64,000 nt of DNA from an uncultured Thermoproteaceae archaeon (lineage in GTDB: Archaea > Thermoproteota > Thermoprotei > Thermoproteales > Thermocladiaceae): NCBI GenBank assembly GCA_964575955.1, contig CAZNTG010000006.1, forward strand, positions 288,001 through 352,000, written 5' to 3'. Of the stretch, positions 1-64,000 are shown in pieces. The translations under genes and the position numbers were made by a program. How positions within the stretch are numbered: the stretch's first letter is position 1; each line of letters starts with the position of its first letter. The notes under the pieces are model-generated. The model had not been told where the DNA came from. It saw only the letters and a program-made list of their open reading frames with translations, and made no database searches.

Positions 1-334
1 AAATATCTTGAACTAGCAGTGCAATATCTATACCAAGTTTTGAATGTTCTCCACATATTGGAATTATATATCTCAAATCTGGAGTTATCAATGTTATTGA
101 AGGATCAATAAGCTTATCTATAAGTTTATGACAAATCTTTCTAACTAGTACTGGTAGTGGCATTATAGCAATAACATGGTCATAATCTATCAAGTTTATA
201 CTATCAATATGTTTAATACTTCTAACATCTATAGATACATTTCTACATTCACTACATATACTATCTCTCAATTTATATGCAACATACTTCTCAAGACTTG
301 TGCAATATATTACTAGTATATTTATGTTATACAT
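1..334 (-). CDS. cbiG: Cobalamin biosynthesis CbiG-like protein, N-terminal part (runs off window start)
   Basis: Manually translated, not in ORF track: MYNINILVIYC...HVIAIMPLPVLVRKICHKLIDKLIDPSITLITPDLRYIIPICGEH, which resembles the CbiG N-terminal motif (VR..K..DP......YVIP..GH). Overlaps the cbiX stop. Confidence 0.7.
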   Translation of the reverse strand, partial: MYNINILVIYCTSLEKYVAYKLRDSICSECRNVSIDVRSIKHIDSINLIDYDHVIAIMPLPVLVRKICHKLIDKLIDPSITLITPDLRYIIPICGEHSKLGIDIALLVQDI

Positions 335-693
335 CTCAATATCTTATCAACAATTATATCTATAACTCTACTATCAGGCCATAGTGTTCCTGCATATTTA
401 ATATTTTCAAACTTCTCTACTATCTTCATAGTATCTTCTCTTCCATGAATACCTTCAACTACGAATAGTGAGAAAACTATAATATTTTCAAACTTTTTAT
501 CAATAAGTATTCTAATAGCTTCTTCAGGTTTTGGATTTTGATGATGTAAGTATGATGTTACTACCTCTATATAGATATCTTTTAGGTATTCTCTAAGCTT
601 CCTCTCAACCTCTCTAGCAATATCATTTACCTGTTTTACATAGTTTTGTGAGAGACTTCCATGAGTTATCAATACTATACCTATCTTCTTCAC
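322..693 (-). CDS. cbiX: Short sirohydrochlorin cobaltochelatase (CbiXS)
   Basis: LITHGS and VEGIHGRED motifs, 123 aa, cobalamin cluster context. Confidence 0.8.
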   Translation of the reverse strand: MKKIGIVLITHGSLSQNYVKQVNDIAREVERKLREYLKDIYIEVVTSYLHHQNPKPEEAIRILIDKKFENIIVFSLFVVEGIHGREDTMKIVEKFENIKYAGTLWPDSRVIDIIVDKILRCIT

Positions 694-745
694 TAATCTA
701 TACGAGTAGTTATAGTATATAAAAGTTTCAAGCTGTTACTATGTT

Positions 746-1807
746 ATGAAACTTGGAATTACAACAGGTACCTGCATGGTTGCTGCTGCAAAAGCAGGAC
801 TTGTATCACTACTTTCAGGAAAGTGTATTGATACTGTAAGTGTAAAGCTTCCAATAAACTTAGACATTAATGTAAAGGTGAGTAAATGTGTGTTAAATTG
901 TGATAGATGTTTAGTATGTGTAACGAAAGATGCTGGAGATAATTATATTAATGATGTTACACATGGATTAGATATATGTGTTGAAGTTGAGTATGAATAT
1001 TCTAATAAATTTATAATATTCATAATAGGTTGTGAAGGTGTTGGAATTAAAGATGATATACCTTCAATATCTGAGGCAGTACTTCTAAATTTAGATCAAA
1101 ATATTGAAGATGTTGTTGATAGAGGTATAGTTAAGATTAGAGTAACTGTCCCTAAAGGTAGAGAAGTTTGGAATAGAACTTTGAATAAGTATGTAGGTGT
1201 TGTTGATGGAATATCTATACTTGGTGAGAAAGGTATTGAAATACCAACAGGAAATCCATACTACTCACCATATTTAAAACATATTGAGAAAATTATTGAA
1301 GAATATTCAAAAATGTATAAAAGTATATGCCTAACACTTGGAGGAAAATCTTCGAAAGTAGCTTCTGAATTATTTAGAGAAGTACCAATTATCGAAGTTG
1401 GAGATCATTTAGGATATGCTATCGATAAGTGTGTTGAATATGGAATACATAACATAATTATTGTTGGAGGTATTGCTAAGATGATTAAAGTATGTATTGG
1501 ACTACTAATGATGCATAGTCTATACGTTGATGCTAGAATTGAAGGTTTTATAGGACTTCTCATAAAGTATCTAATTAATAAGAATATCGATATAAACTAC
1601 GATATTTTAAAACAGTTAGTTGATGTTAAGTCTGTTAGAGATGCTTTTAAAATTATTAGAGATCTTGTAGATCTTTATGATTTTTCGAAATTTATATGTA
1701 GACTTTGTATTGAGAGATTATCTGAAAGATGTAGTAGATTGTTTAATAGAGATATCAATTTCAAAGTCTGTACTCTGCTTCCTGATGATTCTGTTGTATG
1801 TTTATGA
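746..1807 (+). CDS. cbiD: Cobalt-precorrin-5B C1-methyltransferase
   Basis: GITTGTCMVAAAKA, KDAGD..DVTHG and GISILG motifs. Confidence 0.9.
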   Translation: MKLGITTGTCMVAAAKAGLVSLLSGKCIDTVSVKLPINLDINVKVSKCVLNCDRCLVCVTKDAGDNYINDVTHGLDICVEVEYEYSNKFIIFIIGCEGVGIKDDIPSISEAVLLNLDQNIEDVVDRGIVKIRVTVPKGREVWNRTLNKYVGVVDGISILGEKGIEIPTGNPYYSPYLKHIEKIIEEYSKMYKSICLTLGGKSSKVASELFREVPIIEVGDHLGYAIDKCVEYGIHNIIIVGGIAKMIKVCIGLLMMHSLYVDARIEGFIGLLIKYLINKNIDINYDILKQLVDVKSVRDAFKIIRDLVDLYDFSKFICRLCIERLSERCSRLFNRDINFKVCTLLPDDSVVCL

Positions 1808-2008
1808 TGTTTCACCTCTAACTTTTATTGGTATTGTTACTGTTTCTGATCCTTCTATTACTCTTCTACCACATTTTGGACATTTTACTGATATTGTTAT
1901 TGTTATATCTATTGATTCCTTACTGATTTTCTCTATATCGTAGTCTATATCTATATCATCTTCAGATATTTCAAATTCTTCATTACAGTTTTTACATTTT
2001 AGCTTCAT
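1802..2008 (-). CDS. Small zinc-ribbon protein
   Basis: CKNC...CPKC pairs; start overlaps the end of the upstream gene on the same strand. Confidence 0.6.
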   Translation of the reverse strand: MKLKCKNCNEEFEISEDDIDIDYDIEKISKESIDITITISVKCPKCGRRVIEGSETVTIPIKVRGETS

Positions 2009-2597
2009 GTTCTTGAGTTTTCTTTAACTTTTCTAAATATTTCTCTAATGGTGGTCTGTCGAAATATGGATTCTTACCTGCAGCTGCTAGTGGTATTCCT
2101 ATCACTATATCTGCATCTATTATTCCTAATTTTCTTGCTGCTACACCAATGCTAAACATCATTCTATTATCTACATTCATCTCTGCTGCTATCTTTACAG
2201 CACTTCCTAATGCTATTCCAAGGTTTAGTAGTTGCATTGCACATATTGGTGCTTTATAGCATTTTCCTTCTTTCTTCATATCTTCCATCTGTTTACAGTC
2301 AAATCCACATGCACCGCAGTTTAGTCCTATTGGTTTTGCATCTTTCAACCCTATTAGAACTACTGCATGTGATTTTCTTACATTATCTGCATCTCTAATA
2401 AAGAATTTATATCCAAGTTCTTCTGCAAGTCTCTCCATCTCTTTAGCAATTTTTTCAAGCTCTTCACCATATACTACAAGTGTTACAATATTATCAATAC
2501 CTCTAGCTTTTGGAGCTGTTCTAGCAGCAACACACATCAATTTTGCAACCTGTATAACAGCTTCAAATTCTGCATCTTTACCATCTATGATAGTCAT
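1992..2597 (-). CDS. Ferredoxin-domain protein (DUF2148/COG4739-like)
   Basis: AARTAPKARG, NCGACGF.C, LGIALGSA and DNRMM motifs. Confidence 0.8.
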   Translation of the reverse strand: MTIIDGKDAEFEAVIQVAKLMCVAARTAPKARGIDNIVTLVVYGEELEKIAKEMERLAEELGYKFFIRDADNVRKSHAVVLIGLKDAKPIGLNCGACGFDCKQMEDMKKEGKCYKAPICAMQLLNLGIALGSAVKIAAEMNVDNRMMFSIGVAARKLGIIDADIVIGIPLAAAGKNPYFDRPPLEKYLEKLKKTQEHEAKM

Positions 2598-2631
2598 CTA
2601 GGGTAGCTTAGTCTCTGTTCTAAAATATAAG

Positions 2632-3060
2632 TTATATTGCCTTTCTAGGTGTTGTAGCACCACAGGCAGTACACTTCAACACGTATATCCTACCCTGTCT
2701 TTCAAGAATTGTATCAATAGAATTACATACAGGACAGACAACGTAGAACTTTATATATCTCTCATATACTGCCTCAAGAATTTTCTGACTACGCTCAGCA
2801 TAAATTACAAATTGATCACCTTCAATATGTCCAGGAACAGCAAGTTCTTTAAGAAAGAACTTAGCAATATGTGAAGGATCTCTATTTAATCTCTCAGCAA
2901 TCTCCTTAAAATTGAGAATTATAGTCCTCTTAGGCAATGTCTGAACCTTCAACTTAGGAATTTCCTGCCTTCTCTGAACTCTAGGAGTAATTACACTATA
3001 CGCACGATCTAGTAATTTAAAATAGAGCTTATCTACATCACCAACATCACTCGTAGACAC
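2632..3060 (-). CDS. eif2b: Translation initiation factor aIF2 beta
   Basis: [14 protein letters not shown]-terminal CPVC...CTACG zinc ribbon. Confidence 0.93.
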
Positions 3061-3102
3061 AACAAGGATAATAAACCACCCCTAAATAAACATTCTCAAT
3101 AA

Positions 3103-3150
3103 ATGATGAAACGACGGTAGACAGAAGATGAAGAAAGGTAGAGACACTGA
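3103..3150 (+). ncRNA. C/D box sRNA
   Basis: C ATGATGA 3103-3109, 12-nt guide, D' CAGA 3122-3125, C'-like AGATGAAGA, guide, D CTGA 3147-3150. Confidence 0.75.
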
Positions 3151-3190
3151 TAATCTTAGATTAGAGATATGGAGAAGATATGTGAATTGT

Positions 3191-4033
3191 ATGTCTAAAC
3201 TTACTAACCATGTGAAAGATAGGATAATTAGTAAGAAGTCTATTCTCTGTATTGGCCTCGATCCTGTTCTTCCAAACATTCGTGATAAGTATGTTATTCC
3301 TGAGAAATATTTGAAGTATAGTTCTGAAAGTGATATTATGCTAAATTTCTGCCTTGATATCATAGATTTTACCAGTGATTATGCTGTTGCTTATAAAGTT
3401 AATCTAAACTATGTTTTTGATTTTACGAAGAATTATCATAAGAAGCTTGTAGATTATATACATAAGCATGACTGTATTGCAATTCTAGATTTAAAATTTA
3501 ATGATATTGAAGATACAGCATACGTAGCTATTCACCATATTGCTGAATGTAACTATGATATAATAACATTTAATCCACTCTTAGGTAATTTGTGTAACAT
3601 TGTTAAAATTTGTAAAGATGTTGGAATTAAAATTAGAAATGTTGAAGTTGGTGTTTTAAGTCTAGTACTTACATCAAATCCTGATGCTGTTAAATATCAG
3701 AAGTATGTTAAAATGAGTGAGAAACCACTATACGTACTATTTACTGAAGAAGTTAAGCGATGTGATGCTCTTGGATGTGTTGTTGGAGCTACAGGACATG
3801 TAACTAGTGAAGATATTAAAACTATTAGAAACATAATTGGTGATGATAAAATTATACTATTTCCAGGAATTGGTGTTCAAGGCGGAGATATTGAGAAAGT
3901 TGTTAAGAATGGTGGTAAGCTAATTTTAATAAATGTTGGTAGAGATATAATATATTCCGAAAATCCTAGAGAGAAAGCAAGACAGTATTTAGAAATGTTG
4001 AGAAAATATTACAATTTCAATGAACTATTCTAA
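3191..4033 (+). CDS. pyrF: Orotidine 5'-phosphate decarboxylase
   Basis: LCIGLDP, AYK, LDLKFNDI, VVGAT and PGIGVQGG motifs. Start uncertain: the track ATG at 3128 lies inside the sRNA, so ATG 3191 was chosen. Confidence 0.88.
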   Translation: MSKLTNHVKDRIISKKSILCIGLDPVLPNIRDKYVIPEKYLKYSSESDIMLNFCLDIIDFTSDYAVAYKVNLNYVFDFTKNYHKKLVDYIHKHDCIAILDLKFNDIEDTAYVAIHHIAECNYDIITFNPLLGNLCNIVKICKDVGIKIRNVEVGVLSLVLTSNPDAVKYQKYVKMSEKPLYVLFTEEVKRCDALGCVVGATGHVTSEDIKTIRNIIGDDKIILFPGIGVQGGDIEKVVKNGGKLILINVGRDIIYSENPREKARQYLEMLRKYYNFNELF

Positions 4034-4283
4034 ATATGACAACTTTTCTACAATAGTCAAAATCTATAACTTTCTCAATCTTGAGTTTTATACCAAAATC
4101 CTCAGCTTCATATACAATATCTTCAATCCAATCATACACACCACATGTATCACAGAAAGAACCTTCAAAATTGATAATTACAACATCATCTCTCATCTCT
4201 AACACCTCTGCTCTAGCTTCAGGACTTCTATACATATTATATTGCTTTACCACTTCAGTAATCTTGGAATATAAGTCAAACAT
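4017..4283 (-). CDS. Hypothetical protein with NifU-like CxxC motif
   Basis: FEGSFCDTCG motif; TATA-like element about 25 nt upstream. Confidence 0.65.
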   Translation of the reverse strand: MFDLYSKITEVVKQYNMYRSPEARAEVLEMRDDVVIINFEGSFCDTCGVYDWIEDIVYEAEDFGIKLKIEKVIDFDYCRKVVIFRIVH

Positions 4284-4388
4284 TATCGGTAGTCTAGATT
4301 GCTAAGTTTAAAAATCTAACTATGTATATATGGCTAATATACCTGATGTAGAGTCCCACTTTTAAACTATGACTAAAATCTAGATTTA

Positions 4389-5048
4389 GTGAAAGATAGA
4401 TCTACAAAAGCTGACACAATAAATGTTAAGGATTTTTACCTATCTAAAGGTATATGTCACTATGTTAAAGTTGTATTTAAAGATTCTGGAAAGTCCTCTC
4501 AGATGTTCAATATATTGAGGAAAATTTTCAAAAATTATTACAATGAGGCAGACATAGTAGCTGTTGGTAAGGGTAAGATAATTGTCAAGAAGGATGGTGC
4601 AGATTTTCTAAAGATATTTCTAGATGGTGATAATATAGAGTTCTACTATACTGAAGATTTTAAGAATGTTGTTGATAGTATATTAGATATATTGAATATA
4701 GTTAAGGATGGTCTTATAATGTTTATAAAGTGTAGATGTAAGAGAAGTGGTGTTAGAGTATGTTTTGAGAATATTCCAAAATTCATGTTTGATAAGTTTA
4801 AGATTTTGAAATATGATAAAGGTTGTAGAGATTATGATAATGTTAATATTGCTATTCAAGATGTTGTTAATATAGTATTTTCAGCATATCTCCATGGAAT
4901 ATATACTTTAGATGGTTTTAAGATATTGAGAAATATTAATGATGTTAATAGTTTTATTAAGAGATGTTGTGATAATTCTAAATGTGGAAATTCTAATTAT
5001 AGAAGTTCAAGCTTGTGTAGAGGTAGCTCTATACTAGACTATTTCTAG
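4389..5048 (+). CDS. Hypothetical protein
   Basis: 219-aa ORF with native codon style; no motif recognised. Confidence 0.55.
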   Translation: MKDRSTKADTINVKDFYLSKGICHYVKVVFKDSGKSSQMFNILRKIFKNYYNEADIVAVGKGKIIVKKDGADFLKIFLDGDNIEFYYTEDFKNVVDSILDILNIVKDGLIMFIKCRCKRSGVRVCFENIPKFMFDKFKILKYDKGCRDYDNVNIAIQDVVNIVFSAYLHGIYTLDGFKILRNINDVNSFIKRCCDNSKCGNSNYRSSSLCRGSSILDYF

Positions 5049-5099
5049 GTCTTAGGAGAAAATTTATATGTTAGTATGTGTGTCTGTGTTGAGTAATAT

Positions 5100-5555
5100 A
5101 TGGTTAGAAGATTTGAGAAGAAGTCTAGATATTTACGTGGTTGGAGAACTCACTCATGGGGTAGAGTTGGTCAGCATAGAAAGTCTGGTAGTTCAGGTGG
5201 TAGAGGTAAATCAGGTAGACATAAGCATAAGTGGACTTGGGTATTAGTATACGATCCAGACTACTTCGGTAAGCATGGATTTGTACAACCACCACCACTT
5301 GTAAAGCAGTGGCGTGAAATTAATGTTGGTGAGTTAGATAAGATTATTGAAGATCTTGTTAAGAAAGGTTTAGCAGAATTTAAAGATGGTAAATATTATG
5401 TAGATTTACTAAAACTTGGATATAATAAACTGCTTGGTGAAGGTAAAGTTACACATCCAATAGTTGTTAAGGTACCTGCAGCTACTAGAAATGCAGAAGA
5501 GAAGATACGTGCAGCAGGTGGAGAAATAATCTTAGTTAAGGAAGTACTACACTAA
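5100..5555 (+). CDS. rpl15: 50S ribosomal protein uL15
   Basis: RG.RTH.WG..GQHR..G..GGRG, KLLGEG and EKI.AAGG motifs. Confidence 0.95.
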   Translation: MVRRFEKKSRYLRGWRTHSWGRVGQHRKSGSSGGRGKSGRHKHKWTWVLVYDPDYFGKHGFVQPPPLVKQWREINVGELDKIIEDLVKKGLAEFKDGKYYVDLLKLGYNKLLGEGKVTHPIVVKVPAATRNAEEKIRAAGGEIILVKEVLH

Positions 5556-5559
5556 ACTT

Positions 5560-5853
5560 CTACTGTTCTTCACTATTTTTAGATTCTTCAACAACTGTGA
5601 TATTACTTTCCTGTTCTTCTTCATGTTCAACTTCTTCAATTCTAGATTTAATAATCTTAACAAATTCTGAAACCTCTTCTCTCAACTTTCTAACTTCTTT
5701 AATAAGTTCTTCAATTTGTGGAATTTCAACAACAATCTTCATCTCTCTAATCTGTATTTGAGATGTTGTTATATTCTTACTATCACCTGTCTTAGACTTT
5801 TTCAACTCCATCAATATCTCTGCAAGATCTTTCTTTCTTTTCTGCATAAACAT
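5560..5853 (-). CDS. Hypothetical coiled-coil protein
   Basis: 97-aa charged ORF filling the gap between rpl15 and the deacetylase gene. Confidence 0.55.
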   Translation of the reverse strand: MFMQKRKKDLAEILMELKKSKTGDSKNITTSQIQIREMKIVVEIPQIEELIKEVRKLREEVSEFVKIIKSRIEEVEHEEEQESNITVVEESKNSEEQ

Positions 5854-5920
5854 CAGGATAGTTTTTAGATTACGTGTATATATATTAAACGATTAAAATA
5901 GTCATTACAAGATCTAGTCT

Positions 5921-6991
5921 ATGAAGAAGATTGTAATTATTTACGATGATGCATTTCTAAGACATACACCACCAAAATTTCACTGTGAAAATCCTGCTAG
6001 AGTTAAAGCAATAATGGAATGTTTAAGAAGTTTTGTACCTAGCAATCTCATAATTAAGCCTAGATATGCAGATATTGAAGATCTATGCATGGTTCATAGT
6101 AGAGAGTATGTAGATTTGATGATGAGATTTTTCGAACATGGTGGACTATCATACATAGATGGTGACACATACATATCTGATGGTACTAGAGATGCAGCAT
6201 TAGCAGCTGCTGGTTCAGCAATTACTGGAGTTGAAATGATAATTTCAGAAGGTGTAAAATGCTTTTACGCACCTGTAAGACCTCCAGGACATCATGCTGG
6301 TATCTCAGGAAGAGCATTAACTGCACCAACACAAGGATTTTGCATATTTAACAACATTGCAATTGGTGCAGAGTATGCTATACGTAGAGGTATTAGAAAA
6401 GTTGCAATTATTGACATAGATGCACATCATGGAAATGGTACTCAAGAAATATTCTATCACACTAGTAAAGTATTATACATAAGTATTCATCAAGATCCAT
6501 TAACACTATATCCAGGAACTGGATTTATAACTGATGTAGGTATTGGAGATGGTGAAGGATATAATGTAAACATACCACTACCACCAGGATCTGGAGATGA
6601 CGTATATCTAGAAGCTTTAGAGAACATAGTATTACCAATACTAAGACAGTATAGACCAGAGATAGTGCTAGTGTCGTTAGGATTTGATGCACATATAAAT
6701 GATCCACTAACACAACTTGAAGCTTCATTAAACACATATGAAGAACTATACCTAATACTGAAGAAGATGGTTGATAGTGGAGAGATTCGTGGTGTAGGAT
6801 TTCTACTAGAAGGTGGGTACGATACTAAAGTACTATCTATAGGTAGTGAAATACTTGTAAAGATATTTCTAGAACAGGAGTATAAAAATCCTGAAGATAG
6901 AACAGAGAGTGGATTAAATACAAAATCCAGAGCAAGAAAAGTATTGAAAAAAGTTGTAGAAGTACATTCAAAATATTGGAATCTAAAGTGA
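5921..6991 (+). CDS. Histone deacetylase-family (Zn-dependent) deacetylase
   Basis: RPPGHHA, GFCIFNN, DIDAHHGNGTQ, GFDAH.DP and LEGGY motifs. Confidence 0.93.
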   Translation: MKKIVIIYDDAFLRHTPPKFHCENPARVKAIMECLRSFVPSNLIIKPRYADIEDLCMVHSREYVDLMMRFFEHGGLSYIDGDTYISDGTRDAALAAAGSAITGVEMIISEGVKCFYAPVRPPGHHAGISGRALTAPTQGFCIFNNIAIGAEYAIRRGIRKVAIIDIDAHHGNGTQEIFYHTSKVLYISIHQDPLTLYPGTGFITDVGIGDGEGYNVNIPLPPGSGDDVYLEALENIVLPILRQYRPEIVLVSLGFDAHINDPLTQLEASLNTYEELYLILKKMVDSGEIRGVGFLLEGGYDTKVLSIGSEILVKIFLEQEYKNPEDRTESGLNTKSRARKVLKKVVEVHSKYWNLK

Positions 6992-7027
6992 AAAATCTAA
7001 AAAGTCTTAGAAAGTAGGGCAGTTTGT

Positions 7028-7210
7028 ATGAAGATAGATAAGAGATGTAGAATATGTCCAATAGGTCCTAGAGAATGTATAAAGAGGATAATAGAGAAAT
7101 ATTGGCTTAGACCTAGAAAGTTAAGACCAGCACATCCATGGACAATTGAGTGGTGTCCATATTTGAGAGGATTTAGACCACAATTACAGAAACAGGAAGC
7201 TACTCAATAG
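7028..7210 (+). CDS. Small basic Cys-containing hypothetical protein
   Basis: 60 aa with CRIC..C...H...C; native codon usage; fills the gap downstream of the deacetylase. Confidence 0.45.
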   Translation: MKIDKRCRICPIGPRECIKRIIEKYWLRPRKLRPAHPWTIEWCPYLRGFRPQLQKQEATQ

Positions 7211-7217
7211 GTAGAAG

Positions 7218-8249
7218 CTATATCATGAGAAGTATTATTGGTGTTGTTATCAGTGTTGATATTACTATTGAGAGTGTCAACTTTACAGCAACCTTAACAG
7301 GATATATAGATACGTAGAACGGGAATGAATGTTTTATAAAATCGAAAAATAGTATAAATAGCATATTACCAATAAATATTGAAAGTAATACCTGTTTAAC
7401 ACTTATCAAACCAAGATAGAGCATACTACCAGCTATATAGATACCAACTACAGGACTAAATGCACATAAACTTATAATAGTTAGAGATTGAGAATTTAAA
7501 ACATATGAAAAATATGATAACATATTCTTAATTACAACATTTAAATATTCAAAAATATTTAAGATATACAAGATGTAGACTATACTTAAAATAATGAAAA
7601 ATTTAAGAGATAAACTTTTTAACATATTTAAACCATTCATAACACTAATCTTCAACACACTCTTAACATCTCTACTATGTTGGTACTTAATATCTATGAT
7701 ATTACCTGTATAATTATCATATTCTAACTCTACAAATCTAATCCTATTCCTAAAAATCTTATAATATGAAAATGCAAGTATTGAAGTTAACATACTCTTA
7801 ATGTATGAAAATACTATGTACAACATTCCAACATAAAATCCAAGTGCAGTTATAGCTTGAGGAATTATATATACTATTGATATGCTAAGAAATCTAAGAG
7901 GACTTAACACAAGATTGTAATATATTAAATACCAATCATTTAGAAATCCTCTCCTATAATAATCATAAACGATAGTATGTTCAAGTCTAGCATTAATAAA
8001 TGATGAAAATAATGCAGGAATTAGACACCTAGGAATCTTAAAAATATTACAAAACTTAAGCAATTTCCCACCTAGAAACTTATCAAATACATGAAACTCT
8101 CTAAAAAATGTTGATAAAAAACCTCCAAGAAAAGTTCCAATAATAAACATAATACTTGAATACAATATACCACGAATTAAGAAATTAGTAAACACAAATA
8201 CAACACTGAAAAAGCTATATAAAAATATTAATAAGCGCATTAATTTCAA
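7218..8249 (-). CDS. Membrane protein, nucleoside-recognition (Gate)/COG3366-like
   Basis: Multiple TM segments; SFINAR..H and KHSFPFYVSIY motifs. Confidence 0.6.
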   Translation of the reverse strand: MKLMRLLIFLYSFFSVVFVFTNFLIRGILYSSIMFIIGTFLGGFLSTFFREFHVFDKFLGGKLLKFCNIFKIPRCLIPALFSSFINARLEHTIVYDYYRRGFLNDWYLIYYNLVLSPLRFLSISIVYIIPQAITALGFYVGMLYIVFSYIKSMLTSILAFSYYKIFRNRIRFVELEYDNYTGNIIDIKYQHSRDVKSVLKISVMNGLNMLKSLSLKFFIILSIVYILYILNIFEYLNVVIKNMLSYFSYVLNSQSLTIISLCAFSPVVGIYIAGSMLYLGLISVKQVLLSIFIGNMLFILFFDFIKHSFPFYVSIYPVKVAVKLTLSIVISTLITTPIILLMI

Positions 8250-8447
8250 AATGAAACTAACAAAACCTCAAGAAATGTACAAAATCATATCCATGACCCA
8301 CATACCTTAACGCTTCAATACAATAAGATTTTATCGGTGAAATACTCATGTCACATGCTTTAAATTGTAGGTTAAGTATAAGAAATGTACTATCGTGAAT
8401 AAAACGTAATTGGAAAATATTTAAATACGTATGATACGTCATTAACA

Positions 8448-8702
8448 GTGAACTCTGTGAAAGTTAAGTTAACGGCCATACATGATACAGATCTTGAGAA
8501 AGCTCTTATTAAATTGGAAGTATATGAGAATGTCTTGCAAGGCAAGTATAGGTGTTACGTTTGTGGTAAAGTCATAACAATTGATACTCTAGGTGCCTTC
8601 TTCAAAACGAGAGATGGTACATTACATTTTGTGTGTAATGATGTTAAATGCCTAACAACGATTATTGAAGTTATGAAGAAACTTTCACATGAACAAACGT
8701 AA
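8448..8702 (+). CDS. Small Zn-binding hypothetical protein
   Basis: AIHDTDLE, CYVCG...VCNDVKC; TTTAAATA about 25 nt upstream. Confidence 0.65.
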   Translation: MNSVKVKLTAIHDTDLEKALIKLEVYENVLQGKYRCYVCGKVITIDTLGAFFKTRDGTLHFVCNDVKCLTTIIEVMKKLSHEQT

Positions 8703-8707
8703 CAGCT

Positions 8708-8965
8708 CTATTCTAACACCTCAAATATCGCTATGTATCTTGGTACTCGAGACTTCCCTTTGTAGTATCGTGCAAGATAAGAAATCTCTTCTACTAATTT
8801 CAAATTTTGCAACTCAGTTGTTAGTACTCTGATAAACTTTCTAACAATTCTTGTAATAACTTTACCTGCTGAGATTATGTAGATATGGTAAAGATTAGGA
8901 CACTTCTTTAGAGAGCTTTTTATAAAGTCTGTATACCATAAGCTCTCTTCAACTACATCATACCA
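8708..8965 (-). pseudogene. Start-less 85-codon frame, possible gene remnant
   Basis: WYDVVEESL...RYIAIFEVLE* is open but immediately preceded by an in-frame TAG, with no usable start near its 5' end. Confidence 0.3.
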
Positions 8966-9040
8966 CTATATTTAAATCCTTGAACATCTATACATACTGT
9001 TACTAGGATAGATTTTACTTAAAATGTACTGCCTTCCGTT

Positions 9041-9089
9041 TCAGCTTCGGCAACGTTCATCAGTTGTCAGTTTCACGTGCCATCATCAT
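9041..9089 (-). ncRNA. C/D box sRNA
   Basis: Minus strand ATGATGA-TGGCACGTGAAA-CTGA-CAA-CTGATGA-ACGTTGCCGAAG-CTGA, canonical spacing, intergenic. Confidence 0.88.
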
Positions 9090-9135
9090 GTTGTGATATG
9101 TCATTTTCATAATTTTCTAATTGTTAAGTATTTTC

Positions 9136-9188
9136 TCTATACTTGTTATATATTCTCTTCATGGATCTGCTCGTGAGACATTCATCAT
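9136..9188 (-). ncRNA. C/D box-like sRNA lacking a canonical D box
   Basis: ATGATGA-ATGTCTCACGAG-CAGA-TCC-ATGAAGA, then AT-rich sequence with only TAGA; TTATAA about 25 nt upstream. Confidence 0.5.
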
Positions 9189-9227
9189 ATGTTCAGTTTC
9201 TATTTTTAAGGGTTATAAGTTGTTTAT

Positions 9228-9812
9228 ATGTTTTCTGTATGTATGTTAAATATTGAAGATATGGTTAGAGAGGTTTGTAAGATTCTTGAGAAGATTATTC
9301 CTAATCTTAAGACTAGTTATGAACGTTCTGTCATTAGTCTTATATGTAGATTTTTAGATTCTTCATATAGATGTTATACATGTAGTAGGTCTATACCTGT
9401 GTGTGCATATTCACTATTGAAGTTATGTATTGAGTTGATAATTCAGTTAAGATATTTCATGGAGAGATATGGTGTTGATAAGTTAGAACATTTTCTTAAA
9501 GATCTATCTAAGAGAGGTAGAAGAGGTTCTAGTTTTAGTATCAGGATGATTACTGATGCTAGAGGTATTGCTGGTAGAGTTAAGAGAGAGATATTGACGA
9601 CATATTTGAGAATTTGTGAAAATGTTCATCCTACTCTAACTCTCTTAATGTCATCTCAAAGATTTGAAGATTATATTGAAAATTTTAGAAAGACTGTTGA
9701 TATAATTCTGTACATGTTATTACTATGCTATGGATATCTACCTGATATATGTACTATATGTGAGAAGTATAGTCTTGAGAGATGTTATAAATATTGTTCT
9801 AGAAAGGGTTAA
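9228..9812 (+). CDS. Hypothetical protein
   Basis: 194-aa Cys-rich ORF; real start may be ATG 9243. Confidence 0.6.
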   Translation: MFSVCMLNIEDMVREVCKILEKIIPNLKTSYERSVISLICRFLDSSYRCYTCSRSIPVCAYSLLKLCIELIIQLRYFMERYGVDKLEHFLKDLSKRGRRGSSFSIRMITDARGIAGRVKREILTTYLRICENVHPTLTLLMSSQRFEDYIENFRKTVDIILYMLLLCYGYLPDICTICEKYSLERCYKYCSRKG

Positions 9813-10321
9813 CTTTTTCTAACTAATTCTGTACATATTTTTGTAATTTTATCACCTAGATAGTGTATATTTTTCAAAACCTTACCTTTCTGCATATTTT
9901 CAATCTCTCTCTTTGAGTATAGTGCTACTGTGACTGCGATAGTTCTATTTCTAAAATCTTTAACAGCTACTAGATCTCCTTTCTCGAATTCTCCAATAAT
10001 CTCCTTAATTCCTGGTCTCATAACATCTGCACCATTTAATATTCTTGGTACAGCTCCATCATCAACTTTAACATATGGGTATGATTCTTCAGTTATGTAG
10101 AATAATGTCACTAGTGGTATATATTTATCAACTTCATATTCATCAATCTTAATTTTCATTTTTGCAAATAGTGGTTTACCATCTACAACATATATAGTTA
10201 GCTTATCATCGATTTCACAAAGTTCTACAGATTCTGCATTTTCAAGAATCTTCCTAATGTTCTGATCAACTTCCCTCATAAGTGATTTAATATCCTTCTT
10301 ACTTAATAGATGTCTCTTCAT
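9809..10321 (-). CDS. PUA-domain RNA-binding protein (DUF1947+PUA, Tma20/MCT-1-like)
   Basis: RHLLSKKD and VDDGAVPRILNGADVMRPGI motifs. Confidence 0.88.
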   Translation of the reverse strand: MKRHLLSKKDIKSLMREVDQNIRKILENAESVELCEIDDKLTIYVVDGKPLFAKMKIKIDEYEVDKYIPLVTLFYITEESYPYVKVDDGAVPRILNGADVMRPGIKEIIGEFEKGDLVAVKDFRNRTIAVTVALYSKREIENMQKGKVLKNIHYLGDKITKICTELVRKS

Positions 10322-10396
10322 TGCTAACTATAGTGTTAATTTGAGTACTTATTAAATTGTAGCAGAAAGTATTGAATATCCCCTCTAACACATATC

Positions 10397-10924
10397 TTGA
10401 TTGTGAATGATCGAGAGAGAATTATGGAGGTTATTTCTGAAATTGTTAAAGATAAGATATTGAAATTCTTAAAAAGATATTGTAAATGTGTTAAAGCTAG
10501 AGAAGATTATGGAGATATTCTTAATGAATCTTTCATAGAGAAGATTAATGAATCTTTAAGTAGTAGAAAAGATTTAGATTTAGGATTTTTAAAAATATTT
10601 TTTAAGAAGAAATTTCTTGGACATAAGATATGTGTTGAGTATAGAGGTAATTCTTACTGTAATGATGATGCTATGCTTATAATATCTAGACTTAGATCAA
10701 TATATGAATGGTATAAATCTGACTGTGATTTAAATAACATAATTGCAGATACCATAGAGAATAATGATTTTAACCTCATAACTTTTATTGAGAGAAATTT
10801 ACAAAATATTGAAAATATTTGTAAAGGTAGTGATACTACTCTAGATATGTCTATTCTAGATGATGCTGCTAAGATTGGAGTAGATAGAGCTATTAAAGAG
10901 TTTTGGAGAGGTAGTGAAATGTGA
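10397..10924 (+). CDS. Hypothetical protein
   Basis: 175-aa ORF overlapping the pyrH start by 4 nt. Confidence 0.6.
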   Translation: MIVNDRERIMEVISEIVKDKILKFLKRYCKCVKAREDYGDILNESFIEKINESLSSRKDLDLGFLKIFFKKKFLGHKICVEYRGNSYCNDDAMLIISRLRSIYEWYKSDCDLNNIIADTIENNDFNLITFIERNLQNIENICKGSDTTLDMSILDDAAKIGVDRAIKEFWRGSEM

Positions 10925-11601
10925 AGATTGTAATTAAGATTAGTGGTCATGTATTTGATAATGAAGATCTAGTATATAGATATGTGAAGACTCTAAACTT
11001 TGTAATAAAAGCATTGCCAAATTTAAGTATAGTTGCTGTATGTGGTGGTGGTTCAATTGCTAGAAGATATGTAAATATTGTTAGGAGATGTACAGGTAAT
11101 GAATCTAAATGTGATCTTGTAGGTATTAGTGTCAGTAGATTAAATGCTCTTACCATGGCCTTATCAGTATTAGATTCCTGTCCTACAATTCCAAGAAATA
11201 TTGATGAACTTCTAGAACTATCATCTAGGTATAGAGTAGTATTTTGTGGAGGTTTTCAACCAGGTCAATCAACAGCTACTGTTACTATGATTATTGCTGA
11301 GAGTCTAGGTGTTAGAGATGTTATACTATTCTCAAATATAGATGCTGTATATGATAAAGATCCTAGAAAATATCCAGATGCTAAGAAGCTGGAGAGGGTA
11401 ACTTTAGAAGAGTTGAAGAGCATACTATCTAGAGACGTTGAAGCTAGTGCAGGAACATATCCACTACTAGATGTATGGGCTATAGAGATCGCTAAAAGAG
11501 CTAGATTAAACATATACTTAGTAGATTGTAAACAACCTGAAAAGCTGATAGACATACTTACTAGAAAATCAGGATACGGAACACTTATAGTTCCAGAATA
11601 G
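10921..11601 (+). CDS. pyrH: Uridylate kinase
   Basis: VIKISG, GGGSIAR, GGFQPGQST and DAVYDKDP motifs. Confidence 0.92.
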   Translation: MKIVIKISGHVFDNEDLVYRYVKTLNFVIKALPNLSIVAVCGGGSIARRYVNIVRRCTGNESKCDLVGISVSRLNALTMALSVLDSCPTIPRNIDELLELSSRYRVVFCGGFQPGQSTATVTMIIAESLGVRDVILFSNIDAVYDKDPRKYPDAKKLERVTLEELKSILSRDVEASAGTYPLLDVWAIEIAKRARLNIYLVDCKQPEKLIDILTRKSGYGTLIVPE

Positions 11602-11610
11602 GTAAAATAC

Positions 11611-12525
11611 TTGTTGAAGATTGATATTTCAAACATAGTCAATAGAATTAGAATTAAGATAACAGATAGATGTAACTATAGATGCTTTTTCTGCCATGGT
11701 GAAGGATCTATAGATTTTAGAAAAGAACTTAATAAGGAAGATATAGAGTTTGTATTAAAAATATTTAGAAATCTAGGTGTTAGAAGATTGAAAATTACAG
11801 GAGGTGAGCCATTACTTAGAGAAGATATTGTATACATAGTCAGGAAGGCTAAAGAGATAGGGTATGAAGATATTTCATTAACAACAAATGGATTACTATT
11901 AGATAAGTACATGTATGATCTCTATAAAGCTGGACTTGATAGAATTGACATATCTCTACATACATTAAACTGTGATAAATATATAAAAATTACAGGTACC
12001 TGTAGAGAATATTTCTATAAAGTTGTTAGTAATATAGAAGAGATATCTAATATAAACTTTAAGCAGGTAAAGATAAATATGTTAGTTACAAGTATAAATG
12101 TTGAAGATATTTTAGATATGTTAAAATTTGCTAAGAAGATTGGAGCTACATTACAACTTATTGAATATATGCCAATTGGTAGAGGAATAGCATATTTTAA
12201 AAAATATTACATACCTCTAAAATCTATCTATTACACACTATCTAGAAGAGCTAAATTTATAACATTTAGAAGAGATATTCATAATAGACCAATACTTAAC
12301 ATTGATGATGTATATGTAGAGTTTGTGATGGGTTTTAGAAATCCTGATTTCTGTAGTGGTTGTAGACAGTTAAGATTAACTTCTGATGGTAGACTTAGAT
12401 ATTGCATTTATAGGAATGATGAAGAAGATCTATATAATTTGATAAAGTCTAGAGATGTTCATGGTGTTGTTGATAGAATTTTGAAATTGTTAAGTAGGAA
12501 GAGTCCAATGTTTTCTAAGTTATAA
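11611..12525 (+). CDS. moaA: GTP 3',8-cyclase (radical SAM)
   Basis: CNYRCFFC, TGGEPLLR, C-terminal FCSGCRQLRLTSDG...C. Confidence 0.9.
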   Translation: MLKIDISNIVNRIRIKITDRCNYRCFFCHGEGSIDFRKELNKEDIEFVLKIFRNLGVRRLKITGGEPLLREDIVYIVRKAKEIGYEDISLTTNGLLLDKYMYDLYKAGLDRIDISLHTLNCDKYIKITGTCREYFYKVVSNIEEISNINFKQVKINMLVTSINVEDILDMLKFAKKIGATLQLIEYMPIGRGIAYFKKYYIPLKSIYYTLSRRAKFITFRRDIHNRPILNIDDVYVEFVMGFRNPDFCSGCRQLRLTSDGRLRYCIYRNDEEDLYNLIKSRDVHGVVDRILKLLSRKSPMFSKL

Positions 12526-13588
12526 TTTCAGGCATTAGTTTAACTAAGGTTTCTGCTATTAATACTGTATTACCTGCAGCTCCACGTATAGTGTTGTGTC
12601 CTAGTACTATGTATGCTATTGTTTTCTCATCAATCTTTCTAATTCTACCAACAACAACGCTCATACCTCTACCTTCCTTTCTATCAAGTCTAGGTTGAGG
12701 TCTATCAATTTCTCTTCTAATAACTATGGTCTTTTCAGGACTTGTTGGAAGATTTAGACTACTAATCTTATTATACTTATTGAACGTCTCAAATGCTTCT
12801 AAGATATCTTTCTCATCTACATCTCTTTCAAGCTCTACATATACTGACTCTAGATGACCATCAATTACGGGTACTCTAGTAGTTGTTGCATATATCTTAA
12901 AGTCAGCCCATCTAACTTCATCTCCAACAAATTCTCCAAGTATCTTTCTACTCTCTGTCTGTACCTTCTCCTCCTCCTTCTTTATGTATGGTATTATGTT
13001 GTCTATTATTGTAACTCCAGGTACTGCATCAGCTCCAAGTCCTGCACCTGATACTGCCTGCATTGTTGTTACATATATCTTCTTTATTTTTGCTAAATCA
13101 TGTATTGGTTTTAAGCTTAATGTTAATATTATTGTTGTACAATTTGCATTTTTTATAAGAAGACCTTGCCAATTTCTTCTCTTCTTCTGTACTTTTAATA
13201 GTTCTAGATGATCTGCATTAATTTCAGGAACTACAAGTGGAACGTCAGGATCTAGCCTATTATTACTTGCATTTGACACAACTATATGACCTCTCTTAAC
13301 AAGTTCAATCTCTAATTTCTCAGCTACATCTGATGGAAGTGCTGAAAATACTAGATCAACTTTGGGTATCTTATCAGGATCTGGAGGTAGAAGTTCCATA
13401 TCAGCAATATCTTCAGGTAGTGGATCTTCTATTACCCATTTAACAACATCTCTATACTTCCTACCTGCACTTTTCTCTGAAGCTACTAGACATGTAAGTT
13501 CAAACATTGGATGATTATGTAGTAATGTTATGAATCTCTGACCTACAAGTCCTGTTGCTCCTAGTAGTGCAACTTTAAGTTTATCCAT
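12515..13588 (-). CDS. asd: Aspartate-semialdehyde dehydrogenase
   Basis: GATGLVG, NANCT, QAVSGAG, RVPVIDGH and HNTIRGAAG motifs. Confidence 0.9.
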   Translation of the reverse strand: MDKLKVALLGATGLVGQRFITLLHNHPMFELTCLVASEKSAGRKYRDVVKWVIEDPLPEDIADMELLPPDPDKIPKVDLVFSALPSDVAEKLEIELVKRGHIVVSNASNNRLDPDVPLVVPEINADHLELLKVQKKRRNWQGLLIKNANCTTIILTLSLKPIHDLAKIKKIYVTTMQAVSGAGLGADAVPGVTIIDNIIPYIKKEEEKVQTESRKILGEFVGDEVRWADFKIYATTTRVPVIDGHLESVYVELERDVDEKDILEAFETFNKYNKISSLNLPTSPEKTIVIRREIDRPQPRLDRKEGRGMSVVVGRIRKIDEKTIAYIVLGHNTIRGAAGNTVLIAETLVKLMPEIIT

Positions 13589-13755
13589 TATTCAGGTTTG
13601 ACTATATCTACCTTATACACATTATCTCTAGAATCTCACTGTTCAGAAAAGTTGTATAAACATCAAAAATATTCGTCAATGGCAGTAGTAGATTATTTGT
13701 AAATATTAGAGAAGTATCGCTATAGCTTAATATTTTAACTATCGGAAGTATTAAT

Positions 13756-15723
13756 GTGACTATAAGAGTAGAGACTAGACATTTAGAGTATTATGGAAAA
13801 ATTGTGAAGATTGAAGTACCTAAGTATGGATATAGATGGCAGGGACAGGTTGAGGTTGATGTTGAGGGTTATGGTAGAGTTAATCTTGTAATGATGGGAA
13901 ATATAGCACAATGGCTCATACCTGGTGAGAAAGTTAGACTTGTAATGCTTAGTGAACCTAAATCTATAGGTAATTTAAATATTCTAGACTACACAGACTA
14001 TGAACTATACAGATTCTATGGTAAATCTATGGTGAAGGTATGGCCTGTATTTCGGAAAATTGTTGAACATCCTAGATATGATCCATTAACAGGAAAGTTA
14101 TTATATAAGTATAGGATTCTTGCACGTGAAGCATTGACAGAAGATGATTACATATCTATAGTAGAGTTAGAACAGTATCACTATGCCTCTGAAGAGGAGA
14201 TTGTAGCTATCTGGAGATGTCCTAACTGTGGTAAATATTATGAAGCTAATGTACAGCCAAAATGTACAAACTGTTCAACAGCTTGCAAACTTGTAGAGAT
14301 TAGAGGTTCATTACCATCATCGAGATTTCTAGTTTTAGAACTTCTAGATAGAGAACCTTATGAACCTAGAATTGTAGGTTATGTTAGAGTTGATACACCA
14401 ATACCACTGATGTCTAGAAGAGTAGTTAAGGAAGATGGTACTGTAATTATTGAGAGATTTATACGTGAGAAAGTTTTTCCAAAAACTTGGTTTCACCCAA
14501 CATTTTGGCCACAGGCATATGTTAAGAGAAGAGAACTATTTATGAAGTATAGAGAGTTAGCATCGATCTATGGTAGGAGAGTTGCTAAAGCAATGGTTGG
14601 AGATATATTAAGACAAATGTTACATAGATGTAACACTGCTGCTGCTAGAATTGCGAGAGTTGTAATACATCCTGACTATAGAGGTGATGGTCTTGGAGTT
14701 TTAGCTGTGAAACTTGCAGTTGAGTGGATACGTGAACGTAGAATTCCTGAGATGAAGAAGCAGAAACATCTTGTTGAGGTTATAGCACAGATGGCTAGGT
14801 ATAACCCGTTTTTTGAAAAAGCGGGATTCGTATACCTCTGGGATACGGCAAGTGGTAGACCAGTACTATACTACCCACTTACAGAGAAAGCTAGGAAGAT
14901 AATTGAAGAATTTTTGAAAAATGATGAATATGCTAGAAAGCATGGCGGTAGATTATACAAGCCTAGATATACAAGTTCTGAACCGTTAAGAGGATCTATA
15001 ATATTTAAATCTGTAACAAAAACTTATAGAAGTACTCTAGACTTATCAAATCTTAAGAAAGAACTTCAAGATGTTTTAAAAGCTTTTGGAGTTGATAGAA
15101 GAATTGTTGAGAGAACAGTACTTAGAGATGTGAATGTTGAAATAAAGCCAGGAGAGATTGTAGTTCTTGTTGGAGCTTCAGGTGCTGGTAAGACAACATT
15201 TCTAAGGTTAATACTTGGAAAAGCTCTAGGTGAGACTGATGAGAAGTATAGAGTAACTGAAGGTGAGATACAGATACCTGAAAATGTTAAAGTTGCAGCA
15301 TTAATACCTGGAGAGTATGAACCAACGTTTAGAGATGAGAGTCTTCTAGAACATGTATTTCAAAAACTTGGTGATATATATGCAGCTATAGAAGTATTAA
15401 ATATCTGTGGACTATCTGATGCTGTACTTTATAGAGCAAGATTTTCAGAATTATCAACAGGACAGAAAGAGAGAGCTAAGATAGCTAGTCTACTTGCAGA
15501 AAAACCAAATCTACTACTCATAGATGAATTTACAGCACATCTAGACACGTTGACGGCTATTAGAGTTGCTAGAAAACTTGCAGAAGTTGTTAGAAAATTC
15601 AAAATAACGTTGATAGTTGCTACAAATCGTAAAGAAGTTATTGATGCATTAAATCCTGATAAGATAATATATATTGGTTATGGAACTGCAAAAGTTGTTG
15701 AACAGAGACATTCATCTTCTTAA
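13756..15723 (+). CDS. GNAT acetyltransferase / Zn-finger / ABC-type ATPase fusion (COG2401-like)
   Basis: CPNC..CTNC; RIARVVIHPDYRGDGLG acetyl-CoA motif; GASGAGKT, LSTGQ and LLIDE. Confidence 0.85.
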   Translation: MTIRVETRHLEYYGKIVKIEVPKYGYRWQGQVEVDVEGYGRVNLVMMGNIAQWLIPGEKVRLVMLSEPKSIGNLNILDYTDYELYRFYGKSMVKVWPVFRKIVEHPRYDPLTGKLLYKYRILAREALTEDDYISIVELEQYHYASEEEIVAIWRCPNCGKYYEANVQPKCTNCSTACKLVEIRGSLPSSRFLVLELLDREPYEPRIVGYVRVDTPIPLMSRRVVKEDGTVIIERFIREKVFPKTWFHPTFWPQAYVKRRELFMKYRELASIYGRRVAKAMVGDILRQMLHRCNTAAARIARVVIHPDYRGDGLGVLAVKLAVEWIRERRIPEMKKQKHLVEVIAQMARYNPFFEKAGFVYLWDTASGRPVLYYPLTEKARKIIEEFLKNDEYARKHGGRLYKPRYTSSEPLRGSIIFKSVTKTYRSTLDLSNLKKELQDVLKAFGVDRRIVERTVLRDVNVEIKPGEIVVLVGASGAGKTTFLRLILGKALGETDEKYRVTEGEIQIPENVKVAALIPGEYEPTFRDESLLEHVFQKLGDIYAAIEVLNICGLSDAVLYRARFSELSTGQKERAKIASLLAEKPNLLLIDEFTAHLDTLTAIRVARKLAEVVRKFKITLIVATNRKEVIDALNPDKIIYIGYGTAKVVEQRHSSS

Positions 15724-17082
15724 GAATTCTCTCTCCTTCTCAACTATATCTACATTTATTGGATAGTGACCGGTAAAACATGCCATACATAACTCATCTT
15801 CTCTCTTACCAATTGCTCTTTCTAACATCTTTGTACATATGTATTTTAGAGAATCTGCACATATTAATCTACACACTTCCTGTATTGTTCTTCCATGAGC
15901 TATCAATTCCTCCCTACTTGGGAAGTCTATACCCATAAAACATGGATATCTAATTGGTGGACTTGCAATTCTAACATGAACATGTTTAGCACCACTCCTC
16001 TTCAATGTATTTACAAGATTTCTCATTGTTGTACCTCTAACAAGTGAGTCATCTACAAGTGCTATACTTCTATTCTCTATGACAGACTTCACAATTCCAA
16101 ATTTAGCAATTAGAGATCTAAACTCTTTAGGCATTATAAAGCTTCTACCAACATATCTAACCTTTACTAGAGCATCTTCAATAGGTTTACCAAGTTTTTG
16201 TGAATATCCATAAGATGCTATTCTACCTGTTTCAGGTATTGGAACTACAACATCTATATCCCTGTCTTCAAGACTTGCTAAGAATTCTCCCATTCTCTTC
16301 CTTGCCTCATATATAGATACACCATTAAACACTGTGTCAGGTCTTGCAAAGTAGACATATTCAAAAGCACAGTAAGCTCTCCTATCAACATCTATACCAA
16401 TATTATGAATTTCAAAATCATTATCATGCACTAGAATTATTTGTCCAGGTTCAACTTCTCTAAACTTATTACTAATTAATGTAGATATTGCACAACTTTC
16501 TGAACATGCTATAAATTTATCTTCAATAAATGTATATGATAGTGGTTTAAAACCATATGGATCTCTAGCAATTATAAGCTTATCATTTATCATTAATGCA
16601 ATTGAGTAAGATCCAGAGACTTTCATTAATGCTCTTCTAACACCTTCAACAACATCTCCATTACAATTCTTTAATTCTCTATGAATTTGCTTTATAAGTA
16701 CTTCAGTATCAGTTTCTGTATTAAAGTTGTATATATTTTTTAACTCCTTTCTCAACTCTCTATAGTTTACTATAGTTCCGTTAAATGCAAGTGCTATCTC
16801 TAAATCTCCATCCTTTATATAGAATGGGTGTAGTTCTTCTATATTTTTCATATATGTTCCTGTTGTTGAATATCTCACATGTCCTATAGCTAGTCTAGCC
16901 TTAGCATCTATATCAGGTATTGCGCTTGTAACTAGTCCAAAGTTTTTCACTATCTTAATACCATCATCAGATAACCATGCAATTCCTGCACCTTCCTGAC
17001 CTCTATGCTGTATCTGTATAAGCATTAGCTTAACTATAGATAGCGAATCGAAAAATCCTGAACATGCAACTATACCACACAT
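15712..17082 (-). CDS. purF: Amidophosphoribosyltransferase
   Basis: MCGI N-terminal nucleophile, QHRGQE, GHVRYST and VDDSLVRGTT motifs. Confidence 0.93.
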   Translation of the reverse strand: MCGIVACSGFFDSLSIVKLMLIQIQHRGQEGAGIAWLSDDGIKIVKNFGLVTSAIPDIDAKARLAIGHVRYSTTGTYMKNIEELHPFYIKDGDLEIALAFNGTIVNYRELRKELKNIYNFNTETDTEVLIKQIHRELKNCNGDVVEGVRRALMKVSGSYSIALMINDKLIIARDPYGFKPLSYTFIEDKFIACSESCAISTLISNKFREVEPGQIILVHDNDFEIHNIGIDVDRRAYCAFEYVYFARPDTVFNGVSIYEARKRMGEFLASLEDRDIDVVVPIPETGRIASYGYSQKLGKPIEDALVKVRYVGRSFIMPKEFRSLIAKFGIVKSVIENRSIALVDDSLVRGTTMRNLVNTLKRSGAKHVHVRIASPPIRYPCFMGIDFPSREELIAHGRTIQEVCRLICADSLKYICTKMLERAIGKREDELCMACFTGHYPINVDIVEKEREFLRR

Positions 17083-17185
17083 TTTTGATATGTACTATTT
17101 ACAGGAAGTTTTAAATATGCCGAATATCTAGAAATGTCTATTCAAGGTATAGTGTTTAAATACTTCATTTAATGTTGTGTGAGAC

Positions 17186-18469
17186 ATGAGTGGCATATTT
17201 GCCATATATGCATTTGATGAAGTTTGGAAAATAGCTAAAATACTATACTACGGCATTCTATCACTAAACCATAGAGGACAATCTGAGAGTGGTATGGTTA
17301 TTGGTCCACAGTTGAGATTTATGATTAGTGGTGGAGATGTTGAAAAGTCTTACAATGTTGAAGAACTTGTAGATCTTGAAGGTTGGTATGGTATTGGATG
17401 GGTTAACTCTCCAGTAGTTAGTAAGAAAAACTATACAACAATAAATGTAGATGGAAAGAAGTTTAGTATTATCTCTTACACACCTATTAGAGATATTGAA
17501 GATAGACTATATAACTGTCTTAAATATTGTATGGAAGATATATCTAAAGGTTTAGAATATCTAAATAAGCTATGTATAGAAATTAGAAGACCAATAACAT
17601 TTGTAGCAATTAATGATAATGAAGAGATGTATGTATATAGAGATGTTAGTGGTTTAAAACCTCTACAAATTGGATCTTACGGTTTTGATCTTGCATTAAT
17701 ATCTAGTGAATCATGTGCATTAGAGTGTGTTGGTGGTGATTATAGATGTGACATATCTCCAGGATGTTTAATAAAAATTGATAAGTATGGTATTGATAGA
17801 GTTGAGAGTGGTAACATATCTAGAGTATGTGCATTAGAATTCATATACTACTCAAGACTTGACAGTATTGTGGAAGGTGTCTCAATTTACAGATTTAGGA
17901 GAGAACTTGCTAAGATATTAGCTGAGAAGTATAGATTTGATAATATTGATATTGTTGTTGGTATTCCAGAGACAGGTATTGTATATGCTTCAGAATTTTC
18001 AAAATTTGCAAATATTGAATTTTCTATAGGATTTGTACAGACAGGACGTAGAGTTAGATCAGCACTTATTGAAGATATTCTTGAAAGACTTATAGGTGTT
18101 CAACTTAAGATGAGTCCTATAAGGTACGTACTTTCTGGTAAAAATATACTATTGATAGATGATAGTCTTCTTAAAGGTGTAACATTGAGAAGTATTGTAC
18201 AATATCTACGTAATAGAGTAGGTGTTGGCCATATACATGCATTAATTATGTCTCCAATGATAGTTAGATCATGTCCATACTATATGGAGATACCTCCTGA
18301 AAATGAGCTTATATGTGCAAATATTTCGAAGAGCGAGCTTGCAGATGTTCTAGGTCTAGATTCTATACATTTTGCAGATCTTGAAGATCTATATAGAGCT
18401 TTTGAAAATGTTGGTATTGATAGAGAAAGAATATGTACCTACTGTATGGGTGGTAGATTAGCATGGTAG
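17186..18469 (+). CDS. PurF paralog with degenerate glutaminase domain
   Basis: MSGI instead of MCGI; NHRGQ, GIPETG and IDDSLLKG retained; GHVRYST absent. Confidence 0.8.
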   Translation: MSGIFAIYAFDEVWKIAKILYYGILSLNHRGQSESGMVIGPQLRFMISGGDVEKSYNVEELVDLEGWYGIGWVNSPVVSKKNYTTINVDGKKFSIISYTPIRDIEDRLYNCLKYCMEDISKGLEYLNKLCIEIRRPITFVAINDNEEMYVYRDVSGLKPLQIGSYGFDLALISSESCALECVGGDYRCDISPGCLIKIDKYGIDRVESGNISRVCALEFIYYSRLDSIVEGVSIYRFRRELAKILAEKYRFDNIDIVVGIPETGIVYASEFSKFANIEFSIGFVQTGRRVRSALIEDILERLIGVQLKMSPIRYVLSGKNILLIDDSLLKGVTLRSIVQYLRNRVGVGHIHALIMSPMIVRSCPYYMEIPPENELICANISKSELADVLGLDSIHFADLEDLYRAFENVGIDRERICTYCMGGRLAW

Positions 18470-19947
18470 AGAAGATACTACTACTAGGTGAGTGTTCTAG
18501 AGAACATGCAATTGCTGAAGCAATTTCAAGAACAGTACATAAGGTAAAACTCTACGCATTAATGAAACATGTAAATCCAGGAATTAGGAGATGTTGTAAA
18601 GCTACTGGAGGTGATATTGTTATTGGAGATTTTCTAAATCCTGAAACTGTATTGAAAGTTGTTAATGACCTATCTATAGATCTCGTAGTTATTGGACCTG
18701 AAGAACCACTATTTAGAGGTGTTGTAGATTTTGTAGAAGATAAAGCAGGAATACCATGTATAGGTCCTAGGAGAGTTGTTGCACAGGTTGAGCAATCTAA
18801 AGCATTTATGAGAAGACTTATGTGGAAATATGACATACCTGGAAGATTGAGATTTTGGACATTTAGAAGTGTTGGAGAAGCTATAGAATATGTTAGAGAT
18901 ACAGGTGAGAGTGTTGCTATAAAGCCCGCAAGACAGGTTGGTGGTAAAGGTGTTAAAGTTATTGCAGATTTTCAAGCATATCTTAGAGATGTTAGAAGTA
19001 GAGTGAAAGAATATCATGTATCTAAAGTATTTGAAGAAGTTTCAAAATATTCAGATATTGAAGATAGAGTATTAATTGAAGAGAAGGTTGAAGGTATTGA
19101 ATATACACTACAGTGTTTTACAGATGGAATAAACATACTACCACTACCACTAGTTCAAGATTATAAACACGCATTTGAATTTGGTATAGGACCTGAAACA
19201 GGTGGTATGGGTTCGATAATGGATAGAGATTACACATTGCCATTCATAACGAGAGAAGAATATGAGAGAAGTGTTGAAATTGTTAAGAAGATTGTAGATG
19301 CATTAAGAAGAGAGACAGGTATTGAGTATAGAGGTATAATTTCAGGTCAAATGATGTTAACACCAATATGGGGACCAACAATAATAGAGTGTTATGCTAG
19401 ATTTGGAGATCCTGAAGGTGTTAATGTACTTTCAGTATTGAAGACAGATATCGTAGACATATTTGAAGCAATATTATCAAAATCGCTACCTAAGATAAAG
19501 CTAGAATTTGAGAATTATGCAGTAGTTGTTAAAGCTATAGCACCTGCAGGTTATCCATTAAATAAGAAGATTGCACAAGGACATGTAGTAGAGATTGATG
19601 AAAGTAAGATAGTTGAGAAAGGATGTAAAGTATATTACGGCTCCATAGATGAGAGAGATGGAAAATTGATAACTGTAGGTTCTAGAACAGTAGAAATTGC
19701 AGGATTTGGAGAAAACATTCCTGAAGCATCTAGAAAAGTTAATAATGTAATACTAAGTAATCATGTTAGAATATTAAATTGGAGAATGATATATAGATTA
19801 GATATTGGAAGTGAAGATTCTATTAAAAAGATGATAGAACAGGCAGAAAATATTAGAAAAGCTTATAAAAGTAGAAGAATTGAAAGATACGAAATTAAGG
19901 AGTGGATTCCAGGTAAAGGATTAGTAATCTACAGATATGTAGAGTAG
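18463..19947 (+). CDS. purD: Phosphoribosylamine-glycine ligase
   Basis: REHA, IGPE.PL, GKGV, GPETGGMGS and RFGDPE motifs. Confidence 0.93.
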   Translation: MVEKILLLGECSREHAIAEAISRTVHKVKLYALMKHVNPGIRRCCKATGGDIVIGDFLNPETVLKVVNDLSIDLVVIGPEEPLFRGVVDFVEDKAGIPCIGPRRVVAQVEQSKAFMRRLMWKYDIPGRLRFWTFRSVGEAIEYVRDTGESVAIKPARQVGGKGVKVIADFQAYLRDVRSRVKEYHVSKVFEEVSKYSDIEDRVLIEEKVEGIEYTLQCFTDGINILPLPLVQDYKHAFEFGIGPETGGMGSIMDRDYTLPFITREEYERSVEIVKKIVDALRRETGIEYRGIISGQMMLTPIWGPTIIECYARFGDPEGVNVLSVLKTDIVDIFEAILSKSLPKIKLEFENYAVVVKAIAPAGYPLNKKIAQGHVVEIDESKIVEKGCKVYYGSIDERDGKLITVGSRTVEIAGFGENIPEASRKVNNVILSNHVRILNWRMIYRLDIGSEDSIKKMIEQAENIRKAYKSRRIERYEIKEWIPGKGLVIYRYVE

Positions 19948-19952
19948 AAGAT

Positions 19953-20207
19953 ATGAAATACGTAATTAGAGTTGAAATAACTTTAAAAGAAGGTCTTCAC
20001 GATCCTGAAGGTAGTGTAGCATTATCATGTTTAAGAGATTTAGGATTTAAAAATATACTTGATGTAAAATCAGGAAAAGTATACTATATAGTTCTTGAAG
20101 CTAATAATGACGAAGAAGCTATAAGTATAGTTGATAATGCATGTAGAAAATTATTATCAAATCCTGTTAAAGATAACTATAGGATTGAGATAGTTCATAA
20201 ATATTAA
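19953..20207 (+). CDS. purS: FGAM synthase subunit PurS
   Basis: LKEGLHDPEG, GK and LLSNPV motifs. Confidence 0.92.
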   Translation: MKYVIRVEITLKEGLHDPEGSVALSCLRDLGFKNILDVKSGKVYYIVLEANNDEEAISIVDNACRKLLSNPVKDNYRIEIVHKY

Positions 20208-20644
20208 CAATCTTCAGGAGGTTCAACCTCATATATCCTCTGACCTTTAACAGTCCTCGGTGCAAGCCAATCAATTAATTGTCTAATATTTCTAGTCTCT
20301 ATAATTATGGTTATTGGACCTAGAGGACTTTCCTTTTCCTCAGTAACAAATGAGAGATGTCCTACATATGCTGCCTGTTTATGTACATGTATGACTATCT
20401 TATTGTCAGATACTATACCTCTCATAAGTACTAGTCTAGCACTATCTTCAATCTCCTGTTTTCTAATTAACTCTCTAAATTTTAGTAATGCTCTAAAGCT
20501 TCCAGCAGATGCTACAATGAAGGTTTTTTCACCAACCTTTTCAACATTTATCACTGTTGGAGATACTATATTTAATAGTGCTCTCTTAACTTTCTCAATA
20601 TCTTCACTAGGATTTACCTCAACCCATACAGTTACCTTAACCAT
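20204..20644 (-). CDS. UPF0201/DUF54 putative RNA-binding protein
   Basis: VNPSED.EKV..AL.N, HKQAAYVG, ESPLGPI and DWLAPRT motifs. Confidence 0.85.
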   Translation of the reverse strand: MVKVTVWVEVNPSEDIEKVKRALLNIVSPTVINVEKVGEKTFIVASAGSFRALLKFRELIRKQEIEDSARLVLMRGIVSDNKIVIHVHKQAAYVGHLSFVTEEKESPLGPITIIIETRNIRQLIDWLAPRTVKGQRIYEVEPPEDC

Positions 20645-21197
20645 GTATCTCCTTTTCTATATCTTTAATAATTTTTAAACAATCTTCTTCAAGCTTTTTA
20701 AGATCTTCATAATCATTATTAATGATGTAGTCTGCATATAGGATAAGTTCTATAAGACCATAGATACTCTCTCTAAGATCTCTATGATGTATTGATGGTA
20801 CATGTTTAACATCTTCAGCTCTACCTCTAGATAATGCTCTACTTTCTCTAACACGTCTCGACGCTACAACGTATATTAGTACTGTATTGTATCCTATTTC
20901 TCTAAATGCTTCTAATTCTTCAAAACTTCTCAATCCTTCTACAATAACTACATTACTATTCTCTAACTCCTTCAAAACTTTATCAATCACTCTATTAACT
21001 ACTGCTCTTCTACCTTCTCTACATCTTAGATAAATAGCAATTTTATGAGGTTCTAAACCTGTTTTAGAAGATTCTTCTCTAATAACATCACCCATAGAGA
21101 CTATGTTGCAGTTAAAGTATTTTCTAAATATCTCAGCAACTGTGGTCTTTCCTGAACATGGTAGTCCTGAAATTAGTATAATACATTTCTTACTCAT
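20637..21197 (-). CDS. UPF0200 nucleotide kinase (dephospho-CoA kinase-like)
   Basis: GLPCSGKT, SMGDVIRE and EGLRS motifs. Confidence 0.8.
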   Translation of the reverse strand: MSKKCIILISGLPCSGKTTVAEIFRKYFNCNIVSMGDVIREESSKTGLEPHKIAIYLRCREGRRAVVNRVIDKVLKELENSNVVIVEGLRSFEELEAFREIGYNTVLIYVVASRRVRESRALSRGRAEDVKHVPSIHHRDLRESIYGLIELILYADYIINNDYEDLKKLEEDCLKIIKDIEKEIHG

Positions 21198-22387
21198 CTT
21201 CCAACTACATATTTAGCAAATTCTCTTAAAGTATCAAGATCTTCATAACTTCTTAACGCTCTACTATCCATATGTGTTTTAGAAGCATCAATACCACACT
21301 TCTTTAAAAATTCTATAAATTTCTTAACACTAATTTCTCTATTCAAACCTTTACATATCTCAATCATTGAGTAGTAAATTCTATCACTAAATACTGCTTC
21401 ATCGATGAAAGTCTCTATTAACTTTACAAGTTTTTCATTATTTGTTAAATACCTCTTATCACTATTCAATATATGGTACATCTCTCTAACAAAATCAAGA
21501 TCTATTATATGTCCTATCCATATAGGTCCAGCTATTTCATAATTCTTATACTCTCTACATGATTTACATATTGGATAATCATATATAACTACCCTATCTC
21601 CACTATCTCTATCGTATAGAATATATCCTAAGTTTCTCATAGTTTTTATAGCATCTGAAGTATCTTTACTAATAATCATGAATACTCTATAATAATGACC
21701 TTCATAATATGCTAATAGTGGTTTAATACCATAATCATGCTGTAATGCAATTCTAGCTATTGATGCAATTAATATTCTAAGTCCAATCTCTCTACTTATC
21801 GGTGCTGCATGTAGTGGTCTAGATCCATATCTTCTAATACATTTAAGTGCATATCTACCCATCAATACTCCAACATCTGTAGCTGTTACACATAGAAGTC
21901 CGTTGTGTCTTAAGCATCTTAATGCAGGATCAATAAACTTTATTGGTGATCCAAATGGATCTATGTCTACAACATCTACACGTCTATCTTCAAGATTTAG
22001 TAGTAGTTTTGATGCTTCCATATTGTATATTTCAACTTTATCAAAAACATTCAATTTTTCACAATTTAATTTTATTAGCTTATATGCTTTAATATCTATG
22101 TCATTCATTATTACTTTAGATGTTGATGATGTTTCTATAATATATCTTAAACCTCTAACACCTGTACCTGATAGAGGTTCACATATAGTTAAGTCTTTGT
22201 AGTTGAATAATTTTGAGTATGCATCTATTGCAAGTACTGATATTGATCTATTAATCTCCATTGCAGGATTGTAAAATACTGGTGCATGTGCTGGTTCAAT
22301 CTTCTTACCAACCTTATACTTCTCTAAATTTGGTACAAGTACTCTAGTCTTACCTTCAACTATCTCAATAAGTTCTCCAATTTCCAT
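21194..22387 (-). CDS. trm1: tRNA (guanine26-N2)-dimethyltransferase
   Basis: PVFYNP.M..NR, SGTGVRGLR, DIDPFGSP and VTATD motifs. Confidence 0.93.
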   Translation of the reverse strand: MEIGELIEIVEGKTRVLVPNLEKYKVGKKIEPAHAPVFYNPAMEINRSISVLAIDAYSKLFNYKDLTICEPLSGTGVRGLRYIIETSSTSKVIMNDIDIKAYKLIKLNCEKLNVFDKVEIYNMEASKLLLNLEDRRVDVVDIDPFGSPIKFIDPALRCLRHNGLLCVTATDVGVLMGRYALKCIRRYGSRPLHAAPISREIGLRILIASIARIALQHDYGIKPLLAYYEGHYYRVFMIISKDTSDAIKTMRNLGYILYDRDSGDRVVIYDYPICKSCREYKNYEIAGPIWIGHIIDLDFVREMYHILNSDKRYLTNNEKLVKLIETFIDEAVFSDRIYYSMIEICKGLNREISVKKFIEFLKKCGIDASKTHMDSRALRSYEDLDTLREFAKYVVGR

Positions 22388-22395
22388 AAAATGTT

Positions 22396-23226
22396 TTATT
22401 CACCATTTATGATTGGTTTTACTTCTAGAATTTCTGTAACTTCTTTAACTTCATTTGAAAAAGTTTTTTTAGAAACTACCATATACTTCTCAGATTCTGA
22501 ACATGACATTACTAGCTTTCCATGAGTTTTCTCAAGTTTATATGCTTCTTCAGGTACTATTGAGTATTTTCTAGATATATCATCAATATCTATCTTTCTA
22601 TTCTCCATATATTTTCTACATACTTCAAATTTTGGTTCAATATCAACTTTCTCAATAATATCCTCACCAAATATCTGCATTAATATCCTTGCTGTTCTCT
22701 CTGATGCTTCAAAAGTTCCTCTCTCATATTCATACACAGTCTTCCTACTTACATGAAGTATCTCTGCAACATCTCCAAGACTCATACCAAACTGTTCTCT
22801 ACGCTTTCTCAACTCTTCACCTCTAATCTTTGCTTTAACGATACCTCTATCTTTTACAAGTCTTATAGGTTCACCCTTGACAACTTTTCTAAATGCTGCA
22901 ATACTTACAGCAGATATTCCAAGCTTTCTATATACTGTGTCAGATTTCAATTTCTCTCCAGATTCTTTAACACCAACTATTATCGGTATTGCACATGTTA
23001 TTTTTGATAGAATTGCCATATCTATCAATTCTTCTCTAGATACTGTAGATACGTCATATACAGCCTTTATTAGAATTTTCTTCTCATCATCACCCAACTT
23101 TGCACATGCAACAACGTTGTACGATAATGATGTGTCAGGTATCTTGACTAGTCTAGACTTTCCAGACTCCTCTAATATTTTCTCAATTTTTGAAAGTAAA
23201 ACTGAGATTATCGTTGATTTATCCAT
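22396..23226 (-). CDS. XRE-type HTH transcriptional regulator (COG1395-like)
   Basis: LRKRREQFGMSLGDVAEILHVSRKTVYEYERG. Confidence 0.85.
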   Translation of the reverse strand: MDKSTIISVLLSKIEKILEESGKSRLVKIPDTSLSYNVVACAKLGDDEKKILIKAVYDVSTVSREELIDMAILSKITCAIPIIVGVKESGEKLKSDTVYRKLGISAVSIAAFRKVVKGEPIRLVKDRGIVKAKIRGEELRKRREQFGMSLGDVAEILHVSRKTVYEYERGTFEASERTARILMQIFGEDIIEKVDIEPKFEVCRKYMENRKIDIDDISRKYSIVPEEAYKLEKTHGKLVMSCSESEKYMVVSKKTFSNEVKEVTEILEVKPIINGE

Positions 23227-23284
23227 CTCTCACCTAAAATATTATTTTTAGGATTAATTAACCATTTTCTTAAATGTTTATCTA

Positions 23285-24001
23285 TTATCCAGTCTTTCTA
23301 GCTATAACCATTGCATGTGCAACATCGTAAGGTTCTAGATGTACCATATCTACAATTTCAAATCCTCTCTCCTTTAGATGATCTATCTCTCTCTTAAATG
23401 TCTCATCAGGAGCTTTTGTGACATCTATAGACATTGCCTTAATTACTAGCATTACATGTCCATGTTTTCTTAAGAATACGTCAGCATTATCTGCAACTAT
23501 CTTAGCTTGGAATGGCTGTGCAACATCTATATATACAACATCTACTTTCTTGACAATTGATACATACTGCTCAGGATATCTAGCATCTGCAAGTATTGGT
23601 ATACAGTTTGTTCTTCCTTGATCAATTATTTTCTCCATGAATTCTCTAAATACTCTAGCTGAGAACTCTACTGCATATACAATACCTTCATTACCAATAA
23701 TATCACTTACATGACTTACAGTTGTTCCTGATGCTGCACCTAGGTAGAGAACTTTAGTACCTCTCTTAATAGGCATCTCCTTAAGACCATTCAATATTGC
23801 TGCTGCAAGCTTGCTCCTATATGGATTCCATACTCTATACTCTTCACCCTCCCATTGAACTAGAGGTTCACCATAGACTCTCCTACCGGGAGTTAGGTTC
23901 TTTGTAGCTATTCTCTCACTACCATCTTCAAAAGATATGAAGTAGACACCTTCAAACCTATCGTGAGGTCTAACATTTACAGGCTTTATTAGTGATGACA
24001 T
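23285..24001 (-). CDS. flpA: Fibrillarin rRNA/tRNA 2'-O-methyltransferase
   Basis: [31 protein letters not shown] and DVAQP motifs. Confidence 0.96.
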
Positions 24002-24065
24002 ACTAAAAATCTAGGATTGTTGTAGATTTATAAATCTAAGTTTATTATTGAGAATTTTCCTATGT

Positions 24066-24689
24066 TTAGATTCTGAACTTATATGTCTGTTTTAATGCTT
24101 CAAAACATGCTTTTACAAAGTTTATTGTTGTTCTAGTCTCTCCTTTAGTCCATGTCCACACATCTTTAATTCCTGCTAATCTTAATACAGCTTTTAGTGG
24201 ATCTGCAGCTACGAGTCCTTTACCTTTTGGTGCTGGTATTAGTCTAACTCTAACACTTCCACACTTACCCTCAACTTTGAATGGAACACTGTGAGGTTCA
24301 TTACACAGACAGTACCATGATCCACAACCTCTCCTTACAGGTATTATGTTTAGTTTAGCTTCTCTAATAGCTTTTTCAATTGCTACACTTATCTGTCTTG
24401 CCTTTCCTATACCTACACCAACATAGCCATCCTCATTACCTACAACTACAAGTACCTGAAATTGACTAACTTCACCATGCTCTGTCTGTCTTTGGACAAT
24501 GTTTATGTTTAGTACTTCATGCTTAAGATCAGGTAGTAGATAGTCAACTATTTCAGGTTCTCTTATGGGTAAGTTAAGTCTAAATATGTCATCTATAGAC
24601 TTTATCTTACCCTCCTTAACAAGCTTACCAACATATGTTCTAGGTTCCCAAGACTCTAATGATGGCGCTGATATTAATGACATCGACAT
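24066..24689 (-). CDS. rps5: 30S ribosomal protein uS5
   Basis: [18 protein letters not shown] and RLIPAPKG motifs. Confidence 0.95.
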
Positions 24690-24733
24690 GACATGTCTAA
24701 AACCCCTACTTAAATCTTCCTAAATGTATTAGA

Positions 24734-24748
24734 GGAAAAGTATATAAG
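24734..24748 (+). promoter_or_regulatory. BRE-TATA promoter for the 24771 ncRNA candidate
   Basis: GGAAAAG-TATATAAG ending 22 nt before the hairpin. Confidence 0.6.
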
Positions 24749-24770
24749 CTAAAGACTATACAACTACAAT

Positions 24771-24836
24771 AGCCCACCCCCAACGCCCAGGTAATCCTGG
24801 GTGGATGAGAGGGGTTGGGTTACCCCCGGCGAACCA
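24771..24836 (+). ncRNA. K-turn hairpin RNA, candidate atypical H/ACA-like pseudouridine guide
   Basis: GC-rich island with stems CGCCCAGG/CCTGGGTG and AGCCCACCCC/GGGGTTGGGTT, K-turn-like GAT-GAG/CAA loop, single-stranded 3' tail, then a T-run. Confidence 0.6.
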
Positions 24837-24868
24837 TTTTTAAAACTTCGATAATCTAGTCTTGATGT

Positions 24869-25171
24869 ATGTCATCATCAAAGTCTAGTAAATCTCAATC
24901 TTCAAGATCTAAGAGTAGTAAGAAGGAGAAGCTTCTACTATCTAGAGTAATGGAGCATGAACTTGTACCTCATGCAGAGATTGTTCCTAAAGATGAAGCT
25001 AAGAAAATTCTTAAACAGATGAATGCAGCACCATGGCAAATACCTTGGATTCGTGCTAGTGATCCTCTAGTTAGGATGATTGGTGCTAAACCTGGAGATA
25101 TTATTAAAATTGTTAGAAAATCACCAACAGCTGGTGAAGTTGTTGTTTATAGAATTGTTGTTCCAGGTTAG
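24869..25171 (+). CDS. rpoH: RNA polymerase subunit Rpo5 (H)
   Basis: [17 protein letters not shown] and [18 protein letters not shown] motifs. Confidence 0.95.
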
Positions 25172-25800
25172 ACCTCTACGATAACTCTAACAGGAGATGC
25201 AGTTGCATTAACTATCTTTAGAGGAATTGCATAATACCTGACTCTCCTATTTAACACATGTTTTAGATTGCATAGATTTTCGATTATGGGTATATTATTT
25301 GATAGTAGTATTTTATGTGCTTCAAATGTTGTAGATTCTGCAGGATCTATACTTGGAGAATCAATACCTACAAGACTAGGTTTAAGTGATACTAGAAATT
25401 CTGCAGCATCTTTACTAATACCAGGACATCTATACACATACTCATCTCTACCATACATGTCTTCCCAACCTGTGTATAGAAATATTGCGTCTCCCTCTCT
25501 ATATTCTACATTTTTTATACAACTTTCAATATCTCTACCAGTTACTACATGTCTATTTGATACATCTATAACTACTGCATATCCAATAAATTTTTCAATA
25601 CTAATCTTATCAATACTTAAACCATTTTCAATAAAGTGTAATGGTGCATCCATATGTGTAGCTACGTGAGTTATTGTATATATAACTTCAGATCTAAAGC
25701 CATGAATATCATGTTTAGCCCATGTCAATATCTTAACTTTTGGATATAGTGGAAATACTTGTGTATCTTCACATATCTCTCTACTCAAATCTAAGTACAT
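25168..25800 (-). CDS. Cyclase/kynurenine formamidase family hydrolase
   Basis: [25 protein letters not shown] and ASPVR motifs. Confidence 0.88.
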
Positions 25801-25906
25801 GAGTACATTCTAGAACTTGTAAGATTTTATTAAATACCTCAAGTACTTAAACATGCATATTCTCAACATGAGTTAGCTATATAAGTAGAAGTGTTCTATC
25901 CGTACA

Positions 25907-27328
25907 ATGGTCTTTCGTGAAAAACTTCCAAGTACTACAATACTCACATTTAACGATGTCATTCTCCTTCCAGGATTTACAGATGTAGACCCGGTAGAGG
26001 TTGATGTTAGTACTCAAGTATCAACATCTGTGAAGATAAATATTCCAATAGTATCATCACCGATGGATACAGTAACTGAGCATGAACTTGCAATATCATT
26101 AGCTAGACTTGGAGGTATTGGTATAGTTCATAGAAATGTAAGTATTGATGAACAGGTTGAGATGGTTAAGAAGGTTAAAGATGCACCACAATATCCTGTA
26201 TATCTCTGCTATGTTGAATCAACTTCAAAATGTAGAGACGCACTCAACATGATGAGAGAGTTATCTATAGACTACATCCCTATTGTTAAGGATGGTATTG
26301 TTATAGGATTTCTAAATAAGATTGATGCATTAAAATATCCTGATGATAATGTAGTAGAACATGCTAGAAGACCTGTAATAGCTAATCTCTATGAAGATCC
26401 TCAAAGTATTAAAAGGAAGATGTTAGAAAATGATGTCGATACTGTAGCTATAGTAGACTCATCAGGAAAGTTTGTTGGAATTGTAACAATATGGAATTTA
26501 GATTCAAATAAACCATTTACACCATGTGTAGATTCAGAAGGTAGATTGAGAGTTGGTGCTGCTATATCTCCATTTGATATTAATAGAATAAAGAAGCTTG
26601 ATAAGTATGTTGATGTTCTCGTTCTAGATGTTGCAAATGCTGCACATATGAAGATAATATCATCTATAAAGAATATATGTAAAGAAATTTCATCAGACCT
26701 AGTCGTAGGTAATGTAGGTACTTATGAGAGTGCTGTAGAGATTATTACTAGAGTTGAGAAGATTGATGGTTTTAGAGTTGGAATTGCTAGTGGATCAATA
26801 TGTAGTACTGGAGTTGTTACAGGTGTTGCAGCACCAACACTTTGGGCTACTGCACAGGTTGCTGATGCAGCTAGAGATTATGGATTGAAAGTTCCAATAA
26901 TTGCTGATGGTGGTATTAAGAGTCCTGGAGATGCTGTTAAAGCATTTGCTGTAGGTGCATGGTGTGTAATGCTTGGTAGAGTTCTAGCTCAAGCATATGA
27001 ATCTCCAAGTCCAATAATAACTATAGGAGATAGAAAGTATAAGTATTATAGAGGTATGGCTAGTGAAGGTGCTAGAGTTAGGAGATTTGCAGTTGATAGA
27101 TATAGTAGAAAGGTTAAAGATATATCTGAAGGTGTTGAAGGTCTAGTACCGTATAGAGGAACCTTAGAGCAGATTATTAAAGAATTTGTGAGTGGTATAC
27201 AAGCATCTATGGGATATATAGGTGCTAGATCAATACCTGAATGTTGGGAAAAAGCTAAACTAGGACTTGTAACATCTCTAGGGAGGAGAGAAGTAGAGCC
27301 ACATAGCATATATCTAAGAATTGAATGA
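25907..27328 (+). CDS. guaB: IMP dehydrogenase
   Basis: SSPMDTVTE, CBS pair, GSICST, IADGGI and YRGMAS motifs. Confidence 0.93.
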   Translation: MVFREKLPSTTILTFNDVILLPGFTDVDPVEVDVSTQVSTSVKINIPIVSSPMDTVTEHELAISLARLGGIGIVHRNVSIDEQVEMVKKVKDAPQYPVYLCYVESTSKCRDALNMMRELSIDYIPIVKDGIVIGFLNKIDALKYPDDNVVEHARRPVIANLYEDPQSIKRKMLENDVDTVAIVDSSGKFVGIVTIWNLDSNKPFTPCVDSEGRLRVGAAISPFDINRIKKLDKYVDVLVLDVANAAHMKIISSIKNICKEISSDLVVGNVGTYESAVEIITRVEKIDGFRVGIASGSICSTGVVTGVAAPTLWATAQVADAARDYGLKVPIIADGGIKSPGDAVKAFAVGAWCVMLGRVLAQAYESPSPIITIGDRKYKYYRGMASEGARVRRFAVDRYSRKVKDISEGVEGLVPYRGTLEQIIKEFVSGIQASMGYIGARSIPECWEKAKLGLVTSLGRREVEPHSIYLRIE

Positions 27329-27373
27329 AGAGCCTTACGGGCTCTGAAATGTGATGAAGATTAGGATTGCAGA
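27325..27373 (+). ncRNA. C/D box sRNA overlapping the guaB stop codon
   Basis: ATGAAGA-GCCTTACGGGCT-CTGA-AAT-GTGATGA-AGATTAGGATTG-CAGA. Confidence 0.7.
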
Positions 27374-27452
27374 TCATAAACATCTTGTTTACATTAAATG
27401 CACAGATCAATAATACATTTATATCCTGACACTCCTAATCGTGTAGGTATAG

Positions 27453-28136
27453 ATGAACAACTTGAAGATATGTATTGAGAAATTGAGAAATGGTGAACCA
27501 ATACTAATATACGATTTTGATAGTAGAGAAGGTGAAGCTGATATAGTATTCAGAGCTTCAACTATAGATCCTGATAAGATAAAGTTGATGAGAAAAATTG
27601 CAGGTGGTTTAATATGTTTTGTAACTAGCTACGATATAGGTGTTAAGCTCGGACTTGACTTACAGACAAGAATTTTTCAAAAATTAGACGGTATGAATAG
27701 ACTGTTAAAAAAGCCTAAGTATGGTGATGAACCAGCATTTTCAATATGGGTTAACCATGTAGATGTGAGTACAGGTATTAGAGATGTTGACAGAGCATTA
27801 ACAATAAGGAGATTGGCAGAGGTTGTGAAGATTGTTGAAAATGGAGATGTTGAAAATGGTAGAGAAGTGTTCTATAGAGAATTCTACACGCCAGGTCATG
27901 TACCAATACTCTTAGGTAGAATTGGCAAACGTTGGGGTCATACAGAACTTTCATTAATAATTTCAAAAATTGCAAATATTGAACCAGCACTTGTAATATG
28001 TGAGGTTTTGTATGAATCTAATACAGTTCCAACATTTGAAGAATATTTAAAAATTGCAAAAGATTTAAATACTATAATTATTAGAGGAAGTGATATAGTT
28101 AGACTTTATAGAGAACTAGAGAGTGTTAAGATATGA
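27453..28136 (+). CDS. ribB: 3,4-dihydroxy-2-butanone 4-phosphate synthase
   Basis: DSREGEAD, GGLIC, TGI.D.DRA.T, PGHV, GHTE and CE motifs. Confidence 0.92.
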   Translation: MNNLKICIEKLRNGEPILIYDFDSREGEADIVFRASTIDPDKIKLMRKIAGGLICFVTSYDIGVKLGLDLQTRIFQKLDGMNRLLKKPKYGDEPAFSIWVNHVDVSTGIRDVDRALTIRRLAEVVKIVENGDVENGREVFYREFYTPGHVPILLGRIGKRWGHTELSLIISKIANIEPALVICEVLYESNTVPTFEEYLKIAKDLNTIIIRGSDIVRLYRELESVKI

Positions 28137-28618
28137 TTATAGGTATTGTAGATACAACATTTGCACGTGTTGACATGGCTAGATATGCTATAGAGGAAAT
28201 ACAGTCAATAAATCCAAAAGCGATAATTCGAAGAATAACTGTTCCAGGCTTTAAAAATACTCCATGGGCTGCTAAGAAACTTATTGATGATGGATGTGAT
28301 GGAGTACTTGTACTTGGATGGATTGGAAAATCTCTAACAGACAAGATAACTTATGCTGTAGCTTCTATAGGTCTTATACTACTTCAAATAGAGACAGGAA
28401 AGTTAATCATAGACGTTACTGTTCATGAAGATGAGAGTGAGAATGAGAGAGAACTATACAACATAGCTATTGATAGAACAAGAAAACATGCTAGAAATCT
28501 AGTAATGCTACTACAGGATAGAGATCTAACAAAATATGCTGGTAAAGGATTAAGACAGGGAAGACCTGATGTTGGTCCAATACTTGAAGATCTTGGTGAT
28601 AAATTTATTGAGTGGTAA
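28133..28618 (+). CDS. ribC: Archaeal riboflavin synthase
   Basis: IGIVDTTFARVDM, VHEDE and AGKGLRQG motifs. Confidence 0.92.
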   Translation: MIIGIVDTTFARVDMARYAIEEIQSINPKAIIRRITVPGFKNTPWAAKKLIDDGCDGVLVLGWIGKSLTDKITYAVASIGLILLQIETGKLIIDVTVHEDESENERELYNIAIDRTRKHARNLVMLLQDRDLTKYAGKGLRQGRPDVGPILEDLGDKFIEW

Positions 28619-28619
28619 T

Positions 28620-29318
28620 TTAGCTAGTACAGGTATATACTGTATATGACTCTTCTCTAGTATCAACATCACCTATCAACATTTGTGAAAGTTTTTCAGA
28701 CATCTTAACAGCATCGTATGTTACAGATCCTGTAGTTATTACATATCTAACATTTAGTATTGAGAGGTTTGTTATAAATGTTGAATCTATATTCATAGTT
28801 GTTGCAATAATTAATCTATCTAACATACTCTTCATCCTATATACAAGACCGATAATCTTATAGAGCATTGAGTCTAGACATCTCTCAATTATGAGACCAA
28901 TAACTCTACGCTTATCTATACTATATATTACTGATGTGTCAGCCATATTATTAATTTTGTAATATTCAGCTTCTTTAGCAAGATTCACAATAATCTCACT
29001 ATCAATATCTTCACATGAGAATTTTCTATATACATGTTCATACTTACCTGAGGTTAATGTATTTACTATTATTTCATCTTCCTCAGCTTTAAATATGAAT
29101 ACTTGCTCAGGTTTATATCCTAGAAGTATTGAATATCCCTGTCCTAGAAGTTCTAAATCTCTAGGTATTACTCTAATTGTGCAGTGTTGTCTACCATCTA
29201 TAAGTAGTGTACATTCACAAGTTCTTATGAGCTCTTTTTCAATCTCTACCTGAGAACCTTTGATAATCTTTTTAACTTTAATCTTCTCTAAATGTGTAAT
29301 CACTCTAAGACACCTCAT
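28620..29318 (-). CDS. Divergent FdhD-like protein
   Basis: P.DLE.LG.G-like and VTYDAVK motifs; canonical RHNA motif missing. Confidence 0.45.
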   Translation of the reverse strand: MRCLRVITHLEKIKVKKIIKGSQVEIEKELIRTCECTLLIDGRQHCTIRVIPRDLELLGQGYSILLGYKPEQVFIFKAEEDEIIVNTLTSGKYEHVYRKFSCEDIDSEIIVNLAKEAEYYKINNMADTSVIYSIDKRRVIGLIIERCLDSMLYKIIGLVYRMKSMLDRLIIATTMNIDSTFITNLSILNVRYVITTGSVTYDAVKMSEKLSQMLIGDVDTREESYTVYTCTS

Positions 29319-29367
29319 GTATAGGATAGGAGAAGTTTAATAAACATGTACTAGCGACTCTCTCAAC

Positions 29368-30093
29368 ATGTTCTCACCCGTAGCCTATGGCTATGATAGA
29401 GCTATAACAATATTTAGTCCAGAGGGAGAACTCTACCAAGTACGTTATGCAGGTGAGGCTGTTAAGAAGGGTTGGTCTACCATTGGCATTAAGTGTAGGG
29501 AAGGTGTTGTACTAGCTGCTGAGAAGAGGAGAATTAGCCCATTGATAGATCTTGAAAGTATTGAGAAGATATACATGATTGATGAACATGTTGCTGTAGC
29601 ACCTTCAGGTCTTCTAGCAGATGCTAGAGTATTGATAGAATATGCTAGATATGAAGCACAGATACATAGATTACTATATGATGAGCCTATAGATGTAGAA
29701 TTACTAACTAGAAGGATAAGTGATCTAAAACAAGCATATACTCAACATGGTGGTGTAAGACCATTTGGAGCAGCACTAATTGTTGGAGGTGTAGATAGAC
29801 ATGGACCAAGACTATTTCAAACAGATCCTGGAGGAATATATTTTGGATATTATGCAACAGCTGTAGGGTCTGGAGCATCTACAATACTTGACTTTCTAGA
29901 GAAGAACTATAAGTATGATATGACTATTGAAGAATGTATTAAACTTGCAGTATTAGCATTGAGTAAGGTTATTGAGAGTGTAGAACCTGATAAGATGGAG
30001 ATTGGTGTAATAACTGTTAAAGATAAGAAGTTTAGAAAGTTGACACGTGAAGAGATTAGTAAAGTTCTTGAAGAAGTTAAGTCACAATCCTAG
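29368..30093 (+). CDS. psmA: Proteasome alpha subunit
   Basis: YDRAITIFSPEG.LYQV.YA and GVRPFG motifs. Confidence 0.96.
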   Translation: MFSPVAYGYDRAITIFSPEGELYQVRYAGEAVKKGWSTIGIKCREGVVLAAEKRRISPLIDLESIEKIYMIDEHVAVAPSGLLADARVLIEYARYEAQIHRLLYDEPIDVELLTRRISDLKQAYTQHGGVRPFGAALIVGGVDRHGPRLFQTDPGGIYFGYYATAVGSGASTILDFLEKNYKYDMTIEECIKLAVLALSKVIESVEPDKMEIGVITVKDKKFRKLTREEISKVLEEVKSQS

Positions 30094-30143
30094 ACTAGGA
30101 AAAGGATAAAATCTATCATTAAACTTAACTAACAGATCTTGAA

Positions 30144-30842
30144 ATGACTAAGAAGGTAGCTATAGCTAAGTATGATGCAAAAGGTGAACATTTTGAAATA
30201 CTTGTAGATCCAGATCTAGCACTTGAATTTAGACTTGGAAAATCTATAAGTATAGACAAGATATTGATATCAGACACAGTTTATAGAGACGCTAAGAAGG
30301 GTTTGAGAGCTAGTGAAAGTTCATTAATGAAAGTATTTGGAACAACAGATATCAAGAAAATTGCTGAGAAAATACTTAGAGAAGGTGAACTACCACTAAC
30401 GGCCGATCAGAGAAGAAGACTTATTGAGCAGAAGAAACGTCAAATAATTGAGTGGATATGTAGAAACTGTATTGATGTTAGAACTAGAACACCTGTACCA
30501 CCACAGAGAGTTGAAAATGCTCTAGAACAGGTTGGTGTTGGTATAGACCCATTTAAACCCGTTGAAGAACAGATAAATAACATATTGAAACAACTACAGA
30601 AAGTTATTCCAATAAAGATAGCTATCGCAGAGGTCGAAGTTAGAATACCACCACAATTCTCACATAAAGCTAGAAATGTCCTAGCTAAGATGGGTAAAGT
30701 AACATCAGAAAAATATGAGAGTGATGGAACATTAATACTAAGACTTGAAATACCTGCAGGACTACAAGATGGATTAATATCAAAAGTAAACGAATTAACA
30801 CATGGTGAAGGTGAAGTTAAGATACTTGGAGTAACAACATAG
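30144..30842 (+). CDS. Ribosome maturation factor SBDS/Sdo1
   Basis: HFEILVDP, FGTTD and P.PPQR.ENA motifs; lies between psmA and rrp4. Confidence 0.93.
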   Translation: MTKKVAIAKYDAKGEHFEILVDPDLALEFRLGKSISIDKILISDTVYRDAKKGLRASESSLMKVFGTTDIKKIAEKILREGELPLTADQRRRLIEQKKRQIIEWICRNCIDVRTRTPVPPQRVENALEQVGVGIDPFKPVEEQINNILKQLQKVIPIKIAIAEVEVRIPPQFSHKARNVLAKMGKVTSEKYESDGTLILRLEIPAGLQDGLISKVNELTHGEGEVKILGVTT

Positions 30843-30847
30843 TCAAC

Positions 30848-31552
30848 ATGACTCTATACGTAACAAATAGACAAATAGTACTTCCAGGAGATCCAATAGC
30901 AACAAGAGAATACTCAGTTACAGGAGCTGTATATTGGGAAGGTAATTGTGCATATGCATCAACTATAGCATTAGTAGACATAAAAAATGAGAGAGAGATA
31001 AATGTCATACCTCTAAGTGGAACATACAAACCTAGAATTGGAGATATAGTTATTGGATATGTTACAGATATAATGATAACAGGATGGGAAGTTGACATTA
31101 AGTCTCCATATAGAGCATACTTACCAGTACAGGAAGCAACATTGAAATATGTAGATATAACATCTACAGACTTGAGAACATTACTAGATATTAATGATGT
31201 AATACTTGCAAGAATAATAGACTTCAACCTCTCATATGAGATCCCTGTAACATTAACAATAAAAGAAGCAAAACTTGGAAAAATAACCACAGGAACGATA
31301 GTAGAAATACAACCTGTAAAAGTTCCAAGAGTAATAGGTAAGAAAGGATCCATGGTATCACTATTTAAGGAAGAATTAAACTGTGATGTTATAGTCGGTC
31401 AAAATGGTAGAATATGGATTAAATGTCAAGATCCTAGAGATGAAACATTTCTAACACAGATAATAAAATTAATTGAAAGTGAGAGTCACCTACCTGGATT
31501 AACTGAGAAAGTTAGAAGCTTAATTAAGAGGTATAAACTTTCAAAAACATGA
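30848..31552 (+). CDS. rrp4: Exosome RNA-binding protein Rrp4
   Basis: VLPGD, Y.P..GDIVIG, KVPRVIGKKGSM and VGQNGRIW motifs. Confidence 0.93.
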   Translation: MTLYVTNRQIVLPGDPIATREYSVTGAVYWEGNCAYASTIALVDIKNEREINVIPLSGTYKPRIGDIVIGYVTDIMITGWEVDIKSPYRAYLPVQEATLKYVDITSTDLRTLLDINDVILARIIDFNLSYEIPVTLTIKEAKLGKITTGTIVEIQPVKVPRVIGKKGSMVSLFKEELNCDVIVGQNGRIWIKCQDPRDETFLTQIIKLIESESHLPGLTEKVRSLIKRYKLSKT

Positions 31553-32289
31553 TATTCAATATAAAATCAATAATATTAGATATTGATGGAACATTAACAG
31601 AAGATAGAAATACAGAGAGATTAAGTCTTGAAGCTATAAAAACTATAAGAGAAGTTTTAGATAGTAGAAGAGATATAGAAATTGGATTAGCAACAGGTAA
31701 CAGCCATATTGTAGCTTTCTCACTAGCTAGATATATAGGTCTAGATTTCAATAGATGTCCAATAATATCCGAGAATGGTTGTCTACTTTGGTATAGAGGA
31801 AATCTATACGACCTATGTGTAGAATATGAAGAAGAGATTAATAGAAGTAGAGAAGCAATTAAAGAAATATTAGGAAAAATTGTCAGAGAAAGTTATCAAA
31901 ATGAATATAGAAGAAGAGATTTTGCATACTATCCAATGCCTGGAGTAGATCCTGAGTATGCAGTTTCAATGATTAGAAAATGTTTAGAAAAGTATAATAT
32001 TGAAAATCTAGATGTTAGATATAGTGGATATGCAATACATATAATACCTAAAGATGTTAATAAAGGTACAGCTGTGAAATTTTATAGTAAAATATCTAAA
32101 GTACCTGTAGAAAACATTGTAGCTATTGGTGATAGTGATACAGATATAGAACTTCTACAGGCTGTTGGAATACCTGTAGCTGTATCAAATGCTACAGAAA
32201 ATTTGAAGAAGATTGCAAAAATAGTAACATCAAAACCAAGTGGTAGAGGTGTTGCAGAATTTCTTAGAAAATTTATACTATTCTACTAA
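31549..32289 (+). CDS. HAD-IIB phosphoglycolate phosphatase-like hydrolase
   Basis: DIDGTLT, ATGN, NKG and IGDSDTD motifs. Confidence 0.88.
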   Translation: MIFNIKSIILDIDGTLTEDRNTERLSLEAIKTIREVLDSRRDIEIGLATGNSHIVAFSLARYIGLDFNRCPIISENGCLLWYRGNLYDLCVEYEEEINRSREAIKEILGKIVRESYQNEYRRRDFAYYPMPGVDPEYAVSMIRKCLEKYNIENLDVRYSGYAIHIIPKDVNKGTAVKFYSKISKVPVENIVAIGDSDTDIELLQAVGIPVAVSNATENLKKIAKIVTSKPSGRGVAEFLRKFILFY

Positions 32290-35200
32290 GCTGTTGATAC
32301 TCTCTTAATATATCCATGTCTTGGCATATATAGATCACCATTCTTAATCATTATGTTAATTAACTGCTCTACAGTCTGTCTATCAAGACCAGCATTCTCA
32401 GCTTCCTTAATAACATCTTCAATCTTTACAGGTTTACCACCATTTGCTTCTTCAAGTTTTGCAATTATATCTCTAAGTATTGCAAATTTCTCCTGCTTAC
32501 TTCTAGGCTTACCTGTCATTATTATATCAATATCTATCTTACCTGTCTCAATGTCAATACCAACACTCTTCAAAAACTTTTCAAATAGTCTTATAGCTCT
32601 TTCAGCATCTTCACGCTCAACTAGAGGACTAAGCCTCATCTTTGCTTCAGCTTCTGCAAGTCTTATCAATGCTTCTAACTGTCTTGCAGTGATTGCTATT
32701 GGTGAATTTGGATCTGAAGATTTAGATCTAAGATTTATATAGAATTCCATAATTATATCCTTAGCCTCTTTAGTCCATCTAGGCTTAACATACTTTCTAG
32801 CATATGCGATGTACTTTCTAAGTAGTTCAGGTGGTATTATATCTCTAAATTCTGGTGGAAGTTCACCACTGTGTAGTGTTGTTACATGTTCAGCAACCTT
32901 CTTATCTTGCTCAAGCATTGGTTGGTCTCTTATAATGAATATTAAGTCAAATCTTGACAATAGTGTAACAGGAAGATCAACATTCTCAGCAACAGTCCTA
33001 TTTGGTAAATATCTACCAAATGCTGGATTAGCTGCTGCAAGAACTGCACATCTAGCATTCAAAGTAGCTACAATACCTGCCTTAGCTATAGATATTGTCT
33101 GCTGTTCTAAAGCTTCATGCATTGCTACTCTATCCTTAGCATCCATCTTATCAATCTCATCAATGACACACACGCCCATATCAGCTAGTACAAGAGCACC
33201 AGCCTCAAGATAGAATTCACCACTAAGCTTATCCTTAACAACTGCCGCAGTATTATGAACAACAAGACCATTAGTAATAAATGAGTGAGAATTTGAAACT
33301 GTAAAATCATAAACATCTTCATCATTAACATCTTCATAAGAAATTTCAATAACTTTAGTAGCAACTACATCATCACTCAACAATACTACATCATCATAAG
33401 AATTCAAAATCTCAACAACATATGAAGAATCTCTACAATATACTTTACATAGAACTCCAATACGTTTAAATAGTATATCAAGTTGATATGCAAAAACCTT
33501 ACTAGGAACTTCAATAACAGCCTTACCATTTAGATATTTTGAAATCTTAATAAACTCTTTCAGGAATATCTTAATGTAATTATCAGGGAGTAGTGTTATT
33601 AATGGATTAATAATTCTACCAAACTCTGTATGATAATATACAAGCTTCTTAATTAAACTTAGAAGTTTCCTATCTAGAACTTCAATAATAATGCAGTCAT
33701 TATGTTCTTCAGTTTTTATATCAAATACATTACATAGTCTATACACGATGTTCATAAATCTGTCTTTAACATGTCTATTAGCTATTCTACATATTATACG
33801 GTTATTTCTAATTTCAGAAGTTAGGTATAGATATGGTAAAATTCTTATAAAGTCTTTCAATATTTCTACACTACTCACACAATATTCCGACTCTCCTAAT
33901 TGTCCAATAGCAATCTTTACTCTATTTAAAAGTACTTTACATAAATACTTAACTACTCTCTCTCCATTAACTATACTTGGTAATTTTCTAACCTCAAGTA
34001 TGTATTCTCCAACATTTAATTTATGAGCCTCTTTCCAATATATAGAATTTCCATCATAGACCAGTACTTTAGTTTCAGGTGTTAGTTTAATCTCTTTTCC
34101 AAGTGAATTAACTATTTTTACAATATTTCTAGTCTTCACTTTATAGTACTGTGTTACAGCTTCTATTCTCAATTTTAAATCTTCTGTTAATGATGTTGTA
34201 TATATCTTTTTTGGATTTAATGATATTGTTATACCGTTTCCAAGCTCTCTATATCCTTTTTTAAACATCTTTTCAATAATAGTTTTAATTGGTACTACTC
34301 CTAGGCTAGTATAGACTACACTGTCAGGTGCTACACATAGTCCAGCTGCACTTGATCCCTTTCCTGTTGTGTATACTGCTCTAGGTGCTATTCTAGCAAC
34401 AAATCTCAGTAGTTGACTCTTACCTGTACCTGGATCTCCTACTAGTAGTACATGTATATCACCTCTAACTCTAACACCGTCAGGATATACTTTAGGAACA
34501 CCACCAAATAATAGACATGCAATTGCTTCTTTCACATCTTCAAGACCGTATATTGATGGTGCTATTGATTTAATTATCCTCTCTCTAATATTTGGATCTC
34601 TAGCAAGTTCTTCAATAACTCTCTGATCTTCAGGAGTTATCTCAACTTCAGCAAACTCTTTCTGTTGTGCTTCAACATAGTTTGCCTCAATATAGCTAGA
34701 TATTACAGGTGGTTTTGTCCTCTTTAACTCATATGCATTTATGTCTAATATACCTACAACATATACTCTATCACCAGGCTTTACAACATCTACAAGATCG
34801 TCAGTCAGTATAACTTCAACACTCCTAGGTAATTGTCCAGGTGGTAAATCTTCAGGTTTTTCCTGTACAATAATCTTCTGCCAATCAATATATTCACACT
34901 TCTCCTGTACAAGTTTCAAAACACCACCACACCTAATACACTTCTTAGGAGGTTGTACTGGAACAGCATAATATTGAGGAACGTCAACTTCAAAACCACA
35001 ATTATCACATCTAAAGACCATCTTCTTTAAGAAGTGTTTTGGTGGTGTCTCTCTAGTGACAATACCTTCAATCATTATTAACTTACCAATATATTGACTT
35101 CTCAACCTTCTTAATGGAATAGTCTCAGATAATTTTCTAAATCTTGCATGAAATGTCTTTACAGATTTAGCAAACTCTGGATCTTTCTCCAATATTATCT

Positions 35201-35441
35201 GTCTAAGTGCTTCACTTGCAGCATATATGATCTCTCTAGGATGTTCAATAAGTAGATCTGCAAGTTCTTTATCAAATAGTATCAAATCAGGAAAATCTAC
35301 ACATACAGATTTCTTTCTCTGAATTATTATTGTATTAATCTCATCAATATACTTATCATTACTTGTGAAAAACTGTTTAAACTTATCAATTATCTGTTCA
35401 ATATTTATTTTAACTTCAAGTTCTTCAACATGCATAGACAT
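32286..35441 (-). CDS. mcm: Replicative helicase MCM (intein-containing)
   Basis: CDNC..CIRC, GDPGTGKS, IDEIDKM, SRFD and ITARQLE motifs; insertion at AAGL/TAAV. Confidence 0.96.
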   Translation of the reverse strand: MSMHVEELEVKINIEQIIDKFKQFFTSNDKYIDEINTIIIQRKKSVCVDFPDLILFDKELADLLIEHPREIIYAASEALRQIILEKDPEFAKSVKTFHARFRKLSETIPLRRLRSQYIGKLIMIEGIVTRETPPKHFLKKMVFRCDNCGFEVDVPQYYAVPVQPPKKCIRCGGVLKLVQEKCEYIDWQKIIVQEKPEDLPPGQLPRSVEVILTDDLVDVVKPGDRVYVVGILDINAYELKRTKPPVISSYIEANYVEAQQKEFAEVEITPEDQRVIEELARDPNIRERIIKSIAPSIYGLEDVKEAIACLLFGGVPKVYPDGVRVRGDIHVLLVGDPGTGKSQLLRFVARIAPRAVYTTGKGSSAAGLCVAPDSVVYTSLGVVPIKTIIEKMFKKGYRELGNGITISLNPKKIYTTSLTEDLKLRIEAVTQYYKVKTRNIVKIVNSLGKEIKLTPETKVLVYDGNSIYWKEAHKLNVGEYILEVRKLPSIVNGERVVKYLCKVLLNRVKIAIGQLGESEYCVSSVEILKDFIRILPYLYLTSEIRNNRIICRIANRHVKDRFMNIVYRLCNVFDIKTEEHNDCIIIEVLDRKLLSLIKKLVYYHTEFGRIINPLITLLPDNYIKIFLKEFIKISKYLNGKAVIEVPSKVFAYQLDILFKRIGVLCKVYCRDSSYVVEILNSYDDVVLLSDDVVATKVIEISYEDVNDEDVYDFTVSNSHSFITNGLVVHNTAAVVKDKLSGEFYLEAGALVLADMGVCVIDEIDKMDAKDRVAMHEALEQQTISIAKAGIVATLNARCAVLAAANPAFGRYLPNRTVAENVDLPVTLLSRFDLIFIIRDQPMLEQDKKVAEHVTTLHSGELPPEFRDIIPPELLRKYIAYARKYVKPRWTKEAKDIIMEFYINLRSKSSDPNSPIAITARQLEALIRLAEAEAKMRLSPLVEREDAERAIRLFEKFLKSVGIDIETGKIDIDIIMTGKPRSKQEKFAILRDIIAKLEEANGGKPVKIEDVIKEAENAGLDRQTVEQLINIMIKNGDLYMPRHGYIKRVSTA
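33252..34337 (-). mobile_element. Intein in MCM (362 aa)
   Basis: Starts CVAPDS, has LTPETKVL at block B, VYDFTV..SHSFITNGLVVHN, followed by Thr+1; removing it restores GKGSSAAGLTAAVVKD. Confidence 0.93.
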
Positions 35442-35452
35442 GTATAATCACC

Positions 35453-35926
35453 TTATAAAATTCCTAAAATATGTATAAACCACTCTTTTATCAATGATAC
35501 AATTTTTCTAACAAGAATCTCCTCTTCAATAGTTAACTTATCTAAGAAATCTCTACTGATAGCAATATCAGGATTTACAGCAACAACATTTAAAATTTTC
35601 TTTAATCTCAACTGTACTAATTCACGAAGATTATGTTGAATCTCTCTTACTGTTTTATAATCTTCTCTCTTAGAAGCTTCAACAATGGATAATCTAGATA
35701 GTGTATATAATTCTTTAGGTATCTTTCTCAAATCTACACTTCTCCTCTCAAGCCAATAGTATTCAACTATCTTCTCAGGTCTTAATCTATGTTCTTCACA
35801 TAGTTGTTCACCTTTCTTAATCAGTTTCTCAGCTATTAGTGGAATTGTTGATAGTAGTCTATCTCCATGAAGATCAACTTTTACCAATCCCGAATTAACA
35901 TACACATCTACCAACTCTCTAATCAT
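35453..35926 (-). CDS. GINS23-like replication protein
   Basis: Directly upstream of mcm; W.ERR..L..IP..LY, RL.KI and LT.EE motifs. Confidence 0.75.
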   Translation of the reverse strand: MIRELVDVYVNSGLVKVDLHGDRLLSTIPLIAEKLIKKGEQLCEEHRLRPEKIVEYYWLERRSVDLRKIPKELYTLSRLSIVEASKREDYKTVREIQHNLRELVQLRLKKILNVVAVNPDIAISRDFLDKLTIEEEILVRKIVSLIKEWFIHILGIL

Positions 35927-35987
35927 GAATCTAGCAAACTTACTATACCTAAACGGTATATAAGGGGCTTCTTTGACATTATTCCTA

Positions 35988-36212
35988 ATGAGTGAGATAT
36001 CAGAAAGTAAGAGAGAAGATGCTATTAGTAGAGTATTGAAATTACTATCAAAAAATGTGTATGAACTATCAGATAGAGAGATTAGAGAATTATTATCAAT
36101 ACTTCCAGATGCATTAAATGAGATACCTAGTGTTACAAAGACTAATGTAGAAAAATTACAACTCTATAAAATACTAAAACAGATATTGGAAGATGTTGAG
36201 AAAAGTAAATAG
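35988..36212 (+). CDS. Small hypothetical protein
   Basis: ATG 35988 is about 24 nt after TATATAA; overlaps the next gene's start. Confidence 0.5.
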   Translation: MSEISESKREDAISRVLKLLSKNVYELSDREIRELLSILPDALNEIPSVTKTNVEKLQLYKILKQILEDVEKSK

Positions 36213-37437
36213 AGATTTAAAGTATTACAAAATTTTGAAATCTATAGAAAAACTATGTAAAATATCAAATCCAGAGATAGGTGATATAGTTGATAGAGCA
36301 TTATCAGGTAGAGAATTGTATAGAGAAGATTGTATCAAGATGCTAAGTAGTGATGATCCTGTTGATATTGAACTCTTAAGATTATGTGCAGATTATGTTA
36401 GGTGGATTCTATGTGATGATTATGTAACATTTGTATGTAATAGAAATATAAATTTTACAAATGTATGTGTCATAGGTTGTAAATTCTGTAGCTACTCTGT
36501 ACCTCCTGATAGTCCAAGAGGATATGTATATACTATTGACGAAGTTAGGAGAAAGGTGTTGGAGGGATTGAAAGTTTATGGTATAACTGAAGTATGTCTT
36601 CAAGGTGGTATTAATCCAAAGCTAGGTCTAGACTACTATATAAAAATTTTAAATTGTATAAAAAGTATAGATTCTAAAATTCATATTCACGCATTCTCGC
36701 CACAGGAAATATATTACATATCTGTTAGAGAGGGTATCAAAATTAGAGAGCTTTTAAAAATACTTAGAGAAAATGGACTTGACTCAATACCTGGAACTGC
36801 TGCAGAGATATTGCATGATGATGTGAGAAAGACTATATGTCCTAATAAGATTAGTACATCGAAGTGGATAGAGATAATTAAGGAAGCTCATAGTCTAGGC
36901 ATTAGAACAACATGTACAATAATGTATGGACATGTTGAAAGTGTTGAACATGTTGCACATCACTTAGATATTCTTAAGAATATTCAAAAGGAGACAGGTG
37001 GATTTACAGAACTTGTACTACTACCATACATACATTATAATACTAGACTGTATAGAGAATGTGACTGTAGACCAGGATCATCCTCGATATACGATATTAA
37101 GATATGTGCCACTTCTAGAATATATCTTGCACCATATATAAAGAACATACAGGTATCATGGGTTAAGTTAGGTAGAAAATTTGCACAATACTTACTAACA
37201 TGTGGAGCTAATGATCTCGGTGGTACTCTAATTGAAGAACATATATCACATGCCGCTGGTGCTTTTGAAAGATATATGATTAGTAGAGAAGAATTTATAG
37301 AATTGATAATTAATATCGATAGAATACCTGCTGAAAGAACAACACTATACAAGATAATTAGGGTATATTATCAGAGCGGGAATAAATCATCAATTATCAG
37401 TGGTACAACCGGGTCATCACTCAGTACAGTATGTTAA
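36193..37437 (+). CDS. CofH/MqnC-family radical SAM enzyme
   Basis: NRNINFTNVCVIGCKFC, PGTAAEIL, NIQVSWVKLG and GANDLGGTL.EE motifs. Confidence 0.85.
   Translation: MLRKVNRDLKYYKILKSIEKLCKISNPEIGDIVDRALSGRELYREDCIKMLSSDDPVDIELLRLCADYVRWILCDDYVTFVCNRNINFTNVCVIGCKFCSYSVPPDSPRGYVYTIDEVRRKVLEGLKVYGITEVCLQGGINPKLGLDYYIKILNCIKSIDSKIHIHAFSPQEIYYISVREGIKIRELLKILRENGLDSIPGTAAEILHDDVRKTICPNKISTSKWIEIIKEAHSLGIRTTCTIMYGHVESVEHVAHHLDILKNIQKETGGFTELVLLPYIHYNTRLYRECDCRPGSSSIYDIKICATSRIYLAPYIKNIQVSWVKLGRKFAQYLLTCGANDLGGTLIEEHISHAAGAFERYMISREEFIELIINIDRIPAERTTLYKIIRVYYQSGNKSSIISGTTGSSLSTVC
37371..37420 (-). ncRNA. C/D box sRNA antisense to the 3' end of the cofH-like gene
   Basis: GTGATGA-CCCGGTTGTACCA-CTGA-TAA-TTGATGA-TTTATTCCCGCT-CTGA. 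Confidence 0.88.
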
Positions 37438-37464
37438 TTATGAAGAACTTAAACATATCTCACT

Positions 37465-38079
37465 ATGTGTCTAGAAGTTAAGAATATCATTGATAAGATA
37501 TGTGAAAACTCTATCAAATATGTAGGAATAGATCTTGGACATCCAAGAAAGAGAAGTACAGGAGTTTGTATATATGATTCTCATAAAGACTATTTTTACA
37601 TATTTACAACATATCCAACATGTATAATAACAATGTTCAATATTTTAAAAAATGTTAAATATGTTGCTATAGATGCACCACTATCACTTCCAAAGAGAGG
37701 TATTGAGAGAGAGTTAGAGAAAGTATGTAGAAGATTTGGAATTAGACTTATACCACCACTATTAGGAAGTATGAAGAGATTGACAATATGTGGTATATGT
37801 ATTAGAGAGATTTTAGAGAAGATGAATATTAAAGTTATTGAAACACATCCATACTCATCTCTCAAAGTATCTAAAGTTAATGTAGAGGAAATTATGAAAA
37901 ATCTAAATAGTAAGATTAAGAAACCTCTAAATAAGCATGAGATAGATGCCTTAATATGTTGTCTAGTTGCTATAGCATATGATAAAAACATGTACGTTAG
38001 TATAGATGTAGAAAATGATAAACTTATCTTATTCAATGAGGAATTTGTAAGAAAATGCCTAAAGAGAGAATTACAATAA
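37465..38079 (+). CDS. DUF429 RNase H-fold putative nuclease
   Basis: VGIDL, AIDAPLSLP, IETHP and HEIDA motifs. Confidence 0.8.
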   Translation: MCLEVKNIIDKICENSIKYVGIDLGHPRKRSTGVCIYDSHKDYFYIFTTYPTCIITMFNILKNVKYVAIDAPLSLPKRGIERELEKVCRRFGIRLIPPLLGSMKRLTICGICIREILEKMNIKVIETHPYSSLKVSKVNVEEIMKNLNSKIKKPLNKHEIDALICCLVAIAYDKNMYVSIDVENDKLILFNEEFVRKCLKRELQ

Positions 38080-38423
38080 GAGTTAGACCTGTAACAAATA
38101 TTAAAGAACTTATGAGATGTGTATTTTATAACTCTCCATCTAGATTTGTAGAACCAGCATTACTAGTACTTGAATATATTATAAATAATGGTGGATGTGT
38201 AACATATGATGTGTATGAAATATCTTCAAAAATATATAGAAGACATACAGATGTTGAATATGTTATTAAGAAGATGCTACAATTAGGAATGTTAGAGATC
38301 AGAGATAGGGACATTATATGTGTATCAGATAAATTTTCTAAAAATATAGAGTCAATACTGAATGTGTGGAATCAAGTGTTGAAACATGTTGAGAAAAGTA
38401 GAATTGAAAGGTTTCATAGCTAG
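38055..38423 (+). CDS. Hypothetical protein, possible winged-helix
   Basis: V..VIKKMLQLGMLE pattern; overlaps both neighbours. Confidence 0.55.
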   Translation: MPKERITIRVRPVTNIKELMRCVFYNSPSRFVEPALLVLEYIINNGGCVTYDVYEISSKIYRRHTDVEYVIKKMLQLGMLEIRDRDIICVSDKFSKNIESILNVWNQVLKHVEKSRIERFHS

Positions 38424-38946
38424 AAGGCCATTAAACAGAAGACATACATTCTACATACCTTGCAATATATTACTACAAAGTGATGTAGATACAGTACTAA
38501 AGTATAGAACAATTGGATATAATGTATGTCCATTAATGACTATAGATGAAGCTGAATTACTAGTAAAGAGAAAGCCATACCTTGTAAGACTACTACATAA
38601 ATACTCTATAAGTAGTATATTGATCATATGTGAAAGATTGAAAGATCTTGAAAATATTGAAGACATAATCGGACTTTTCAAAATAATTTCAATATTATTA
38701 AGAGATAGTCCTAGAGAACCTTTTGAAGGAGTTGAGATGTATAAATATTACCATATGTACAATCCTGATGAGTATGTTGATGGTCTAGTAATATGTGTAG
38801 AGTTATTTGAAAGATATGGCAAATCTATACGTAAAGTAGATTATAGAATTATTCACAGTGTATTAATTAGGAAGCTGAACATTTTGAAGAGTAGAAAGGG
38901 TGTTTGTAATATTATTGTTGACATACTTGATAAAGCATATCTATGA
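38386..38946 (+). CDS. Hypothetical protein
   Basis: 186-aa ORF in an overlapping same-strand run. Confidence 0.55.
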   Translation: MLRKVELKGFIARRPLNRRHTFYIPCNILLQSDVDTVLKYRTIGYNVCPLMTIDEAELLVKRKPYLVRLLHKYSISSILIICERLKDLENIEDIIGLFKIISILLRDSPREPFEGVEMYKYYHMYNPDEYVDGLVICVELFERYGKSIRKVDYRIIHSVLIRKLNILKSRKGVCNIIVDILDKAYL

Positions 38947-39178
38947 GTTCTTGAATAATCTCTCTCCATGGAAATATCTTCTTTCCGACAACTTTCTTAC
39001 TTATAAAACATTTACTAACTCTAACATATATTCTACATTTACCACATCCAACCCATACAAATTTCTTATCTTCTATTAATTCTAGATTTGAATTACAATA
39101 TGGACATTTCACATTTGTTAAAAATATTTTGAAATGCTTATTCATGCTTAAAGAAGATGTTATCTCTTTATAGGTCAA
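38912..39178 (-). CDS. Zinc-ribbon hypothetical protein
   Basis: CPYC...CGKC; start may be the downstream ATG (MNKH). Confidence 0.55.
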   Translation of the reverse strand: MTYKEITSSLSMNKHFKIFLTNVKCPYCNSNLELIEDKKFVWVGCGKCRIYVRVSKCFISKKVVGKKIFPWREIIQELIDMLYQVCQQ

Positions 39179-39253
39179 TCCTGTAGAAATGAGATGTAGT
39201 TAATCACTATTTTATCTGTTCGATTTTAATATCTTTCAATACTTAAACATGCT

Positions 39254-39388
39254 GTGAAAAAGAGGAAGTTTGTATTAGAACTTCATGAGAATCCTTGGAC
39301 ATATATATTAAGACTATACCCAACATCTCAGGAGAGGAAGAAAATTCTTGATAGATTACTTAAGAGTGAAGAGGTAATAAGTGAGTAA
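39254..39388 (+). CDS. Putative 44-aa small protein (below ORF-track cutoff)
   Basis: GTG start about 22 nt after TTTAATAT; MKKRKFVLELHENPWTYILRLYPTSQERKKILDRLLKSEEVISE. Confidence 0.4.
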   Translation: MKKRKFVLELHENPWTYILRLYPTSQERKKILDRLLKSEEVISE

Positions 39389-40294
39389 TGTCAATACTAT
39401 ACACGTAGCTAATGGTAGTGGTGTTGCAGGACCATAACCCTTCTTTAGGCATAGTTTTATATTGACGTAAAAGCTTAGTGTGAAGAGTATTATGTATATT
39501 GCTAAGTATGTTACTAGCTGAACTATATTTAATACGCCTGTAATTAATTCAATACTCCACATAGTTGATAAAGAGTATAGTAAGAAGTCTCCGATACCTA
39601 GCATAATACCGTCAAGTCTTACTGTCAGTTTAGTGACTATATCTGAACTCTCTCTAAATCTACTATATGTAGAAACTTTTTGATAACTTTCTTCAACTTT
39701 AGAGATCCTCTTCTTAACTTCCTGAATACTCTTACCTAGAGGACCATAATATACTAAGACTATGTCCATTATAGGCATTAGTAGTATTATTAGAAATATT
39801 ATTGATGGATATAGATATATTATTAAGTCTAGAGATGCTAATGTACACACAATGAAGAATGCTATATATTTAATAATATGATTATCACTTCTCATCATCT
39901 TGACAAATATCAATGTTAATATTATAGATATTGTAAGTATTGTATATATGTAAGTGTCAGGTATTGTAAATATTGAAAATATTGCATATAGTATTGAAAA
40001 TATTGAAAAGAATGAAAATGTTGTAGACATAAGGTAGAATCCAAGTTTAGCTGCTCTAACTTTTCTAAACTTGACAATTAGATACATTATAGATGCAACA
40101 ATAAATTGTAAAACTACTATATATATTAGTAGTGGTAGATCTATCGAGATTCCCTTAACCATATATGTAAAATATTGACTACCTGTAGGTGTATTGAATA
40201 TGTATATTGTTAATAATGTCAATATTATCGATACTATAGGTATTGGAATTATTTTACCTATAACTACACTCCAGTTAATATTTTTCTCACTCAC
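39356..40294 (-). CDS. Presenilin-like GxGD intramembrane aspartyl protease
   Basis: Polytopic; MDIVLVYYGPL, LGIGDF and C-terminal PATP (PAL-like) motifs. Confidence 0.78.
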   Translation of the reverse strand: MSEKNINWSVVIGKIIPIPIVSIILTLLTIYIFNTPTGSQYFTYMVKGISIDLPLLIYIVVLQFIVASIMYLIVKFRKVRAAKLGFYLMSTTFSFFSIFSILYAIFSIFTIPDTYIYTILTISIILTLIFVKMMRSDNHIIKYIAFFIVCTLASLDLIIYLYPSIIFLIILLMPIMDIVLVYYGPLGKSIQEVKKRISKVEESYQKVSTYSRFRESSDIVTKLTVRLDGIMLGIGDFLLYSLSTMWSIELITGVLNIVQLVTYLAIYIILFTLSFYVNIKLCLKKGYGPATPLPLATCIVLTLLTYYLFTLK

Positions 40295-40345
40295 AACACT
40301 CAGGTAGTTAAGATTTAGTACTACATATTAACGTATCGTTAAGAC

Positions 40346-41251
40346 ATGAAGATCTTGACAGTATATTCGAGGTATAGAGAGCTAATTGCAATATCTGGTA
40401 TGTGGAAAGTTGTGAATATTACTAAATTTAGAAAATTTACACCAGACGCGTTTGTAGTAGTGAGTGGAGAACCTATACTAGGGTTAGAATGTGATTATTA
40501 TGATATTATGAAGATTGTAAATATATTACAGGAATATATATCAATATCAACACTCATATCAAGATGTAGACAGATTTTAGGATTTGATAAGAAGATATTT
40601 ATACTTGACAGAGCTTTAGAGTTAGAAAAATTGAATGATCTAGTTAGAGCGTGTTATTGTGGTAGTATTGATGGTATTGTGTTAACATATTTGAAAAATA
40701 TTAATCTAAACGATAATACAGCAAACATCATAGATACTCTAAGTGAAGATAGACAATACATATTTATAGATTTGAAAGATGTAGAGAAGTTAAGTATTGA
40801 AGAAGTAAGGAAATGTTTTGGAATTATTGTAAATCTAAATATTAAACCAAGTGAAAGTGTTGTACAATATTTAAGAGATAGAATATATTTGAAATATGGT
40901 AAGAGCAGGATTGTAATATCAATACCTCACATATATGCTACACCTAAACTGTTGAGTAGTGTTAAGAAGTATATCAATGGTATATGTTTATCAAGTGTTG
41001 GTAAAGATGTATTTATAGATGTTATAGATGTTGATAGAGATATTCAAGTCTATAGATGTGTAAATTGTAGAAAAGACTACATAACTAGTAGTAAAATTAA
41101 GAAGTGTGCTGTATGTAATGAGAAGCTTGTTGAAATATTTAGAGATTTTGAAGAGAGGTATTTTAGATATAGTTGTAGAGAGTTGAAGTATATATTCTTA
41201 AACAATTTAAAGAATGTTTTTGAAGGTATAAATGTGGAATATTTAGAATAA
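40346..41251 (+). CDS. Divergent protein, possibly nicotinate phosphoribosyltransferase-related, with C-terminal Zn finger
   Basis: C-terminal QVYRCVNC..DY....CAVC resembles archaeal NAPRTase tails; catalytic motifs not recognisable. Confidence 0.4.
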   Translation: MKILTVYSRYRELIAISGMWKVVNITKFRKFTPDAFVVVSGEPILGLECDYYDIMKIVNILQEYISISTLISRCRQILGFDKKIFILDRALELEKLNDLVRACYCGSIDGIVLTYLKNINLNDNTANIIDTLSEDRQYIFIDLKDVEKLSIEEVRKCFGIIVNLNIKPSESVVQYLRDRIYLKYGKSRIVISIPHIYATPKLLSSVKKYINGICLSSVGKDVFIDVIDVDRDIQVYRCVNCRKDYITSSKIKKCAVCNEKLVEIFRDFEERYFRYSCRELKYIFLNNLKNVFEGINVEYLE

Positions 41252-41252
41252 T

Positions 41253-41302
41253 TCAGCTGCGGTGCTCCTCTTCACTTATCTGAGTGGGGTAAGACTCATC
41301 AC
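41253..41302 (-). ncRNA. C/D box sRNA downstream of rps28e
   Basis: GTGATGA-GTCTTACCCCACT-CAGA-TAA-GTGAAGA-GGAGCACCGCAG-CTGA. Confidence 0.87.
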
Positions 41303-41316
41303 AGTATTATAGTTTT

Positions 41317-41583
41317 TTATCTAACTGTTAATCTTCTTGCTTCTCTCTCAGTCTCTCTTAACATTAGTATGTCTCCTACTCTTACAGGTCCTTTAACGTT
41401 TCTTGTGATAACTCTACCCTTATCTCTACCTTCTAATATTCTAACTCTAACTATCGTTACTTCTCCAGCTATACCTGTCCTACCTAGTATCTGTATTACC
41501 TGTGCTGCAACAGCATCTTCATAAGGACTAAACTTGACTTCTTGTTGTTCAACTTGTTCAATATTTATCTCTTCACTACTCAT
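41317..41583 (-). CDS. rps28e: 30S ribosomal protein eS28
   Basis: GRTG..GEVT and [24 protein letters not shown] motifs. Confidence 0.96.
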
Positions 41584-41635
41584 ACAATGTCTATGATTTT
41601 AAGAAGGGTTATTAAGGATTTGTATTTTTAGAAAA

Positions 41636-42130
41636 CTACTTCTTTCTAGCTGCCTTTTTAGCAGCAGCTTTTTCAGGTGCTCCTGCTGCTGGTGTTATTG
41701 GGTTAAGTCCTGCCTTTACTCTAATCTCATTTATCTTCTCAATTAGCTGTTCTAGATCTTGTGCTGCCTGTCCTGGATCTATAACGCATGCTGATGCTGC
41801 CTGTGTTTCTATTCCAGCAGCTTTTCCAAGTCTCTCCTTACTTGGAACATATACATATGGTACACCTCTCTCTTCACATAGTAGTGGTAGATGTGCTACA
41901 ATTTCAGGTGGATCAACATCCTCTGCTATCAATACGAGCTTTGCAAGTCCTCTCTCTATAGCTTTCGTAGTCTCATTAGTACCTTTCTTAATCTTACCTG
42001 TCTGTCGAGCTATTGAAAGTATTTCATAAGCTTTTTCAGCTATTTCAGGAGGTACAGCAAATCTTACATAAAATGGCTTTCCAGGTGGTGGATTTGCATA
42101 GAATGTCTTTGGATCTATCGTTAGTGACAT
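41636..42130 (-). CDS. rpl7ae: Ribosomal protein eL8/L7Ae (K-turn binding)
   Basis: [14 protein letters not shown] and [15 protein letters not shown] motifs. Confidence 0.96.
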
Positions 42131-42185
42131 ACCTTATCAAGCATGTAGTGTCTATTTAAAAATACTTCTACATAAGATAGATAGC

Positions 42186-42818
42186 TTGACAAAACTTAGA
42201 ACACTAATCAGGAAAATCATAATCTCAATAATAGGACATATCTTAAACTACATACTAATATCTAGAAAAGTTATCAAGATTAAAGTATATAAGTACAACT
42301 TCATAATACTACCAAAAGTATTTAGACCAGATATATCATATTCAACATACATACTAACACTAGAATCCTTAAAATATTTAAAAGATAGAAAATTTATAAA
42401 AATTGCAGACATATGCACAGGAAGTGGTATTATAGGCATACTCATATCTAAAATATTTAGAAAGTATGTAATACTTGTAGATATATCTAAAAATGCTATA
42501 AAGAATTGTATACTCAATATTAGAATTCTAAATGTTAACAATCTTGTAGATGTAGTAATTTCAGACTCTTGTAAAGCCTTTAGACTAAAATCTCTAGACT
42601 TTGTAATTATAAATCCTCCATATCTCCCATGTAGTGGAAGTGTTGAAATATGTTATAGAGACTTGAGAGAGTTTATAAGTATGTTGAAATATTGTAGATA
42701 TATTTCTAAATTTGGAATATTATGCACTACATCATCATTATCGGAATATTCATATGGTAAAGTTGTCAATTATGTAAAGACACCTATAGACACTATATAC
42801 GTCATGTTTCTAGTCTAG
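42186..42818 (+). CDS. HemK-related SAM-dependent methyltransferase
   Basis: DICTGSG, VDIS and NPPY motifs. Confidence 0.8.
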   Translation: MTKLRTLIRKIIISIIGHILNYILISRKVIKIKVYKYNFIILPKVFRPDISYSTYILTLESLKYLKDRKFIKIADICTGSGIIGILISKIFRKYVILVDISKNAIKNCILNIRILNVNNLVDVVISDSCKAFRLKSLDFVIINPPYLPCSGSVEICYRDLREFISMLKYCRYISKFGILCTTSSLSEYSYGKVVNYVKTPIDTIYVMFLV

Positions 42819-42875
42819 ATTTTTGATAGATGTGAAAAGGTTATAATTCATTAGATAGACCATAATTAAGGATAG

Positions 42876-43484
42876 ATGAGTGCTGTTGAAGACTTCATAA
42901 GATCTGAAATTGAGGGAAAGATCTTGAAGATTCTTAAAGAAATTGAAGAACTTCATGAAGAGATAGTTGAAGATTGGTCTTCCAAAATTGGTGTATCTAA
43001 ACCGAACATAGTTGTAACTCTTGAAGAAGTTAATGAATGTTCTAGTCCATATGTATGTATTCAGGATAGTGATAACTATTGTAAAGTTATTACTGGTGAT
43101 TACATACCTGACACTAAGACTATAGTACTATACTACAGATCTAACATAGACTCACTACTACACCTATTTCTACATCATGTATATGCATCACAGATAGGTT
43201 TTGATAAGTATAGACAGATTAAGTATATTGAAACTATTAGATTACCCTGGAGTCTCAGACCTACAGAGATAAGAATATTAGCAATGACTAAGAAGATGTA
43301 TAATGTACTCGTTACTCAGAGAACAGGTAAGATATGGACAGACTATATCAAGACTAGGATTAGAATGTTAGATGAGGAAATTCAAAAAGTTTCAAGTACT
43401 GTAAGAAGCTTTGCATCATCAGTAATGCCTAGTGTACATATGAGACAACTAGCTTATAAAGTCTCTAGAGAAGATAAGACTTAG
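42876..43484 (+). CDS. Hypothetical protein
   Basis: 202-aa ORF; HLFLHH motif; TATA about 27 nt upstream. Confidence 0.6.
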   Translation: MSAVEDFIRSEIEGKILKILKEIEELHEEIVEDWSSKIGVSKPNIVVTLEEVNECSSPYVCIQDSDNYCKVITGDYIPDTKTIVLYYRSNIDSLLHLFLHHVYASQIGFDKYRQIKYIETIRLPWSLRPTEIRILAMTKKMYNVLVTQRTGKIWTDYIKTRIRMLDEEIQKVSSTVRSFASSVMPSVHMRQLAYKVSREDKT

Positions 43485-43492
43485 TCTACGAA

Positions 43493-43540
43493 GTGATGAA
43501 TAGATGGGCCACTGATAGATGAAGAATTGGCGGTCTCTGA
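43493..43540 (+). ncRNA. C/D box sRNA whose D box overlaps the ade start codon
   Basis: GTGATGA-ATAGATGGGCCA-CTGA-TAG-ATGAAGA-ATTGGCGGTCT-CTGA(TG). Confidence 0.87.
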
Positions 43541-45306
43541 TGTATAGATTACCAACACTTAGAGAGAGAATTAAAGCTATAAGATGTGCATTAGGTAATG
43601 AGAAGCCTGATATAGTATTGAGAAATTGTAGACTCATAAACGTGCTTACAGGAGAGATTGAAGATGTAGATATTGCAATATGCGGAAGATTAATATGTAG
43701 AGTTGGTGATTGTTCTGATATTCTAGATAAAGCTAAGAAGATATTAGACATAGGTAGAAAATATGTATGTCCAGGACTCATAGATGCTCATGTACATATT
43801 GAGAGTAGTATGGTTACACCAAGCATATTTAGTAAGTATGCAATAATGCATGGAGTAACGACAGTATTTGCTGATCCTCATGAGATAGGTAATGTTCTCG
43901 GTATTGAAGGTATTAGAGAATTTATGAAAGAAAGTTCTAAATGTCCAATTAAGATATTTTTAACAGTTCCTTCATGCATACCTGCAACAAAAATAAAACT
44001 TGAAACAAATCCAAACATATTAACTGTTGAAGATATTGAAAAATTATTGAAAGATGATTGGAGTATAGCGTTAGGAGAAGTTATGGATATTGGATCTATA
44101 ATTAATGCAGATCCAGACATATTGAAGGAGATAGAACTTTCATATAGTATGAAGATGAGAGTATGTGGTCATGCACCAAAGCTTAGGGGTAGAGAGTTAT
44201 GTGCATATATATCTTCAGGACCTGACTCAGATCATGAAATTACAGAAGTTGAAGAAGCGTTAGAGAAGTTGAGAAGAGGTATGTACATAATGATTAGATA
44301 TGGAACATTTTCAAAAGATTTAGAAAAGATTATTGATAAAATTCCAAAATTTGCAATTTCTAGAACAATGATAGTTAGCGATGATATTAATATTATAGAG
44401 CTTAGAGAAGGCTATCTAGATAGAGCTATTAGAACTGCAGTAAAGAGAGGTCTAGATTCTGTATCAATAATCAGAATGTGTACACTAACACCAGCAGAAT
44501 ACTATGGTCTAGATTGGGCTATTGGATGTATAGCTCCTGGAAGATTAGCAGACATCTTAATATTGAGAGATTTAGAGAATTTTGATATAGATACTGTAAT
44601 AAGTGAAGGAGATATCGTATATAGAGATTGTAAGTTAGTTATAGAATTTCCATACCATATATATCCACCACACTTCAAGACAACTGTAAAGATTCCAGAT
44701 TTAGATCCTGAAGATTTAATATTGAAGTTTGAGAAAAAGTATACTATGTGTAAGTTAAATGTCATAGAATTTACAAAAGATTCTATAATTACTAAATGGA
44801 GAGTTGATGAATTTAAAATACATGATGGATATATAGAACTTCCAGAGACATACTATCACATAGCCGTAGTTGAAAGACATGGAAAGTCTGGTAATATTGG
44901 TAGAGGTGTCTGTTGTGGTATTGATCTTAAAGACTATACTATAGGATTAACAATTAGTCATGATAGTCATAATTTAACTGTTGTTGGTAAAGATTGTAGA
45001 GATATGTATATTGCTGTTAAGGAGTTAGAGAAGATAGGTGGTGGTATTGTACTTGTTAAAGATAGACAGGTAGTTGAGGAAGTACCATTACCAATTGCTG
45101 GTCTTATGTCAGATAGTGAAGAGTGTGTTGATAGGATGATTAGACTTCTCTCTAAAATATCTGAAGATGTGTATCTTGGATTGAGACATATTGCACCTCT
45201 CATGTTTGCTTCATTAGTTGTTATTCCTGATATTAGAATTACAGATAAGGGTCTTGTAGATGTTAGAAATATGCGAATAATATCTCCAATAGTTGAACTA
45301 TACTGA
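43540..45306 (+). CDS. ade: Adenine deaminase
   Basis: PGLIDAHVHIESS, DPHEIGNV, GHAP, SDHE and SHDSHN motifs; start moved to ATG 43540 (the track start 43519 is the sRNA C' box). Confidence 0.92.
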   Translation: MYRLPTLRERIKAIRCALGNEKPDIVLRNCRLINVLTGEIEDVDIAICGRLICRVGDCSDILDKAKKILDIGRKYVCPGLIDAHVHIESSMVTPSIFSKYAIMHGVTTVFADPHEIGNVLGIEGIREFMKESSKCPIKIFLTVPSCIPATKIKLETNPNILTVEDIEKLLKDDWSIALGEVMDIGSIINADPDILKEIELSYSMKMRVCGHAPKLRGRELCAYISSGPDSDHEITEVEEALEKLRRGMYIMIRYGTFSKDLEKIIDKIPKFAISRTMIVSDDINIIELREGYLDRAIRTAVKRGLDSVSIIRMCTLTPAEYYGLDWAIGCIAPGRLADILILRDLENFDIDTVISEGDIVYRDCKLVIEFPYHIYPPHFKTTVKIPDLDPEDLILKFEKKYTMCKLNVIEFTKDSIITKWRVDEFKIHDGYIELPETYYHIAVVERHGKSGNIGRGVCCGIDLKDYTIGLTISHDSHNLTVVGKDCRDMYIAVKELEKIGGGIVLVKDRQVVEEVPLPIAGLMSDSEECVDRMIRLLSKISEDVYLGLRHIAPLMFASLVVIPDIRITDKGLVDVRNMRIISPIVELY

Positions 45307-45308
45307 CA

Positions 45309-47747
45309 TCAAGAGCATATGTATACTCTAGCTTCATTATCAATTAATTCACAATTATCTCCTCTAGGTTCACCAATCTTTACATCTCTAACCTTGTGCA
45401 TTATCTTTATTTCATAAGTTATTGGTTCTAACTTCTCATCAACATATAGTTCTACATCAAGACTTTGTGCAAGACTCATACCTCTCCTATTCTTATATAC
45501 CCATACTGCTCTATTCGTCTTTATAAATGGCTCAAGCATTATTATATACTTTCTATCAAATTCTATAGGTAGTTTATCTTCAATTATCTGTCTATGAACT
45601 GACTCATTGTATAGTTTTCTCCATATGTAGTCTGTTATAAATGGCATTATTGGTGCTAATAGTTTCGTGATTGTCCTTAATACTGTGTGAAGTGTGAACC
45701 ATGCACCTCTCTGTTCAAGTTCTGAGAATTGTCTATCTCTATTATATGCACGTGCCTTAACAGCTTCAATGTAGTGATCAGCAAATATATGCCATGTGAA
45801 GTCGTACAGTATGTGAGCTGGTTCATACACATCAAATTTTGAATATGCTTCAACACACTTCTTCAATACTTCTTCAAGTTTTGCAAGTATCATCATGTCT
45901 AGTGGTGTTAGTTTATAGTTATCTTCTACATTTGGAAATTGTGATATAAATCTTGCAATATTCCATAACTTAATAACAAAACTATGACCTGTCTCTATTA
46001 ACTGTGGTATATACCTATAGTCACTTCCTAGCTTAGCTGCTGCAGCAGCCCAAAATCTAACAGCATCTGCACCATATTTCTCGACTGGTGGTATTGGGTC
46101 AATTATGTTTCCTTTAGATTTATGCATAGCTTCACCTTTCTCATCTAATCCCATTCCTGATATTCTGACATATCTAAATGGTGGTTTTCCATATAGTAGA
46201 TATGCTCTGAGTACTGAGTAGTATAGCCATGTTCTAATTATGTCATATCCCTGTGGTCTAATTATTGAATGTGGATATACTTTCTCAAATACTCTAATCT
46301 CAGGTTTTGTATATCCAGAAGCATACATCCAAGATATCGATGAGTCAAACCATGTATCTAATACTCTATCCTCACCTACAAGTTTACCATCTCTACATTT
46401 CTCTCTAACTTCAGGTGGTGGTTCATCTTTCCAAGGTCTATAATACTTTCCAGGATTTGGTAATACTACTTCTCTCTTACCTGTCTTCTCATCAATACAA
46501 TACCATATCGGTATCTCTGTTGCATAGTATCTACGTCTAGATATTGGCCAATCGAATTCTAGAGACTTTATCCAATCTATCAAAATTTTCTTATAATCCT
46601 CAGGATAGAACTCCATCTCATTTTCAACAATTTTAATTAACTCATCCTTAAATTCTAACTGCTTTAAGAAGAATTCTCTAGTAACTATAATTTCTACAGG
46701 CGTCTTACATCTCCAACACACAGGAACGTTGTGTATTATCTTCTCCTGCTTTGTAAGTAGTTCTCTACTCTTCAACTCTTCAATTATTGCTTTTCTAGCA
46801 TCTCTAATATACATACCTCTAAACTTTCCAGCATATTCATTCATTCTTCCTGATTCATCAATTACGATTCTTATTGGAAGTTTTAGTTCATTAACTATTG
46901 CTAAATCTCTAACATCACCGAAAGTACATATCATTACTAGTCCTGTACCAAATTCAGGTTTTGCTGCTGGATGCTCTAGTATTGGTACTCTATGTCCAAA
47001 TATTGGAACTATTGCATGTTTATCTTTTAGATGTTTATATCTTGAATCTTGTGGATTATATATTACTGCTACACATGCAGGTAGTAGTTCTGGTCTTGTT
47101 GTAGCAATTACAATATCTTCGCCTGTCTCTTCAACTCTAAACTTAATATAGTTCAATGTTGTAGATTCTTCAACATACTCTATCTCAGCTTCTGCAAGTG
47201 CTGTTTTACATCTTGGACACCATAATGTGGGTCTTTCAGCCTCATATATCAATCCACGATTCCACAATTCTATGAATGTCTTTTGAGTTATTGTACGATA
47301 TTCTTCACTGTCAGTACCATTTTTCCAATATGTGAATGAGAGACCCCATCTCTCTAATATTTCTAAATTCTCTTTCTCATATTTATCTAACAATTCTCTA
47401 CATAGCTCAATAAATTTCTCTCTAGGTATTTCATGCATAGTTATGTTATACATCTTCTCAACCTGAACTTCTACAGGTAGTCCATTTCTATCTGTGTAGA
47501 ATGGAAATATCACATTATATCCTCTCATTCTGAAGAATCTGGCAATCATGTCTATCTGTGCGTAGTGTGCAACACCTCCAATATGCATTCTACCACTCAT
47601 GTATGGTGGTGGTGTATCTATGACTATTGTTTTTCTATTTGGATCAATCTCAATCTTGTATAGATTTTCTTCTTTCCAAATTTTCAATAGTTCAACTTCT
47701 TTAGATATATCCCACCTCTTCTCAACTAGCTTTGGCTTAAATGACAT
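45309..47747 (-). CDS. valS: Valyl-tRNA synthetase
   Basis: DTPPP...HIGG, ATTRPE, DW.ISR and AMHKSKGN motifs. Confidence 0.92.
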   Translation of the reverse strand: MSFKPKLVEKRWDISKEVELLKIWKEENLYKIEIDPNRKTIVIDTPPPYMSGRMHIGGVAHYAQIDMIARFFRMRGYNVIFPFYTDRNGLPVEVQVEKMYNITMHEIPREKFIELCRELLDKYEKENLEILERWGLSFTYWKNGTDSEEYRTITQKTFIELWNRGLIYEAERPTLWCPRCKTALAEAEIEYVEESTTLNYIKFRVEETGEDIVIATTRPELLPACVAVIYNPQDSRYKHLKDKHAIVPIFGHRVPILEHPAAKPEFGTGLVMICTFGDVRDLAIVNELKLPIRIVIDESGRMNEYAGKFRGMYIRDARKAIIEELKSRELLTKQEKIIHNVPVCWRCKTPVEIIVTREFFLKQLEFKDELIKIVENEMEFYPEDYKKILIDWIKSLEFDWPISRRRYYATEIPIWYCIDEKTGKREVVLPNPGKYYRPWKDEPPPEVREKCRDGKLVGEDRVLDTWFDSSISWMYASGYTKPEIRVFEKVYPHSIIRPQGYDIIRTWLYYSVLRAYLLYGKPPFRYVRISGMGLDEKGEAMHKSKGNIIDPIPPVEKYGADAVRFWAAAAAKLGSDYRYIPQLIETGHSFVIKLWNIARFISQFPNVEDNYKLTPLDMMILAKLEEVLKKCVEAYSKFDVYEPAHILYDFTWHIFADHYIEAVKARAYNRDRQFSELEQRGAWFTLHTVLRTITKLLAPIMPFITDYIWRKLYNESVHRQIIEDKLPIEFDRKYIIMLEPFIKTNRAVWVYKNRRGMSLAQSLDVELYVDEKLEPITYEIKIMHKVRDVKIGEPRGDNCELIDNEARVYICS

Positions 47748-47840
47748 CTATAGAGATGTAGATTGGCAGTGTTTAAATAAATATGTTCTATTAGTGACAA
47801 AACTAATAAGTCTGAATACAATTCTCAATTAAGGCAACAG

Positions 47841-48179
47841 ATGAAACTTATAATAGCAATAGTGAGACCAGAAAAGCTACCACAGATAATGAAGGCATTG
47901 CAGGATAATGGAATACAACCATTAACAGTGTTTGAAGTACGTGGTCGTGGTGAGCAGGGTGGTCTACTCTTATCACATGGACCAATACAGTACCATATGG
48001 AACTTCTACCTAAAGTTAGGATTGAGATTGCAGTTCCTGATAACATGGTTGAGAAGGTTGTTAATATAATTCAGAAGGTTGCATGGACTGGAAAGCCTGG
48101 TGATGGTAAGATATTCATACTGACTTTAGAAGATGCTATCAGAATTAGAACAGGAGAGAGAGGTGAGAAAGCACTATAA
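47841..48179 (+). CDS. glnK: P-II signal transduction protein (GlnB/GlnK family)
   Basis: AIVRPEK, VRGRGEQ, LLPK, TGKPGDGKIF and RIRTGE motifs. Confidence 0.92.
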   Translation: MKLIIAIVRPEKLPQIMKALQDNGIQPLTVFEVRGRGEQGGLLLSHGPIQYHMELLPKVRIEIAVPDNMVEKVVNIIQKVAWTGKPGDGKIFILTLEDAIRIRTGERGEKAL

Positions 48180-48760
48180 TGTCTAAAATCTTCGATAAAT
48201 TGAAAACTTATTTGAAAACTGCAGAGGCATTACCACAATTAAGGAGATACATAACTCTAGGAATGTTTGATGGTATAGTTGTAGCACTTGCAGCTATAAT
48301 AGCTGTAGATATTAGAAATATGTCAACAACAGTATTATGGACATCAGGAATTAGCAGTCTACTTGGAGTTTCATTAGCATCTGCATGGAATACTATACAG
48401 GCAGAACTTCTAGAAAGATCAAGTGAGATTAGAAAGATGGAGAGAGTTATGTTAAGATCCTTGAAAGGTACTATACTTGAGAAAGCTCATAAAGTAAGTA
48501 TAGCTATATGCACAATAGCACATTCAATATCTCCATTAACAGGTCTTCTACTAATACTACTATACACATCTATGAGGAGTATATTTCCAAAAATTTCACT
48601 ATTAATAACAATTCTATGTGGTAGTGCTGTACTAGGGATGTTAGGATTAATGTATAGAAAAGAGCTTAAAAGAAGAGACTTAGTAAAGCTATGCCTATTA
48701 ATGTCTTCTGTAGCTGTTGGTCTTGTAATTATCATATCTATAGTACTTGGCTCATCGTGA
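48179..48760 (+). CDS. VIT1/CCC1-like (TIGR00267-type) membrane protein
   Basis: RRYITLGMFDG and AE..ER..E....E..ML..L.GT motifs, five TM segments. Confidence 0.65.
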   Translation: MSKIFDKLKTYLKTAEALPQLRRYITLGMFDGIVVALAAIIAVDIRNMSTTVLWTSGISSLLGVSLASAWNTIQAELLERSSEIRKMERVMLRSLKGTILEKAHKVSIAICTIAHSISPLTGLLLILLYTSMRSIFPKISLLITILCGSAVLGMLGLMYRKELKRRDLVKLCLLMSSVAVGLVIIISIVLGSS

Positions 48761-51148
48761 ATATTTGAAATATATTTCAAAGTTTGGTTTTCTCCATGCA
48801 GAGTCTAGATATTTAACATCTATATCTGCAATAATCTTCTCACCATTTTCAATAACTAGTCTAGGCTCATCAATAACTCTACCAATTATGCTATGTGGCA
48901 CATCTCTCAATATATCTAAAACTTTTGAAATATTTTCTTCAGGTACTTCAACTATAAATCTAGTATTAGATTCTGAAAATAGTACATAGTCAGGTCTAAA
49001 TGGGCCTTCATATGGTATTCTTCCAACATCAATTTCAACTCCAAGTCTACCAGCTATGACCATCTCAGCTAATGTTACTGCTATACCTCCACTAGACACG
49101 TCATGACATGAGACTACTAATTCTCTATCTATCAACTCTACAACCTTGTCAATAATCTTCTTTGCATACTCCTTATATATCTTGGGTACTGATGTACCGA
49201 GTACTCCTCTAAGAGCATAATATTCACTACCACCAAGTTCTTTTCTTGTTAAACCAATAACTACTATATAGTTACCACTCTTCTTCAAATCTACTGTTAC
49301 AACCTTTCTAACATCTGGAATTATGCCTACTGCTGTTATGAGTAGTGTAGGTGTTACAGGTCCTAGTGGAGATTCATTATATAGGCTATCTTTACCTGAT
49401 ATGAATGGTGTTTCAAAGTATTTAGCATATTCATAACATGCTTTTACAGCTTCTAAAAGATCCCATACACGGTCTGGTTTTTCTGGACTTCCCCATGTGA
49501 AGTTGTCTAGAAGTGCAATTCTTCTACCACCAACAGCTACATTATTTCTAATAGCTTCATCAATACTACTAGCAGTCATCCAATATGTACTAATCTTACC
49601 ATATCTAGGCTTAATTCCAACACTTATAACTAATCCTCTCCATGAGTGTGGTAGTGGTTTTATAACTACACCATCACTATGTGCTCCATACCATCCATGT
49701 AGTGGCTTTACAACAGTTCTACCACCAACCTCAAAGTCGTATCTTCTTACAACATCTTCTCTAGAACATATGTTTGGACTTGATAGTAAGTCTAGTATAG
49801 TTCTCTCATAATCTTCAGGTTCTTCAATTTCAGGTTCTTCAATAACTACCTCTCTCTTCTCAGCATATCTAATACAGGTAGGTGGATTGAATAGAAATTT
49901 CAAATCTAATGAACATACTATATACTTACCATAGTAGACCTCTACCTTACCACTACTTACCAATCTACCAACAATTGAAAATGGTAACTCTTCCTCTCTC
50001 AAAATTTCGATAATTCTATATATGTTTCTTGGTGGTGCTACAACTAGCATCCTTTCCTGACTTTCAGATAACCATATCTCCCATGGTTTTAATGTGAAAT
50101 CTCTAAGATGTAGTTTATGTAGCCAAACTACAGCACCTAAACCATATCTATTAGCTGTCTCACACACAGCACATGATAGACCACCACCACCTAGATCTGT
50201 AATTCCATGTGCAAGTTCTTCATCTCTAATTCTAATTATTGCTCTTCTTAAAGACTCTTCAACTACAGGATCTGGTATCTGTACAGCAGATCTATGAACT
50301 TCTTCACTCTCCTCAGTTAGTTCTGCAGATGCAAAGACAACACCATGAAGACCATCTCTACCAGTTCTATTTCCAATAACTAGTAAGTAGTCTCCCTCTC
50401 TTACCTTTCTAATATACTTATCTTTAGGTAAGATACCAACACAGCCACAATATACCACAACATTACCAACATAACCTTCATCAAAATATACAGCACCTGC
50501 AACTGTTGGAATACCCATATTATTTCCATAGTATGCTATTCCTGAAACTACACCACTATATATGAACTTTGGATGCTTAATACCTTTAGGTAATCTATCT
50601 TCAGGATAGTTTAATGGTCCAAAACCTAGAACATCTATCAATGCTATTGGCTCAGCCCAAACACCTAAAACATCACGAATAACACCACCAACACCCGTAG
50701 CTGCACCTCCAAATGGCTCTATCGCTGATGGATGATTATGTGTTTCTACCTTTACCGCAATTGCATATTCTTCATCAAATTCTACAATTCCAGCATTATC
50801 TTCAAAAGCTGAAATTACCCAACTAGGCTTAAGTTCATCTAAAACTTTCATTATATAATTCTTCAATATATTCCTAATCTCACTACCATCTGGAAGTTTT
50901 ATAATTCCTTTAAAAGTCTTATGATAACAATGTTCACTCCATACTTGAGCTATTGTTTGTAATTCTACATCTGTAGGATTTCTACCAACTTTTTCAAAAT
51001 ATTTTTTAACAAACCTTAGCTCTTCTAAACTCAATCCAAGACCTAAAATCTTATTTATACATTCTAAATCTTGATCTGTACTATTTAAAATATCTACTTC
51101 ATATACCTCAACTTCAGGATATAGTTTTTTAAAATATTTTAAAGCCAT
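48752..51148 (-). CDS. purL: FGAM synthase subunit PurL
   Basis: WSEHC.HK, ETHNHPS..EPFGGAATG, DLGGGG and SESQERM motifs. Confidence 0.95.
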   Translation of the reverse strand: MALKYFKKLYPEVEVYEVDILNSTDQDLECINKILGLGLSLEELRFVKKYFEKVGRNPTDVELQTIAQVWSEHCYHKTFKGIIKLPDGSEIRNILKNYIMKVLDELKPSWVISAFEDNAGIVEFDEEYAIAVKVETHNHPSAIEPFGGAATGVGGVIRDVLGVWAEPIALIDVLGFGPLNYPEDRLPKGIKHPKFIYSGVVSGIAYYGNNMGIPTVAGAVYFDEGYVGNVVVYCGCVGILPKDKYIRKVREGDYLLVIGNRTGRDGLHGVVFASAELTEESEEVHRSAVQIPDPVVEESLRRAIIRIRDEELAHGITDLGGGGLSCAVCETANRYGLGAVVWLHKLHLRDFTLKPWEIWLSESQERMLVVAPPRNIYRIIEILREEELPFSIVGRLVSSGKVEVYYGKYIVCSLDLKFLFNPPTCIRYAEKREVVIEEPEIEEPEDYERTILDLLSSPNICSREDVVRRYDFEVGGRTVVKPLHGWYGAHSDGVVIKPLPHSWRGLVISVGIKPRYGKISTYWMTASSIDEAIRNNVAVGGRRIALLDNFTWGSPEKPDRVWDLLEAVKACYEYAKYFETPFISGKDSLYNESPLGPVTPTLLITAVGIIPDVRKVVTVDLKKSGNYIVVIGLTRKELGGSEYYALRGVLGTSVPKIYKEYAKKIIDKVVELIDRELVVSCHDVSSGGIAVTLAEMVIAGRLGVEIDVGRIPYEGPFRPDYVLFSESNTRFIVEVPEENISKVLDILRDVPHSIIGRVIDEPRLVIENGEKIIADIDVKYLDSAWRKPNFEIYFKYSR

Positions 51149-51913
51149 CTACTTTCTTCTACGTCTCTGTTCGTATGGTATTATCTGTGGACATCTTCTA
51201 CCAGTACATCTTGCAGCTATATGACCAACCTTCTGTCCTGGAGGTGCATTCTTTGCTACTGGTGGACTACCTGTTGGGTGATGACCACCTCCATGTGGAT
51301 GTGCATATGGGCTCATTGCTTTACCTCTAACTGTTGGATATTTCCATGCTTTTGCTTTAGCTCTATGGTACTTCTTTCCAGCTTTAACGTAGGGTTTTTC
51401 AACTCTACCTCCACCAGCTACGATTCCTATTGTTGCTCTAGCTCTACAGTCAACTTCTACTGTCTTACCACTTGGAAGTTGTAGTACTGTCTTACCTTCA
51501 TCAAGTTTATGTGATAGAACTACAGCATATGTACCTCCTGCTCTTGCAAACTTACCACCATCTCCAAGTCTCTTCTCAACATTGCAAACCATGGTTCCTT
51601 CAGGTATCTTGTATAGTGGTAGTACATTTCCTGTAGCTACTCTAGCCTCTGAACCAATCTCAATCATCTGACCAACATACATTCCCTCTACAGCATACAT
51701 CAACATCTCTCTACCATCTTCAAGTGCTACACGTGCAACAGGTGCATTAAGTCCAGGAACATGCATCAATTCCTTAACAATACCCCTAATGACACCATTC
51801 ATCTGAATATCATCAGGTGGTACATACTTCACAGGTCCTGGCCTCTTCCAGCTAGGACTTATGAATGTTGGTCCTGCCTTTCCTCTACGCTGTACAAGTA
51901 TTCGTTTACCCAT
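51149..51913 (-). CDS. rpl2: 50S ribosomal protein uL2
   Basis: MGKRILVQRRG and RGKAM...HPHGGG motifs. Confidence 0.96.
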   Translation of the reverse strand: MGKRILVQRRGKAGPTFISPSWKRPGPVKYVPPDDIQMNGVIRGIVKELMHVPGLNAPVARVALEDGREMLMYAVEGMYVGQMIEIGSEARVATGNVLPLYKIPEGTMVCNVEKRLGDGGKFARAGGTYAVVLSHKLDEGKTVLQLPSGKTVEVDCRARATIGIVAGGGRVEKPYVKAGKKYHRAKAKAWKYPTVRGKAMSPYAHPHGGGHHPTGSPPVAKNAPPGQKVGHIAARCTGRRCPQIIPYEQRRRRK

Positions 51914-51962
51914 CTAGTCTCGTACTGGTTGATTTGACAGATCTTATAAACATTGTTTTGTG

Positions 51963-52010
51963 TCAGCTTAGCCCAGCTCTTCACTATTCAGACCTCACAA
52001 GCATCATCAC
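51963..52010 (-). ncRNA. C/D box sRNA, probable tRNA-targeting
   Basis: GTGATGA-TGCTTGTGAGGT-CTGA-ATA-GTGAAGA-GCTGGGCTAAG-CTGA. Confidence 0.88.
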
Positions 52011-52084
52011 TAGACTATTACTTTACATATCCTTGTCTAGTCTAGGATTTTAATATCCTTTAAATCTATACACTCCAGTAGGAG

Positions 52085-54718
52085 ATGACTAGATTTGAAA
52101 GAGATGAAGATTATAGATTTGAAGAATTTGAAGAAGAGGAAGTTCAACTTCGTGAAGGTGAAGAGTTTGAAGAAGAAGCTGTATCTTTTGAAATTAGAGG
52201 TGAAACACCAACAATATCACCACCAGCAATTGTACTTACCGTAACTTACGATGGTAAGGTTGGTAAGGCATTGGTAAAGTTGTACGATCCTGTTAATGAT
52301 AAGGTATACTTCTGGTATGACAATACTGGACATAGACCATACCTACTAACTGACATAGATCCTATCGATATAGTTACAAAATTTCCAAAAGTTATAACAC
52401 ATAGAGGTTTTAGTCATATTGAACTTGTAAAGAAGTATGATGCATTAAATGATAGAGAAGTTGTAATGACGAAGATATGTGCTAAAGATCCATTAAGTAT
52501 TGGAGGTGCTAAAGAATCTATTAGAGATATATTACCAAAAACTTGGGAATCTAAAATAAAGTATCACCTATGCTACATATATGATAGTGGAATAATACCA
52601 GGAATGTTCTACAGAATTGAGAATGGAAAACTTGTTAAAGTTGATATTGAAATTCCACAAGAAGTTAGAGATTTCGTATATAAGATATATGGAAATGACC
52701 AATACATGATTGAGGAAGTTGAAAAATGGCTACCACTATTTCAAGCACCTGTACCACACATTAAGAGAGTTGCAGTTGACATTGAGGTATTTACACCAAA
52801 AGAGAATAAGATACCAAAACCTGAAGAAGCAACATACGAGATAATATCAATAGCACTAGCAGGAACTGATGGATTGAGAAGAGTATTAGTATTGAGAAGA
52901 CCAGACCTAGAGTTCACACCTGAACAATTAGAGAAACTTAGAGATGAAGAAGTTGAAATAATGTTCTTTGATAGTGAATATGAGATGTTAAGAGAATTCT
53001 TCAAAATTATATGTCAATACCCTGTTGTAGTTACATTTAATGGTGATAATTTTGACCTAAAGTATATATACAATAGAGCACTAAAACTTGGATTTAGAAA
53101 AGAGGAGATTCCAATAATATCTAAGAGAGATGAGATGGCTATAGCACTTGGAGTTCATATTGATCTATACAAATTCTTCAATATTAGAGCAATAGAAACC
53201 TACGCATTTGGAGGTAAGTATAGAGGTGCTGAGAAAACTCTAGACACAATAGCATCAGCATTAATAAAGATGAAGAAGATTCCTAGAGAGAAACCTATTA
53301 GTGAGATGGACTATGCGGAACTTGTAAACTATAACTTTAGAGATGCATTTCTAACACTATACTTAACAATGTTTGATAATGAACTTGTAATGAAGTTAAT
53401 AATATTACTATCAAGAATTTCTAAACTACCTATAGATGACATAACTAGAAGTCAAGTATCTGCATGGATTAAAAATATGATGTATTTTGAACATAGAAGA
53501 AGAGGATGGTTAATACCAGAGAAGGAAGATATAATTAATGCTAAAGGTGAAGCTGCTACAAAGGCAATAATAAAAGGTAAGAAGTATCTAGGTGCTATTG
53601 TTGTAGATCCAGTACCAGGAATATTCCCAAATGTGTATGTTATAGACTTTGCAAGTCTATATCCATCAATAATTAAGAAGTGGAATCTCTCATATGAGAC
53701 TGTTAAATGTCCTGATGAGACGCAGAAAAATAATAAGCCTGTACCTGATTTACCACATTGGATTTGTTATAATAGGAGAGGACTAACTTCCACAATTATA
53801 GGAATTTTAAGAGATATGAGAGTCTACGTTTATAAGAAGATTGCTAAAAGTACTAGTAATCCAATATTGAAACAATTCTACGATGTTGTACAGAGTGCAC
53901 TTAAAGTATTTATAAACGCCTCGTATGGAGTATTTGGAGCAGAAACATTTCAACTATATTGTCCACCTGTTGCTGAGTTAGTAACTGCTTTAGGTAGACT
54001 TGCAATGAGTATGACACTTATAAAAGCTATTGAGCTTGGACTTGTACCACTATACGGAGATACTGACAGCCTCTTCATATGGAGTCCAGATGAGAGAAAG
54101 TTGAAAGAGTTGATTGAGTGGGTTGAAGAGACTTTAGGAATAGATATTGATGTAGATAAAGTATACAAGCTAGTAGCAATGAGTGGTAGAAAGAAGAATT
54201 ACATAGGTATACTACCTGACGGAACACTAGATATTAAAGGTATGGTTGGTAAGAAGAGAAATACTCCAGACTTTGTTAAAGAGGTATTTAGTGATGTCTT
54301 GAAGATAATATCAACTATGGAAAATATTAGCAATGTTGAAGAGAAGTTAGAAGAAATTAGAAAGAAAGTTAAGGAATATTACGACATGCTTAGAAGAAGA
54401 GAAATTCCATTAAATAAGTTAACAATAAGAATGTCACTTAATAAACCACTTGAACAATATACCAAGAATAAGCCACAACATGTTAAAGCTGCACTACAGC
54501 TAAGACAGGTTGGAATTAATGTCGGTCCTGGAGATATAATATACTTTGTAAAGACTAGAACTAGAGATGGTGTAAAACCTGTACAGCTTGCCAGAATTGA
54601 TGAGGTAGATGTTGATAAGTATGTTGAATATCTAAAGACAAGTCTTGAACAGGTGTTGGATGCCTTAGGTATTAGTTTTGATGAGATTCTAGGTGCTACA
54701 AAGTTATCACTAGTTTAG
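52085..54718 (+). CDS. polB1: Family B DNA polymerase (crenarchaeal PolB1)
   Basis: DIEV, FNGDNFD, DFASLYPS, KVFINASYG and YGDTDS motifs; acidic N-terminus. Confidence 0.94.
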   Translation: MTRFERDEDYRFEEFEEEEVQLREGEEFEEEAVSFEIRGETPTISPPAIVLTVTYDGKVGKALVKLYDPVNDKVYFWYDNTGHRPYLLTDIDPIDIVTKFPKVITHRGFSHIELVKKYDALNDREVVMTKICAKDPLSIGGAKESIRDILPKTWESKIKYHLCYIYDSGIIPGMFYRIENGKLVKVDIEIPQEVRDFVYKIYGNDQYMIEEVEKWLPLFQAPVPHIKRVAVDIEVFTPKENKIPKPEEATYEIISIALAGTDGLRRVLVLRRPDLEFTPEQLEKLRDEEVEIMFFDSEYEMLREFFKIICQYPVVVTFNGDNFDLKYIYNRALKLGFRKEEIPIISKRDEMAIALGVHIDLYKFFNIRAIETYAFGGKYRGAEKTLDTIASALIKMKKIPREKPISEMDYAELVNYNFRDAFLTLYLTMFDNELVMKLIILLSRISKLPIDDITRSQVSAWIKNMMYFEHRRRGWLIPEKEDIINAKGEAATKAIIKGKKYLGAIVVDPVPGIFPNVYVIDFASLYPSIIKKWNLSYETVKCPDETQKNNKPVPDLPHWICYNRRGLTSTIIGILRDMRVYVYKKIAKSTSNPILKQFYDVVQSALKVFINASYGVFGAETFQLYCPPVAELVTALGRLAMSMTLIKAIELGLVPLYGDTDSLFIWSPDERKLKELIEWVEETLGIDIDVDKVYKLVAMSGRKKNYIGILPDGTLDIKGMVGKKRNTPDFVKEVFSDVLKIISTMENISNVEEKLEEIRKKVKEYYDMLRRREIPLNKLTIRMSLNKPLEQYTKNKPQHVKAALQLRQVGINVGPGDIIYFVKTRTRDGVKPVQLARIDEVDVDKYVEYLKTSLEQVLDALGISFDEILGATKLSLV

Positions 54719-55164
54719 AATTCTTCTTCAAACTCCTCCTCACTACCAGCTTCCTCACTCTCCTTAGTTGTTAATGATCTTATTACAGCATTAGCTATCT
54801 GTTCTGTAACTTCATCACTTATGTATGGGAATATTATTATGAAGTTATCTGCCTGAAATGAATCTTCAACCCACCTATTACTACAAGATATCTCATATAC
54901 AGGTATTGTTACTTCTGCTTGATTACCAACTCTTCTAGCACCATACTTCTTAGCTATATCTGCAACTTCAGGTTTTAGAGGTATCTTCAACGTTACAGTA
55001 TAGCTATCTCTCAAAATTATGAAATCTGAAACTTCAGCATCCCACTCATCTATAAGCTTCTTAGCATATGTCTTAACTATCTGTACTAGATCTCCTTTAA
55101 CTCTCTCAGTCTTAGATATCTTATTACCCTCTATATATACTATAACACACTCTTCTCGAGTCAT
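54715..55164 (-). CDS. DUF2286-like conserved crenarchaeal protein
   Basis: EWD...SDFII.RD and P.YEIS..N.W motifs. Confidence 0.7.
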   Translation of the reverse strand: MTREECVIVYIEGNKISKTERVKGDLVQIVKTYAKKLIDEWDAEVSDFIILRDSYTVTLKIPLKPEVADIAKKYGARRVGNQAEVTIPVYEISCSNRWVEDSFQADNFIIIFPYISDEVTEQIANAVIRSLTTKESEEAGSEEEFEEEF

Positions 55165-55256
55165 TGCTTCAGCTTATCAAGACTCCACACTATTTAAACC
55201 TTAACTTCACCTTTAGTAAGTCTAAATTTTATGGTAGATATATCAAAATTTGGATA

Positions 55257-55859
55257 CTACTTAAGAATTTTACACACAGTTACTATTCTTTGAATAGCTG
55301 TAATATTTGTCAATATTGCTAATATGAGTGTGTAATATCTCGTAAATATGTTAAATATATTACTACGATATATCAAGTAGCAAATTATGAAAAATATTAT
55401 TAGTAAAATTACACGTTCACCTCTTTCAATAAAACCAATACCTCTAAGTTGAACACCAAGACTTTCACCTCTAGCTCTCGCATAGCTCGTTATAAATGAT
55501 CCAACTAGTGTAAGTATTAGAAATATTTTAGAAATATCATCACTACATATTAATATTGCTGTTATAATCATTATAGAATCAACATATCTATCACATGTAG
55601 AATCTAGAAAAGCACCCTTCTTACTAGATAGACCATACATTCTAGCAACAGCACCATCAATAGCATCTAATAATGATGATATTATGAATAGTATTAATAC
55701 TATCAATATGCTAATTCTACAATTGTAGAAGTACACTATGAGTGGTGATGGTATTGATATCAATACTGAACTTAAAGTTAACATATTTGGATTTACGTAC
55801 AGGTACTTTGCAATAAATTTAAATAAAGGTTCAAAATGTCTTCTTAATCTTTCAAGCAT
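55257..55859 (-). CDS. CDP-alcohol phosphatidyltransferase (archaetidylinositol phosphate synthase-like)
   Basis: DAIDGAVAR...GAFLDSTCDR and SYARARGE motifs. Confidence 0.9.
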   Translation of the reverse strand: MLERLRRHFEPLFKFIAKYLYVNPNMLTLSSVLISIPSPLIVYFYNCRISILIVLILFIISSLLDAIDGAVARMYGLSSKKGAFLDSTCDRYVDSIMIITAILICSDDISKIFLILTLVGSFITSYARARGESLGVQLRGIGFIERGERVILLIIFFIICYLIYRSNIFNIFTRYYTLILAILTNITAIQRIVTVCKILK

Positions 55860-55911
55860 ATAGCAATGATGTTGAAGATATATTTAAGTATGGATACGTT
55901 AACATAGCACT

Positions 55912-56466
55912 GTGAAGCTGATAGATTTAGAAGAGCTATCAAAATCTGACTACGTACTATTCTCAGTGATGTTAGTTAAAGATAGGTTGATAGGATTAAC
56001 AATGATAGATAAGATTATTATAAATAGTGTAGATAGTGAGATTTTAGAAAAATTAAAAAATCATATACCTAAAAGTTCGATAATAACTCTAGACTTAACA
56101 ATAAACTGTCCTGAAGATAATAGAAGATGTATTGAAAGAGCTAGAGCTATGGGTCTAGAACCTAATGTTGAAATTTTAGCACCACTAAGCTTAATAGCTA
56201 TATCTACAAAATTTCTAGATTTAAATAGGTTTAAAGAATTGTTAGAGAAGAATCTTGGAGATCTATACTCTTCTATGATGATGTCTTACTGTACTAGAGA
56301 TGAGTTAGATAAGGAACTTCAAGAATATATGTACTACATATCCTCAATAATGACCTCAGCTGATGAAGATAGACTGTTCAGGAGATCATCATTAGATAAG
56401 TTGAATAATGTTGCTATTATTGTTGAAGAAAGTGGAGATGTAAAGTACGTCAATGTTAGTATCTAG
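55912..56466 (+). CDS. Hypothetical protein
   Basis: 184-aa ORF divergent from the phosphatidyltransferase gene. Confidence 0.6.
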   Translation: MKLIDLEELSKSDYVLFSVMLVKDRLIGLTMIDKIIINSVDSEILEKLKNHIPKSSIITLDLTINCPEDNRRCIERARAMGLEPNVEILAPLSLIAISTKFLDLNRFKELLEKNLGDLYSSMMMSYCTRDELDKELQEYMYYISSIMTSADEDRLFRRSSLDKLNNVAIIVEESGDVKYVNVSI

Positions 56467-56810
56467 ACGTAGACATGTTTTAATATGTATGCAAATATGA
56501 ATAGTAATATTGCAGATATTATAAGTCTCTTACCTGTATATGGACTTATTCTTGAAAACCATAAGAATAGACCAACAATTACTAGACCTATTGAGAGTAC
56601 TTCTGATATTTTTATAAGTATTTTAACTATCATTGATAATGCTGTATTCATTGATGTTACTATTGTATTTCCAGTTTTTTCAAATATATTTTGAATATTT
56701 TTTACTATTGAATTAACTGGAGATTCAGCATGAACTACGACTCCTATAGTTATTGCAGTTATTGTAAGTGTAATTATCAACATGTTCAGTAGTATATTTC
56801 TTTTCCTCAT
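56463..56810 (-). CDS. Small exported two-TM protein, candidate VirB2/TedC-like pilin
   Basis: Basic-hydrophobic signal ending VHA, amphipathic helix, two TM helices around SPYTGKR. Confidence 0.55.
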   Translation of the reverse strand: MRKRNILLNMLIITLTITAITIGVVVHAESPVNSIVKNIQNIFEKTGNTIVTSMNTALSMIVKILIKISEVLSIGLVIVGLFLWFSRISPYTGKRLIISAILLFIFAYILKHVYV

Positions 56811-56845
56811 GTATATACTAGAGTTACAGGATTTATATAATAGGT

Positions 56846-57313
56846 TCAGTCTGGTCTAGGTAATCTTCCATACTTTACTAATATCCAGTATTTAGTTATT
56901 TGAGAGAGTTTTACAAATGCTTCTAATATTGGTAGAAATCTCTCTAAAACCTCTACAGGTATTGTATCTGCTGCTGGACATTCAGGATCTACATATACTT
57001 CACCATCAGCATATTGTAATGGGTAGAGTCTACACCCTATTGGTCTATGTTCATATATTTTACATAGATTTGTCTTTGGGTCGAAGAAGATGCAGTGATT
57101 ATCTATACATCTAAGTCTAACTATGCCACCTTTTATAGTTGTGAAGTATTCTATATCATATCCAAGTTTTACGATTCTATCAATATCTTGTGGTAGTAAT
57201 TCCATCTCAGTACCAATACAACATCTTCCACATCTAGTACATTTCATAGGAACTTCAAATGTTTTTGGATCTCTATTAAATAGATTCCAAATGTTTGGAT
57301 CTATAGATATCAT
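56846..57313 (-). CDS. YkgJ-family Zn/Fe-chelating cysteine-cluster protein
   Basis: CTRCGRCC, C.FFD....CKIYE.RP..CRLYP. Confidence 0.88.
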   Translation of the reverse strand: MISIDPNIWNLFNRDPKTFEVPMKCTRCGRCCIGTEMELLPQDIDRIVKLGYDIEYFTTIKGGIVRLRCIDNHCIFFDPKTNLCKIYEHRPIGCRLYPLQYADGEVYVDPECPAADTIPVEVLERFLPILEAFVKLSQITKYWILVKYGRLPRPD

Positions 57314-57315
57314 AG

Positions 57316-58695
57316 TTAATGTTTAAACTTTGGATGTATTGTCCAATGACCTGTAACTATATATGCAACAGCCATGCTAAGTGCTATTAGTGGTGTATAT
57401 GGCCATGTCTCTGTCATTCCAGATACTATCAATATAGATGCTACAGGTATCCTATATACACATCCTAGTAGTGTTGCAGCACCTGCAATTGTCAATATTG
57501 ATAGTAGTGCTTGTGATGCTACTGTAGGTGCTAGTAGTTTGAAAAGTAGGAATGTTAGTAGTCCAATATATCCACCAGTTACTAACGTTGGTGCAACCAT
57601 ACCACCGCTAGCTCCTGATGCTATTGTTATTGATGTTGCAATTATTTTAAATACAACAACTAGGAACAGTATCATTATTGCATATGTTGTTGGGTTAAGT
57701 CTATTTATTGAATCTGCAAAATAGTGTATCAGACTGTTAAGCCATGTATATCCGGTAGTTATTGATAGTGGTGTTGTTGCACCTATAAATGCTACAGCTA
57801 TTGCAGCTATTATAGGTGGTATTATTGGACTGTACTTAAGTTTGAAGAATGATGCTTTAAATAGATGATATACTTCTGCATATACTCTAGTTAATGCACC
57901 AACAATAACTCCTAGAAATATGAATGATGCTATAACCCATGGATTTGTAATTGCTAGATGTAGACTAATACCTGCTAGTGATATTACAGGAGATATTACA
58001 CCACCTGAAAGTAGTACTGTGGTAAGGTAGCTTACTATGGATGCTACTAGTGATGGGTATAGTACTTCAAGTATCTCAAACTCAATTTCATAAACTCTCA
58101 AAAACTCTATACCAAATACAGTACCTCCAAGTGGTGATGATAATGCTGCAGATATTCCAGATGCAACACCTGCAACATATGCAACTTTTAGATCTCTAAG
58201 ATCCATCCTAAATATCTTCTCAACAACACTACTAGCACTAGCACCTATAAGTACTGCAGGACCCTCCTTACCGACACTAGCACCTAGACTGAGTGTTGGT
58301 AATGTTGCTATAACTTTCATAAATGGTACTCTAAGTCTAAATAGGTATCTCCTATTTGCATAGTTGTAAAATGCTATATCACAACCTGAACCTCTAGCTT
58401 CTTCACATATCTTTGTAACAATTAGATAACTTAATAGATGACCAACAACTAGTAGTGGAAGTATTTTCATAAATATGCTTAATGAGAATGTGAATACGAA
58501 TGGTGGTTTAGTACCTTGATTAAGTATTGGTAATACAACTCTACTCAATATTATACTAGAAGCCTTACCGAGTATCCAGACTAGAGAACCTATTATAACT
58601 CCCATCACTGCAGATATTATGAACCATCTAACGATGTATGAACGAGTTACACCATGTATCAGATAGCTCTCTATAGTCTTCAGGAAACTACTCAC
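57316..58695 (-). CDS. CLC-family chloride channel/antiporter (no CBS domains)
   Basis: GSG, GKEGP, SPLGG..FGIE and SGGMVAP motifs. Confidence 0.88.
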   Translation of the reverse strand: MSSFLKTIESYLIHGVTRSYIVRWFIISAVMGVIIGSLVWILGKASSIILSRVVLPILNQGTKPPFVFTFSLSIFMKILPLLVVGHLLSYLIVTKICEEARGSGCDIAFYNYANRRYLFRLRVPFMKVIATLPTLSLGASVGKEGPAVLIGASASSVVEKIFRMDLRDLKVAYVAGVASGISAALSSPLGGTVFGIEFLRVYEIEFEILEVLYPSLVASIVSYLTTVLLSGGVISPVISLAGISLHLAITNPWVIASFIFLGVIVGALTRVYAEVYHLFKASFFKLKYSPIIPPIIAAIAVAFIGATTPLSITTGYTWLNSLIHYFADSINRLNPTTYAIMILFLVVVFKIIATSITIASGASGGMVAPTLVTGGYIGLLTFLLFKLLAPTVASQALLSILTIAGAATLLGCVYRIPVASILIVSGMTETWPYTPLIALSMAVAYIVTGHWTIHPKFKH

Positions 58696-58850
58696 TTCTT
58701 CAGTATGTTATTTTGAGAAAATTTTAACTATATCCTAAAAGGCAGGTTTGGCAGAGAGATGTGAGACACTTATGTCTATACATGCCTAACATAGTCTAAT
58801 CTCTACTTAGAGATAGATTATAAAGGTGGTGTAGTTTAGTATTGTTGATG

Positions 58851-58900
58851 ATGATGATGCTTGGGCTTAATGATCTATGATTAACTTCACGCAGGACTGA
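58851..58900 (+). ncRNA. C/D box sRNA overlapping the hisI 3' end antisense
   Basis: ATGATGA-TGCTTGGGCTTA-ATGA-TCT-ATGATTA-ACTTCACGCAGGA-CTGA; TTATAAA at 58818-58824. Confidence 0.8.
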
Positions 58901-59252
58901 TCTTAACATTGTCAAAACATGACCTATATCCTAGGTGGCATGCGGGTCCTCTAGGTTTTACTATTAGAAGTACAGAATCTCTATCGCAGTCAATTCTAAA
59001 TTCTAGAACTTCTTGAACATTTCCTGATGTCTCACCTTTCATCCACAACTTCTTTCTTGTTGTAGACCAGAAGTGTGCTAATCCTGTTGTTAATGTCTTT
59101 ACTACAGCTTCCTTATTCATGTAGGCTACCATTAAGACATCTTTAGTTTCATAATCCTGTACTACTGCTATTACAGTATTGTCAATATGTCTATACCATA
59201 GTGATTCTGCAATTTCTCTAGCTTTATCTTCTGGAAGTGTTAATCTCTTCAT
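58887..59252 (-). CDS. hisI: Phosphoribosyl-AMP cyclohydrolase
   Basis: LWMKGETSGN, DCDRD and ACHLG..SCF motifs. Confidence 0.94.
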   Translation of the reverse strand: MKRLTLPEDKAREIAESLWYRHIDNTVIAVVQDYETKDVLMVAYMNKEAVVKTLTTGLAHFWSTTRKKLWMKGETSGNVQEVLEFRIDCDRDSVLLIVKPRGPACHLGYRSCFDNVKISPA

Positions 59253-59257
59253 ATTCT

Positions 59258-60136
59258 TTATGGTACAATTTTCTCTATGTTTAGTACAAGTATATCTTTA
59301 ACACCTAAACTCTTCAATTTCATAATAACGTCAGGAAGTTCATCTTCACTAACTACAGTAATTACTTCCCACATCTCTACACCTCTCCTAGACTCTACTT
59401 TAGCAACTGTAGGTCCCTCAAGTGCTGGTACAACTTTAAGTACTTGATCTAACACATTTCCTGGAACATTCATCATTAGTAATCTTCTACCTTGAGATTC
59501 TAAAACTGCTTTTACAAGTGTTACAAATTTATTAATTACATACTTAGCATCATTATCAACTTCTTCTCTAGTCATTATCAATTTTGCTTCTGATTCAAGT
59601 ATTGTATATATTGGTTTAAGTCCATGAATTCTCAATGTTGTTCCTGTAGACATGACATCTACTATAGCGTCTGCAGCTCCTAACATCGGCATAACTTCTA
59701 CACTTCCAGAAACTTTGACAATTCTAACCTTCTTACCAATACTAGTAAAGAACTTTCTAGTAATATTGACATATTTAGTAGCTATTCTTGCATTATCAGG
59801 AAGCTGTTCAGGACTTTCAATCTTAGATTTCTCAGGTACTGCAAGAACAATCTTACCTCTACCATACCCAAGACCTAGCAAAATCTCAACGTCAGCCTCA
59901 GATTCATACACAAAGTCTAGACCAGTAATACCCATTATAGCTGCACCAGTCTCTACAATACTTGGAATATCTTCAGGTCTAAGTCTAACAAGACTAAGAC
60001 ATGGCCAGCTAGTCTGAACTATCAATGCTCTATCATCTGTTGAAGATAGTTTAAGACCAACATTAGACAATAACCATAGTGTAGGCTCTACAAGTCTACC
60101 TTTACTAGGTACTGCAAGTAGGTAAGTTTTAGACAC
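59258..60136 (-). CDS. hisG: ATP phosphoribosyltransferase
   Basis: AVPSKGRL, GITGLD, IATKY, GSVE and DVMSTGTTL motifs; start moved to GTG 60136 (track start 60181 leaves only 4 nt to hisD). Confidence 0.92.
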   Translation of the reverse strand: MSKTYLLAVPSKGRLVEPTLWLLSNVGLKLSSTDDRALIVQTSWPCLSLVRLRPEDIPSIVETGAAIMGITGLDFVYESEADVEILLGLGYGRGKIVLAVPEKSKIESPEQLPDNARIATKYVNITRKFFTSIGKKVRIVKVSGSVEVMPMLGAADAIVDVMSTGTTLRIHGLKPIYTILESEAKLIMTREEVDNDAKYVINKFVTLVKAVLESQGRRLLMMNVPGNVLDQVLKVVPALEGPTVAKVESRRGVEMWEVITVVSEDELPDVIMKLKSLGVKDILVLNIEKIVP

Positions 60137-60155
60137 AGGATATTGAGAGTCTTCT

Positions 60156-60163
60156 TTTAAATA
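60156..60163. promoter_or_regulatory. Central bidirectional TATA box between hisG and hisD
   Basis: TTTAAATA lies about 20-23 nt from both start codons. Confidence 0.55.
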
Positions 60164-60185
60164 TAGATTACTATCCAACACATAA

Positions 60186-61403
60186 ATGAGATTAAGTAAG
60201 AATGAGATAGTTAAAGTTAGGAGAAGATTAAATATTGAAGAGTATGTAGATAAGGTTAGAGATATACTGTATAAAGTTCGTAGAGAAGGTGATAAAGCAA
60301 TAATAGAGATTACAGAGAAGATAGATAAGATAAAGATAGAGAAGATTGAGATAGGTAGAGAATATATAAGAAACTTATCTAGTAAAGTATCTCAAGATAT
60401 TAAAGACATTTTAAAAAGAATTGTAGAAAGAATTTGGAATTTCAATGCAAAATTATTACCAAAGAACGAAATTATAGTAAGTGGTAGTGAGATTGCAAAA
60501 TTGAAGTATGTACCAATAGAGAGAGTTGGAATATACATACCTAGAGGATACATATCAACATTAATTATGTTAACAACCATTGCAAAAGTCTCAGGTTGTG
60601 AAGATATAGTAGTATTCACACCACCAATAAATGAAGAATATTTAATACAACCTGAAATGGCATACATATTAGAATTATTAAAAATATATAGAGTATATGT
60701 TGGTAATGGTGTTGCAGGTATTGGAGCATTAGCATATGGTACAGAGACAATACCAAAAGTCTTCAAAATTTACGGTCCAGGAAACATATATATACAATCT
60801 GCAAAATATTTAGTATCTTCTGAAGTAGATATTGATGGAATTGAAGGACCTACAGAGCTCGTACTATATGTAGATGATACTGTTAGCGATAGAGATATTA
60901 AATGTGCTATACTTGACGTAATTGCAGAACTTGAACATGGTGTACATAGTATTGCTATAGTACTATCAAATAGTGAAAATATATTAAACATGTTCGAAGT
61001 TGAGTATAGAAAAGCTAAGGAGAATTTAGAAAATATTGGAGAATTATATACAGTTAAGATTGATAATTTAGAAGATGTTGTCAATATAATAAATGAGATA
61101 GCTCCTGAGCATGTCGAAATTATATCTAAAAAGTATAGAGAAATATCTAGTAGAATTACAAATGCAGGAATTATATCAATAAATACTCCATGTACATATC
61201 TAGACTACTCAGCAGGACCATGCCATGTATTGCCAACATCAGGATTTGCAAAGTCTAGAGGTACAATAACACCGTTAGATTTTATGAAGAAGATTATAAT
61301 ATATGAGGGGTATAGTATAGATATGCTAAATCTAGGCCAATTTTTAGCAAAGATTGAAAATATGAAATATCATGAAGAAAGTCTGAGATGTAGACTAGTA
61401 TGA
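60186..61403 (+). CDS. hisD: Histidinol dehydrogenase
   Basis: GIYIP, GPGN.Y, GPTE, APEH and DYSAGPCHVLPT motifs. Confidence 0.9.
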   Translation: MRLSKNEIVKVRRRLNIEEYVDKVRDILYKVRREGDKAIIEITEKIDKIKIEKIEIGREYIRNLSSKVSQDIKDILKRIVERIWNFNAKLLPKNEIIVSGSEIAKLKYVPIERVGIYIPRGYISTLIMLTTIAKVSGCEDIVVFTPPINEEYLIQPEMAYILELLKIYRVYVGNGVAGIGALAYGTETIPKVFKIYGPGNIYIQSAKYLVSSEVDIDGIEGPTELVLYVDDTVSDRDIKCAILDVIAELEHGVHSIAIVLSNSENILNMFEVEYRKAKENLENIGELYTVKIDNLEDVVNIINEIAPEHVEIISKKYREISSRITNAGIISINTPCTYLDYSAGPCHVLPTSGFAKSRGTITPLDFMKKIIIYEGYSIDMLNLGQFLAKIENMKYHEESLRCRLV

Positions 61404-61702
61404 CAAGTCTAGAATTTCTACTAAAACTTGAAGAAGTTATAGATAGTAGAATAAGATCGAAATCTGAAACTAGCTATACTTGGAGATTAGTATCTCAAGG
61501 AATTGAAAAAGTTTGTAAGAAAGTTTTAGAAGAGGCAGGTGAGGTTGTTATAGCAGTATTGAAAGAAGGTAGAGATAGAGTAGTTGAAGAATGTGCAGAC
61601 TTAATATACCATCTGCTAGTCCTACTGAGAGTAAATAACATAAGTATTGTAGACGTAGTTAAAATACTAGAGAAGAGACATATTGAGAAGACACAAAAGT
61701 GA
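61400..61702 (+). CDS. hisE: Phosphoribosyl-ATP pyrophosphohydrolase
   Basis: SYT..L, KKV.EEAGE and E.ADL.YH motifs. Confidence 0.93.
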   Translation: MTSLEFLLKLEEVIDSRIRSKSETSYTWRLVSQGIEKVCKKVLEEAGEVVIAVLKEGRDRVVEECADLIYHLLVLLRVNNISIVDVVKILEKRHIEKTQK

Positions 61703-61747
61703 TGATGTTTTCGCGCTCTGATAGATGAGGAAGGGTCAATTTGCTGA
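61699..61747 (+). ncRNA. C/D box sRNA between hisE and hisH
   Basis: GTGATGA-TGTTTTCGCGCT-CTGA-TAG-ATGAGGA-AGGGTCAATTTG-CTGA; the hisE stop TGA lies within box C. Confidence 0.87.
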
Positions 61748-62359
61748 CTATCTCCTACATAGATCTATGAAATTCTTTAACAATTTTAAACCATTCTTAC
61801 TACTTCTCTCAGGATGGAATTGTGTACCAAGTATTAGATTTTTCTCATCAAAAAGTATACTTAAGAATTCCGAATCTTCAAATGTTGTAATTCCAAGTTT
61901 AATACTTTCATCAACATCATTAGAATATATACAATAGCTATGTGCAAAGTAGAAGTATGGTTCTTCAGGAAGGTCTTTAGTAAGGTCTGTCTTTCTAATA
62001 ATTTTAACACTATTCCAACCCATGTGTGGTATAACTCTAGATTTTAACAATCTCACTCTACCACTATACCATGACAAACCTTTAGAAGTACCTTCATCAC
62101 TACACTCAAACATTATCTGTAATCCAAGACAAATTCCAAGTATAGGTTTAGAACCTTTCAAATCTATAATACATGGTAATCTAGACTTTATATAGCTCAT
62201 AGCAGCATCAAAAGAACCAACACCTGGAAGTATCACAACATCACAATCATTCAATTTATCACAACTTTCAACTATTAAAGTCTCAATACCTAACTTTTTA
62301 AATGCATTAACAATACTTCCAATATTTCCAACACCATACTTAACAATACCAACAATCAT
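61748..62359 (-). CDS. hisH: Imidazole glycerol phosphate synthase glutaminase subunit
   Basis: PGVGSF, GICLGLQ, PHMGWN and QFHPE motifs. Confidence 0.94.
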   Translation of the reverse strand: MIVGIVKYGVGNIGSIVNAFKKLGIETLIVESCDKLNDCDVVILPGVGSFDAAMSYIKSRLPCIIDLKGSKPILGICLGLQIMFECSDEGTSKGLSWYSGRVRLLKSRVIPHMGWNSVKIIRKTDLTKDLPEEPYFYFAHSYCIYSNDVDESIKLGITTFEDSEFLSILFDEKNLILGTQFHPERSSKNGLKLLKNFIDLCRR

Positions 62360-62418
62360 GTATACCTATGCTCTAGTAATCAATTTTTTAAAGATTTTTA
62401 AACGATAAGTATTGAAGC

Positions 62419-63246
62419 TTGAATCAACACTACAATACTGTACTAATAATGAATGTTGAGAATATTAAAAGTGACATACTTAGAAGTGAAATTAAGCTAA
62501 AGTTAGAAATGTTTGAAAGAGATATTACTATAATTGGAGGAATACTAGTACTAACACCATTAATAATACTTCTAATATCATCACTATTTAATAGCAGTAT
62601 AATATTCATACTAATACCAATACTAGCAATACTATGTATACTATTCACAACCATTCTAGATAGAGAGTTAGAAGATATTATGAAACTCTTAACTGGATAT
62701 AAATTTAATATTGTTGAAAAATATAGGAAGTTTAGAAATAGGCTATATAGTGTATTTAAAAGTTTAGATGATTTTGAAAAAATATTATTTAAGTATGAGA
62801 TCTGCAATAGAATTACAGGTAATCTCAGTAGGGTAGAACCTTACAGTACGCTATATGATATGTGTATAATACCGAGTAAAAGTAGAGATAGTATAGATGT
62901 TATATATGTTGAAAATTATAGGAAGTTTATTATTAAGGAAATTAGGAGATTTGTTGTTAGAGTTTCTAGCTTATTTATGATGTGTATGATATGTGAAGGT
63001 ATATTAATGCCAATACTCTACGTTGTTCTCGTTAAAAGTTTAAATATTAATCCAAACATTACTAGTCTAATTGTTGGAATATTACCGACATTAGTAGTAT
63101 ATTTCTATCTTGGATATAGGATGTTTAGAATTTTTGAAAATAAGATTGGAATTGAGAGAAGTTTTATAGGTATATTCAAGAAATTTGCGATATTTTTCTC
63201 AATTATTGTTATGTTTTTTATATTTATTGTTTTGATATTTCTATAA
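62419..63246 (+). CDS. Hypothetical membrane protein
   Basis: About five hydrophobic segments; start uncertain. Confidence 0.55.
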   Translation: MNQHYNTVLIMNVENIKSDILRSEIKLKLEMFERDITIIGGILVLTPLIILLISSLFNSSIIFILIPILAILCILFTTILDRELEDIMKLLTGYKFNIVEKYRKFRNRLYSVFKSLDDFEKILFKYEICNRITGNLSRVEPYSTLYDMCIIPSKSRDSIDVIYVENYRKFIIKEIRRFVVRVSSLFMMCMICEGILMPILYVVLVKSLNINPNITSLIVGILPTLVVYFYLGYRMFRIFENKIGIERSFIGIFKKFAIFFSIIVMFFIFIVLIFL

Positions 63247-63258
63247 TTTTTAACTAGT

Positions 63259-64000
63259 CTATTCTTCCTTCTTCTCTTCCTCTTCTTTCTTCTCCTTTTC
63301 CTCTTTCTTCTCTTCTAGCTTGCTTGCTGCGATTATCTCATCAATTCTCAATATCATACATGCTGCCTCTACTGCTGCTTTTAGTGCCTGTATCTTTACT
63401 ACTAGTGGCTCTATTACGTTTAGTGCTACCATGTCTGTTACCTTTCCTGTGAATGCATCAATACCATATTTCCAACCTTCTGGCTCACTCTCATGTTTGT
63501 GTCTTAATTCTGTTAGTATGTCTACTGCGTCAAGACCTGCGTTTTCTGCTAATGTCTTTGGTATTACCTCCATTGCATTTGCAAATGCTTCAAGTGCATA
63601 TTGTTCTCTACCTCCAACTTTCATTGCTAGTTGTCTAGCTACTTTTGCTGCTTCCATCTCAACTGCTCCACCTCCAGGTACTACGTATGGATCCTCTATT
63701 ACGTCTGCTACAACGCTTAGTGCATCTATTAGGTTTCTCTCAGCTTCATCTACTAATCTTTCAAATCCTCCACGTATTACTATGCTTACTGCTTTTGGAT
63801 TCTTACACTGTTCTACAAATACCATCTTCTCATCTCCAACACGTCTCTCTTCTACAAGTCCTGCATATCCTAGATCTTCTGGCTTTAGATCTTCGATATT
63901 TGTTACCAATCTACCTCCTGTTGCTCTAACAAGCTTCTCCATATCGCTTCTCTTTACTCTTCTAACAGCTAGAATACCAGCCTTAGCTAGGTAGTACTGT
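63259..64000 (-). CDS. ths: Thermosome (group II chaperonin) subunit, C-terminal part
   Basis: ATGG, EAERNL.DAL, GGGA.E, LAENAG and ILRIDE motifs; frame continues past window end. Confidence 0.94.
   Translation of the reverse strand, partial: QYYLAKAGILAVRRVKRSDMEKLVRATGGRLVTNIEDLKPEDLGYAGLVEERRVGDEKMVFVEQCKNPKAVSIVIRGGFERLVDEAERNLIDALSVVADVIEDPYVVPGGGAVEMEAAKVARQLAMKVGGREQYALEAFANAMEVIPKTLAENAGLDAVDILTELRHKHESEPEGWKYGIDAFTGKVTDMVALNVIEPLVVKIQALKAAVEAACMILRIDEIIAASKLEEKKEEKEKKEEEEKKEE

Follow-up and report, generated by a model that had tools for sequence, protein, structure and literature searches.

Nine probable C/D box guide sRNA genes in 64 kb of an uncultured Thermoproteales genome, members of a predicted genome-wide set

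The window, a continuous stretch of 64 kb, contains nine units of approximately 50 nt that are, with high confidence, genes for archaeal C/D box methylation-guide sRNAs and part of a genome-wide set of about 150-165. They are ordinary archaeal C/D box guides, of a type and mechanism that are already well known. A strict regular expression, [AG]TGATGA-N9-14-NNGA-N2-9-NTGANGA-N9-14-CTGA, was run over the window and the genome, and in the window it matched at seven places: 3103-3150(+), 9041-9089(-), 37371-37420(-), 41253-41302(-), 43493-43540(+), 51963-52010(-) and 61699-61747(+). Two further units, at 27325-27373(+) and 58851-58900(+), have variant boxes that fall outside this expression, and in a weight-matrix (PWM) scan of the window a score of at least 24 was reached by exactly nine loci (range 24.2-39.1), which confirms the nine complete units of the original prediction at their coordinates. 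Exact terminal C (RUGAUGA) and D (CUGA) boxes, some 50 nt apart, are present in eight of the nine, the unit at 27325(+) carrying the co-varying form ATGAAGA/CAGA, while internal D' and C' boxes are found in every unit, with guides of 11-13 nt and a D'-C' spacer of 2-3 nt. A further 17 box-like candidates in the window, with PWM scores of 12-19.3, were rejected as AT-rich and without a match to rRNA, the sole exception being a truncated unit at 9156-9188.

Given that motifs containing TGA occur frequently in AT-rich DNA and that the window holds these 17 low-scoring candidates, it might be supposed that the box-like motifs arose by chance, or that the units represent a mobile repeat in several copies. 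However, this explanation can be regarded as already refuted: first, matches to the strict expression in 200 shuffles of the window that preserved its dinucleotides had a mean of 0.0 and a maximum of 0, and the 160 loci that score at least 24 genome-wide compare with 2.2 in shuffled genomes (six shuffles) and 8 in the reversed genome. Second, the guides are GC-rich, with a mean GC of 0.49-0.53 over the genome-wide loci against a background of 0.33, and are complementary to rRNA. Third, there is only one clear paralogue pair among the 160 loci, so they do not form a repeat family. The reading as C/D box guide sRNAs is instead supported by the box architecture, by complementarity to rRNA under the N+5 rule, by conservation of the guides in congeners and by the full set of core proteins.

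Comparison of the window with six congeners by BLAST aligned coding DNA at 65-80% identity and also returned isolated islands of 48-56 nt, 81-98% identical, that lie exactly on the sRNA coordinates. Across 29 orthologue rows the D'-C' spacer is 46% identical, the 30-nt flanks are unalignable (33-37%) and the guide cores are 96-97% identical, a figure inflated by the choice of rows on guide similarity, a bias of which the BLAST islands are free. SSU and LSU rRNA were not found in the assembly, in the six congeners or in genomes G008, G020 and G022, and because the assembly has no rRNA of its own the targets were read from the rRNA of other genera, by the criterion of nine contiguous pairs together with the N+5 rule, as in published catalogue work. 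Among all 320 guides of the 160 loci, 67 form at least ten contiguous Watson-Crick pairs, including the N+5 position, with the rRNA of five family relatives, compared with six in an antisense control. Furthermore, the matches of both guides fall less than 100 nt apart in 62 of the 160 loci, whereas 200 re-pairings gave a mean of 18 and a maximum of 29; this share of double guides, measured on heterologous rRNA, is similar to that given for the published catalogue sets (262 of 489; PMC4644070, PMC7994747). Within the window, six of the nine complete units and the partial unit have a guide with at least nine contiguous pairs to the rRNA of other genera, and the units at 9041, 43493 and 51963 have no guide with nine. 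A search of 46 tRNAs, introns allowed, found no window guide above 9/10 without mismatches or G:U pairs, and none of these matches was convincing. The internal boxes also co-vary: over the genome-wide loci the bases at D' position 2 and C' position 5 are A/A in 54, T/T in 63, T/A in 22 and A/T in 5 (Fisher p 6e-16), as expected if both bases face each other in the k-loop. A literature search on k-turn 3b/3n variants found nothing.

The unit at 3103(+) (PWM 38.8) illustrates the regular build, with a C box ATGATGA, a 12-nt D' guide, a D' box CAGA, a C' box ATGAAGA, a 12-nt D guide and a D box CTGA. In two family relatives the LSU rRNA is matched 10/10 by its D guide, which is shared by orthologues in three congeners, and the unit has a sub-threshold match of 30.5 bits to Rfam sR20. 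A 301-aa ORF starts at an ATG within its C' box. The unit at 9041(-) (PWM 34.7) lies in an intergenic spacer, in tandem with and downstream of the truncated unit; its D guide pairs 9/10 with SSU rRNA in four relatives, isolated BLAST islands of 83-86% identity coincide exactly with it in three congeners, and its sub-threshold Rfam match is to sR5. The truncated unit (PWM 19.1), which the original prediction had reported as a partial unit at 9136-9188(-), is real in the form of a C box, a 12-nt D' guide, a D' box CAGA and a C' box ATGAAGA at 9156-9188(-). It has neither D guide nor D box and so does not carry the terminal box pair. Its D' guide pairs 10/10 with LSU rRNA in all four relatives, its orthologues in four congeners are complete, with D guide and CTGA, and a search of the genome gave no further copy of its guide within an sRNA. 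It is a truncated copy in which the D' half alone has been kept.

At 27325(+) (PWM 25.0) the C box ATGAAGA and the D box CAGA form an A/A terminal motif, and all four units with a CAGA D box in the genome have an NTGAAGA C box; the D' guide makes 11 contiguous pairs with LSU rRNA in four of four relatives and is kept in two congeners, in which the D guide differs, and the stop codon of the IMP dehydrogenase gene lies inside the C box. The unit at 37371(-) (PWM 35.5) overlaps, in antisense, the 3' end of a radical-SAM (CofH/MqnC-like) gene, and against LSU rRNA its D' guide makes 12 contiguous pairs and its D guide nine and a G:U pair; both guides are 11/11 identical in three congeners, in which the D'-C' spacer differs. 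The unit at 41253(-) (PWM 39.1), with orthologues in four congeners and BLAST islands of 92-98% identity, lies on the same strand as, and 14 nt downstream of, the gene pair of L7Ae and S28e (the latter at 41317-41583(-), upstream of the sRNA), and its D' guide makes nine contiguous pairs to rRNA at an ambiguous site. The unit at 58851(+) (PWM 24.2) has a degenerate D' box, ATGA, and a degenerate C' box, ATGATTA; the internal boxes of its orthologues in three congeners are degenerate too. It is a double guide, the LSU target sites of its D' and D guides being 10 nt apart in relatives. It is antisense to the 3' end of an ORF. Lastly, the unit at 61699(+) (PWM 35.9) is fitted tightly between two convergent genes, with the PRA-PH stop codon inside its C box and its D box adjoining the next ORF; in three relatives its D' guide matches SSU rRNA at 10/10 positions, its D guide scores 9.5/10 on LSU rRNA, and it has orthologues in three congeners. 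In correction of the earlier statement that the units are absent from the ORF track, not all are clear of ORFs: those at 27325, 61699 and 37371 overlap genes.

Two units have conserved guides for which no convincing target emerged. Both guides of the unit at 43493(+) (PWM 38.7) are kept in three congeners, with BLAST islands of 88-90% identity, and neither has a convincing target in heterologous rRNA (best runs of 8 and 7). The unit at 51963(-) (PWM 38.9) has orthologues in four congeners, plus one paralogue-type copy, and one paralogue on its own contig at C6:590109-590156(-); no convincing target was found for it in the rRNA of relatives or in the tRNAs of the genome. Methylation of the tRNA-Val wobble base by this unit and its paralogue was considered and rejected, the complementary sequence being absent from the anticodon loops of the genome's tRNA-Val. 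These two units raise the possibility that some of the set are not rRNA methylation guides but act as RNA chaperones, regulate in antisense the genes whose 3' ends they overlap, or are orphaned or decaying copies. In keeping with this, the AT-rich D guide of 27325 is without a target and varies from congener to congener, the D half is missing from the truncated unit at 9156-9188, the units at 37371 and 58851 are antisense to the 3' ends of ORFs, and 28% of Pyrobaculum guides are cited in PMC7994747 as being without a significant target. Nevertheless, such a role is improbable: the conservation of the guides of 43493 and 51963, in three and four congeners respectively, argues for a target, this target may lie in lineage-specific, unassembled rRNA, and most of the units match rRNA strongly with one guide or both.

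The methylation-guide reading is also consistent with the protein genes of the genome. As originally claimed, the window encodes both fibrillarin, the 2'-O-methyltransferase of the sRNP (23285-24001(-); PF01269, E 8e-105; NF003275, 390 bits, cut-off 339), and the k-turn binding core protein L7Ae (41636-42130(-); PF01248, E 1e-30; TIGR03677, 174 bits, cut-off 134.6), each above its family cut-off; the genome's other PF01248 gene encodes L30e. The Nop5 gene is on contig C3 and does not adjoin fibrillarin, and all three core proteins are thus encoded in the genome. That the sRNAs are transcribed and processed, assemble into sRNPs and direct methylation is a prediction. The terminal C and D boxes would fold into a k-turn and the internal D' and C' pair into a k-loop, to both of which L7Ae would bind, and a Nop5 dimer with two copies of fibrillarin would then assemble on the sRNA. 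The 12-nt guides would pair with rRNA, in which methylation by fibrillarin would fall on the 2'-OH of the nucleotide opposite the fifth guide base, counted upstream from D or D'. Where both guides have neighbouring rRNA targets, the sRNA may also aid the folding of the rRNA.

At Rfam gathering thresholds the window gave no matches, whereas seven of the nine loci have sub-threshold matches, over the full model length, to archaeal CD-box families (sR20, sR5, sR2, sR1, sR3 and snoPyro_CD being the best) and to no other RNA class. The window loci score 21-30.5 bits against gathering scores of 36-45 (the best, 30.5 against 44); these families are defined largely by their own guides, and the guides of the window units differ. 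A close likeness is to the Pyrobaculum families of Lui et al. 2018 (PMC6009581), which belong to the same order, Thermoproteales, and are described with the same dual-guide build of approximately 50 nt with k-turn and k-loop, with the same gene contexts (an upstream stop codon in the C box, positions antisense to ORF 3' ends, clusters) and with the same tendency for one guide to be kept while the other drifts. The Pyrobaculum units differ in that the internal boxes are much more canonical in the present genome, which has 33% GC and roughly double the count per genome, and none of the Pyrobaculum families reaches threshold on the present units. Furthermore, a convergent gene pair 1 bp apart is called highly unusual in that paper, whereas convergent pairs 0-7 nt apart are seen four times here.

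The genome, of 1.52 Mb and 33% GC, belongs to an uncultured genus of the Thermoproteales that has Vulcanisaeta and Caldivirga as relatives, and the 71% GC of its tRNAs points to life at high temperature. Genome-wide, the strict expression matched 98 loci and nhmmer at E <= 1 gave 119, a floor, against the 160 of the PWM scan, and the predicted total of C/D sRNA genes is about 150-165, or one per 9.5 kb. The 160 loci have a mean C-to-D length of 50 nt and modal values of 12 nt for the guides (in 97 and 106 loci) and 3 nt for the D'-C' spacer (in 89). Upstream of them the promoter profile becomes slightly richer in A between about -36 and -26, which is not decisive. With respect to the density that had been suggested for the window, nine units are present but do not make a hot spot, the mean on the same contig being 6.2 loci per 64 kb; density is high across the whole genome.

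The inference of an unusually large guide repertoire holds against published numbers. The largest archaeal sets listed in Table 1 of Dennis et al. 2015 (PMC4644070) and by Breuer et al. 2021 (PMC7994747) are those of Ignicoccus hospitalis (128) and Methanopyrus kandleri (127), which are of the same RNA class and are reported there as verified by RNA-seq, whereas the present 150-165 are predicted from sequence. For P. calidifontis 88 are listed (PMC4644070, Table 1) and for P. oguniense a published abstract gives 83 predicted C/D sRNAs. Counts across 98 genomes of the class, made with loose two-gap and one-gap box patterns and taken net of control, were 135-184 in the window's genus, 193 in genus g7, 126 in g18 and at most about 91 in every other genus, in a comparison with cultured relatives that is uneven, exact-box patterns undercounting genera with degenerate boxes. 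It is therefore possible that the genes are real but the repertoire unexceptional, relatives or unsurveyed archaea being as rich and their degenerate boxes hiding it. The Pyrobaculum-like, intron-bearing genus g6 nets 22-40 per genome, a two- to three-fold undercount against the published 88 and 83, and the Vulcanisaeta-like genus g5, at 73-91, could hold 150 or more at the recovery rate of g6; Vulcanisaeta and Caldivirga have no occurrences in either of the two catalogue papers examined. However, this is rather unlikely for two reasons: first, the 160 high-confidence loci already exceed the largest RNA-seq-based sets listed in those papers, and do so in a smaller genome. Second, among the 98 genomes only the window's genus, g7 and g18 stand out.

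It is tentatively suggested, at a little under even confidence, that the window's genus and a second uncultured lineage of the order, g7, carry the largest and densest guide repertoire known among archaea, of about 150-190 genes with some 300 guides and a gene every 9-10 kb, with rRNA hyper-methylated beyond the range of cultured hyperthermophiles and with sRNAs of unusually regular build whose k-loop occurs in two co-varying forms, U/U and A/A. Given that C/D sRNA genes are rarely annotated, about 1% of the information of this genome is invisible in standard gene calls, and the set, with its very regular boxes, offers clean training data for the detection of C/D sRNAs in further uncultured archaea. 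The interest of these units lies in the scale of the repertoire rather than in the kind of RNA: if the count holds, the genus, with a genome of just 1.5 Mb and 33% GC, would raise the known upper limit of RNA-guided rRNA methylation and would offer a natural test of whether guide number tracks the need for rRNA stabilisation at high temperature.

The original prediction placed nine complete C/D box guide sRNA genes and one partial unit in the window, and all ten are upheld by pattern searches. A strict pattern ([AG]TGATGA, 9-14 nt, NNGA, 2-9 nt, NTGANGA, 9-14 nt, CTGA) matched seven of the nine complete units with starts exactly as predicted, namely 3103(+), 9041(-), 37371(-), 41253(-), 43493(+), 51963(-) and 61699(+), and gave 0 matches when the window was shuffled 200 times with dinucleotide composition preserved. 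The other two carry variant boxes: ATGAAGA as C box and CAGA as D box in 27325(+), and ATGA as D' and ATGATTA as C' in 58851(+). A position-weight scan, trained on the strict matches of the genome itself (GCA_964575955.1; 15 contigs, 1.52 Mb, 33% GC, completeness 94.7%, contamination 0.5%) and permitting every spacing, returned these nine loci at a score of at least 24 and no others within the window. The partial unit lies at 9156-9188(-) and scores 19.1; it has a C box, a 12-nt guide, D' and C' but lacks a D box downstream. None of the nine complete loci reaches the Rfam gathering score, seven of them matching archaeal CD-box families below threshold; the units add new members to an RNA class that is already well known.

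The set extends across the genome, where the strict pattern finds 98 loci and the position-weight scan finds 160 at a score of at least 24 (mean of 2.2 in six shuffled genomes and 8 in the reversed, uncomplemented genome) and 120 at a score of at least 30 (0 in both the shuffled and the reversed genomes), while an nhmmer profile built from the 98 strict loci returns 119 loci at E <= 1 and 103 at E <= 0.1. Given these counts and nulls, the gene number is estimated at about 150-165, a count of about 120 being the lower limit. The 160 loci are almost all distinct, the sole clear paralogue pair being 51963(-) and a locus elsewhere on the same contig (C6:590109(-)). Along contig C6, a 64-kb window holds a mean of 6.2 loci (range 2-11), with at least nine in 6% of windows; the window is therefore rich without being a hot spot, and the density is a property of the whole genome. 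Twenty pairs of neighbouring sRNA genes lie at most 200 nt apart, tandem runs of three included, and four pairs are convergent with D boxes 0-7 nt apart (C12:20402-20501, C6:581204-581304, C6:590058-590156 and C9:129229-129334); a convergent C/D pair 1 bp apart is termed highly unusual in the available text of Lui et al. 2018 (PMC6009581).

The build of the RNAs is regular. Over the 160 loci the C-to-D length averages 50 nt, 12-nt guides precede D' in 97 and D in 106, and 89 have a 3-nt D'-C' spacer; guide GC is 49-53% versus 33% for the genome, and 31-36% in low-scoring candidates. The k-loop boxes co-vary in two forms, D' CTGA with C' NTGATGA at 63 loci and D' CAGA with C' NTGAAGA at 54, with mixed forms at 22 and 5 loci (Fisher p 6e-16), and CCGA is paired with NTGAGGA at five. 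A terminal D box of CAGA always occurs with a C box of NTGAAGA (4/4 loci genome-wide). Within the window, 3103(+) and 41253(-) carry the CAGA/NTGAAGA form in the k-loop and 27325(+) carries it in the terminal motif; neither UGAAGA nor CAGA appears as a string in the available text of Lui et al. 2018 (PMC6009581).

Conservation was assessed against six other genomes of the genus. When three segments of the window were searched by BLAST, coding DNA aligned at 65-80% identity, and isolated short matches (48-56 nt, 81-98% identity) coincided exactly with the sRNA coordinates. A scan of the corresponding congener loci yielded 30 orthologue rows representing all ten units but 9041(-), which is covered by the BLAST islands. 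Over 29 rows, one paralogue-type row having been excluded, identity is 96-97% in the guide cores, a figure biased upward because rows were selected by guide similarity, 95-100% in the C and D boxes, 46% in the D'-C' spacer and 33-37% in the 30-nt flanks; the BLAST islands are free of this selection bias. Orthologues of 9156-9188(-) are complete in four congeners, where both the D guide and a CTGA box are present, and in three of the four a convergent sRNA gene follows directly. The copy studied here has an intact 5' half and AT-rich sequence in place of the 3' half, and a search of its assembly for a second sRNA with the same guide found none. The complement of guide genes changes rapidly among members of the genus. 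Two congeners hold clusters of five sRNA genes in about 2 kb (L041, G006:C3; L042, G003:C128) syntenic to window positions of about 25000-28000, where the present genome has one, and in two further congeners the position of 27325(+) is occupied by an sRNA with different guides.

rRNA was sought in the assembly, in the six congeners and in three other uncultured relatives, and none was found; targets were therefore read on 16S and 23S rRNA taken from five genomes within the family. On this rRNA, at least 10 contiguous Watson-Crick pairs including the target nucleotide paired to guide base 5 (N+5) are formed by 67 of 320 guides, versus 6 on the antisense strand, and at least nine pairs by 128, versus 39. 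The two guides match within 100 nt in 62 of 160 RNAs (200 random re-pairings: mean 18, maximum 29), which corresponds to the double-guide behaviour described in the available text of Dennis et al. 2015 (PMC4644070). Within the window, the matches on the relatives' rRNA include those of 37371(-) (D' guide, 12 contiguous LSU pairs; D guide, 9 plus G:U), 27325(+) (D' guide, 11 contiguous pairs, LSU of all four relatives), 3103(+) (D guide, 10/10, LSU of two relatives) and 61699(+) (D' guide, 10/10, SSU; D guide, 9.5/10, LSU). For the truncated unit, the D' guide pairs 10/10 with LSU in all four relatives, at a site 15 nt away from that of the 3103 D guide. The D' and D guides of 58851(+) match LSU sites 10 nt apart, the D' guide of 41253(-) forms 9 contiguous pairs at an ambiguous site, the best match of 9041(-) is 9/10 with a mismatch, and 43493(+) and 51963(-) have no convincing target in the relatives' rRNA. 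No good target for the window guides was found among the genome's tRNAs; 51963(-) as a guide for the tRNA-Val wobble position was considered and rejected.

Fibrillarin and L7Ae genes, also predicted for the window, are both present. Fibrillarin (23285-24001(-)) lies between the genes for ribosomal protein S5 and a regulator, and its protein is 86-91% identical to that of uncultured Thermoproteales or Thermoproteaceae MAGs, 76-80% to Vulcanisaeta and Caldivirga and 71-75% to Thermoproteus and Pyrobaculum. Nop5 and fibrillarin genes are adjacent in many archaea; here Nop5 (C3:84191-84874(-)), the sole Nop-domain gene, does not adjoin fibrillarin but sits on a different contig. The L7Ae-S28e gene pair is followed after 14 nt by unit 41253(-), and because this same-strand row (41253-42130(-)) aligns contiguously in congeners, the guide RNA may share a transcript with the gene for the protein that binds it. 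Elsewhere, an IMP dehydrogenase gene ends with its stop codon inside the C box of 27325(+), as does a PRA-PH gene at 61699(+), 37371(-) overlaps a radical-SAM gene at its 3' end in antisense, and 3103(+) and 43493(+) include a possible start codon of the following ORF. These contexts, that of 41253(-) included, agree with those of archaeal C/D genes in the available text of PMC7994747 and PMC6009581. Architecture, rRNA complementarity, guide conservation and the core protein genes together support the reading as C/D box guide sRNAs. The units are expected to be expressed and, by analogy with the standard scheme of the family, L7Ae would bind the C/D k-turn and C'/D' k-loop, Nop5 and fibrillarin would then assemble on these motifs, and each guide would pair with rRNA and direct 2'-O-methylation of the nucleotide paired to guide base 5, counted upstream from D or D'.

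The genome's 36 intron-less tRNA genes average 70.7% GC (range 65-76%) versus 33% genome-wide, a value typical of high-temperature organisms; ten further tRNAs are detected only with introns permitted. The suggestion of an unusually large guide repertoire holds against published numbers. In Table 1 of Dennis et al. 2015 (PMC4644070) and the available text of the 2021 review (PMC7994747), the highest totals are 128 for Ignicoccus hospitalis and 127 for Methanopyrus kandleri, with 88 for Pyrobaculum calidifontis, and the 160 predicted loci exceed all three; a literature search for newer censuses of archaeal C/D sRNAs found none. Across 98 genomes of the class, each at least 80% complete, a one-gap pattern (RTGATGA, 34-44 nt, CTGA) minus a reversed-pattern control gave net counts of 141 for the genome studied, 135-184 for five congeners, 126 for genus g18, about 58-91 for a Vulcanisaeta-like genus (g5), 4-43 for a Pyrobaculum-like genus (g6; 22-40 in a subset of seven) and at most about 84 for every other genus except the uncultured g7, which reached 193 in an assembly with duplicated stretches. 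On contig C3 of this g7 genome (G020), several sRNA matches are doubled at mirror positions (e.g. about 45466/245915 and 76049/215331), which suggests that an extensive inverted duplication, or else an artefact of assembly, inflates the count. Given that published Pyrobaculum sets are 2-3 times the g6 net counts, the pattern undercounts lineages with degenerate boxes, and the contrast between genera is partly one of box regularity. The size claims are therefore made at reduced confidence: the set is, with moderate confidence, larger than any published and, with less confidence, larger than those of its relatives. What is noteworthy is the number and regularity of sRNA genes in a small, AT-rich genome.
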